Shown here in pieces: positions 1 to 64,000 of a stretch of DNA of 64,000 nucleotides. How positions within the stretch are numbered: the stretch's first letter is position 1; every line of letters starts with the position of its first letter. The position numbers were made by a program, and so were the translations under genes. The notes beneath the pieces are model-generated. The model was not told the DNA's origin. It worked only from the letters and a program-made list of their open reading frames with translations, and ran no database searches. The DNA is from Lingula anatina (Eukaryota > Animalia > Brachiopoda): positions 30,318,001 through 30,382,000 of the forward strand of contig CM120642.1 in assembly GCA_051362555.1 (NCBI GenBank). The letters run 5' to 3'.

Positions 1-509
1 AAAAAGTATTTGATGGTGTCACGGGGTTTTTGAAAAGTAATATTAATAGTCTAGTATAATGTGTGTGGCCAATTTGAATCATCATCACGTGTTGCGAACT
101 AAAGCACGTGTTGCCCATGTTTCGTTTTTAAATTGACATCTTAATTCGATTGAAATACTGTTGCCAGAATCAAGAGTAGTTTGTGTTCGTGTTGTACTAG
201 GCCTACTATTGGTCACTACACGATATCCTAGCAACAAAATGAAAAATATGATGTCGTGTCTTTTGCGTGAAAAGTGCATAAGAAACATACAACTAAACCC
301 ACCTTTGCTGCTGGTCTCTCTTAGCTATGGTTTTTACCTTCAATGAAAGGAGGTACGAGAATTTTTTTAGTCCTTAGTAGCTGTGAAGAATGACATGAAG
401 ATTTTTCATATAGCTGAGACGGATTTTTTTCACTATAAAAAGGATGAATTTTAGGGGGCTTAGCTAAGCCTGGTAAACTTGGATAGGCAGTGGTGGATTT
501 AGAGGGGAG

Positions 510-541
<32 letters not shown>
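510..541. repeat. poly-C homopolymer
   Basis: About 32 consecutive C; explains the poly-Gly in ORF 321..653. Confidence 0.9.
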
Positions 542-969
542 TTCGATTTCTGGTCCCGACGGCACCGATTTTTCTAATGTTAAAAATACATGATTGAGTG
601 ATATTTGATATTTGTCTATCCATGGAGAGAGTGGGCTTGGTCCGAAAAAACATTCAAGAGGTTAGAGCTACAACTGAATTTCGACTTCCTGGACTTATAT
701 GAAGCGACCAATGGAATGCCCAGTGGCAAAGGCAAAGATTTTACGACATATTATCTTGATCTTGAATGATGCAACATGTCGTGTTCTTCTGATGAAGTAT
801 AAACATTGAATGTTAATTGCAAATTTGTATCCCAATAAATGATTGGCATTTTATTCTCAGTGTTTAAAAAATAAGTTATCATTTTACTGATACAGTGATA
901 AAATTGTATGCCTTTGGAAAGTTAAGAAACATATTCTTTCCTGTCCAAATTGAACATAGCCCTGTCCTC

Positions 970-1098
970 TATATAAAGCCGTTAACAAACCCACTACATA
1001 CGTACATCCATCGACGCGTTTACAAATCAGCTTGCCTTGTTTAAGGTTAAAAGAATAGCGAAAGAAGACGAATTGTAAACATATAAAAACTAGATTCT
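970..1098 (+). promoter_or_regulatory. Putative TATA box and non-coding first exon of the MFS transporter gene
   Basis: TATATAAAG at 970-978, a consensus donor (ct|GTAAGT at 1099) about 120 nt later, and an acceptor ttttccag ending at 1846, just before the ATG at 1875. Inference only. Confidence 0.45.
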
Positions 1099-1874
1099 GT
1101 AAGTTCTCATTAGAAGAATACTGGTGGAGTCAACCGATATTGTATTGACTTTCTGGTCTAATTTGCTTTATCAGTCTCTGTGTATTTACATTTTTAGTGT
1201 TATCGTGTCGTCTTATGTCAACCTTATACTATAAGCAAATCTTTTGAACTTCAAAATCACTCAGATGTTGGAGTTGAAAAAGCCGATGTCAGATAAATCA
1301 CTATTTGACCCAAGGGCGAAGTTTTAAGGTCAAAGAACGAGATAAGCATCCCGTTGGACAGTTACAAGTTCGTTTCTCTAGTAGTCGAGGTGAGAGAGGA
1401 AATTATATGTTTCTGTATTAAGCATGAGGAAGCTCTTTCATAGTTTTAGCTTTGTTTTCTAAGAAAAAAAAAAAACTAGCAGAGAGATGTTTTGAGAAGT
1501 GCATCCTGCAGCACATACTTAAAATCTTCAGGATGCCGCATTGTGCTTTTTACAATGAAGGTCATTGGAAACAAGTCTTCCTTAACTCATAACAAGGACT
1601 GCATGTTATTCAATACGAGGGTGATTTTTTAAAATATATTCCCCTTCCTGTATTTCACTTTGTTGCAGAGCAGGTGGATGAACAATATTGTATATATTCA
1701 TGACAAACCAGGCTTTATTTAATGGTGCTTTTTATTTTTCTTACTCTACAATTAATATAAAAATTGATAACGAACTGACGTGTTTTTATTTGATTCTAAT
1801 TATATACTCCTGTTTTTGTAGTCCTAAAAAGTAGTTTATTTTCCAGTGCATTGTAAAAACAGACACGGGATAAA

Positions 1875-4874
1875 ATGGATCTTCCTAACAACGAAACAAG
1901 TGATGCTCAGCACAACAAGGAAATTAATAAAAACAACAGCGTTGACATCAAAGACAAAGTTCCACTCGAAGACGTCAACTGCAAAATGGTCAAAGAGAAG
2001 GAAGACAAGAATCCCGATTTGACGACAAAGGAAAAAGAAAAAGATACAGCGAAAATAGAAGCAGGCGATCCTCTTCTAGGCGCTTCAGACAGCACTATGA
2101 ATGGCAAGGCGGGGGAATACGAGGTCGCTAAAAGACCGGCTCCAATGAAGTACCTAATGGCCATGCAATCCCTCTTGGTCTTTGCATATTTTTGTGTGGT
2201 AAGTGCGATGCCTATCTTTAAGCATTAGTATGTGGGATCATAATAGGATATTGGGACTATTCAACTAAAACTAAGAAGTGGACCTACCACCGATTTGTTC
2301 CAGGCTAAAATGAATAAGATTCTCCACCTTAAATTATAGTAATACTCATAATAATAAAAATCATAATTCATTTATTTTCATGTTTATAAAGTAAGAGTAA
2401 AAATGAAAATAGATATGATCTGTCGATAAAAATTAAATAAAAATTAAAGAAAACCAATTGTGCTCATTAATAAAACATGTTGCACATGGGTAAAAGGTAT
2501 TTTTGGTTCGTGTGAAAGTTGTTTTTTTAAGGGACCGTATAGTAGTACTACAGTAGTAATGATGACATAGGTATAAACAAACTACGCTGAAGACCAGTTT
2601 TTAACTTGGGGATCTTTTGTGAAATGTGCATAGCTCTAATGGAAGTGTATCTAAGGTTTGTTCATTACTCTCAAATAGCTCTTATGGGGAGTATGTCGTA
2701 ATATTATCTGTAATTTAAGTGTTATTACGTGGTTGTGCTCACTAAATGACATACAGTGATGATATAAAAGCAAGGCTGGAGACTGGTGAATCATTCTCGT
2801 GGCGGTTAAAATTGTAATTAAGAACTCGAAAACAGGTTTATACGTGCAGATCGTGTTTGTATAGGTCATAACTTGGTGGTTAAGGGAATATTAATGTGAT
2901 TAATGGTAATGCGTCAATTTGTAATTCATTTTCACATAACTATAGTGTACTGACATGTAAGTGACTATTTTTAATGTGACGCCATAAATGAACTAAAACA
3001 AACATCGTTCATTTTTCTAGGTCAAAGTTTTGGTTGTTTGAAATTTTTTGAGAAAGACACATTTATTTTGCCAGGGAATAAGTACATCCTTCACAGGGGC
3101 ATCACTCCCAGACTTGCGCATGCGCACGAACAGCAACTGGGAAGAGATTTCTCGCGCTCTGGTTGGACGAGGAGCTGGGTTGTTCATTGGTGCCGCTGGC
3201 GGCGGTTACGTATGCGACCGATTTGAAAGGCACGTGTACGCCCTCCTAGCCCTAGCCATGACTTTGGAGGCAATTGGAACAACGGCCATTCCCCTTTGTC
3301 CATGGATATGGGCCATGTTGGTGATGTTTGTAGTCCAGGGACTATGTGAAGGCTTGCTTGGAGCAGGTTAGCTCCAAGAATATAAGTAAAATTTCAAATT
3401 GCGTTCTACGGAACTGATGTTGTGTGACAGTATGCCTCCGTAGAAACACGGCTTTGTTGATGAGACATGGACATGTAATACAAGTATGCATCAGAAGTAT
3501 TTGTGGAGATAAATATATTTTTTCTTTTCCAGTTTTGTTGTAAAAAAAAACATGTTTAGTTGTAATCTATGAAGCAAACTGTTTGACCAAAGGTACCGGT
3601 ATATATGATGTCATTAATTTTAGCTAAAAAATTGAAAACATATTTGAAGTGAAAAGACAAACCTTGATAATGGAGTTACTGTCTTTTCAGGCTCTGCTAA
3701 ACTCATTTTCCAACTCTGGGGAAAGAATGCATCGCCTTCTATCTATGCAGCGCACCTTGCTTTCGGTGGGGGCGCAATATGTGGTCCCCAGCTACTGAGA
3801 CCTTTCCTCGGGACACATGTTCACGCATCTAAACGAAAGAACAAAACCAGTGAGTTCGAAGTTGGAAGTTATTCAGGCAACATCTCGGTACCGATGGTGT
3901 CCTCGTATCTGGGGAACCGTACAGATATTTCCTCTGGGTACGCCATAGCAGGGTTCCATAATATGACAGATGGCGAGATGGACTTGAGCACAAAAATGAT
4001 GCCAGGTGACGATTCTACAATAGAATATGCGTATGCTGTGGGTGGGGCATTATCCGTTGTATGCACAATTTTACTCATTTTTGCTCAATGCGCAACATCA
4101 AAGAGACCATTGGATATTCACAAAGAACAAAAATCTACACGCGGGAAAGATTTGCGCTCGATTCTAAATCCTGGTACATGTGCACAAGGGAATACAAAAT
4201 TTGGCTTTCTCATGTTTATCATCATGTTTTTCTTCTTTATTCATTTGGTGGGAGGAGAGTGGGTGCTGGATAAATTTATATTCGCGTTTGTCTCTGAAGG
4301 TCGCGTCCACATGGAGGTTGATGAAGCAACGCTGCTGATGTCTGTTTATTGGGGATTTTTCACCGGGGGTCGGGCTTTGGGGATCGTCCTTTCCAATTGG
4401 GTCAAACCACTCTACACGCTGTCAGTTCAAATGATTATCCATCTAACCGCGGGAATCGTCCTTAGCACTGAGGCTTGTTCGAACAAAACGGTGGTCTGGG
4501 TTATGATTTGTCTCCTTGGATTAATTACTGGACCATATTTCCCAGGTGGGATGAATTGGGCCAACGTGTATTTGGAAATGACCGGCGTGGCCGTATCAAT
4601 TGTACTAATGGGAAGTTCCTGCGGGGGGTTTATATATCAGTGGGTGACTGGAATGGTTTTCCAACAATATGGATTGGACAGTTTCACTTTCGTTATTGTC
4701 ATTGACGCCGCATGCGTAATAGTAACATTTCTGTGTTTGAATCTCGTCGCTAGGCGACAGGGGTCAAGGTTCAAGAAACGTCCCGTGGTCGAGGAGATTA
4801 GCGAAAAGACCTCGTTAGGCCAACCTGAAATTGAAGATGAACTGGACTGCTACATGCGTGTTACACAAGTTTGA
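1875..4874 (+). CDS. MFS transporter, MFSD4 / sodium-dependent glucose transporter 1-like (~599 aa)
   Basis: Coding exons 1875-2198, 3075-3366, 3691-4874 (GT-AG, phases 0 and 1, total 1800 nt). Motifs TGASLPDL, GGYVCDRF, LWGKNASPSIYAAHLAFGGGAICGPQLLRPFL, SVYWGFFTGGRALGI and GPYFPGGMNW plus many hydrophobic segments match the MFSD4 family. Confidence 0.88.
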
Positions 4875-5592
4875 AGTTAAATTATGTTTTCTGTGAACTT
4901 GTTTGGTGTTACTAGAATTAGGCCCGTTTAATATTTATGTTGGCTTGTACTATTGTATTATTGAGATATATTTAAGTTGTTTTTATTCACTTTTTGGAAC
5001 TACTGTTTCAATATTTTAAGAAGTCACATATGATCATTCCAATATGAATGCATTTTTTCTGTATCAGAAACAAATAAGAATGAAATGAGAATGATTTGTT
5101 GTGTAAAGAATACACTGGTGTTTGGGGAATGGCGTTTGGGGTCAAAACACGTCCTTACATGTGACCCCTTCTATATAGTCGACTATATAGCCTCCCGTCA
5201 TTATCAAATGCTACGAACAAATTCATTCTGCTGATGTAATGTAATTTGACTTTCTGTGCGTGCCAAAAGCCTAGAACTACATAAAGCCTCCGCATATTTT
5301 TAATTAAACAGGTGCACCTTGCATGATTTCAAAGTCATTACTATCTAGGCCTACTTTTCAACAGAGTGCCCGATCGCGACTGTCTCCCTTGTTGGTTACT
5401 GAATCTAGAATCATTATAAAACGACGTTCATTATGGCACACTAGATAACAATGCAAAACGGTCCAAAACCGTTGAAGTTTAACGAATTGAATACAATCGT
5501 ATTATACATGTACATGTATGTCAGGCTTTACTGAAGCATGAAAAAGTAGCATGAGGAAGAAAAACGTAGACTCTGCGCAATAAATATTCAAA

Positions 5593-5833
5593 ACTAGAAA
5601 AGGGCACAGTTTGAGAGTGCAGATCTCAGCCAGGTTTATTTTAATTAATTAAAATGAATTCCTTTTTTTTCATTTTATTGATCACCAGCAAAATCTAATC
5701 GATTTAAATTTAGCTCGTCCATTTTTACCTGTTCTGAATTAAATCCAGTTCTCCGTCAACTTTTTAAGTTAGGATGCTGACTAACAAACAGATCAACAAG
5801 GGCAAAAAAAATACCTGCCTTGGCCGAGGTAAT
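5593..5833. mobile_element. Degenerate non-autonomous Helentron/HINE-like element
   Basis: Starts ACTAG in an A-rich context and ends in the hairpin ATACCTGCCTTGGCCGAGGTAAT (5811-5833), resembling the TTACCTCCGCCAAGGAGGT terminal palindrome I recall from animal Helentron-derived elements. No database search. Confidence 0.45.
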
Positions 5834-6785
5834 GAATCGGGAACAGTTATACATGTAGGCCCAGTGACTGACCCTCATATCCATCCAGACTTCTGTATGA
5901 AAGTTTGAGATCAAAGTTCGAAAAAATCAATATAGACCAACAGAGGTCACTCTGGACTCACCTCATGTAGGGTGACCACTCTGAGACGAGAGTTAACTCT
6001 GACAATTTTTTTAAATTTTGTTATATAACCTCAAATGATAATAATTATAAAAATAAAAATAATTCTAGTAATAATAAACATTTATGTCACCAGGGCCATA
6101 TGTTTTGATTCTTTTGTATTCAGGAAATTAGTATCTATTAACTGTTTCGCTGTGAAAGTGCCTGGACATATATGAGATAAATATTTAATGAATCTGACCT
6201 AAGATCTAATAAACGTATATTAGATCTTAGATCTGACCTAACAGCATTGGATCAATGGTAGCACCGCAGATTGTCTTGTGCTCTCCAGAGTTTGGAGGAT
6301 CATTTAGCACGTAGTCTTATTTCACCTTGCAGGTGACTACAAATTTCTGGTGCTGCGGCTTATGGTAAAATTTCATTGAAAGTGTTTCTGATGTGCATGA
6401 AATTTATGCGAAAGGCAGAGAACCATATTTTCTGCTAAATATTAAATTGGCCGTTGGATGAGTGGTCATATCCTCCGTTGCAAATTTGTTTATATGTAAC
6501 AGTTACAATCAGTTCTACTAACACTGTTAATTTCGTTTTTTATGTATTCATGATCGTGCTGGCCGAAAATTTGTTATGCAATAATACGTAAGAATTACGC
6601 CCGAGCTCTAACACTAGTTCACGGCCAACTAGGATGTGACCGGTGAACTGTCTAGTACAACTGTACATGAAAGTAGCCATAGTCATGTTGATTGCAGTGG
6701 CTACCACACAGCAAGGACAGTGACTTGAATTGTATACGAAAAAGTGAATAAAAAAACAGCCTAGTCTACGGAAAGCAGCACTGCC

Positions 6786-9033
6786 ATGGCCAGTTGGACC
6801 CCAGTCCACGAGTATGACCCGGTGCTCCACCAGGCAGCTTTTATAGGAGACCTCGACAAACTGAAGTCACTGCTGGTGGAGGAAGAACAGAGGGGTCTGA
6901 TTAATGTGAAAAACCGCCTGGGCTGCACTCCAATTAGACTGTCAGCCACAGGTTTGTGTATTAAATGTTTACAGCAGTTGGGGGAATGGGAGCTCGGAGG
7001 TGTGTGTGTGTGTATGTGGGGGGGGGTAACTGTTCGAGATTACAACAAACCCTGAGTAACTCGAGGGAAGGGGTGGGGTCTTGTGTAATGTACATTTAGC
7101 ATATCCCAGTAGAAATAAATATTGTATGCTGAATGGTGTGATAAAAATGAGTACTAAAAAGTATACCTGCAAGTATTGTACTAGTATGTGTACCTGTAAA
7201 CGTGCTTTGTTTTGTCTAATTAATATATGCCTGCATGCACATGTAGATGTGGTATATTCAAATTGCATCTTAAAATATCACAAATGATGTGTCTACATCT
7301 CCATTTTGTCTAGCTGGCCATAAGAACTGCGTAGACTACCTCATAAACCAGGGTGCAGATATTGAGGTAACAGACATCAAGGGACAGACTCCTCTCCATG
7401 TGGCTGTGAAGAATCACCACACAGGGTGTATCCAAAGTCTGTTACAGGCTGGAGCCAGCCCTGAAGGAGATGGAAAGAACATTTCTACTCCACTGTACAT
7501 GGCTGCTATGGATGGATATACAGATGCTATTAAGGTATGAGACTACAGACAAATCAGGCCCGTAGCCAGCCTGTAGCTGGCAATTCCTTTTCCAAAAAAG
7601 TGGACCTTTCATTTTGAAACCTTTGTACTCCTATATTAAATTTTACCCAGAGCAGACCTTTTCTCAGCAAAAACGATGCTTTGTTTGATCCCCCCCCCTG
7701 CAAAAATACAAATGCCAAGTTATTAAAAATTGGTGATCATTTTAAATTTGGAATTCTCTCTAAGGGAATAACACAACTTTAAGCATTAACAAGCATATCA
7801 CATAGTAGAGAAAATCTGTTCCCATTAGAAAATAACATGCATTTTTCTTTTTTAATATTTCTGCATCAGTTGCTGATCTCCCATGGTGCAAATGTGAACA
7901 GTCGTATAGTAATGCGGCCCCTGGCCAGCACGGCTCTGTACATCAGCCTGGTCTACAACCATTTTGACTGCTTTAAGATGCTCCTGCAGGCTGGGGCAGA
8001 CCCAGACTTGTGTTGTAAAGGGAAGCAACAGGAGGAATACTCCAATCAGTCCTTGTACCATACAGCTGTAAGACAGAACTGTGACGAGAAATATTTGTTG
8101 ATGTTGTATGAGTTTGGTGCCAGTTTGTATACCAAAGATCACAAGGGGCAGCTTGCTGTGGATTTGGAGGTCCATCCAAACTGCTCTGCTAGCAGGGACC
8201 TGGTGCGGGCATTAATGAGTAAGTTAACATCTTGAATATCATATCAGCGCACAAATTTTGAATTTTCTTTTGACTCTATTCCCCACCTCCCCACAAAAAA
8301 AAATGATGATGATAATAATAATAATAGATAATAGTAATAATCTAGGAGAAAGGAAAAAGTGTGTGTGTGTGTGCATGTGTGCGCGCCTGTGTGTGTGTGT
8401 GAAGAGAAAAATTTTAAGTAACAAAAAGTAAAATCAAATTTCATTCTATTGGAACAATTTATGATAAGAAGTCACCACTTTTGCCTTAAGGCCTCTTACA
8501 CTTTTGTCATTTTAAAAAATTGTTGCGCTCAGATGACACACAAAAAAAACACAATTTCTTTTCTTTGATGTTTGGTGTCAGTTAGAAATCTTTGAATTTA
8601 TAAAATTGTTAGAATATGTCACAGGTGCATGTACTTAGCACCTACCTTGAGTTCCATGTTCATTGTGTGACATTCATTTTTAAATTTCCACATATAGGCA
8701 TACATGGAATCATAGGTAAGAAGAAACTCGGGATAAAAGGATTACGGAACCAGAGAAAATGTGTTGATGCTCGTTTTTTTGTGTCAAATCCCACATTGCA
8801 TAAGTACATGTACCCCTTTAATCTAATTGTTGAATTGATGTTCTTTCTACATTGCATATCACAATGATCCTTTTTCTTATTTTCTAGAAACTCCCAGAAG
8901 TCTTAAATCTCACTGCAGACTTGTTATCAGACGTGTGATTGGTGGAAAGGGGCACAGCCTATGGAACCAATTACAGCAACTCTCTCTTCCCAATAAGATC
9001 CTCATGTATCTGAATTATGATGACATTTCTTGA
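6786..9033 (+). CDS. Ankyrin repeat and SOCS box protein (ASB family, ~293 aa)
   Basis: Exons 6786-6951, 7314-7534, 7870-8218, 8888-9033 (882 nt, phases consistent). Ankyrin repeats (GCTPIRLSATAGHKNCVDYLINQGAD, GQTPLHVAVKNHHTGCIQSLLQAGA). The last exon, absent from the ORF track, encodes a SOCS box TPRSLKSHCRLVIRRVIG...LQQLSLPNKILMYL. Confidence 0.92.
7555..7700. mobile_element. Possible MITE remnant in ASB intron 2
   Basis: Begins CAGGCCCGTAGCCAG, a TIR-like start seen in invertebrate non-autonomous DNA elements; the partner end is not recognisable. Confidence 0.25.
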
Positions 9034-9832
9034 CAAAAGAAAGGTGTGCAAACCATTGTAATAAAATTTGGCAGCAGACAAAGCACTTTGTCTGGAAATT
9101 CTTCAGGTTCACGAAAAAAAGGTCTCGAGCAGGGATGGAACAAACGGGCAGGAAAACCGTCGAATCCCACCAGCTTAATCATTTTTCATCAAATCATTGG
9201 CTGGAGGCTTTGACACTTTACCGGTGGTACGACTAAAGTTCTCCTCTCCATATTACTCTTTTATATATATGCTCATTGGGATGTTTTGAACAGATTTTAT
9301 TTATATTGCTTTCTATCTTTTGATGAAAACAAGCAAATTGGTTTGTATTTTAATTTGTCGTTAATCGTTATAAATATATCATTGTTATTGTTGTAATTGT
9401 TTTCACTTTATAAAAAATGGCTTTGTTTTAAATTAAACCAGTCGATTAATTCCACTGAATGTTGTAACGCATATTCTATTTTTCTTGCCTGTGTGTACCA
9501 GAAAAGAATTCTGATAGATAATCATAATGCTCGTGCCATCTAGATGACCCATATAACCACTTGTTCATGTGGTCTTATTATGTGCATTGCCCTCCAACCA
9601 CTTGTTCTAATTTGTGTTTTCTTGTGCTACACATCCGCACTGAATTAGCCAAACATCTGTAAATTGATAGTTTGATAATAACATATTGATATATACTTAA
9701 GAAATTTTCTTTGTAAGGACCTTTAAGTTTATAAGAAGACTGATATGTCTCTGCTGGAAAACAAGTTCACGACGTTTTACTGAAATGCAATTTGGCATCA
9801 CTACTTATATTAATAATAACTCCCAATTTTCC

Positions 9833-12800
9833 CTAAGCTGATTTGTCTCTGTTTAATATAGCCTTCTCCAGTCCCATCATCGGAGCCTCAAACATCATAG
9901 ATACCACAAATGCACAGCCATACGCTGCTACCAAGTGGCCGAAGAAGAAGTACGTCTGTAAAGAGGAAACAAAATTAATATTGTAGTATATAATATCTGA
10001 AGTAATGCTTAAACGCACGGCTGTACTTTAAAAAAAATAGCACATTGGTGCACCGATGTGTAGAATTTTGCTGGTTACTTTAAATACTTCCAAGTACATT
10101 TAAGAATGTAGGAAAGAAATGAAACTTAAAAAACGGTAACTCCTCAGAATACCCGCCATGTTTTTAACGTCAAGGAAATTTTAACACGGGGGGGGGGGGG
10201 GGGGGGGGGGGGGTCTGCCTCAGTCACTTGCTAGAACTTACCATGGATACGTCTGTGGCGTAGATTAGAGTTCTCCTAGACATATACACGAAGTACATGA
10301 TTACTGGATGTACGAGATACGCACAGTACGTCAGACGACCCAGGGGGACAAAAGCACCCCATGACATCAACGTGTTGACAAAACCTGAAAAAAAATTGAA
10401 AAAGAAATGTACAAAACCTTTAATCTTTATTGTTAAATTCGCAGCATGGACTTGATTTGTGAACAGGCCATGCTATGAGAGGTTGTAGAAAAGTATTGTC
10501 TCACACTTAGCATTCGCCCAGCTAGTTCATATTTTGATAATAACCATTAGCAGAGCAATATTTTGTAAAAAAAATAATAATAATAAGTTGGAAGAGAAGA
10601 TGAAAATTGTAGCATTCCTCACAAATTAATTTTAAATTATCTAATTTGCTTCATCATGGTGGCATATCTTTTAACGTATCTACGGTATTAAGTAAAACAC
10701 ACCACGTACAAATTTTACATTCACATAACATCGATATACACATCAAAAGGGAGAAAGCGAGTGAACTTCCGAGCCCCTCATTAGATCTCATTTATGTCAC
10801 CATATTCAGAGAAACAGTTGTTTACCTCCATATCCAGTACAGCAGGCATATATCACCCAGGCTACACAGGCACCCCACACCGTTCTCGAGACAGTGATAT
10901 AAAAAGCACTAACGTCGTTACTCAGTGGATGGCCCTGATACACGTCATGTAGACCGTACACCACTGCCAGACCTGCTGCTGTAGCCACTGCCCATCCCAA
11001 TAATGCTGTCACCTGGAATATCATAAAAGTTGCCTTGGAAGGTTGCAGATAAATGTAAAAATTTACAACACAATTAAGTGTGACAAATCGTTTAAGGAAA
11101 ACAGGGGCGGATCCAGGATTATTTGAGGGGGGGGTGGAGTCCAAAATCTCACAAATGGTCCATCGAAAATTTGCGCCATACGTCACCCACACTTCAAATT
11201 ACGTCACACAGCGCGGAGCTTACGTCATACATTTGATTCTATGTGTACTAATTACTATGGCATAATGCCGTTTGTTTGTTTTGTATGTTATCTGACAAGA
11301 GTGTTTTGCATTTTAAATTCATAATGCTAGATATTTTTACGAGGCTGAAAGTCTCCTTTCATATCCGCTACTTACCCAGTTTAGTTTAGGTTTACACTCC
11401 GTGGTGTATAATATATATCCCGCGACCATCCCGACAAGATAAGGTCCTATCCTCGTCCAGGGCTTCATGTATAGTATCTCCATGTATTCCTGCCTAAAAA
11501 ACACAAATTTTTTATGAATTTTCTTCTTTTATCAAAAGATATCTGGGAGAGATATTACCCCCGCATGTTGACTATTACGCGACTAAATAATAACGTTACC
11601 GAAACTCGGGTTGACAAAACTCACACATAAATACATTTTTTGTTTCACCTTTTTTTACAATAATTGAGTTTTAGAAAACGTTGGAATTTGAAGTACAACT
11701 ACACAGAGTATTTCCTCCAATGATTAAATAACTCCAGATTACATGTACTGTTATTACAAACAGCGCCCAGACGTAAGTGGAGCGCGAGTTATCAAAACTT
11801 CTTAATCTTCTTCTTCTTATTTGACTTACGATTGTTGACTATACTGGCTAGACGGCTCAAGGTGGTTCACATTGGCTAGCACACCTGTCGCAATAAAACT
11901 CCCTAGAAGAAGTATCAGTAGGATGACTAGACCTATCAGCTCTTTCCTGAAATAAACAGCTGTTACTGTATGCGTTCTATGAACCATTGTCCGTGACGAA
12001 TTCAGATTCAGACAAAATCCCAAAATGGTAAACAGCGCCCACACTAAGATACAACAAGTAAAGCATGTGAAACGTACGAGTATACAAAACGGAGCAATTT
12101 GAACACAGTTTTAGAAATTATAGGCAAGAGTCTCACTACAGAATGTAACTCACACTACAATTATTAATTTAGAAAATAACCGTGTCATCATCCCTAGAAT
12201 TAAAAAATGTAACAACAAAAGTGATAAAAAGTTTTATGGGCTTTGGCTTGAAATGTAACGGGAAGAAAATGACAGTGGAATGATCGGTTTAATACTTCTG
12301 ATCAGCAAGAGGAGCCTTATTATGACACTTAGGAAGCAATCGGAAGAGACAGGACATATTATTCTAGATAGTATATTCACTACATTTTGCTCTAAGTCTA
12401 AGGGTGGGCGCAGAGGTGCCTGTTATAAAAATGAAGTTGTCCTTACTTACCAAAACAGAGGAAACAGAATTAGAGGACTGATAACAAAGAACTGCATATC
12501 ATTAGCTAGATACCAGGACCAACCCATGCACTGGAAGTAAAAATCAAAGATGTTTGTGAGGAACGTCATACTCAGCGATATGTCGTCACGCATAAGAACA
12601 CTGGTTTAAGTGTTTCTCTGAAATATGGCGCGGTTTTATAACTCGTCAGGTGTGCATAAGATTATTCATATATAGTCTATGGGCCAAAGTGAAAAAGTGC
12701 CTTATTTAATATGCCAGCCGTTTAAGCATGAGAGTGTTGCTGTGTCAAATTTACAAAATTTGGACATATATCTTGCTTCAGGCGGCATCTACTTACCATT

Positions 12801-15800
12801 TTCGACATATCAAGTAAATTGTTGATGTACAAGATATTTGCCCACCAGTAGTTCTTACAGTTGGGATCAATTCCACCTTTTGGCCACCCTGGACCATTCC
12901 CCCAGAGATAGAAAGTGGGAACATACACCATCATTACTAACATATACGGAGGAGTCAATCTGAAATTGAAAATTGCGTTTGGTGAGAAACGGGTGAGACA
13001 ATCGTTACAATGTAGCATTTACGTAGTGTAACAGAAAGGTTCTTGTCCACCAGAACGGGGAATACAGGTAGTGCGAAAGTCTATTTAAAAAAGAAAAAAG
13101 AAAAGAAAGAAAAACAAAATATATCAAAAGCTGGAAATGTACTGTACTAGTATGGTTACTAATGCCTACATGTCCAACACTGTCCTCTAACACTTCATGA
13201 ATATACATACAAAAGGGACAGATTTTCGGCGTGACAGTTTTATATTACCCTTTCGATCCTTTCTCCCCTATACACACTGTAGCATTTGGTTTCATTTCTT
13301 TTCTTTTTGTGCATCCATTATATTAAAATCAAAAGTATATTTTTGAAACAATTGTTCTTTTATGTCTAAACAAAGTTTTAACCAAATCTCACCCCCTCCC
13401 GGTGTGCTTTCATTTTTACAATTCATAAAGCTTACAAGTCTGGCATATTTGGTCATTAATATACATGTATTATAAATCAGAAAACGTCCATTTTTTATAC
13501 TCAAAAAATTGACCCTTCTTTAAACTTACTTGAATAAAAGTTTTTTTATTTATTTACCTCCAGAATCTGTGGAAATAATATAGTCCCCAGTTGACCCTGA
13601 ATCTACCACTCCCCTTCTTCATCTCTCTCAGTGTTAGATATGTGACAAGAAGACCGCTGAAGTATAAGTCACACTACAGTTTAAAAAAACAGAAATCATG
13701 GAAATAAAAAAAACGAAAAATCATGGAAATGTCTTACTTAACTATTCTGTGTTAGAAAATTGAATGTTCAATAGTAATATACGTTTCTCGTTTGATTATT
13801 GGAACTGTAGAGATCACGAGGGTGATTTGGATCATAAACACCTGGATAGCGTGCATGTGCACGTGTGAGTGTGCGCTTACTTCATCTTATAACCAGGAAT
13901 CTGATTCCATCCTAGATGTTTTGAATTATTTTACAATGAAAACAAAACGTTTGTTTTTATTATTTATGAATGCTATGCTATTTGTAAAATCTCAGAATAT
14001 AACATTTTCGTGTACTTTGATGAATTTGGGTGGTGACATTAAAGAAAAAAATTATTCTATGAACGTCTTACCGAGTCAGTTGTCTACAAGATTCCAAATT
14101 AAAAAGATCGGACATCGGTTTCTTTACCTCATAACAAAAAACGTATCTACAGAAAAAGTTCCAGACCACAGTGGCTGCATAGTCCAACTGTTCTTGTATT
14201 CTTCAAAAATAGGTCCTATGTTTCCTAAAAATTAGTGGCAGTAAAAATATTGTCATTTATTATATTATGGTATATCCATTAAACATTAGAAGTGAGGGGC
14301 AATTGAAAAAGTATTTTTCTCTTTATTTTATTATCTAAAAAGGATTATAGGTTATAGTTTCAACCTCACCTTCCCCGAAACTTACTAAAATCGAGGATCT
14401 GACATAAGTTATGAAATGACATTTAAAATAATACTTATACGGGCGTTGCTATTAAAATATGTATAAGTCCCTTATTGGACGGTCTTTTTCAATATTCAGT
14501 GACAGAATTGAGCCGTTTTCGTTTTATGTATACTTACCTACGAATGTAAAACAAAAAGCGTACGAGTGTCCCCAAATAACCCAGGAGAGACTCAGAAACC
14601 GTATTCCGTTGACACAAGTGAGAGCGCCACTGCCTTGCTTGGTGTTCAGAACTTTGGCACCGTTCGTGTACACGGAAAACGCTAGGATAACCTTGCTAAG
14701 TGTTCCTACGATTAAATTTGTAAAACGAACTTTCTTCAGTACTGAGCATCGTTTTAATGCTTTTAAATAAACTTGCAAAAGTTATGAAATATCTTGATGG
14801 GAAAAAGAACACGTGTGAGAGTTAAGCATACCAAAGGGGAATGTCATTTAAAGAATACAAATGATAATGATGATAATAACTACTGGTACATTGTAGTTTC
14901 ATAAAGCTTAAGCATTTTTATCTGCAGTACTGTACACATTATAACAAGTTTCACTATTTGTAAAGAAAAAGTAAAATATTCACTTTAAGTATCATGAGTA
15001 ATAATACATTAACTTCCACTTTCTTTGAGACCAATCACCTGCTTGATTTACTTTCTTCACGTAAGGATTGGCTGTATTATTGACCAACTGTGTGTAATCA
15101 TCCACCCGCAGTGAATGGTCACCTACGCTGCCATTGGCTGTTATATTTTGCCCACCGTAAGGAACAGATATCACGGTGGGTTCCGGGGATTCCTTATACT
15201 GAATGACCACGTCATAAATAGTTGCTATGGCAACCAGGAGTACAAAAGCCCCAGTTACGCACCTGGAACAAAGTTGTGATTTTTTCATAAAAATGATTGT
15301 GAAAGATTTTTCTATTAGCAATTCTAGTTCAGAATATGAAAGCATGCGGTATCACTACATCTGGATCTATGTGTTATAACCAAAAGGTAGGCCTACTTAT
15401 ACTGTATGTTGAAGAGTTACTCACACGACAGCAATGGCATCTGAAGTCCACGTTTTGTCAACTTGTGCACAATTGACATTTGAAACTCCACCTTCTTTCA
15501 CCCCAAAAACTGACAAAACTGAAAGAAATTAATTCATTATCCATACTTTGGTCAATCATTCGTATGAAGTTTATTACGAACAAATGGCAAACCACCCGTT
15601 CTTCACAAATTTGATGGATAATCCCCAGCAACGTACTGTCTGCTGGTCTCCACTCATGCAAAGTTAGAAAACCGTTTGTAATGGGTATTTTAAAAAAGAA
15701 AAAAGAAGCAAATCGTTGAATCATTGCATGCACATTGTTTCAGTTCAGTTATAACCATCTCCAACTAAACAGTCTCGGGACCTATTTGACATCCATGATA

Positions 15801-17655
15801 TATTGAGTTTAACCTTGTGAATAACCATTTTGAGGATCAAAATGACTATTATAAGTACGAATCAATTATTAATAGCGTACACGAGTACCTACATGTGTTA
15901 ACCAGACCCTTGACATCTTCTTCGCTGCATCCAGCAGGTACACAGATTCCAACATATAAGCCGCTGACACCATAAGCAGCCTAAAGTACACATACAGACT
16001 TCACTCATTAACCTGGACCCTATACTATTTCTCAGTGTATTCAATATACTTGTAGAATAAAATGCTGTAGGTTCGACAGTAACAAAAGGATTATAGGTAC
16101 ATCTCTTACTACATTAAGGGATCTATCCTGCATTTAGTCCGATCAGGGCAAAGTAATAAAGTAAGCCTTCAGGTGCTAAACGAGGGGGAAATCAGTCCAA
16201 CAGCATCGTATTAGCAGTCATGAGATTATTTTGGACGCTAATGTTCTACACTCTAAAATCCGAGACAAAACAAGATGATGACAGGACGAAAGACAATTCG
16301 CCATATACTGTTACATGGAAATAGAAAAATATTTTTTTGTGGGATGCATTTTGTTTGCTGACTGAAATATGTATTTACATTTATAAATGTCACCTGTTTC
16401 ACTTTCGTTTTAGATTGCGTTTTCTCCTTGACATGATGAGAAAAAAAAAAAAACAGGAAAAGGAAGTACACATTTAGCTTTATGAAAACTCACCATAGAT
16501 TTAGGGGCTGGTAAAGTGGGCATACAGTACTGTCCGTCAAACTGGTCGGTGGGGCCTAATTGGGTGGTGTTGTCTGTACCATTCACTTTTATCTGGACAG
16601 TGGCTTTCACTTTGGTGCATTCATCGAAGGAGCCAGCCCAAATCATTTTCCCGTCCAGTATTCCGCTCGGTAATTTGGTTGTAGCGTCAAACACTGGAAA
16701 CACAATTTCTTCGATTTTTAATGTGAAAATGTATACATCTGAAAACCAACAAAACAAATCCAATTTTCATTTTGATTTTAAGAAATATCAAATAAGCCAA
16801 CCCACTGAGATAACGTTCGTGGGATATTGAAAGCATTGTAGGCATAAATCTTTTAGCTTATTCGTTCAAATAACACATGCCAAAGTTTCGAATAACATGT
16901 CAAAGATAGTGCACATTTGACTCATTAAAGCAATAATAACTCTTCGTTTCGGCCAAAAAATGAATTTTCCTGGAGTAAACAACAATTTTCCCATGCTTAC
17001 CAATGGTTAATGAATCCATTTTTACATTCAAAGTTAGTCCCTGGTTTTTTTCTAAAAAGTTTGGTTTTTTGTTAAAATCTCTTAAGAGATTTTAACAGAG
17101 TATAGACATCAATGGAGGTCACGTGGTCTAAAGACAAGTTCAAATATCAGAATAAAAGCTATAACTGCTGTTTTTGTGGTAAAACAGAATATATTATATT
17201 TCTATGAGTTATTCACAAGGTTTTTATTGTGAAATATAGGTCTCATACAAAGAGTTATTATGCCTTTAAAGTCATAAACCATGTTTAAGAAAACATGAAT
17301 TCTACACTAACTTGAATTCTGCACTGTGTTTAAAACGGGAAACTTGATGGTAAGTAAACATATCGAAAAATTAATGGTTAAATGCTTCAGAAGTTTGATC
17401 TTCTTATTTTCCAAATGATTGAAATGGAGGCCATAACTCCCTTTTGGATTAATAGCCCATTTAATTATATATATAAATGGTCATAAATGGAATTACGTAA
17501 CGATTGAAGTACGTCGTAGGAGCCAATTTAGCGGCCAGATAACGATGTACGTGCATCGGTCTATGTCCATATAATACACATTTCACGAACTATCCAGATA
17601 TATCAAAGGATGAGAATAAAACTGACAGCGAGTCGAGATACAAACTAGATACATG

Positions 17656-17710
<55 letters not shown>

Positions 17711-18977
17711 GAATCTCCGAATTAAATGTTGCGTTACATATTAACTTTATCGGTCATATTAAATTCTACTGAAGTAGGCTTACTATCTCGACACCATCCA
17801 AAGGTAAGCATTATAAGGCGTGCACACTGTGTGTGACGACAACTGTCAGCATCGGTGAGTCGTCTTTCAATCGGCTGTCGGGATGGCAAAATGTTTGCAT
17901 ATGCAGCCTACTAGGCTCGTTCGAATTTTTTTAATTTAGAGGCTAACACCTGCTTTTAAAGGGTGTCCGTTTCACAATGAAATACAACATATTTTTTACC
18001 GCATTTATAGATTTTGCGTGTATCAGTTTTGTTTTTAACATCTGTTATCAACAATTTCCGCGAAATTTAGATAATGTAGAACAGGACGACCAAGTGAGTG
18101 CTTAAAAGTCATGATAAACTGTCAGTGAGTTGAGCCATATCAATGAAAAAATCTTTATCATTGTCAAGAGTAAATACGGTGATATGCGTACCCAAGTTCG
18201 TTATATTTCGATTGGATAACGCCAACGGATTGTACACTATATACTTAGCAGTGCGAGCGTACTTGATGTGTCACGGGAGTAAAGGTATCCAGGCCGGCGG
18301 TATTACACCATCAACCTATAGGACATATACAATAGGTAAACCATCGATCAACAGACTCGGTTTCCCTTCACACTTTTCATAACAGCCAAAATAGAGAGCA
18401 CGTTTAATATGTTACCCTTTCCTAGCTCCTGCTATAAATGCATATGAATATAATAACTCCGGCTTGTATAAATAGTACGGATTAAAAGTCTGAATTTTAA
18501 ATCCGAAGCCAAACAAAACAAGAGAGAAAATATTCTCGCTCTCTTCTTTCTCCGCCAACATAGATCTTTATAACACACCACAAAACCCAAAGTGATATGC
18601 TATTTACAAACATAACCACACTCACTTCGTAAGGCCCAGATCTGCCTAGTCATCAGACCACCAAGATAGTGTTCCGTTCTATTGAAGCACGTTTCCGAGA
18701 CGTTGACGTCCAGCGCTTTAAACTGACTTAGGCGCCCCAAGAACGCTGCCATCGTGTCCAGATCTATGCCTTTGTGATCTAGAGAATTCGTCAGAATCTG
18801 TTGCAGAGATTCCTGCTTTGACTTGATGTTCAAGCTATTAATCCTATGAACAGCTTGTTCAAAACTTTCAACTTTGCCAAAACCTTCTGTCAGATATTGC
18901 CTTCCATCCAGTTGCGCCTTGGTTAAAAAAGTCACTGATGTTATAATATGTAACAAAGACAGCACGTTCCATTTCAT
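9833..18977 (-). CDS. Nose resistant to fluoxetine 6 / O-acyltransferase-like protein (NRF domain + acyltransferase_3, ~750 aa)
   Basis: 15 exons: 18977-18626, 16693-16494, 15980-15893, 15518-15425, 15262-15039, 14705-14538, 14224-14128, 13656-13558, 12959-12797, 12530-12451, 11946-11830, 11493-11376, 11012-10826, 10384-10242, 9955-9833 (2253 nt). Signal-peptide-like N-terminus; NRF motifs WALRMFDA..KLPSGILDG...GSFDEC and GICVPAGCS; acyltransferase motifs CVNGIRFLSLSWVIWGH, FSVDTFF, RFWRLTPPY, CMGWSWYLANDMQFF, YMKPWTRIGPY and MFEAP. Confidence 0.93.
10188..10213. repeat. poly-G homopolymer in NRF-6 intron
   Basis: About 26 consecutive G. Confidence 0.9.
11102..11270. mobile_element. Possible MITE remnant (CAGGGGCGGATCCAGGA-type terminus)
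   Basis: CAGGGGCGGATCCAGGATT...GGGGGGGG at 11102 resembles a common invertebrate non-autonomous element end; the other end was not found. Confidence 0.35.
17659..17707. repeat. (TA)n microsatellite
   Basis: About 24 TA units in NRF-6 intron 1. Confidence 0.95.
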
Positions 18978-20406
18978 TTTGGGTACGGCTGAGGCAAGTT
19001 AATAAGAGCTAAAATGTCGTGGTACCTCGCCGTGTTTAACCGATGCTTATTGAACGCCCTAATCCTGTGCCTTATTCAAATATTTAATTTTAGCTGCGGT
19101 AAGTACGACAATATGCAATCTACTAAGACTGAAACGTTTGCGTCAACTAGAGTATGAGATGTCTACGGCTTGAAAGCAGCACTTCTGTTTCCAGTTCTTC
19201 AGTGTCTCACCCCGCTGCTTGCACTTTGACAGATATTCAATGCAGTATCAGTAGGCTAAGTCTACTCTATTATACCACTCGCCTCAAACCCGATCACGTG
19301 ATTAGGTTACGTTATCGTCTTTATTAGCTGCTGACCTCATGCTCAGTTACATAGTACGTCAGGAAATCTCGTGCAGAAACAAGTTAAAGGGTTTCACTCC
19401 GACCATGGACAAAATTCGTAATCTTGTCCATGCTCCGACAGTGACAAGTTCACGTGAATTGAACAGGGGCGTCTTTATTGATATGCAGTGACATCAAGGA
19501 TTGGATAATTCGCTTGCAAATGTTTGTCTAAACCTTTACGCGTCGCGTTTCCTCAAAAAGTAATCATTGATCGTTTCGGTGATGTAGGTAATAAAAGTTG
19601 CGGTCTGTTTATACGTGATATTTCATTAGTTGCGAAAAATATTTTTGCAAGTTCATTAGGCTACTCTGCTCGTTTGTGAGTGAGTTTATGCATTTGTGGT
19701 AAATTTTCATCCGGGGTGTAGAACTCTTTCACAGATGATGATTTAGAATAGATGGAGATGCAAATCAAACTTAAATTGGTTGTTTTACTTAGAATCAGCC
19801 ATGTATTTTTTTGTTTCCTAAATTTTGGTGGATCAATTTTAGGTTTTAAAAGAACTGATATCACAGTGACAGTGAAGAAATTATTACAAGTTTAAAAAAA
19901 ATGAATCCCTATTTTCATTTATAAGTCAGAAAAAAGGAATAAACCAAATAATTTGGAAAAATATTCCATATGAAATGTGAAGTCTGTACACACCCTTTAA
20001 AATGAAGCTGTAATATGAGGTGCCCCGGTAGAATGTCAAGTTAAAAGGCATTACGAGACCAAATCGTTCTCCTTTTTACAAAATAATGTTGGACCCGTTC
20101 CTGTTTTCTATCATTTTTAAACAAATAAGAACATCAGTTCTAAACTATCCGCAATTCTTTTAGACCAAAGTTTTCTTGACATTTCCGATGGAAATATCGA
20201 CATCGAGGGGTGTCATTTTAAATATCTAAATTTGGAAAAATAAGTAGCATTGTAAGATATTTAGACATAAAATATGACTTTGGGACACATTAACACACAG
20301 AGTATAGCTTTAACTTTAAATAGTGAGAAGTATTTGTCTTGAATATTACTCTAAATACCCTGTAGGTATATTTAACACAACTCTGTGAAGACACTAAAAG
20401 CACTCT

Positions 20407-20412
20407 TTTATT
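20407..20412 (-). terminator. Candidate polyadenylation signal of alpha-spectrin
   Basis: TTTATT on + (AATAAA on -) about 950 nt past the stop at 21359. Confidence 0.4.
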
Positions 20413-21358
20413 GTTTATAGAAGAAATGAAGCAACTACAGAATAAGCAGCTCAAAGAAATGAGAACAGTTCGGTGTTGGCAGCACACCACAATACTATCT
20501 TTTACCATGACTCACATGGCGATCAAAAGCATGTAGAAACAAGTGGAAAAGTAAATGCCATTCAAGACTTCCTCCTATTTTCCACGTTACATCATGTCCA
20601 GGTTTCAAAACTGGTAGTTAATAAGACATCAACAAACGTATAAAGAAGCATGACTACATTTAAGATGTAAATATTTCCAATGACACTCTGTTCTTCAACT
20701 TTTGCTTTTTGTCAAAAACCATTACTTAACCTTAAGCAGTAACAAGCTATTACAATGTTATCATATAATTTTAGTGATGCCCAGTTCAAAATCTTTAAGC
20801 AATACTGTTCCATCTGGTCATAACACAGCTATTCAGCTTACATCACTGTTATATAATATACTACTAATATAGTACCACAGTTCAGCATTTAAGTCACAAC
20901 AATAAGGAAACATTCTAGGAAAACAAGTTTAATATCTCCCACCATTCAGACCTGGTGGTCATTAGAAAGATGGTATAAAATGACGAGTTGGGTCTGACCA
21001 TCTTGTGCTGCTACCTGGTGGTAAACAAATGACCATTCATAGAAACTTCAAGGTTGTTGATGTTCTTCTACCGTTTTTATGGTAGGTAAAATCTCTGATG
21101 CTGAATGGAGTACTGGTACATACATTAAGACCTTTAGACATATTAAAATACTTCTCCTGGGCTACTACAGAGTAAAAAAACGATCTTCATGTAAAAGCTC
21201 TCAAATGCAAGTCTCTTGCTTCATCTTTTAAATGCAATTTATTTCAGAAAAGTTTCATAAAAGCTGTCCAGTTGAGTTGCCTTCCTAAAAACAGATTCAC
21301 TTCTATTGCAGCTAACATACGCAGTCTACATAAACATCATAAAAGGGTAAGATGGCTC

Positions 21359-24300
21359 CTAATTCACAAACAGAGATTGGGTGAATTCAGCGTAATCATA
21401 GGCTTCCATGATCTCTCGCCCCTTCGGGTCTTGGTATTTTTTCATCCTTGATATGCAGTAATCTGCCTGTTCTTTTGTAAGGTTCTGGAAGAAAAATTGT
21501 ATAAGTTGAAATGAGATCCTACTGCCATAACTTGGACTTTCTAGAGACAACTACACTCAGCCTTTTAAACAAAATCGTTAATATTTCAATTTCTTTAATT
21601 TTTACCCATTAGTCGCTTAACTACTCTTTACACTTAATAAATTGTAGTCTTCAACATTTCTATTAAAAGTGCATGGCAATAACAATAGATTGTATTAAAA
21701 TGTTACATGAGTTTATATAAATACAACCATGTGCAATTTGGTTTCTGTCTATCACATGAGCATTCTCCCATGCATACTATCGATTACAGAGACCAATATT
21801 TGACGCAAATCTCTTCTGACATGTAACATTCATGCTGTAATTAAGTTAATACACATACAGTAAGTAAGTTAGCCTGCACTCAGACTAACAACACTGCCTG
21901 TATGCTACTGACCTGGTAAAGCTCTGAGGCAGTAATATAAGGTTTGTCCCCAGAGGTGAGGGCCCTGAAAGCCTCCTCCACATCTTTGCTGGACTGGACA
22001 TTCTCTGTCTCCCGACTGATCATAAACGCCATGTATTCTTGTAAGGACACGTAGCCATCCCTGCAATAGGAACACTGATTAGTACTACCATGTCTAGACT
22101 TCACAGTGTTTTGGGAAATGTACTTCTACTTTTATCATAAGAATAGTCCGTTTAACTCCTGATTATAACACATTATGCTTGTGTGGTTATTTCAATCCTG
22201 CAGTCCCTATTAAGTTAATTTCATAGTTATAACCAACTTTCATTATGACAGGAATAAAAATTAAATAGATGAAAAAAAAAAATCATTAAACTGTCAGGGT
22301 TGGGAATTGAGACTCCCACAATAAACCTGAGCATTGCACACATGGAGAGAATTTTGAAACTAAAGAAAATGTTCATCTGTGTGTTATCTGACCTGTTGGG
22401 GTCCACACTGTCCAGTATAGCTACAAACTCGGGGTCCACCTGTCCCTCCTCCACCATTGGCAGGTCATACCCCAGGGCACGCAGGCAGGACTTGAACTCA
22501 TGGTGGTCCAGCTTGCCACTCTTGTCTTTATCAAAATGTCTGTGGAAGAAAAATAATAAGGAAAGGTATATAACTTTGCCACTCGTCTTTTTCAAAATGT
22601 CTTGGGTGGAAGAAAAAAAAAAAGAAAAATAAAAGAATAAATAAAATGCTATGTTGAAAATAATCACTTCATATCTTTCACTTTATACTTTTACTTAGTA
22701 CAATGTACTCATTCACTACTTCAATACATCTACCCAGATTAAGACAGCTCATAGCTGTATGAAAATAAATCCACTCACTTGAACATCATACTGAATTCTC
22801 TGAGAGCATCCTCAGAGACACCACTCTGATTTCTGGCCTGGATCTGTTGTTCTAAGTTGTGTTGCATTCTCATCCCAAGCTGGTCCAGCTGATCCCACTG
22901 CTGTGCCAGACCCACTGTACTGTGCTCTGTATACCTGGAATACAAAACACACGCCACAGACAATTACAGAACACCTTCAAGAGTGCTATCAACCCTAGCT
23001 GAGGATAAAGATAATCTTTTTTTTTCTTCAAAAAATGGCGTCCTGAATTCAGTTGAAATTGTACATCACTTCTTTCGCAACTGAATAACTGTCCACCCTG
23101 AAAATTTTATCAAAATTCGTGGAGAACTTTTTAGGGATATCTTGTACACTAACAAACCAATGCATATCACAGCCATTTTGTAAATCTGTTTAGCTTAAAT
23201 TCCGTCTTTTTCATATATGCATCATAATCATAGAAATTCTTAAAAAGAATGAAATTTTAATTCTCCCCTATACCCCTGTATAATTAAATAAGTGGTGAAG
23301 AGAGCTGCTTTAGCATATGACTACAAAACTATGGCATTTTTAGCTCTATGATGGTGATAAAGGTATAGATGGAGCTTCTTCCTACCTGTTATCCAAGATG
23401 AGCCTCTCCTCCAGTGCAGCACCCAGGTCTTCTATTCTCTTCAGTTGTCCCTTCTGAGCTCTCACCTCTGCTGATTTTTTCTAGAATTAGACACGTGATT
23501 GGATTTGAAGTAAATCTAGTAAGGCTATTGTATACACCATCATATTACTTTGTAATATATATACTGATATCTGTATAATATGTATACCAGATTCACTACG
23601 TGCAATTACAATTAAAATAAAGTGTAACAAACATTATAGAAAATATTTTCAGAAAAACAAATCAAACAATTTCTTACAAAATTCCTTTACAGTCAAAAAA
23701 TGGAAATCAAGGCACATTTTACCCCACAATATAACCATCTTACCTTTGTAGCTTCAAGCTGGTCTTCCAAAGTTCCTGTGCCTTCCATCATAGCTTGCCT
23801 GAAACATGTTCAACAGACATGTCAGAACACTTCATCAGCAACAAACATTATGGCAGACACTCTTAGATTGGTTATACGAATACTTAAAGATTTTTTTTGT
23901 CTAAAATATATGTTTTAAAGTGTAAAACAATGACACCAAGTAACAGGTACTGCTTGATTTTAATATGATGTGAGATCACAATAGATTTTTTAAGGTAAAA
24001 TTCTATATGATGCTCTGATTTGGATAAGAATTATATTAATATTCATTTTTCTTCCTCATGTATCCATCAGTTGATTTAACATTTTTGGTTTGATTAAAAG
24101 AAAATCCTGGTAATGTTCACATAGAATAAAATCAAAATAAGAAGTCTAGCCCTTATTAATAATAATAAACTTAAAATATACTGCATCATACAATTTCACA
24201 TGTAAGTGATGAATCTTACAGCCACATGTGCATAACCATAACCATACCACAAAGAACAGAATTCATCATTTTTTACCATAACTATATATCACCTACAGCT

Positions 24301-27300
24301 TGCCACACATATAACATAAGTCCACATATACACCTTATTGTCACTGATGTTTTCAAATTACCAGGGAGATGGGATTACTTTAGGAGTTGATTCCCATGTA
24401 TTTTTCTCGTAATGGATGTGTCCCCCACGATCTCTATAGTCTTTCCTTATATCACCATAATAATTGAACACACTGTAAGTTCCTGTGGTTCATTAAACCA
24501 AGGTTTTTTGTATTCATCATCTCACACAACAGCAGCACTGTCCCATTTGATGCTCTAACACATTTCACACTCCTCACATCATTTTATGGGGACATAAGTA
24601 ACCCCATCACTGAGCATTTGTTTTTAAATTACACTACTTCAAAAGCTTTGATCTCCATCCCTTCTTCCACACAGATAAGAATCATACCCATAGCATTGAC
24701 TATATGCCTTTCCTTGTACTAAATTTTCAAGCAAACCCACACCCATAGTGTGCTGCATAAATATAAAGTCTGCTATTTCAGAACATAAAAATATATAACC
24801 CTTACAGAAATATATGCTTTTCTTTTAAGTCCACATAAAACACAACATAAACTTCAACTGCATTTAAATCTTATACTGGCATGCTAAGAACCAAGAGATA
24901 TTTACGGGTCTAGAAGCCACATCCTGGTCATCAGCAATGCAGGTAACAACATCGATGATGGAGGGAACAAGAAGTTTACATGTATTAGACAACATTTAAC
25001 AAGTAATAAAATGAAGGTTTATTAACAAAAGCAAATAAATAGATAAATAAATCTTGTTTGAAAGAACTAAAATAAAATTTCAAATTCTTCATAATTTTCT
25101 CTCTCAATTTCAATTTAAAAAACACTTGTGAAATTTCAAAAATATCCTATAACTCATTAATTTCCATTGCAACAAATGCATCATGAGAGGCAATGGTAAA
25201 AGCTCATCAGTCTCAACATGTGCCTACAAACAGGACTAATTCTTCTGCTAAACTGTAACTACCATGCTGAAGCAGGGAGCAAAATAGCCAGCTACTAACA
25301 AGGACTCGTCTCTTTACTAACCAGCCTGGGGACAATTAGCTTAAAAACCAAACAAGGATTTAGCCTACTAATAATGCAGGGAATCCTAATGCTACTGATA
25401 CTGCTGCTTGTTTTGTTTCTCTAACAAACATGACATTAACCATGCTTCAAAGACCTGAAGACTACCCCCGTTTTCCACAATACACCATCCAAATGTATTT
25501 CAGAAGCAAGGGGTTAATGGATGCTGGGTTTAGAAAAAGGTAGTGTTATTCTTTTTAACTCCTAGTTCACTAATAAAATTCAATGCACTAAAATTAGCCT
25601 GCAGAGATGACACTGAAGCTTAATAATTCAAGTACAGGCAATACTCAGAAAACAGGTCTTAAGTTCTACCATTTCTACCCCCCCCCTCCCCTCCCCGCCC
25701 ATTTCAGCCTCTTAGGGTCAAGCAAGGTTGGATAACTAGAATTTGGTCAGTAGGGGTGTGGTCAGCAATGCAGACAACTGACCAACTGTTGACTATAGTG
25801 ATACTTCACTATCGCTAGGATGTTAAACTTTTAGCAGCATGCCTCGAATTAAATACAAAGGTTTTGTATAACACTATTATCATTAGAATCATGTAACAAA
25901 CATACTGTTATTGTCACTCAGCTACAGCAATGAGATTCACATACACATTTTTTTCTCACACATAATCACTCTGCACTAATAAAAAACTCAAAAAACCTTT
26001 TGGCTTTAAGTATGACAGTCATACACATGTACATACATGTCCAGAGAATGCAAAAGCTGGATAAAAGTCAAGACCTTAACCCCATTTCAGTGGCTCTCTT
26101 TGCTACATGCATAACTCTCTAACTTCTTTCTGTGGCATATAAATACATGAAAACTGCATACACAGAATATGTACTTGAATGCATTCATATAACATGCACA
26201 GCTTGTCAATGTCACATGCTATTAGCAGGAACTTTCTAAAGTCAGTTTATCTTGTTTTATAGTTGGGAAGAGTAATATATGGGGCGTGGCATAACAATAA
26301 ACATAATTTAAGGCATGCAGCATTATCTGCATCAATTAAATATCAGATTGTTCATTTATCTTGACATTCCCAAAAGTAATATAGATTATTGAAACATGGC
26401 AACGTAAATTTTTTCCTCCAAAATTCTCATTACAATTACTCAAATAAGTTTTCAAGAAATAAAACATAATCTGAATCAACTGTTTAAAAATTTAGATCTT
26501 TTTTGGTCTAAACTTCTCAAGATTTAGGAACAAATCAAAACGTTGATGCCAGCAAAGGTACACTGAGCTGACACTAGAGGGCTCTGTTATCAATATACTC
26601 CACTGACCTTGTCTCTGTCAGCCACGAGTGGAAGGCGTTGGCCGCCTGTGCAAACTGTTTCCTCAGCACGTCGTTCTCTTCCTGGCGTTGTTGTTCACGA
26701 GCCAGTTCTGCATCACGCTCCTGGAAAACCCAAAAACTGAGTAAATATCTAGATAAGAAAACAAGAATAAATAGGTCATAGGTTAAAGATTTGTAATGCC
26801 TTGCTTTGCTTGAAACATTTTTGTTTGTAGTTGGAAGCATTTTCTCTAATCATCCTTAAGTAGCATATTGCTGAAGGTTTTTAAAGCACGAATCATACAA
26901 ATAATTTTCATACAGTTCATGAAATCTACTTTATCTCAAAAACCATACGACAGGTCTAACTGTTGAGAAAAAAATAAGCAAAATAGCACAAAACATGCAG
27001 AGGATCAGGGATCTCGCATGCACAGACACTAAATCAGTTCTATCTTGCCGATTACCTTGATGATCTTCTGCAGGTTCCTCCAGGTGTCATCCAGGTTCTC
27101 CATAGTAAACCATGTGTACGGATTGGGGCCCACATTGAAGCTCTTGATCTGCTTGTCCAGGGCGGCCAGCTGGTTGAAGTCTGCCTGGGCAGCACTGAGG
27201 GATGCCTTGAACTGGTCATGAGCCTCACGCAGGGCCTGGAAATGGGTGGGGAGAGGGGTGTCAAATATTTTCTTTAATATCATTTCATAACTACTATACT

Positions 27301-30300
27301 TTTTTTGACTTTATCATGACTTATTTCTAATACATCATGTGAACTTTGAATCACACTACCTTTGATCCTGATGATTAAAGCAAAACAGAAAACAATACCA
27401 TTCCCCCACAGCACTGTATCTTTCACATATAAATTTGATCAAAACGTAAAACCAGCTGGGTCTCTCTATACTACCTTGATCTCCTCCACAGAGTTACAGC
27501 GGACTGGGTCAGTCAGGTCTTCCTCTGCGTTCTCAAACCAGCTGTTGAAAGCAGATGCTTTCTTGGCAAAGGTGAGGTACAGGTCCTCCACCTGGCGGTA
27601 CTGCTCCTGGAGGCGGAGGAGACGCTGCTTGCGAGCCTCAGAGTCGGCCAGGAGCTTCTGCCATCTGGTGGTGAAATGAGAAGTTAATCAATTCAAGTTG
27701 ACACTTAGCACCATTTGTCAAATGACGGTTGATTCAAAATGACATCAAAATTTTTTTATCTGATCTTATTCCTTGTGTCTGTATATTTGATCAATCTTTC
27801 CAAAACACTATGTTATGAAAATAATGCCACATGAACCACTTCTTCTGTGAATTAATTAAAAGATGTGGTTCAAAAATTTAATGTAGAAACAAGATTTCAT
27901 CCACACATGAAGAAACTGGCAAAATTTTTTACAAACATTTCTCTCATAACTTTGTTCAAGGGAGGTGGGTCGATGAAATAAGTTGGGAAAAATGGACACA
28001 AAACTATATCTGTACACCTGAAAGTTTTTACTGTCTCAGATCAGCAATATCAGTATGTTATACACATTTCATACCTCTGAATGACATAATCATATCTCTT
28101 CTGAATGGCAGGGGTCTGGGCATGGTTAGCAGCCACCAGCTGGTCCTTCAGGGCAGTAATGGTCTGGATGCCTTCCTTCTCGAAAGCCTGGAGACCAGCG
28201 TCGAAAGTTTCCTGCTTGGTGAGGAGCGTCTGGACAGAGGAGAGGTCGCGGCCGTAATCCTCAGACTTCACCTGTGTCTCCTTGTCAGCTGCAATACAAG
28301 GTGGAGACATTATTTTATATTATGGCTATCAAGCATGAGGTTTTAGAAAAGTCAACAAATTAAACCCTCTAAGAAGAAATGATTTTAAAATTCTCCTAAA
28401 TAAATAAATGCAATGTACATGCTATATAGAACCAGTGAGCTCAATTGCTTGTGACATCTACTTTCTTCATATAACAGCAAAAATTTAGTATATTTCTAAG
28501 TCCCACACACATACACTACTCACACTACACACACATGCAACACACACAATACTTAAGCTACACACACTACCACACACATACGCACACAAAGACACCACTC
28601 ACCAATCCAGCTCTCCACCACATCGGTCTTCCAGATAAACTGAAGGAAGGCAGAGTTATCAATAAGCTTGGCCTTGCGGTGTTTGGCAGACTCTCCCAGG
28701 TCCTCCATCTTGTTCATCAGGGCCTGGCAGCGTGAGGCAATGTGGTCTGCATTGTGATTGCCCTGGGAAACATAATAGTGAATATATATACTGAAATATT
28801 TTAGAATAACTACGGTCTAAACTTCAAATCCTCTACATGAAAGCTGTTGTTCATAATGTACATTGATTGTTATGAAATTGAGATTATTTATAAAGCATGA
28901 CTTAGCAAATAAGAAATGAACTTGTAGCAAGAATGACGGGCATCTTTAAGTTAAAAAAAAATTCATGTAAGCAAAAAATATATACTCTTCATGCTTAGGA
29001 ACCAGCAAGATTACTTGTGTAAATATTTGCGTAAACAGAACAAAATACAAAATGACAGCCAATTTTTTCATCCAAGAGAGCAATCTTTTCCTTCAGACAT
29101 TTCCTAACCTCATCAATCAGCTTATCTCCGTTGGTCTTAATCTCAGTACAGCGATCCTGGTGAACTCTGAGGTCAGTCTCAAAGGCGTCATGTTTCTTCA
29201 GCAGCCCCTGTACAGCAGCCAGGGTGTCCCCGTAGTCCTCCCCAGACAGCAGGTGCTGCTTCTCATTAATCCAGGCCTCTTCCTCCTCAATGTTAGCACT
29301 GAACTGCTGGTACGCCAGGGACTCCTCCAGCTTCTGGCCCCTGGAGGTAAATAATGTGGAGTTTGATTTCATTCAGTGAATGAATGGTTTATTATATGAG
29401 GTCTCTGTTATAAGTCAGTACTGAAATGCTTCAATAATCATTCTGACTCCCAAGTTTCATAGTGTTTAAAATTCATTTATCAATAATTTTGGAAATAATA
29501 TTTGTCTACACAAAGTGATTATGAAAACCTGAGATGAACATTTATCAATTTCTTTCACAATGCAAGGGTTCTTATCAATTATATTCCTTAACTGGTATTT
29601 CAAACTAAAACTTTTCAAACAAATCAGATTTCCCCTGCGCAACTGCAGTATAATTAACATATCCCAACCACACAGCACCATGAAGCAGTACCTGTTAGAT
29701 GCCATCTGCTTCAGTTCCTCCCAGTTCTCATTGAGTTGCTGCAGTCTGTTGGCAATCTCCTCACTGCCTATCTGGGTCTCTGTCATCAGTTTCTCTGCTG
29801 TCTCCTGGACAGCCTGCAAGTCAATAGGGATTAGGTTAAAATGGAAGATTTTGAATCTAAACAAACTATGTGTTATAATATTAAGATAAAACAGGAATGT
29901 TGAAATATTCTGTTTGAGTGGTGGATGAGATAACAGCCTATTGTTATTGTGCTTAAAAATCTGATTGAAAATTGCCCACATCATGGCAATGTTAGGATTA
30001 TAACATGCCCAAGGATGTGACTTTCATATGGAAAGACTTAGGATATTTTCTAACTTAATCAATTCATTTTATGAAGATTGTGTGTCATATGCCTAACTGG
30101 ATCAAATATACCCTCAGTAAACATATCACTGTACCTGTATAGCAGGTTCATGACTGGCAAGTTCAGCCTCCAGTCTCTTGTGTTTCTTTCTCAAGTTCTG
30201 AACACCTGTCAAATCACGGCCGTAGTCATCAGATCCCACCAACAACTTCTTCTCTCTAGAAAATTTAGATCACATATCATTATTTGTAAAAAGAAAAAAA

Positions 30301-33300
30301 ATCATATTAATTTTCAATTTCCTCATGAAACTGCTTCATTCTTGAACATGAAAAACATAGATAAACACTGCAGATACACATAAAATTACGAAGAAAAATT
30401 AAAAGTAAATTAACTCCACATCAATGGGATTCCTTCATTGCTGTAAACTATATTCACTTCACAATAAGCCATCTAAATACCTTAGTTTCAAACCATATAA
30501 CAGACAGTGTACATACTTGATCCAAGCCTCCTCATCATCAATATCTCTGAAGAACTGGTGGAGAGTGTTGGCTTCCTCCAGCTTGGTGCGGCGGTCCTTG
30601 GACAGCTCCTTGATCCTGGAAAATTATCAGTCAGTATAAATGATCCTTAATTCTGACCAGCACAAAGCTCTACAAAGACACTAGAAATACACTTGCACGG
30701 GTACATTTTCAAAGGCAGAGAAGATTACTAAGCCTTTCTGCCATATGTATGTATGTATGTATGCTTTTTCCGTATTGGTAATCTGTTCTCAAACAGATTG
30801 CAAAAATTGAAACAAACCAGTCCACAAAGTTAAAATGTGCACACTAACAATAGGTACACCTGCACTGCTTACAATACACTGGGCACACCACTGTCTTTAC
30901 TTACTTCTCATATCTCTCATTGATAGAGTTCTTCTTCTCTCTGATGGACTCTGGGTCCCAGCCACCTCCCTCTATGAACTGGTCAGCCTGGTTGTTCATG
31001 TCCTTGATACGGTCCTGGGGGAGGAGGAAGAGAAAATTGGTTGTCTTGGTAAATATTCAAAAGAATAAGGAGCATATACATGTGCCAGGGATTAGATTTA
31101 TTTTATGGCAAGACTGTGATAATTATGTACGTAGACCAAGGAAGTTGAAATTTGTTAATATTGTGGTTACAATAAAAGAGACAGCAGAACTAAAAAGTTT
31201 TGACAATGCAAAAGGTCATAAGCAAATTGGTCCTAGTCATTAAAAAAATAAAACAAAAAACTTCTTGTAGAAAAAGTTCAAATCTGAGCCAATTTTTATC
31301 TAGGTTCTATGTTGTCTTTTAGGTTGTGTCAACTAAAGGGATAAAACTGATGTCTCCAGGTCTGTGTACTTACATCATGTGCAGTGATATCAGCATCCAG
31401 GAGCTGGTGTTTCTTCAGCAGGTTTTGCACAGAAGCCAAGTCCTTTCCATATTCCTGTGACTGCAGCAACTGCTCTACCTGGAACACAACACATAAAAAA
31501 TTGGCTACAAATCAGCAAGGACTTCTTGTGTAAAAAAAAACTTAAATGCATTTACAACTTTTGAAAGCAATTTTGACTGTTTATAATCATTACTTCAAGC
31601 GTACAGGATTATAACTATAGTGTTCACTAACAAAGTCCGTCAAAATTGGTGCGAAATTATAAATGAAAACCCCCTTTACATTAAAGAATTTCTCATAGGC
31701 AAAAGAAAATGAAGGGAGGAAAAAAAAAAGACTAATAGGTCCAAAATTTTCTATTTTCCCAGCTTTACCAGGCGGCCCTTACCTCTCCCAGCCAGAACTC
31801 AATGTCCTTGACAGCAGCATTGAACTGTTGCTGTTTACTGGCCTCCTTCAGCTTGACACTCTTCTCTGTAGTCTTCACCACCAAATACTCCCACTGCTCA
31901 GCCAGGTTAGCTATCCTCTTCCTCACAGCCTCCTCCTGGCCTTGGCATTTCCCCTCGTCTATCAGGTCTGGAAAAGTGGGAAAAAATCCCAGATTATTAC
32001 ATGCAGCATATGCAGTGACTGATAGGACTTCTCCTCAGTCAAAAGCAGGGCTTGTACTCATATGCAGGGCTAAGGACAATAATTTAGTTTGGCTGAAATA
32101 TGTGATCATTTTTGCAAATTATTATTCTGTTTTGTGAATTTATGCAGCATCCATTTGAATTAAATTAGTAATTTTGAGGTGAATTAGTCTTATATGCAAT
32201 TGGTATAAAATCTATGATTAACCAAAGCTATATAACATAGGTTCGGAATATGAAAGAGAGAATGGAAAATTTCAGAAACATTTATCTGTGTAATGCTTTG
32301 TGTTTAAAATTATGTATAGCTTCCAGTCTTTTAAAATTGCAATATTCAAAAGATCAACCCTGTCCACCTCTCCCTATATATTACATGGAATGTGAACCTG
32401 AAATTGGACCACATCTGCAGACTACACGAAGTCCAGGAGTTTCATATCACAGACATCACTGTTCTGTAGTACAATCTATGCTCTGTCTGGTCATCTGCAT
32501 GCTTGAACCAGCATCATTTAAGTTGTCACTTTAAAGACATAATAAAGGGGATGGTGCCTAGAACTAAGAAATTTCCCCACACTTTTGCATACAGTAACAC
32601 ACACATCACTACTGTAGAATCAGAACATGGAATTCACAATAATGACCAAACTTTGGTATAATATGGAGGCACACTAATACACTTCCTCAAACCTAGCTAA
32701 TGCTCCATGAGAGGAACACACACAACCATTCCATTAAATCATCCCCAAGATATTAAATAGTAAGCACTAACAAAACCCTAATTTCTATAGTCAATAGTTA
32801 GTATATAGACAACTAGAAGATGGGTTAATTCAGGTCCAAACAAATGAATCAGTGCTCCCCTTTTTATGTCCTGCAATTCTGTATCCACTGAAATTTTCTC
32901 TGGATCTGAAACCAAATGCAAAGTAAGGCACTTAGGCCACTCTTTGCAACCCAGCCCTTATTTGACAGCATGTTCATATTATTCAAGGTTAGTCCCAGCT
33001 GCCATTCAGTCCACACAGTGTACCATGCCATGGCCGATATTAAACCAATTATCAACCTTGACCTTGACATATATATATTTATATTGAGCAACCTTGACCC
33101 AGCTTTTACCTTGCTCAACAATCTTCCCACTTGGGTTAAAAGAAGGCACATTTTCAGCTTGTATAATAGGTCGTCTGTTAGAAAAAGCTTTCCACAGACA
33201 ATGCTGCAACAGACATGCACAACATATCTTCAAAGGAGGGTTCTTATAAAAGTATCCTTGGAAACCAGCTTTTAAACTCTAAAATACATAGATTCTGACA

Positions 33301-33308
33301 AGAAACAA

Positions 33309-33353
<45 letters not shown>

Positions 33354-36300
33354 CTGGATGTGTTGGGAGACAGAGGCAGTGAAATTGTCAAATAACTATT
33401 TCTAACACCCTGAAATCTAACTGCAAAATTCACAGATCTCAATCATGCACCTATCAACTACTGCTCTCTCTAAGAATAATGTTGCAGGGGTTTCTGTGGT
33501 AGCCTTGTGAGTTGCACATTTCTGGAATAAGATAAATTCAACCTCATATCATTTTGTGATGTAGGTACAGTGGTGATCAAGTGTGAATGTTGGCTGGTGT
33601 GAAGGACATAGTGGATTTAATGAAGGTTGTGGTGGGGATGAGTGAAGGTCATATGGAGATCAAATGGAGGCCATGTTGGGGTCATGTGAAGGTCATTAAG
33701 GTCAAGTGAAGGTCGCACTGGAACTAACTGGAACCAAATCATTGTCATATGCAGCAATGTACAAGATGCAGAACTGAACACCACTCCAAGCAGGCAGTTT
33801 GACCACCAGTCCCAGTGGTCAGTCAATGCAATACTGGACACTTACCGCCTTCTTCCACCAACTCTACAATATCATACACAGAGCAATCACTAATGTGAAT
33901 TATAGAACAGAAAAAAAAAAGAATATTTCAATTACACAAAAATAAAAATTAGTTATTTGAAAAAAAAAAAAAAAAAAAAAAATTCTTGAGCAGCTTATTG
34001 TTTCTGCACTGGGATCAACCCTAATTTTCTAACTCTTTACAACTAACAAATTCATTTAAATCAGAAGAAATATGGGAAAAAAGGACCAAAGTATTGGTCA
34101 AGAAAAAAGAATCTATCAAATGAGAATGGAAAACATGTACACATTTATCAAGTGGTCACTTACTCTGTCCAGCAGCAATTGTAGCCTGCAGACGATCAGT
34201 GTTAGCTGCCAACTCAGCCTCAAAGGCCTGGTGTTTTTGGTGCTTGGCCTGTACATTAGCTGGGTCCTTGTACGACTCATCTGATGCTAGCGCCACCTTT
34301 TCTGTGATCCAGACCTCCATCTCATCAGCATCACGACAGAACTGCTGCAGGGTTTGTGCCTCGCCCAACTTGGAACGATTCTCAATCAGAGCACTCTTCA
34401 AGTTGGCCCATCTAAAAAGTAAGGAGACATTTTTGTATGATGAAAGTGTATCCTAAAGCATCCCACAGCAACTTCAAATATTCTTTGTGACAGAGTTCAA
34501 TTTGTATAGTGGACCTTTACTTAGTCACTGAGTTATCTTTTAACACAGGCTTAATCATTTCATTTTTTCAAATGACGAATTTGCTTTGTTTTAAATTTCA
34601 AATCCATCTTCTCATCACCTGTCCAGTACTTCTGCCTTCTTCTCTTCAATGGAGTCTTTATCATAGTGGTCAGCATTCACCAGCTGCTCTGAGAACTGCT
34701 CCAGACTGGCAATCTTCTCCTCCTGAAATGTAGCAGACGACACATGTGAACTCCATGAAACACACTATCTGGAACCCATAGATAAGGTATATTCAACAGT
34801 AAAGTGAATATCCAATGTAAAGGTCTGAAGATCCTGTTTCTTAATTCACAATATAAATCTACACAGTGAGCACTTCTTGATGTATGTTAACTGCGAAAGA
34901 TACTAAGTTCCAAAGAGTAAAGGATATTGTGAGTCCTCTAATTTTACAGAATTGAATTTTTAAAAGGATAAAAAAATATGACATCATTACTTACAAAACC
35001 CAAGCTTAATTATGCTTCTCATATATGCTAAATATTTCTTTAGTCATTGAGAAAAAAATTCATCAATCCCAAACTTTTGCTTCAAATTTAGTTATGACCA
35101 TGATGGACTCAGAGGCCACACACATGCAGTTTAAATAAATCAAATGTCTAAAGACATGTCTGGCTACAGGACACCCTGCTCCCATGGTGATTTGACAACA
35201 AGGTATCTTAATGCCATGGCGATCTGACAACAAGATAATCTGCCCTTTCCTTATACTGAGAAGTGCCATTTTATTTTTGTCAATATGGCACAGAAATGGC
35301 GACTCCAATTTCAGGTCAGCAGTCAATGACAGCAACTGAGCATCAGACAATAAACTGCTTTAATGGGCAAATTTAGTAATTAAAACAAGTTAATCACTCA
35401 AAATGAAAAAAGACATGCAGCCACAACAACATCAATTTACTGCAAGCTGAAAATTTGACCTGAGAGTTTCAAAAGGAGACAATTTTATTAAAAATCAGTT
35501 GAAATGCTCTGCTTTCATAAAACTGCAGCAAATGTACTGTCATGCACTGGAATATTCTTTTATCTACGCAGCAGGACTGAGGTCTCTGTTCAGAAAAGCT
35601 GAACTGGATAACCACTTACCACCATCTGAATAAACTGAAGGTCCTGAAGCTGAAACTGTTTTATCTTGCAAATCAATACCAACTCTACCAGTAGGACAAT
35701 GCACAATATAACAAAGGTGAAGATTGTTAAAATTCACCGTCAGAAAGTGGGAAGAACATAACTGTGGTGATTCTAGTAGCATATCAAACATGTGAGCAAG
35801 AGAAAGGGTGATTTATGCCAGTTGTATTACAAAGTTTAGAATAAGTATAAGAAGAACAAATTAAAAACTCATAAAATACACAGGCACAGTGCAAAGAACT
35901 AAAATTCTTTACAACAGATTAAAAGAGGGTGAAAGTATATAGCAGTAAAAGGAGGGTGTAGAAGCAACATTTCACGTGACAAAGTTAGTGGTCAGTGCAT
36001 TGGTCTGGCCATCATTACCTGAGCACTGACAGCTCTGTCAAAATCTTCATGCTTCTTGATCAAGGATTCCACGGAGTCTGGGGCACCATCAGTGGAGTCT
36101 CCCCCTAAGAATGCTTCCCTAGCTGCCATCCAATTCTCAGCCTGTTCACAGTCACGCAGGAATAGCTGCAACTCCAAACACTGGTCTAGCTTCATGCGTC
36201 TGGCAATCCATGCTCTGGACAAAAAAGTGAGCGGATATTTTTCTTTTGGAACATATTCTAGTAGATGCAGACTTCTCCACAAAATATACATAACTTATTA

Positions 36301-39300
36301 TGATAACGTACGTATACATAACATTTTTTTCCATATATACAAATTTAAGGAAACTTCCACATCTTTCCTCTCCCTAGTTTTTGCCACAGGTTTTTCTTAC
36401 TTCTCCAGTTTCTCCCTGGCTTTGGCCAGCTCATTGAGTTTGTCCTGGACGTCGTCGGAGGCAAAGTGATGTGCCTGCAGGAGCTGGTAACCAAACACTT
36501 CAAACGCCTGGAAGGTGCCAGCACGTGCATCGATTTCAGTGCGATGCTCCTGAAATGCAAATACAGAACAAGCATATCAAAATATGCACAGCCTTTTCAG
36601 AAAATATTTGCCTTAACAATGTTCTTCATCTAACAAGGTATCACTGAAAAGTTTTCCTGGCAAGTTTTGAAATGCTAAAACATTTACAGGAAGTTGTCCC
36701 ATGATCTCTTGACATCAAGGTCAAGGACACCAAGGTCATTGCTGAAGGTCATCAGTCATGAAAGGGTCACAATTCCTGGAATAAAAAATAAATCCAATGC
36801 ATCTCATACACCCTATGTTTTTTGAATGATTAGTGCAAAAAGTGACCCATTATTTGAAAAAATAGTACAGAAGAAAAATGAGAATGGTGCAGACTATCTT
36901 ACTTAGAAAGAACAGAACATCAGTGCTGTTACAAAATCTACTTCAATAGAGTAAGAACTGCTACACTTTTTACAAAGAAAAACTGTACAATGTAGTTTCA
37001 AAAGACACCATGTAACCGAATCTTAATCTCACCTAGTGCCAATTAAGTTTTAATTTGGTTTTTCCTTAATAAAACCATGTACTTGGTATTAATTCATCAT
37101 GCACTATTCTATTCTACAAATCATGCGTAATCTACATGAACATGCTGAATAGCTATCCAACAGACTGACTTGAGTTAAATCAAAATTTAAGTCATATGAA
37201 TATGTGGTGCAATTTTCAGCTACATCTACCTGTATTCTCTACCACATAAGAGCTCTTTCTCTCTCATTTACTGAACTGCTGATCATGCTTTTCTAACATC
37301 ACTTGGCAGTTTCTAAGAATATTTTAACTTCACCAAGATGCAGTTGTGCTCATCTCAATCCAATTTTTTTGCAAAATATAAACAGTTTCATACCAACATA
37401 GACAGTATCAATGTTAAATCATTATCATCACAAAAAGAAGTTTCAGCACATTTTACAAATGCATACCTCATTTTAAAAACAGCTCAGCAAAAAAAAAAAA
37501 ACATGGAATGAAAACTATACGAAATGTCAAACCTGTCACAAATAAGACACTTTGGCTATATAAACCAGTCAGAGAGCTGCATGATCAACAGTCTCATGGT
37601 CATGCTAAGAAGTATCAGTCAGATCACAGAAGGGATATTACTGGCAACCCCACAAAAATAACTGCTAATTTAAACAGCAAGGATTGAAATATTCAATTTT
37701 TTTTTTCAAAATAACCAGGTCAAAATTTTATCTAATGAGCTGAAGTAGTTTACATCAAATCATCTTTCATAATATTCGGACTGAAGATCAAAATACAAAA
37801 GAAAAAAAAGGTAGCCACCAATATCCCAACATTTCTTGATCAAATGATACAAAAACAACATGTACTCAGTAGGTAACCTAATGCTTTACAAACGCCCAGA
37901 TCTGGAAAAAGTCAAACCATGCGATTAGAAAGAGAAATAGAGAGAGAGACAGAGAGAAAAAAAAGACAATAACAACGTTATACAAAGGAGCATCCTAGAG
38001 TTCATCCTACCAGACAAGGTCAAGGTCACATTCCAGCATAACAGACCTACAACGCTGTAAGAAACATGCTGTTATTAGCTTCCCCTGTGTAGACAGGGTG
38101 AGACAAAGAACTGTGCGGCCTGCCGCGGACATGTTGGGGACAGTCTGTAAAGTGAACATGCCTTATTGTCCTCAATGTGATTTCTCTATCTACAAGTGGA
38201 TGCTTATATGCTGTAGGCGCCACAGAGAAAGTGAAATAGTTCCAACTTGTCTTATCAGTAACAACTTTTTGGTAGATGTTTAAATTCACTGCAAAATTGC
38301 CATTTCAACAATTAAAGACCAAATTGATCTGACAGACACAGTCATACATGGAAGACAGTTTCAGAATGTCTTACAATGCGCAACCTCTTATGGCAAATAC
38401 AGCTACATGAGCAAGCACAAAAAACTACATAAATATATTGTATATATAAACTGGCTAGTTGATATGTATAACATCTCAGCAGCACATCACTCCATTCCCA
38501 GCATGCCCTAGAATCATGGCTGACCTCATCCTCTGCCTCCTCCTCTGCGTTCTCTAAAACTTGGTAGGGGACATAGCGACTGGCAATGTCAGTGTGAAGG
38601 TTCTGAAATGTTGATAGCATTTTCGTTTCACCACAGGGAGAAAAGACAAAATTACTTCCACCAATTGTAAGAGAAAATCAAATTTTTATTTTTTCCTGAA
38701 AAAGAGGGCGATGAAATATATATCTATATAGATGCATAGCATATATATTTGAAACCTTGCTTCCTCAATTTTTTCCACACAAAATCCCAATACATGGCAT
38801 CTTATATAAAAAGTCTGCACATCATTTCCCAAGCTGCCTGAAGGCACATTCCTTCTACTTGTGTAAACTGTGCTCCTTTCTTATAACCTTACATACACAA
38901 AACCCATCAGTCTTCAGAGACCACAGTTAAATGACAACCAATCCAGCTCATTTCCCTTGTGCTCAGTCTCAAGTCCATAGCATCACTCTTTATATCTGGG
39001 CACTACCTTCTAAGCAATACTAGACACCATATAATGGAAAGCCACACATTCACTCAAACCTTGACCTTCTCTTACCTGGTGTCGTTCCAGCAAAGCCTCG
39101 GCTCCCGTGACGTCCTTGGCCAGCTCATCAGAGGAAACCAGAGCCTGCATGCTGTTAATCCAGGAGGTCAGGTCACGATAGTCACTCAGGAAACGCTGGT
39201 AGTCGTAAGAATCCAGAAGCTTGGCCTTACGGGCATTGGCCTGAGGAAGAAGATACATGTTCATTTATATTAGAATTTATAAACACACAATATTTGGATA

Positions 39301-42300
39301 AATTTTTATGTAGTTTAATGAGTGTCTAATTTCACCTCTTTAGTCCATCAAGATAATGGATGGACACAATACAAATAATATGCATTTAGAAAGCGCCATT
39401 TAATAATTGTATTGTATATAACATCCAATCAACCATAAACAATAAAACCTTCACATAACACTGAACCAAACAAATACTGGTGATATAACATCTCATCTAT
39501 TTTAAACAACAAAACTTTTACATATTACTGAATTCAGCATAAATACAAGTGTAAATAAATGTACCTTCTCTGTCAAAGAGTTCCACATCTCATTTATCTC
39601 AGCCTGGTGAGCCTTTACACTGTCTGAGACATCAGGGTGCGTTTCCACCAAGCGGCCTGCGGTCTCGTCCAACTGCTGGACTTTCTCGCCCAGTGCAGCC
39701 AGGTCACGCTCCACACCCTCATGTTTGCGCTGAAGTCTCTGCACACTGGCAAGATCACTGCCGTAATCGTCCGTGTTCAGGGCCTGGTCTTTCTCATCGA
39801 TCCATTCTTTAGTTTCATCAACATCCCTGTAAATCAAAATTTACTTGAGTTGCGGAAAGAAAGAGAGAAAGTTGCCCTGTCAGAAATGAGCAGGCATAAG
39901 TCAGGTTGCTTTTGTCCTTAGCTCAATCACAAACAATTTGTAATTTTTACAAGCAAAACTTAAATTTCTGAACCATAGGACCACAACAGGTTCCATTACC
40001 CTGCACCAGAATACAAATCTTTGTCATGTAAGTCAACTAGGTATACTATAATATGATGGTGTCCAAGTTGTTACCTATGATATCTCTGTACTTCATGTGA
40101 GCTGGCCAAGGTCTTAGCCTTGTCCTGAGCCGTGTTCTGCAACCTCTCCCATCTCCTGTTCAACTCCTCTATCTGGATCCTAATTTTAGCAGCAGCCTCG
40201 GTCTGTCCCATACGCGTGAGATTATCGGCAATTTGGTTAAGTTCGACCAGACGCTCTTCATGAGCTTTTAGATCTTTCTGGAAGTCATCAAACTTCTTCT
40301 GTTGCACCTCTACTTGTTCAAGATCAGCTTGTTCTGGAATGATTGCCTCTTCCACAACTGCATTCTCCTGATAAATTAAGAATATAAATTATGTGTCTGT
40401 TTGACAGCAAGAATGTAAGAGCTTCCATAATCCTGAGTATTTTAAATTATTGCAAGATTATTTAATAAAAATGAAACTGGTTGTACAAAATATTATAATA
40501 TTTTATTTTACTTTTAATATTTTCATTTGTTCATTTGAAAAAAACTTTCATGGGTAACAATGAAATTGCTTTGTTGAAGAAAGGAGGGATGTTGAGGGCT
40601 ACAGAAATGCATAGCAAATGCATGTAAAAAAATAATAAAATGAAAATCAGGTAAAAAACTTTGATAAAGTTCAAGCAATATCCTTTACAGACCTATTTCA
40701 ATCAAGCTTTTGTCTGATAATCTTTCAATACTCTTATGATTCAATTATGATTTCAAGCAATAGGCAAGCTGATACTTTGAAATTGTGGAAAAAATACAGT
40801 GGTAATGGTATTATGATAATATTTTCATGCAAAAACATTGTTCTTCATGATTGCTTAACACATTTTACAAATCAGTAAGTCCACGAGTTCTAAATTTCAA
40901 AGTAAAATGGGATGCCAAAGCTGTAAGACTGATGGAAATTATGATCAACTTTCAATCCAAAAGAGAGATAATCTGAGTATTATAATTTCCTGAAAACAAC
41001 ATAAGCTAAGGCAAAAGGATAATAGAGCTCACAGAAATATGTAGGGTAAGGTGTTATAATTATCTACAAGGGTTTATAAAAATATCTATACACAGGGTAC
41101 CCACTTCAAATGTGTTTGCCTACCAAAATGCAAGAAAAAAAAGTGTCATAATTTTCATATTCTTTAATTAAAAATAATTTCATCTCCTGAATTCAAAATT
41201 ATGAATTAAATTTTGAGAAACTCATTAAGAAACATGTATCCAACAAAGAAGCTTCTTCAAACTTGAAAATAAAAGTAAAATAAATATAATATAATATAAC
41301 AAAATGAACAGAAAACTTTGAAAGTGTTAAGGCCTCTTAAAAATACTACTTCACATCTCAAAATTGAGCTCACAATAGACCCAAGCAACCAAGATTTACG
41401 AGAAGTAAAACAGAAGCTCTAAGACACCAAGTGGTCAGTTTACCTTCTCAATCATCCACTGCCCCAGTTCTCCAGCCTCCCTGACCAGCTTGTAGGCCTG
41501 GCACGACTCGGACAACTTGTCACGCCTCTGCTGGGCCAGATCTATCAGGGCCTCATACCTGCAGAAAACACGGTCTTATTAGATACGAACTTGTTAATAT
41601 TAGCATAAGTGATGTTAATGTTAACTACTATAATGTATGAGGTGAAAGTATCAAACTGACACTCAAATTATGATCCAAATTTAATTGAGAATGCCCTGTA
41701 TTGGTTTTAATCTCAATATTTTTTAAAGATTACATATTCTTTCATAAAATTAACAAATAACAAATCTCTTATAAAATTAATTAACAACAAAACTTTTTAG
41801 CATATGAAATAAATATCTATTTTAAACAAAATCTGCCTTCTATTTTTCTGCCTTTATCATACTGATGGCTAAGTGGCAAAGCTAGGCAGTGTGAGAGTAT
41901 GTACACACATGTGAAATCTCTAACTTACTGATCCTCAATCTGCCTCTGCCTGATGGACACCGTGAAGTCTCTGGCCAGATTGTCCTGGCTAGCAGTCAGT
42001 GGCTGGTCAACTTTCTTTACATAGGCAGCAGGTACAAAGCCCTGGCGGTCATTCACCTCTACTTTCCACCAATCTTTATTGGAGCTATTCAGCAGTGTGA
42101 GAACGTCCCCCTTCTTCATGGAGACTTCTCTGGGGCTCTTCTCTGTGTAGTCGTACAGGGCAACCACGCACTCCTTGCCAAAGTCATCAATTACTGGGGC
42201 CTCTTGCTGGCGACATGCTTTAGCCTGGTACTGAAGGTTATCTATGTTGGTCTTGTAGGCTTCCAGATCAGCCATGAGAGCCTCGTGTTTTTTCAATAAG

Positions 42301-43997
42301 GCCTGAAAATAATGAGTTCATATCAATGTAAATTACACACACATACCCACACACACATAGTTTTTATCTTGTCTTTGTCTTCAATCTAATACCAAAACTA
42401 CTTTTGATTTAAAATTCTTTGTAAAAAAGATGCTGCAAGTTAATCTCAAAAACTCTCCTTGCAGTCTTTTTATTCATGAGTCATTTCTTACCTCTGCAGA
42501 GTCCTCATCCTTGCCGTAGTCAGTACTGCTCACAATGGGGACCTTCTCCTTCATCCAAGACTCGGCCTCATTGGCATCAGCAAAGTACTGCTGTGCCTCC
42601 AGGGAGTCCTCCAAGTCCTGCTTCCTCTGGAACGCTTTCTCCTAAAAAGGTGTATATAAAACTTTGTGTTCTTGGGATTGCAAATGGGAAAGTTATCCAA
42701 TAATCAAATTTTAAATTGTCATTGCAAACAACCATATAAGACTGTTGAGAGCATGTACAAGAGCAATGAGCATTGTATTGATTAAAGACTTCATAGTTTT
42801 GTAAAAAAGAATTCCTGAAACAGATACCAAAGAATATGAAGTTATATATTTTCATTTCTAGTTTATCACTGGACTAAAATGATACAAAGACCACTAAAAT
42901 ATAGCCTACTTTCAAGTTGTTCCACTTCTCCTGCAGTCCCGCAATTCTCTGCTGTATTTCATCAGAGGCAAAGTGGTTCTCGTTGATCATCTCCTGGCCC
43001 TGCTCACACACGCAGCCAATCCTTGGCTCATGGCCTCCCAGCTCAGCCAGCAATGCCTGGTGTTTCTTCATCAGGTTCTGTACACCTATCAGATCACGGC
43101 CTGGGACCAGAGAAAAACTACCATGTGAAAATCTCAATGCCATTGTGTTTGTTACAATTATTACTTTGTTGTTTGGATTTATATGTTATTTTATTTTGGG
43201 ATCTCTCTATAATTGTCAATGTAGGTAAATGGACACTTTCCACTTAACCACTAATAGAATGCCAGGAAACACTCAAATTCCTTATAGTAACAGTTGACAT
43301 ATATTGCCTGAAGTAACATATGGGCAGTAACAAGAATCTCCTGGTACATATTGCCATTGCCATCCGATTCAACACTGGCATAATAATTTATAAAATAAGC
43401 AAGCTAATATTAATCAACTTTATCCAACTTTGAACTCTGCCAAACAAGAATTTTTGTTGTTCAAATAAGCAATTATTTTTTTCTTCTAATGCCCTCATTT
43501 CACTGACATCCCAAACAATCATCTCTATCTCCTATAGTTGAGTTATAATTTACCTCTGTTAGTGGATGCGGCTATGGGCTCTTTCTCCCTGATCCAGTCC
43601 TCTTCATCTTCTATGTCCCTGATAAACTGCTGCAGTTGGAGAGCATCTATCAGCTTCTGCTTACGAGCATTCATTGGCTCCTGTTGAGAGAAAGGTGTGG
43701 GGACTTATTATTATTATTCCTTGGGAGAAGTTGTAAAAACTAAAATCTGCAATTTCTAATTGCATTTAAACCATGTGGAAAAAAAGGAGACTGAAAACCC
43801 TGAAACCAGGCATAACCCTGAGCACTTTCACCCACATTATTCCTACCTGTAAAGCATTGTATCTCTCCACCATGGCATCCTTCTTGGCCACAATGTTATC
43901 AGCATCAAAATGACCATTGTCCACAAACTCATCTGCCTGCTGAGAGATGCTGTCAACACGGTCCTGATGGAAGATAGGAAAAGATTGAAAATAATGT

Positions 43998-44035
<38 letters not shown>

Positions 44036-46337
44036 GAAAAAGACTTTAAATTGAAGAAATCTCTATTCCTGCAGAAGCTGAATAACAATCATAAGAATGT
44101 TTTTCATTCAATCTGACTGTTACTTTATGAGACATTATAAGCAAAAACCTCTATCAAAATAATCATTACCATTAGATACAATCAATACAACTTACCTGAT
44201 GTGCAGCAACATCTGCCTCCAAAAGGGCATGTTTCTTCTGAAGGTTTTGGACACTGGTCAAATCCTGCAAACAAGATAAAAAATTAATCTTACTTACTGG
44301 ACATTTAATGTTACAGATTTGCATTATAAACAAACACCATGGCAAATCTTGACTTGTACAAGTGTCTAGCCATATCATTATCTTTACAGCTGTCTTGCTG
44401 TTTTTCCTACTCTACTTCTTTTAGAATCTACTAATTTTTCTAAAAACCAATTTTTACAATTGGATAAATTCTTCACCAGAAAAATTCTACACCTATTGTA
44501 CCTAAGAAAAAATTTACTGGTTGAAATTTGTCAGAAATCTGAAAGAAACTAGAACTCAAATGATACTACACATTATGAGAAAATTCACCAGTAAAAATAT
44601 TCAGTTTATATATCAAGATGCTTTGCCTTTTATATAATGAAGAGATACCTGAAGAACATGCTACAAATAAGCTTTAACAAACTTGCAAGTTACAAGATCT
44701 AGATAAGATACAAATATTAAAATTAAGAATCATGGGCATGATCAGTTGTTTTGCATTATGGCACAGCACAGAAAACATGTACACATTGTAGGATGCTGAA
44801 GGAAGATTGTTATTTACACATGATTTTAAGACAAAAATGTGTGTTACAGATGTCTGACCAGGTCAACGATGTGATATGGCTTAAACTGGCAATAATTTTG
44901 GGAAAATATTCACAGTGTAAAAGACTCAATGGAGGTAAAAGGAAAGAGGATTTGTAAGACAGACTGATATTGGGAAGTAATGTGTGTATATAAATGAAAT
45001 ATCTCAATTTTTTATTTACAATTATCAAGTTTTTTTTTTTTAGGTAGAAGGGGGCAGTGGGTCTTAAAACATAGTCTGTAACTCAAGTTAACATATATAA
45101 GTTAACATATATCCAATGTAGTATAAATCTATATAAAATATATATATTGAGATGCAAATATGAGACAGCAAGCTGTGAGTACACATATCTTTATAAAAGT
45201 AATCATTCCCTATAAAGAGTCAAACAACTGTTAAAGAATCAACAAATAAAGCCTAGTAATATCATCATTTCCCTAAAATATGACACTAATTCAAAATCCA
45301 ACTTTGTGGCAATCCTCATAAAAGTGTAATAAAATACTGTCCCATGTGTACTTATACAAAATGGCTAAATAAATCAATAAAATCAAGATAGTAAGGCAGG
45401 CAATGGCTAATATCTGCAAGCCCCTTCCCCACTGAAAGCTCTGAGATGGCAGACAAAAAGCTTACAATAGTTTTAAGCAACATAATCCTGTCTGAAATTT
45501 GCAGTCATTCATTGTTATCACTGGATACTTTATATTATTATTTCATTTTTATTTTAGATTAAAATTCAATGTTTTATGTTTATTACTTTAAATTAATAAA
45601 GCTATCAATTTTCATTTCTTTTTGGTCTTATATCCACAAAAATTCTTTCAAGTTCTTTATTCAGCAATTTCGGAAACACCTGAACATATCATTTTTATAC
45701 AAACTCATTATCATTTTCATGTAACCCAAGTTTTGCATCTATAATCATTGCAACAGTACATAACATGGAACTTTGTACTAAACAAAAATACTCAATCAAC
45801 CAATGCCAAGTCCTAAAATAGTTTTCATAATTCTAAAAGAAAAGTGCTTGACCTAAATAATAAATAAATCTGCACTAAGTTCCCCCAAAGCAATCAAAAT
45901 CATAAAATATAATTATGAAATCTTCTATTTCATGTACATATTCTCCCCAATCATGATGATATGCACAAAAGCATGCAACCTATATCTGTCTAATCTTGAC
46001 ATCTTTGTTCAAGAATGACTAAAGAATGGCAAGGTACATAAGGAATTACGTCTCATGATGACAATACAAACACAATCCAGGTAAAAAGAAAAACAAGGCA
46101 CAGGAAGCATTTGATTATATTGCAGTGACAAGGAACAGGGGAGAAAGAAATTACAGCAACACTTGGACATACTGATCAGTGGTAGTTCTGCTGGATTGTA
46201 AAATATGTACATCATAAAAACCATTGTAAAGGTACAATGGGAATCTGAATTTTTTATCTTATGAAAGAGAGCTCCCTCCACCCATGAAAATTTTTCTTAC
46301 AGTCAAAATGTATGGGAAATTTTTGAATTGAAATTAC

Positions 46338-46392
<55 letters not shown>

Positions 46393-49300
46393 TTTGATCT
46401 ATATTAACATGAAAACAGGGGTCAAAATAATTACTAAATAATTTGCATTTAATTTGTAGGATTCACATTCACCCCATTTCAAAATTACCCACTGAATATG
46501 TCATTAGCAAGAGTTGCTGCATTTCTCCAGGGTTGCATATGTACTGAGCAATTGAAAGAAACTGTAAAGAGAACTCACTCCCTTGGTGATAATCTGTGGG
46601 AATGAAAGAAAGAGAAAAGAGATTAGAATCCTAGAGAATGTTATTTTGTTTAGTGTTCTTCACAGATCATTCTTTGTTTTTTTTTAATTAGTCTTTCTTG
46701 CATAATTTTTGAAGAACAAGAATAAATAACTCGGAATTTTTTAGATTTTGGTGGTGCTTTCTTTATTTATTGATTTATTTATTAAAGTGAGCTGCCTTGG
46801 AGGATGGCTGAACTCTCCACTGCTTTCCTAGTTTTAAATTTAGTTTCCAAAAAGCTACTTTTACTATACAAAGCAGAATGTAGTACGTAATAAAAGACAT
46901 TAAATGCTCTTGCTGAGGAGCTTTAGTCACCTTTGAAAAACAAAGATGCAAAAAATGAATTTCATCAAGGTGAACATTAACATGTGTGTAAATTTACTGC
47001 CACTGAGAAGAACACCTTTATATTCAATTGAAAACTTCTTTAAATAAAGAAAAAAGAGAAAGACGGAGTAGGGGACATGGGATTAAATCATACTCAACCA
47101 CATTCAAAAAACAAAATTAACAAATCTTAATTACATGTAAACTGGGATATTTTTCAAAATAAAGGTAAATATATAACATTTAGCTGGAGATTTCTTTCTT
47201 CCATAACTTAAAGCTATGTCAACAAGTAAAACTTAAACTGGATTGATGCATGAATATAAAAAAAAGTTTTACAGTCACAGTTCAAGACAAACTTAGGGTC
47301 AACAGGTGCATACCTTCCCAAAATCCTCTGACATCAGGAAGTTCTCAATCTCAGTCAGCCAGAGCTCGACATCTTCCACATTCCTGTTGTAAGCTTGCTG
47401 CTCACTAGCTTCATTCAAGCGGCCACCTTTAGTCAAAGCAATTAACACAATGTATGAAGCTTCTTCACACAGAAGTACTACTTACATTTCATCCATTTTT
47501 TTAGATGTTTGATACAATGAACTAAAAATGTTTGCTCATTTGGTTAAAGATAAACTCTTCTTCAGGTGCATATTAGAGCAACTGAATAAGCAATATTTCA
47601 GAAGAAAAAAATGAATAACCTTTCCAACTCGCTTAAATCAAATCAATCTCGTTTAATTCTGTGTGTAAATACAACTGATTTCACTAAGACCTACTCTTTT
47701 TCTCTGTCTGTTCATTCAGCTGTTGCCACAACTCCTGGATTTCCTCCAGTCTCTCTCTGGTAATGTCAGAGGCAAAGTGATTGGAGTCAATCAGGTCCTG
47801 GCCCTGTTTGTTGACAGCTTCAATACGACTTTGGTTGGCTGCAAGCTCTTGCTCAAAGTTTTGGTGTTTCTGGACTTTATTTTGCAAATTTGTGGGGTCC
47901 TGAAACAAAATATTCAGAAAAGTAAGTGATAAATTTCCAAATGGTGATGCTTTGCATTTAAAACTAACTGCTTATTTGCTTCATTTACAACTTTCATATG
48001 ACTAAATGCTAACAGTACAGAACAATGTACCTAGTAAAATAGCACATTTGACACACTAGTGCTAATGAACTTTGTACACAAAAGGAGCCAGCTCTCTGGT
48101 GTGCAGTGCAATTCCTTTAATTATATTACTTGACACTAAACGGACACTAACCAGGTGAAGAGCTGATAATCATATAAAAAATTGTTGCACACAGCATTCT
48201 TCTTAAACTGCTGAAATGGTTACACTACAGAAACCTTACCAAGTAGCTTTCATCTGATGCTGTCTTAAGTTTTTCGTTGATCCAGCTTTTGGTCTCGTCA
48301 CAGTCTCTTTCAAAGACTTGGAATCTAAGGGAATCTTCTAACATGCGGCGTCTTGCACCAGATCTCTCATACAGTGCATTTCTTCTCTGGAGGAGCTACT
48401 CAGAGGAATTAATTTGACATTTAACATTCTTTTAATCAATCCTTCACAGATTTCTGCAGTATGTTCCATCTTATCTTAATTTAGAAATTGACAATAGACA
48501 AAAAGGCTTTCAGTTAATCATTTAATATATCTTCGTTATTCAGACTTTTTTTATCTACTAAAACTAAACAAACCACTATGCCAACTTACTGCATCTCTCC
48601 TGGCTGCAACATCATCAGCAGCATAGTGCTCATTCTCAATGAGCTTGGTCGCAAATTCATCGAGAGCCTGAAATAACAGACAGGATTGATACTGAATATA
48701 ACAAAACACCCCTTGGCACTTACAGCGTGATTATTTCATGTCAGACTGGCTCATCAAAGAATTATCAAAGGATTACATGAAGTCCAATAAAGGGGATACT
48801 CACATGGATTTTTTCCTCTTGAGCTGCAAGAGATTTCTCAAAATCTTCATGTTTCTTGATAAGGGCTTCTACACTGTCCAGGGAGTCTCCAAGATCCTCG
48901 TTCTGTAAGAATGCCTGGAAACACAAATACAGTGGAAGGGGTTAAACATTAAAACCATGACCCCATCTCTTTTCAGTTTTTAAAGATCGAGCCAATACAT
49001 CCTTTCTTGACTCAGTGATAAAAAAACATTCAGAAAATGCAACATTTAGGATCTTTGTTAATTCAGAGGTTGTTAAAACTGAATCAATATAAAACATGAT
49101 ATAACGACATTTTATTCCTATTACTAGGTGATCTCACCTCCTGTTTGCTCATCCATGCATCAGCCTGCTCTGTGTCTCTGTAGAACAACTGTAAATCCAT
49201 GCACTGTTCATAAAGAATACGACGCTCTTCCCATAGTTCCAACAGAGTTGTCTTTTCATTGGCTAGCTGGACCAGCTGAGGAATACAAAGAAAAACAAGG

Positions 49301-52300
49301 CATTATTATTATTACTGGTAGAACTTCGATTGAGTATAAAAACCTGATATTCTCTTTTCACGATTGGAAAATTTTCTTTGCTGTAAAAATGCACGGGTAT
49401 CAATTTACTTAATGTGACTAATATTTGAATTCTTAACTTTTTGTATTTGATAATCACTAATGGCAATGAAACGTGATAAGTAAGTTTTCCATTACTGACT
49501 GTATGTTGCTCATTGTGTAAGTTTTCTACCTTTTCTTTGACCTCTTCAGTGGCATAGTGGTCAGATTCCAGAAGCTGTTTGCCTGCATCTGCTGTGGTCT
49601 TAAAACTGTCTTCACGAGCATCAATTTCTCCCTGTACAAGAACAGAATATATGTTAAAATAAGGTGAAATGGTCCTTTCATAATTACCAAATTAAATTAG
49701 GACTACATCCGAAACATTTTCCCTTGCAATATTTTTTTTAATTTTACATGCAATCTTTGTACTACTGACAACTATTTCTTTTCATGTCAATAAATGTACC
49801 TTGTGTTCTTGATGTCTTTCCAGAAGAGATTCTGCCCCAGCGACATCTTTGGCCAGATCATCTGCGGAGATAATAGCCATCATCTCGTGGATCCAGGAAA
49901 CCAGGTCACGGAAATCGGCCAAGAATCTCTGGAGGTGGTAGGAGTCATCCAGGCGATTTTTCCTTTCCTCGGCCTAATGGTACAATAAGTATGATAAATT
50001 TGCATAAAACATGTAATATTAAAATAGATTAACAGGACAATGTATAATAACCAGTTGAACAATTTTACACTGCAACCTACCTAAGCTTTTATCTCAGAGA
50101 GAATAAAAATTTTAACAGATCATCATTTTTGTTTATCATAGTGTTTTTGTCACTGATTTCTACACATGACACATCAAACCTTACAAAACCTGCTGTAATG
50201 AAGTCAACTTTACCTTCTCTTGAAGTCTGGCCCAGTTTTGGTTGATTTCATCTTGCTTAGTCTGCACCTCATCAGCATGGTCTGGATACTCAGCAGACAG
50301 GCGACCAGACTCAGCATTTAACTGTGTCACACGTTCTTCCAGGGCAGCCAAGTCGCGCTCAGCTCCCTCGTGTTTGCGCTGCAGTCCCTGAACGCTTGCT
50401 AGGTCCCGGCCATAGTCATCTGTGGACAGCAGGCCATCTTTCTCTGTGATCCAAGCTATGGTCTCATCAGCATCTCTGAATAAGAGAGAAAAGATAAAAA
50501 AAAGTTACATTTGCAAATTAAATGCTATGAAAATTTGTTATAAGAGATATTACTCACTCCTCTCAGCATCATCCAATGAAGGCAACATTTTAAAATCTCT
50601 CTTCTATCATTCGGCCTCTTCCAAAAAATAACTTTGGAAAAAAAATCCAATTTATGCCAGCCAAAAGCTACAAGAGTATGTCAATGTGCAGTGCCTGGTC
50701 AGAATCAATTTTGTTTAAGCCAATGGTTGATACCTGTTGAATTGCTGGATTTCATGTGCCCCAGACAGTTTCTCCTGCCTCAGGATTGCAAGTTGCTTCA
50801 GTCTCTGCCAGGCTTCATTCAGCTCCTGCAAATCAGAAAATATGATTAAATACAAAAACTGTGAAAGATTTCTGTGATTTGGGTGTAAATTGACTTTGAG
50901 AATATAATCTCATCAACATGCTGCATTACAAATCAAATCCCTTGTTTTTCAAATCCATGTACACTTCAGCTATTAAATCATTGCAATTTTACATTTCAAA
51001 ATTTTAAATTTGAATCCATCAGCTGAATCATTAAGACTGTGACTTGACTTACAATCTGTTTCTCCCTGATTTGTTCCTCTGAGGGATGTCCATCTGACAG
51101 CAGCTTCTCTGCCATACCATTGACTTCTGTCACTCTATACTCGTGGCTCTCCAAGTCCTGGAATTATCCAACAGTACATGATTGTTATTAACATGGTGGT
51201 TAGTTGAACATTAACTTAAATATACAACACGCTACCTACAGATTGTTTTAGTGATCATTCAACTTCTTATGAGTAAACATGTAAATCTAGTTTAAAGAAA
51301 TGACATGACATTCATCCATATTTTAATAACAGTGAACAACTCTTAGAGTGGAAACAAATCTCACAATAAGTATATTAATGAAATCATCATTTTAATTCTA
51401 CCTTAATTTCTTTTTCATTTAATTTCATTATTATTATTTACTTATTTTATTAATTTTTTTTTTTTTTTAGGGGGGGGGGGGGGGCAGGGGTGACAGGGGA
51501 CACACAACAGATTACTCCACCTTGCGGAATTCATCATATTTCTTCTGCAACACCTCCACATGTTCCAAGTCGTGTCCAAACTCCTCAGAGGTGACAAAGG
51601 CCTCCTTGTCTGTGATCCAAAACATCACCTCACTGCACTCTCTAAAGAACTGCACCAGGACCAGTGCCTGCTGAAGCTTTATCCCTTTGTCCTGCAGCTT
51701 GGACAGCAAAAGCTCCCAAAGTCTGTGGATCTCCTCAAGACGGGCCTGGAATGTTTGAATGGGAATTTAATTTGAGATGGTTCTGAATTTTAATCCCAAT
51801 TTATCTTTTAATATTTAGAAAAATATTATATGCCCAAATGTAAAAGCCATCATACATGTTACAAAACAGACTAGACAGAAAGACTTACAAATACCAGCTG
51901 TAAAATAATGATGAAAATACAGCTGCAAAGTGCTTACGACTAAACCAATAGTACATAACATAGGAAATTCTTTTATTAATCGGATAGTAATAATCTTAAG
52001 TAAAAATTATCATAATAGGTGCCAACAACACAACCAACAAGCAAGTCTCTAACATATGCAACAGCACATGAACAATGATATTGATCGGTAAAAAGCTTCC
52101 CAAACCTTGATAATGTCTGATGCAAAATGGTCAGCATTGATCATTTCCATTCCTCTGTTGTCCAGTTCCACAATGGCATTAGAATGGGCCTGTACCTCTG
52201 CCTCAAAGGCCTGGTGCTTCTGGATCTTGGCCTGAGAAAGAGTGGTAGTAGTAAGTTGTTAACATCATGGTATGACTATGCCACGGAAATCATTACTCAT

Positions 52301-52740
52301 GATTGTACATGGCTTTAAGCCTTAGTATACCCAGTGGTAGAAACTGTATGGTTTACAAAACTTCTTAATTCCTGAGCAACATATACTTGTTTAATAAGAA
52401 AAAATTATGCAAGATATTACATCAATGTAATCTATGAACCCATGGCACTAAAAGACATATATATATGATTTCAATATTTATAACAAACCTGCAGATTAGT
52501 AGTATCCTTCCAACTCTCATCTGAGGCAGTCTGTAGTTTTTCAAGAATCCAGCTTTCAAGCTCGTCAGCATCACGTCTAAAATACTGGAAGTTGCGGGCA
52601 TCTTCCAGCATCAAACGACGCTGATGTGTGGCATCTTTAAAGGCGGCATAGCGCCCTAAGACCTCTGCTCTTCTTTCCTGGATGTCCTCTGCAGTTTCGA
52701 GGATTTTAATCTCTCGAGGATGAACCTCGGCAGACGTCAT
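21359..52740 (-). CDS. SPTAN1: Spectrin alpha chain (non-erythroid type), ~2418 aa constitutive form
   Basis: 46 coding exons: 52740-52489, 52231-52106, 51745-51521, 51157-51053, 50825-50734, 50475-50214, 49973-49800, 49631-49530, 49275-49138, 48914-48804, 48667-48590, 48395-48240, 47899-47695, 47426-47314, 44264-44196, 43963-43847, 43680-43554, 43100-42910, 42641-42492, 42302-41929, 41558-41444, 40367-40075, 39826-39565, 39240-39076, 36549-36401, 36214-36019, 34722-34619, 34411-34164, 31967-31783, 31478-31374, 31014-30905, 30615-30517, 30255-30135, 29813-29692, 29340-29109, 28762-28603, 28288-28075, 27664-27475, 27235-27056, 26720-26608, 23798-23744, 23480-23386, 22934-22779, 22539-22393, 22060-21913, 21484-21359 (7257 nt). 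N-terminal [12 protein letters not shown], spectrin repeats, SH3 ([52 protein letters not shown]) and C-terminal EF-hands ([29 protein letters not shown]). Confidence 0.98.
24362..24472 (-). CDS. Predicted 111-nt alternative cassette exon of alpha-spectrin
   Basis: cttacag|111 nt|gtaatt; phase 2/2 like the host intron; stop-free: [36 protein letters not shown](W). Confidence 0.65.
24906..24923 (-). CDS. Predicted 18-nt microexon of alpha-spectrin (MWLLDP)
   Basis: ctgcattgctgatgaccag|GATGTGGCTTCTAGACCC|gtaaat; phase 2/2; gives ...[17 protein letters not shown]... Confidence 0.85.
33312..33352. repeat. (GA)n microsatellite
   Basis: About 20 GA units in a spectrin intron. Confidence 0.95.
33846..33863 (-). 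CDS. Predicted 18-nt microexon of alpha-spectrin (KLVEEG)
   Basis: gatattgtag|AGTTGGTGGAAGAAGGCG|gtaagt; phase 1/1; gives ...[19 protein letters not shown]... Confidence 0.75.
35620..35655 (-). CDS. Predicted microexon of alpha-spectrin with several in-frame acceptors (6/15/24/30/36 nt)
   Basis: cag TTT CAG CTT CAG GAC CTT CAG TTT ATT CAG ATG GTG|gtaagt; consensus donor; phase 0 matches the host intron (SAQ|EEK). Confidence 0.6.
37890..37901 (-). CDS. Possible 12-nt microexon of alpha-spectrin (IWAF)
   Basis: Long CT tract, ctaat branch-like motif, then gactttttccag|ATCTGGGCGTTT|gtaaag; phase 0/0; weaker donor. Confidence 0.45.
38525..38602 (-). CDS. Predicted 78-nt alternative exon of alpha-spectrin
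   Basis: catttcag|[26 protein letters not shown]|gtcagc; phase 0/0; the N-terminal part resembles the next constitutive exon ([17 protein letters not shown]). Confidence 0.65.
46339..46390. repeat. poly-A homopolymer
   Basis: About 52 consecutive A in a spectrin intron. Confidence 0.9.
46579..46593 (-). CDS. Predicted 15-nt microexon of alpha-spectrin (IITKG)
   Basis: tcttttctctttctttcattcccacag|ATTATCACCAAGGGA|gtgagt; phase 0/0; gives ...[19 protein letters not shown]... Confidence 0.78.
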
Positions 52741-55589
52741 GGTGTGCGTGTCACTTCTGAGACCAAGTTATGTCTGCAATGGAAACATTTTTTTTTACTA
52801 AATTGAATAAACCAGGTGACTTTCTTAGAGTTAGCCTTATTTTTATACAAGCAAAAAATTTTATCAATTTTGTCAAATAAATTTGGGATAGTAAGATGCA
52901 AATGGCTTTCTTAAATTTAAGAATCAAAAGCAGGTCTGCATAAGAATATCATCTGTTGTTTTTTTAATCAATATCAAGAGCAAATTTGCCAAATGCTGAA
53001 AATAATTAAATGACTAGTTCATAAAATGCCATACCACCAGAAAATCACCTCATAATTTAAGTTATAACTTACCATCTACTTGGTAATAATACAGAATTGC
53101 AAAATCATGAATAGTTCTTATTTTCTACATTCCACAAACCAGAATTCTAACAATGACTAAACAACTACCTATGAAAATACTGCCCAGCAAATAGCCCACA
53201 TACCCTACATCCCAGTTGCTGTTGGAGAAAAGTCAATAAAGTCCAATGCACACAGACATAATGTAAGTATCAGCCAGCCTCTCTCATATAAATCATACTA
53301 CACTGCATGCTTGAGTCATTACCAATCCCAATAGACAGCCCCAGATGGAAAATCACCATAGCAACAGCACATAGTTTCCAGCTGTTAACATTGGCTATTT
53401 TGGCCATAAGGCTGTGTGCCTATTTTGTAAAATACCTGTGTACTAGATGTGTGTTGCCTCTGACTCCCTTCAACTATTAAGAAGCATGTAAAATATCTTG
53501 CCTAGCAGGAAAGTTATCACATTTTTAGCTTATGATAAATAGAAAATCTACACAAATACAAACATTAACTTTTCATTTTGCCAATTTCCTATGATAGAGC
53601 TTACCATATCTTATTAACTTAAATATTTTAGTTGATAATAATGTTAGTGAAGCCAGTAATCAGGGCATTTTTCCTATAGCTGTATGGCCACAGATAGGAT
53701 ACTGGACAGCAGATAAACAGAATCAATATACATAAGGTTTGAGTCATAACTGATAAGCTGCTACTACTCTGGAATTCTTTTTTTGATGTAAGACGGGGAA
53801 CATAGAGCTTGGTCTATCTGACCACAAACTTATGATTTCTTTAAAAACAGGGCAGTGTATTTTAACTACAATTTATTCTATATCTGAATGGTTTAAAATT
53901 AATAAACATATTAACTTATAATATTTATATTCTTCATAAAATGAAGTAAGTCAATCATTACTTGGCATACTCAAATGAGGAATAAAATCATAAATTCAAA
54001 ACATAATTCCCTCCGTATTACCCTTAAATGAAGACTCAGGTGCAACATAACATCTAGAATAATTTAAAATCATAACCACTGTTTCAACAAGACCTATGTC
54101 TTATCTTTTGTATTAAGTTACTAATATAGCTTTAATTTACTGTGTTCTAAGAATGAATAAAATGAGTATATTTGATTTTTTTTTTTCATTTTGGGATTAT
54201 ACATCTGTAGCTATAACATGCCCATCCTCCAAACAACTATTGACTATGCATCTTTTAGCTAGACTGCAGATAATCAATAACCCAGTGCAACTGAGGGTTA
54301 ATTCATGGGACAGTTCTATGGTTAAGTGACTTCAAGATCAATATTCCTGTTCTGTGTATGTGTCAGAATAGATGATAGCATTCACATGCACATTTAACAG
54401 CTGCAGCCATGGCTTGCACACTTTCTATTTTGGCAAAGTTAAAAGTTTTAAAGAATGTTGGCTCGATGGCGGTTTGTCTAGCTTAAGAAGTACCTCTTTT
54501 CTAATTAACAATGTGTTCTCGTTGTTTCAAAATATGCTTCATGATTGAGAATTGCTACAAAAGTTATATGCAACAAGAAAAGATCCCGTCGTATCCTTTT
54601 TCATTAATTCTGTAATATCCATGCAATCTGTCATTACCATTATTCCTCCTTTTTAAGTCAAGACAAAGTCAACAAATACTGGAGTATTATTTAAAAAAGA
54701 GGTTTCGAACATTTTTAGTAGATCCAGTTACTGTATAAGACTGTGCTGCTTTTGGATACATGTACTAGTATTTGAAATGATGTGAGGTACTAACATAATT
54801 TAAGCAAAATGTTCAGTGAGCACTCCTCTGTATGACTTTTCATAGATAAGATACCACAAGGTCAAACGCTCTAAAAATCAGATTTTAAACCTGAATAGTG
54901 CTTCTAAATTAATTTCCACACAGACTATAAAGGGAAACTAATTTAGACTTGGTAGTTCCTGCATGAAGAAGCAATACCAATATTTCATAACATAAAAATT
55001 GGATCCTTTTATCACAAATTATTTCTGTTTATAAAACTTTATTAGAGCACAAACTGAGTAGCCTTTTAAATACTAAATTTTTTTTAAATCTTAGCAATTC
55101 TTCTAGATCTAGCATTTACATCAAGTCTACCAATGTGATATGCTAAGATAAGTATTACCATTATACCTTCACATTTTCTTCTTGGGTTTTGAGCTTGGCA
55201 ATATCGTATCAATAAATCACATAAACGTAAATGAATGGAAGAAAGTCTGAAAGGCATTTAGAATGCTGCACAAGGTCTACTAGCACTTAGCTGCTTAATA
55301 GTCGTATGCAATAATTTTGGAATGCTTTGCTGCATTGCGTTTTTTATCTACACCATTAATAGCTGATGCTGATCACTGTCAAACTCTGCTGCCCTCTCCA
55401 ACGTCCAAGGCTTCAGCTTTAGCTTCATTGCATTGGCTTTGGGCGTGCCGAGAGTTTGTAGGTCATAATGCTTTCTGCACGTTTTTTACAAATCAACACA
55501 ACATATCACCATGAAACTTTCATCAAAAAATGAACACATATTTCAACATTGAGAACAATTACAATAAAGACGGAAGATGATCAACTCAC

Positions 55590-55660
55590 TGAAATATCCG
55601 ATGCGATTCTCAAGAATTCCAGCAATCCAGCGGCTTCCAGACTGAAGATGGCGGCAAGGA
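55590..55660 (-). other. Putative non-coding first exon of alpha-spectrin
   Basis: Donor ca|GTGAGT at 55589 on -, CpG-richer local sequence, YY1-type motif AAGATGGCGG at 55645-55654; would splice to the acceptor ttgcag preceding 52773, 33 nt before the ATG. Confidence 0.55.
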
Positions 55661-55960
55661 CTTCTGGCCGGCTCGAGAGCACCCCCTATATTCTAATATT
55701 TATTTTCATTATTTGGAGAATTAAATCGGGTTTTAGGTAAATTTCATATAGTTCAAAGGTTACATATTGAGATATTTTATCGATTTATATATATAAATAT
55801 TTGTTAAATACAGATTCCATCGTATGAGTAAATTAATTTAAGCCATTAATACCACACCACGCAATTACCAGAAGAGCCTGACATCATCCGCCGCATTTCT
55901 TTTGCTCACGTGACCACGCGCAAACACCGGAAGTGGGAATTCCCTTGTCAGCGTGCCCTC
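55640..55960. promoter_or_regulatory. Bidirectional promoter region between alpha-spectrin and the TREX-like gene
   Basis: YY1-like AAGATGGCGG (55645-55654), E-box TCACGTGAC (55906-55914), ETS ACCGGAAGTG (55926-55935) and kappaB palindrome GGGAATTCCC (55935-55944) in a locally CpG-rich patch between divergent genes. Confidence 0.65.
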
Positions 55961-56729
55961 ACTCATCGCCACCCGTGTTTCTGAAAGCTGGAAGGGTCAA
56001 AGTCTTTAGAATCGGACTGGAAGACGAGGTGATGAACATTTACTTGGTCATTGTGTGATATATTCGGGACTGCGACAGGTAATGTTATGGTTGGTGTATA
56101 AAACCGCAAATTTGCAGCTTGAAAGTAAAGGCTAACTTTGAACAACTTTCTCTCAAGATTCAACTTTGTTTTCTCCCAATGTTTTTGCCTCAGTGAAGCC
56201 TACTGAACCCAGTCTCGGAATTTGATGTCTTATTCCTTGCCCAAGGTAACCTGCGGGAAGTTGCAATGTAAGACATCCATTAAGATCAAACTTAACATTT
56301 TTAAAATAGATCTATGTCGGTATATAGTTTTCACTAACTATCAAGCAAGCTGGATTAGGACTATTAGTGGATAATAAAATGCAGATAATTTGGGTCAAAT
56401 ATAAAGAATTTTATCCATTCACCTGTATCTTCTTATTATTTATGGTGCAAACACTTAATATGTATATTTTTCCTTGTGGTAGTTAGAGAGCCTTTAAATA
56501 TAAAACATCTCTATGCTCAATAAAATTATTATATAATTATTATTATTATTATTTAAAATTAAAATTTAAAAAGCTTTGAGGTGGGTTTAAGCTGAAAATA
56601 ATGTTTGTTTAATGTGTTGGGACAAGTTTGTTTAAACTTTGGGAAAAGAGACTAAGTTATCCTCTCAATAGATGCAGATTTTTTAAAAAAAGTACCTTAT
56701 AAACTTTTTTCAGGAAAGGCCTTTGGGTC

Positions 56730-58271
56730 ATGATGGCAAGCCAAGGCAGCAAAATTTCAACATTTGTCTTCCTGGATCTCGAGACTACAGGGCTCTTAAA
56801 TGCCAGAGAAAAGACCAGAGTCACTGAATGCAGCCTAGTGGCTGTTCACAGAACTCAGCTTTTGGAGGCATTCAGAAACAGATTATCTTCTCCAGCGCGT
56901 GTTCTGAACAAACTTACCCTGTGTTTCTATCCCATGAAACCAATTCCACACAACATTTGGCAGTTAACAGGTAGGGAACTTAAAAAGTGTAGCTGGTGCA
57001 TTTAACTGCTATCAAGTCATTTAATTAATTCATAAGCATTATATGTATTACCAAATGTACGTGCTACATACGAACTTGGTTAATTTTTAAAAAATTGTTT
57101 TAAAAAATGCACTCATGATATCTTGTGATTGAAATGCATAGATTCTTGGTAAATTAGGCCAATTAAATGCTATGCCAACAAAAGTAAGCAGTACATTTTC
57201 TCTTTTTTGTTTTTTGTTTTTTTTTTTCAGTTGTATCCAGTACTAGTGTATTCAGCTGCTGGATGATTGACTATGCTGCTATTTTTTTTCCATAGGGGCA
57301 AGTTATCATTTTCCTAGTCAAATGTAGTATAATTTCCATGTGTTTTTGATATATTTGATATATTTTTTATTGTTTAGCTCTTTTCTTTCAGGTCTTGACA
57401 ATGACAACTTGTACCATCAGATGAATTTTACTGGTGCGACTACTGAAATGTTTAATGCATTTCTGGCAAGACTAGACCCCCCTGTTTGTCTGTTTGCTCA
57501 TAATGGAGATGCTTTTGACTTCCCTCTTCTCAAAACAGAGATAGAAAATTCTGGTGAGTCAAGTTTGCTAAGTGTTGACCCCTCACTGTAGAGTAATCAG
57601 CTTCATGTCCATTATTAAATTGAAGTCGCTAAATTTGAAATTAATGTCACAATTTAACCTCTATAAAATTTGTTAAAGAAGTTTCCAGGTGAAAATGAAT
57701 AGTCTGTTTATATGAAACTCCTTTATTTTATTGTATTACAACAATCTCAGGAAATTAATAGACATTGTATAATATGAAACAGTTTCTATAATTACTGTAA
57801 TTACAATTTGTTCAGACACAGAATGCATAAGACTACTTCTTTACAAAAATAAACATTTATGTTGTTTCATTTGAATATTCTGTGTATGATTCATGTCACC
57901 TTTTAGGCCACAGCCTAGCTCAGGGAATACTGTGTGTAGATACTTTAAAGATGTTGATGACAATCTATGGAAGAGGTGGATATGACAGAGTGGGTTCTCA
58001 AACCTCAGCCACAGAACCATCAACAAATGAAGTGGATGATCCACACGATCAGGTTCAGAAGAATGGTGTTGACATAAGCACCCCACCTAGATCTTTTAGT
58101 CTTGGAGCTGTATTTGAACACGTTTTTGGCCATTCTCAAGTAAACACCCACACAGCAGAAGGAGACTGCATGTCACTCTTGATGATCTGCCAAAAGATGG
58201 CTCCACTTGTCTGTGTGTTGGCGGATGAAAATGCAGTTCCTTTCAGCCGCTTCAGTGCAGTTTATTCATAA
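56730..58271 (+). CDS. Three-prime repair exonuclease TREX1/TREX2-like (DEDDh), ~255 aa
   Basis: Exons 56730-56970, 57392-57553, 57907-58271 (768 nt). ExoI TFVFLDLETTGL, RVLNKLTLCFYP, ExoII CLFAHNGDAFDFPLLKTE, CVDTL, SFSLGAVF and ExoIII HTAEGDC are all characteristic of TREX proteins. Confidence 0.93.
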
Positions 58272-58608
58272 ACATGCAAGTATATTCTTAAACCTGGTGA
58301 ATTTCCTTATGAACTGGATAAGTTTTAATGTCTTATTTTGTTAACAGTTATGACTGTAGGAGAAAGGCCTTTATATCTATTTGCCTAGTTTGTGTCACAT
58401 ATTTGCTTGCTTAGTATTTTGAAAATATAAAAAAAACACTTATTTTAAGTTTACTTAGTAGATTTCATGTTAAAAGGATAAATACATATAAAAAATATCA
58501 CCATATACATCATCTTTCATGCTCTGTTTTTTAGATATATCTTAGACATTTATATTTTACAAGGTCATATATAGTTTGCATCCTATTTCGTTAGCTTTGA
58601 AAGAACAT

Positions 58609-58802
58609 CCCAGATAGCATGTCGCCGGTGGGCCGACGTTGGGCCACCGACTCCAACTACGTCGGCCCACCAGCTACTGTCGCCGGTGGGCCTACGTTGG
58701 CCTGACCATCGGTCCAACGTTGGCCCACCAGCGACATACAGCTTGAGCGGCCCAACGTCGGCCCACCGGCGACAAGTAGCTGGTGGGCCGACGTAGGTCC
58801 AC
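58609..58802. repeat. Terminal/subterminal array of nested inverted repeats
   Basis: GTCGCCGGTGGGCCGACGTTGGGCC (58621-58645) is the exact reverse complement of 58749-58773; CTACGTCGGCCCACCAGCTACT (58657-58678) is the exact reverse complement of 58775-58796; more variant GGTGGGCCGACGT units occur in both orientations. Confidence 0.92.
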
Positions 58803-59064
58803 TGCTTTTATCTATTTTTTATTTTCTTTATTATTCATTAATTCATTGATTTATTAATTTTTTGATAATTATATTATCATTATTATTGTCATATATAATA
58901 GACAAAACACAATGTAATATTTCAAGAGTGTTTAATCTTCTGTAATATTTCTTCCTTAAAATACAACAACGTGGCAAGTTATAATGGACCTTGAGATATT
59001 AAAAAAACCCCCATAAATTCTATTCCTAAAGTATAGAAAACATAGGTAATCTTCCACTATGAGA

Positions 59065-59700
59065 TATGGCCTCAACCCCTCCCCAAGCCATACCAGTTAC
59101 ACTTATCTTTCCTTGCAGTAACACTTTTAAAGGAACAAAAAACATTCATCTTACAAATCTTCAAACAACAGCATATATAAAATACTTAAGTTAACTCCAT
59201 TCAACACTGTTTCTGTACCCACATGGTAACAAATCTGTTTGAATGCATGTGCCTGTAGGTTTAAGCATTTAATAGGGTTAACAAATGGGAATTATTTTAT
59301 ATAAAATGGCCTCCCAACAAATCCCAAAGCCATACCAGTCTTATACAGTCTTTACTTGCACTATTTAATGCAATCATTCACCTCACAAGCTTTCCAACAA
59401 CAACATCATATAAAATACTTAGTTAACTCTATTCAAAAACTTTTTCTAGTACTGTATCTGGTAAAATATTCATTTGCACGAAACATAAACTGTCATAAAC
59501 ATATGCATATATACCGGTATGTCCATTCAGCAGTACAGGGAAATAAATTTTCTTATATTTCCAAAGCCATACCAGTCTAATGCTGTCTTTACTTGCAGCA
59601 AATAACACTATGTAGGAACAATATCGTTCATATCACAAAATGTACAAACAACAACATAAAAAATTCTACGTTAACTCTATTCAATACTCTAACTGCAACA
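59065..59700. repeat. Three degenerate ~240-bp direct repeats inside the transposon
   Basis: Anchor AAGCCATACCAGT at 59085, 59327 and 59564, each followed by similar ...AACAACA(G/T)CAT...AAAAT...GTTAACTC(C/T)ATTCAA blocks. Confidence 0.8.
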
Positions 59701-59953
59701 TATCTGTTTGAAAGAACCAAGCATGAGTGCTTTAATTTGTAGTCAGAACAATTTAAACAGTCAAAAACGTCATATACCGGGTACATGTTCATGTAGATCC
59801 AAGCACAGTTAGTCTATGTCTTCAACAAATATCCCCTAACCTTAATTATTAGTCAATCTTGACTACGGTATCCAAATTTAATTTCTCAATAAGCATGTAA
59901 CATGATACATACTTTCAACTCAGGACCAAAAAAAAAAAACAAAAAAAAAAACA

Positions 59954-61561
59954 TCAGTCTGAATCCGAGGATGATGATACAATTGTCTCTTGCAAAGCCT
60001 GGACTCTGTCTTTTTCTGAAAATAACACATTGAAGTGATTGCAAGTGATTGTCCATCATATCCCTATTAAACTGAAGTGTTTACATGTAAATTCAACATA
60101 ACTAAAAGGATTGGCATGGAGATCAACATCATCAGAATGAGAATAAACTGTTCTATTTAAGAAACCAACTGATACATGTAGTGCAAACATGGAAAAGAAT
60201 CTTATTTTTGTATTAAAAAAGTAATTTCAATTTTTTAGATATGTGTTAAAAGAGACAAAAGAAAATAAATATGATTAAATACAAGGATGTAATACATACC
60301 AATCTTCTTCAACAATCTTCGCTGCCTTCCTCCCTCCCTGTCGCTGGCATTTTTCAACCATGTCTTCATGATTCTTTCTGTGTCACTTTCCTTGATACCA
60401 TTTTTTTTGGCAGCATCTGTTAAAGTTAAAACATTTTTAAATATATTTCAGTTTTATTACAACCAAATTAAGGCGTGAGAGGTGATAGAGTGGGAAAATA
60501 TTACATCATGAAAAATTATTTTGACTCACCAGCAGTCACATACTTACCATGCAGGACTCTGGCAATTCTGCTTTTGCACAGACCACATTTTTCTTTACTG
60601 CCATCCCCTCTAGCACGGCCCTTCCAGTTGAATAAAGTTGCCATAGGAGATGTCATAAGCGCTTCCATCATCCTATATATGGTGTTTTCCTGCCCTGTCC
60701 CCCCAAGAGTTGTCAGGTGACGGACCTACAACAAGTGACATTCAGACAGTCTAATGCATTTTTTTAATGCAATTTAATGGAAAGAATTAAATTACCCTTT
60801 AACAGCACTCTTCCTTATTTAGTTATACTACTTTCGTCTGTGCCACAGGTTAAAAATCTCCTACTGGAATAATCAAAATTACATTCCTAACCATTGATTA
60901 ATACTAAAAACCAAATTAGTTGTTATAATTAAAGGAAGTTGACAAAAAAAAATATCTTATCAAAAATATCTTATCAAACACAGTGTTTTATAGAATACTC
61001 ACAAGAGCTTTGGATTTGGACCGATCTTGCAGTACATCTTCTAATCTTTGGAAATCTTCCATTGATCTGATGGGAAGATCCAGATCTTCCACCATCTGGC
61101 TGGTGTCCTCATCCACTTTTTGCCTGTTGTATATGGCCTGGAGCAGTGCTGTGTTTTTTTTAGTTTGCAACAAAATCTGTTGCAAAATTACCATATGTTC
61201 CCTGTCATTTAAAAAAGTTCCCTGCATTATCCAATATTCAACTTCAAAATAAGGGTACAATTAGAAAGACATTGGACAGCTGACAATTTAGAAACATGTA
61301 AAACTTGCTAGCTGACATTCACTTCAAAATAAACAACTGGCAACAACAAATTAATGTTTGTCACACATACCTCTCAGCTGATCTGTGGGTCAATCCAGAA
61401 GAACTGGTGCTAGGTGCACTGCAAGAGAAGTAGCACATACAGTAAATTTTGCCATAATAATAATATGATTACAATAAATGTTCATCAACTTGGAGAATGC
61501 GTTTCACTTCAATTTAATTAAAGTTACTAATCAAATTAAATTATATTATAAAAATAATTCA

Positions 61562-61594
<33 letters not shown>

Positions 61595-62404
61595 CATTTA
61601 AAGTCATTATTCTCTTCTTTGCATATATATATAAACTTATTTTACATTTCCTTAGGGGATAACGGCCTGCTATGGAGTGTCTGAATTGATGATATTGGTC
61701 TTTCTCTTTCTACTGGTACACCATCACTGATACAAAAAAAAAAGGTCAAATTTAAAACAAAAATTATCATCCAAATTTCGTTCTAGACGGTGTTGGTGAC
61801 TGAATTTTTTATAACCAATGGAAAGGTGATTATGCAGTCTTCAATTAAAGGAATTGCATATATTTGACATTTATCAAGTCTCAACTGGAGTTAACTAACC
61901 TCATGCTGCCATCCTCCAGAGAGAGAGAGCTAGAAGATTTCTTCCCATTCTTTTCTAAATTCTGTATGCCACTGTATATGATTGAAAAAAAAAAAACAAG
62001 GAAAAATGAAAAAAAGAACTAAATAAATATGAACATTTTCACAATAGCTGAAACTGGTATGCAACCTTTAAGTGAACAATTTCAATTGCAGTACATTTAC
62101 CACAAGTCTAGGAGTTCACTAACCTCATGCTGCTATCCTCTACCATCCTTGGGGCAGGAGGTGGAGATGGAAATGGCCTAGGCGTAGAGAGAGAAGAGGG
62201 CTTCCTCCCCTTTTTACTCAATGGCTGTATGTCACTGTACATAATAAAAGAGCAAATGAATAATAATTTAGAAACATAATTCTTTTCCTTTCATAGCAAA
62301 TAACATTTAAATACCACTCAAATACCATTTACCTTAGCAAAGACATACTGAGCATTAAAATAAATATTAATTTTTTAGTATGCACATGAGTTGGCCTTTA
62401 TCCC

Positions 62405-62435
<31 letters not shown>

Positions 62436-63522
62436 ACACACACTCACAACCAAGATATCCTTTTTATTACTTAAAAAAAGAATTAACCTGTCATCAGATT
62501 CCTCTTCTGCAAGTCTAGATGGCAGGTGTCTCCTTTTGTGCAAAAATAGCATTTAATACAGTGGTATATATTACTATAATCATGATGATTATATATATAT
62601 TTAGAGTGTGAGTGATGCAACCATGGGAAAATGGAAATTTTACATTTTGATAAACATACAATTACAATTAATATAAGGCACTTTATGATGAAATAATAAA
62701 GTATTTTCGGAATTTAACGCAATTTACTATAATGATGTATATAATGTCCCTCTCACCTCCTCTTAGCTTCTATGTCAGTCGTGTCCAGGTCAATATCACA
62801 AATGTTTCGGTTCATTGATTTAACTGCTTTGGCGCACTTTTCCCTTGCCTTTCTATAGTCACCTAAAAATTACTGCCTAGTTAACATTGCTGTAGAATTT
62901 GCCACTGACCAAATATTGCACACATTTTCATTTCTTATATTCCAAATTTATTGATAATGTTAAAGGGATAATATCTCTTCATATGAGATCAATATTCCAC
63001 AATAAAAACATTGTGAACAACTCATGGAAATATAATATATTCTGTTGTACCACAAAAACGACAGTTATGGCTATTATTCTTGTATCTGAGCTTGTCTTTA
63101 GACCACGTGACCTCCATACTCTGTTATAATCTCTTAAGAGATTATAACAAAAAAAAAAAAAAAAAAAACTTTTTGGAAAGAAACCAGGGACTAACTTTGA
63201 ATGTAAAAATGGATTCCTTAACCATTGGTAAGTATGGGAAAATAGTTGTTTACTCTAGGAAAATTCATTTTTTAGCCAAAATGAAGAGTTATTATCCCTT
63301 TAATTTAATTGGTTCCACACACTTACTAGTAGACTTCAACACTTTGCAGTCATACACATCCCAATCGCTATCTGGTGGCACACACTCCTCTATGGCTCTT
63401 CCACCTCTCATAACTATCTTGGGGGGCCAAAGACACTTATCGCCTTTGACCCATTCATCAGGGGCCACTGCCACTGAATTTTCCTCAGGGAAATATACGA
63501 TGTTGAACTTTGAGCGAGACAT
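59954..63522 (-). CDS. Transposon accessory protein, DUF4806-like (~404 aa)
   Basis: 11 exons: 63522-63327, 62862-62757, 62532-62488, 62234-62124, 61971-61900, 61726-61646, 61418-61371, 61201-61003, 60725-60548, 60416-60300, 60015-59954 (1215 nt, no internal stops). N-terminal F.IV.F.EENSVAVAPDEW...CLWPP; C-terminal LPIRSMEDFQRLEDVL...LTTLGG...FNWKGR...WLKNASDREGGR, typical of DUF4806-type proteins (family call from motif recall). Confidence 0.8.
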
Positions 63523-63574
63523 AATCTCCCTGTGATACAAATGTTATAAAAGTTAATAAAGTTATGCCTGTTTA

Positions 63575-64000
63575 TCACAGAAGGGGTAAAGTAATAAATT
63601 GGTTATTTAATGGCAATAAAACTAATTTTGATTTGATCTGCTCTGGACTGATGCTCACTAATCGACCACTCGGATTATTCACGGACCATATGTGTAGTCT
63701 ACTAGATTCCACAGGATATATAAAAAAATTTTCTTTTGTCATAAATGGTTGACATATCAATGTTCTTTCTTGATTGAAAGTGATAATATTTTTTATGATG
63801 AAAGGTGTTTGTCCAACATATATAGCATTATCTGGTTGTTTAACTGATAAAAAAAAATTTTCCATATGAAGTTCTTTATATTGTTTGCATTGCTGATATT
63901 CTTCTGGGACTGGTCCTCTGTGGTGTTCTTTTTTACAAAATGTTTGTGAAGATTTAATTTTTTTTTTCACATGTTCCCTTTCAGCAAGACGGCGTATGAC
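63575..64000 (-). CDS. C-terminal part of a putative EnSpm-like transposase (partial)
   Basis: Stop-free frame running to the window edge: ...HHRGP...QYKELH...QPDNAIY...IKNI...FFIYPVESSRLHIWSV...IKSKLVLLP...ITLPLL*, resembling C-termini of animal EnSpm-type transposases. The catalytic region is not in the window. Confidence 0.65.
   Translation of the reverse strand, partial: VIRRLAEREHVKKKIKSSQTFCKKEHHRGPVPEEYQQCKQYKELHMENFFLSVKQPDNAIYVGQTPFIIKNIITFNQERTLICQPFMTKENFFIYPVESSRLHIWSVNNPSGRLVSISPEQIKSKLVLLPLNNQFITLPLL

Follow-up and report, generated by a model that had tools for sequence, protein, structure and literature searches.

An alpha-spectrin gene with four cassette exons

The window, a 64,000-nt stretch of the Lingula anatina genome (GenBank assembly GCA_051362555.1, contig CM120642.1, positions 30,318,001 to 30,382,000), carries an alpha-spectrin gene on its minus strand, whose 46-exon model is identical to RefSeq isoform X10 (P0239). 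Among its 45 coding introns, five stand out by length, and the first-pass annotation had placed these five exactly; the sixth-longest measures 1076 nt and the remaining 39 span 136-453 nt. Four of the five long introns each hold one in-frame cassette exon, in keeping with the earlier expectation that long introns mark regulated cassettes, and a second cassette was found in none of the five. The features are as follows.

21359..52740 (-), coding region of alpha-spectrin, 2418 aa in 46 constitutive exons, frame intact, identical to RefSeq X10
47313-44265 (-), longest coding intron, 3049 nt, phase 0
39075-36550 (-), long coding intron, 2526 nt, phase 0
36018-34723 (-), long coding intron, 1296 nt, phase 0
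34163-31968 (-), long coding intron, 2196 nt, phase 1
26607-23799 (-), long coding intron, 2809 nt, phase 2
46579..46593 (-), 15-nt cassette microexon in intron 47313-44265, encoding IITKG in the A-B loop of repeat 7
38525..38602 (-), 78-nt cassette exon in intron 39075-36550, encoding 26 aa with an acidic tail in helix B of repeat 13
33846..33863 (-), 18-nt cassette microexon in intron 34163-31968, encoding KLVEEG at the end of helix B in repeat 15
24906..24923 (-), 18-nt cassette microexon in intron 26607-23799, encoding MWLLDP at the end of helix A in repeat 21

The exon identity and reading frame of these four cassettes are demonstrated. None of them was hidden: public annotation already includes all four, within the RefSeq spectrin alpha chain-like isoforms X1-X10 (XP_013412651-4, XP_023929926-31), and the suggestion that gene predictors would miss them therefore fails. 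The 15-nt exon is present in 6 of 9 RefSeq Lingula proteins, the 78-nt exon in 5 of 9, the repeat-15 exon in 4 of 9 and the repeat-21 exon in 6 of 9, and isoforms other than X10 depart from our model by these four inserts only. Six to seven cassettes and dozens of isoforms had been anticipated; four cassettes allow at most 16 combinations, 9 of which are annotated. These combinations are annotation; the exons lie kilobases apart, and their joint use on single molecules is predicted.

Bare sequence criteria and splice-site strength

Each of the five introns had originally been noted to hold at least one segment bounded by AG and GT, a multiple of 3 nt long and stop-free. Applied at 3-99 nt with dinucleotide shuffles as background, this criterion yields 105, 107, 69, 85 and 115 matches in the five introns (ordered from 47313-44265 to 26607-23799) and 100, 122, 54, 99 and 131 matches in their shuffled counterparts. 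Such segments are thus indeed present in every long intron, with no excess over chance. All 39 short introns likewise contain at least one match, and we dropped the criterion as evidence for a cassette, because shuffles and short introns satisfy it too. Ranked by splice-site score within their own introns, the real cassettes come 1st, 1st, 1st and 3rd (15, 78, 18 and 18 nt, respectively).

Inclusion differs among RNA samples

Raw Lingula reads were taken from six of nine runs bearing the species label (X1, X4, X6, X7, X8 and X9 among those cited), with 6-30% of each sampled; tissue is unlabelled, and the runs derive from different individuals with many SNPs between them. Reads join the 15-, 18- and 18-nt exons between their flanking exons, confirming three of the four cassettes at junction level. 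Support for the 78-nt exon comes from coverage (depth in its own bin in 5 of 6 runs), skipping reads and annotation rather than inclusion junctions, and the long intron 36018-34723 yielded no cassette.

Inclusion of the 15-nt exon is strongly sample-dependent, which agrees with the earlier proposal of regulated use. Inclusion and skipping reads number 0 and 12 in run X1, 69 and 3 in X4, 5 and 31 in X6, and 43 and 28 in X9 (0/12, 69/72, 5/36 and 43/71 included; chi-square p=3e-19 across runs, and p=2e-18 for X4 against X6, which belong to one study). The repeat-21 exon has 163, 45 and 42 inclusion reads in X4, X7 and X8; in X1, 16 skipping reads and no inclusion reads are listed. Both this exon and the 15-nt exon, with inclusion and skipping junctions in the reads, are alternatively spliced cassettes. 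For the repeat-15 exon, we counted 58, 34 and 31 inclusion reads in the same three runs and none among the X1 rows listed, its skipping being documented by RefSeq isoforms and not by the displayed reads. In run X4, the 15-nt exon reaches 96% while the 78-nt exon stands at ~4% by depth, so these two are not governed by one switch. An inclusion of 96% in bulk RNA also fits a neuron-only exon poorly.

Several further candidates were rejected. A 24-nt segment at 35620..35643 (-) in intron 36018-34723 has strong splice sites, with the best score of all candidates (p=0.03 before correction), but is unsupported as a cassette. It could be argued that this segment, above all, belongs to a set of rarer cassettes used in cells too scarce for bulk RNA, and that the programme exceeds four exons: besides its top score, it has three downstream TGCATG and one upstream TGC, its host intron is long, and just 6-30% of the six runs was sampled. 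Against this, the six runs contain 398 reads that skip it and no inclusion row, depth in its bin is zero in the deepest run, its AG-free zone measures just 4 nt, and it is absent from RefSeq and from all 243 homologues (0/243 with an insert). We consider this extension of the programme very improbable; the cassette proposed for this intron was not found. Segments of 21 nt (44538-44518) and 72 nt (46930-46859) were dropped at a bin depth of 0-0.4 and with no annotation, as was a 15-nt segment (41119-41105) in the sixth-longest intron, for which the complete between-letters table has no entry.

Splicing motifs and candidate regulators

The first-pass annotation had pointed to TGC upstream of acceptors and to TGCATG further downstream. 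The former holds for three of the four cassettes, with TGC at -30..-4 of the acceptor; among the 45 constitutive acceptors, four have it (Fisher p=0.007 at small n), and the 15-nt exon is the one cassette without it. TGCATG itself is not enriched (8 observed vs 5.4 expected, p=0.18), but the shorter GCATG is (24 vs 11.2, a value reached in 0 of 300 shuffles; 10 in antisense), at a density of 2.3 per kb, where short introns have 0.9 per kb. For the first three exons, all 16 GCATG elements lie downstream; for the repeat-21 exon, seven lie upstream and one at +22. Among the eight motifs tested for enrichment, those of MBNL, QKI, NOVA, CELF and ESRP showed none, and TCTT/CTCT is enriched in part owing to simple repeats. 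AG-free zones of the four cassettes span 35, 50, 24 and 127 nt, against a median of 33 nt, and CTRAY occurs in 2 of 4 compared with 14 of 45.

We think it probable that the four cassettes are skipped or included by sample through tissue-restricted activators, most likely of RBFOX type with possible eMIC help, making slightly different spectrin rods. Their own splice sites may be weak, which would make skipping the default, and GCATG elements would recruit the splicing activator; the high-inclusion samples would more likely be muscle-rich than purely neural. Against this account, the runs stem from different individuals, so that genotype or stage may contribute, and the full TGCATG lacks enrichment, eight motifs having been tested.

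A neural microexon programme in which an SRRM protein with an eMIC domain acts on UGC motifs upstream of the exons, as initially envisaged, would explain other features. Three cassettes (15, 18 and 18 nt) are frame-preserving and no longer than 27 nt, as is typical of this class, and have the acceptor-proximal TGC bias on their side in part. PMC8797185 lists a long AG-free zone, a CT-rich tract, a strong branch motif and UGC near the acceptor as traits of eMIC targets; the repeat-21 exon combines its 127-nt AG-free zone with CTRAY motifs, and the 15-nt exon has a CT-rich tract and a branch motif. Moreover, a 15-nt exon of human SPTAN1 responds to SRRM4 (PMC7935315). However, the Lingula gene lacks an intron at the site of that exon (LSKLL, 15 nt in zebrafish and mouse), the Lingula 15-nt exon lacks TGC, the four exons do not move jointly, and unless the sample is nerve tissue, neurons by themselves would hardly yield the bulk inclusion seen in X4. 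We therefore regard an eMIC-driven programme as unlikely and favour RBFOX-type activation.

Ancestry and structure of the inserts

At the repeat-21 site, eel, hagfish, amphioxus, myriapods, chelicerates, molluscs and an annelid share an insert of the form x-[WY]-L-L-D-[GP] behind the same arginine, and insects have an 8-aa version. Single species have forms both with and without it among hagfish, insects (six species), molluscs, Owenia and Lingula (at annotation level outside Lingula). By position and similar peptide in the protein comparison, Lingula MWLLDP is the counterpart of vertebrate TYLLDG. Judged from these sequences, the repeat-21 microexon is likely an ancient exon common to insects and vertebrates, with a predicted role in tuning the rod's end. 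The other sites differ in reach: the repeat-13 exon has homologous inserts in molluscs and arthropods and is protostome-wide, the 15-nt exon site in repeat 7 has 5-7 aa inserts at the same place in molluscs, and at the repeat-15 site Lineus alone has an insert among 236 other proteins.

This conservation bears on a further reading, in which the exons are real, genotype or stage of development accounts for their differing inclusion, and the inserts have no function but are tolerated. The many SNPs between runs, the nearly lineage-specific repeat-15 exon and the merely mild effects seen when zebrafish lost another sptan1 microexon (PMC12626420) would fit it. Yet the repeat-21 and repeat-13 inserts keep both their sequence and their two forms across phyla, which implies selection, and we give this reading little credence.

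Two cassettes resemble the start of the exon that follows them: the 78-nt exon matches it at 16 of 30 nt and the repeat-15 exon at 10 of 18 nt, each the best of 45 exon starts. Both may have been born by duplication of the next exon's acceptor and first codons, and the repeat-21 peptide resembles such a duplicate too, at the protein level. Upon inclusion, the copied residues would finish the helix and the original residues would be pushed into a loop, altering local flexibility or a binding surface; for the repeat-21 insert, the change would sit beside the EF hands. An AlphaFold model of a homologous C-terminal half with the repeat-21 insert (P0121) extends helix A through the insert's first four residues, followed by ten residues of low-confidence loop; the secondary structure of repeat 21 is broken both in this model and in that of the insert-less P0153.

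Comparison with known systems

Like the Lingula gene, vertebrate SPTAN1 (alphaII-spectrin) has several small in-frame inserts, and PMC3249148 describes three alternative splicing events. The 6-aa TYLLDG of eel and hagfish occupies the same site as Lingula MWLLDP, and hagfish has both forms. The 20-aa insert after SH3 (PMC6521328) and the LSKLL microexon have no Lingula counterpart; conversely, the small set of vertebrate proteins compared showed none of the repeat-7, -13 and -15 cassettes. In zebrafish, the sptan1 exon removed in the deletion screen is other than the repeat-21 one.

With the eMIC/SRRM3-4 neural microexons, as portrayed in PMC8797185, the Lingula cassettes share short frame-preserving length, UGC in three of four and a long AG-free zone in one; they differ in very high bulk inclusion and in one cassette of 78 nt, and their neural restriction and eMIC dependence are putative. 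The RefSeq isoforms cover the same gene and cassettes, but as annotation without inclusion levels, regulation or ancestry. As spectrin microexons are known from vertebrates and the Lingula cassettes are annotated, the remaining interest lies in ancestry; the literature searched (including PMC11911433 and PMC2115353) holds no description of invertebrate alpha-spectrin cassettes or of the ancestry of the repeat-21 exon. If its regulation is conserved, the six-residue insert beside the EF hands offers a ready target for functional work in fish, insects and molluscs.

A recent 20-species survey names, in its section 9, two bilaterian-ancestral neural microexons only, in APBB1/2/3 and MADD (bioRxiv 10.64898/2026.09.05.749416), and its main text mentions neither SPTAN1 nor spectrin. 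The repeat-21 exon is alternative in a deuterostome, in ecdysozoans and in spiralians. Tentatively, and with more doubt than we attach to RBFOX-type activation, we propose it as a third bilaterian-ancestral regulated microexon, which together with the protostome-wide repeat-13 exon would belong to a class of next-exon-head duplicates acting as helix-register switches that equip muscle or neurons with a spectrin rod of their own, from brachiopods to humans. Like the APBB and MADD microexons of that survey, the spectrin repeat-21 exon is tiny, in-frame and alternative in both deuterostomes and protostomes.

Gene model and annotated cassettes

By placing homologous proteins on the window and adjusting splice sites by hand, we obtained an alpha-spectrin model of 46 coding exons on the minus strand (52740 to 21359; frame intact, 2418 aa). 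Its protein is the same as isoform X10 of Lingula anatina in RefSeq. The five introns singled out by the first-pass annotation are the gene's longest and their coordinates are exact; the sixth, absent from its list (41443-40368), measures 1076 nt and the remaining 39 span 136-453 nt. The nine proteins of the Lingula cluster (isoforms X1-X10) depart from this all-skip model solely by four inserts:

46593-46579, minus strand: 15-nt exon, repeat 7, intron 47313-44265; in 6/9 proteins
38602-38525, minus strand: 78-nt exon, repeat 13, intron 39075-36550; in 5/9
33863-33846, minus strand: 18-nt exon, repeat 15, intron 34163-31968; in 4/9
24923-24906, minus strand: 18-nt exon, repeat 21, intron 26607-23799; in 6/9

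These cassettes are real, of an ordinary kind and known from public annotation. Six or seven hidden exons had been proposed; four regulated cassettes were found, all already present in RefSeq proteins, and the dozens of isoforms envisaged shrink to at most 16, because four cassettes allow no more combinations.

Helix assignments of the cassette sites follow the general layout of the spectrin repeat. Neighbouring genes at 1857-18998 and 56703-58271 were read from ORFs by eye. Putatively, they encode an MFS-like transporter (+), ankyrin repeats (+), an NRF6-like acyltransferase (-) and, head to head with alpha-spectrin, a TREX-like exonuclease (+). The numbering of the repeats relies on the helix-A tryptophan and counts SH3 as domain 10, following PMC6521328.

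Chance expectation of exon-like segments

Short in-frame AG...GT segments had been offered as evidence of exons. Counted as 3-99 nt, preceded by AG, followed by GT, a multiple of three and stop-free, they number 105, 107, 69, 85 and 115 in the five introns and 100, 122, 54, 99 and 131 in shuffles (100 dinucleotide shuffles per intron). Since shuffles match about as often, and every short intron (39/39) holds at least one, such segments as worded are no evidence. With a splice-site score trained on this gene's own 45 splice sites, the best candidate exceeded shuffles in intron 36018-34723 only (p=0.03, six introns tested), the intron later found empty of a cassette.

RNA support

We read 6-30% of each of six out of nine RNA runs bearing the same species label (bulk, tissue unlabelled), mapping reads over 23600-39300 (runs X1, X4, X7, X8) and 34630-47420 (X1, X4, X6, X9); run names are separate from isoform names. 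Among the matches listed for 23600-39300, which do not extend to the skip joints of either 18-nt exon, the repeat-21 exon was joined to both flanking exons by at least 163 (X4), 45 (X7) and 42 (X8) reads, and the repeat-15 exon lay between its flanking exons in at least 58, 34 and 31, with none for either in X1. At the repeat-21 exon, 16 loose X1 read ends run straight into the upstream exon. Include/skip counts for the 15-nt exon were 0/12 (X1), 69/3 (X4), 5/31 (X6) and 43/28 (X9, omitting three partial reads), so that inclusion varies among runs (chi-square p=3e-19). For the 78-nt exon, the matches listed hold skip reads (13, 62, 37 and 29 in four runs) and no inclusion joints; its bin is covered in 5/6 runs, with depth at ~0, 4, 14, 24, 24 and 40% of that in the flanks. 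These values are approximate ceilings, as they count intronic reads and take flanking depth by eye.

A cassette had been expected in each of the five introns, which holds for four; intron 36018-34723 gave 398 skipping reads in six runs and zero inclusion rows in the between-letters read table, complete for 34630-47420. Neurons are scarce in bulk tissue, and a rare exon may therefore still exist there. Intron 41443-40368 showed no cassette in four RNA runs; Lineus carries a 25-aa optional insert at this site. Intronic depth in 26607-23799 exceeds that of other long introns (reaching 4.4 in X4 on the gene's strand), perhaps through slow splicing at the microexon's weak donor.

Regulatory motifs

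RBFOX recognises (U)GCAUG and acts as an activator when bound downstream of an exon. Among eight motifs tested, GCATG occurs 24 times in the introns that hold the four cassettes, where 11.2 copies are expected (reached in 0/300 shuffles), 10 times antisense, and at 2.3/kb versus 0.9/kb in short introns; TGCATG occurs 8 times against 5.4 expected (p=0.18). Near the 15-nt, 78-nt and repeat-15 exons 16/16 GCATG lie downstream; near the repeat-21 exon seven lie upstream and one at +22. TGC stands close to the acceptor in 3/4 cassettes versus 4/45 constitutive sites (p=0.007), and the remaining sequence features of eMIC targets, as listed in PMC8797185, are patchy among the four. The 96% inclusion of the 15-nt exon in bulk run X4 points away from neuron-only use; as the 78-nt exon is near-absent in that same run, the cassettes show at least two regulatory patterns.

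Origin and distribution

The 78-nt and repeat-15 exons each resemble the head of the exon that follows them (16/30 and 10/18 nt) more closely than they do the other 44 exon starts, and arthropod versions of the former are near copies of that head at protein level. The repeat-21 peptide shares its next exon's pattern (hydrophobic pair, acid, glycine), yet the DNA matches at 5/18 nt only, so its birth by duplication is a guess. A degenerate 11-nt tandem repeat (33617-33720) lies directly downstream of the repeat-15 microexon, with akin TGACC-rich text at 36720-36760.

Inserts of at least 3 aa at the same sites in non-Lingula proteins, in isoform-redundant sets biased by seeding with an insert-bearing region, number 65/277 (repeat 7; the named ones examined are molluscs), 92/245 (repeat 13; molluscs, arthropods), 2/236 (repeat 15; both Lineus) and 137/224 (repeat 21), with 0/243 at intron 36018-34723. 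The repeat-21 peptide x-[WY]-L-L-D-G recurs in eel, hagfish, amphioxus, centipedes, chelicerates, molluscs and Owenia; the insect version has 8 aa. Forms with and without it are annotated within one species in hagfish, several molluscs, Owenia and six insect species, the latter with all four combinations of repeat-21 and repeat-13 exons; among spiders, ticks and scorpions, annotation mostly shows the form with the insert. In bivalves the repeat-13 exon is lengthened upstream by residues that end in LQ, probably through an alternative acceptor, and the repeat-7 site bears two differing inserts in freshwater snails and a longer form in venerid clams. The putative deep ancestry of two of the four cassettes is worth pursuing.

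Comparison with known spectrin exons

A search of openly accessible papers found no report on invertebrate alpha-spectrin cassettes and none that traces the origin of the repeat-21 exon, which may be listed in the supplements of bioRxiv 10.64898/2026.09.05.749416. The sptan1 exon of PMC12626420 is LSKLL and the SRRM4-responsive SPTAN1 exon of PMC7935315 has 15 nt. Lingula has no intron at the vertebrate LSKLL site (34411-34164, model residue 1538). Octopus carries a 12-aa optional insert at exactly this site, which is either an ancient exon or a repeated gain.
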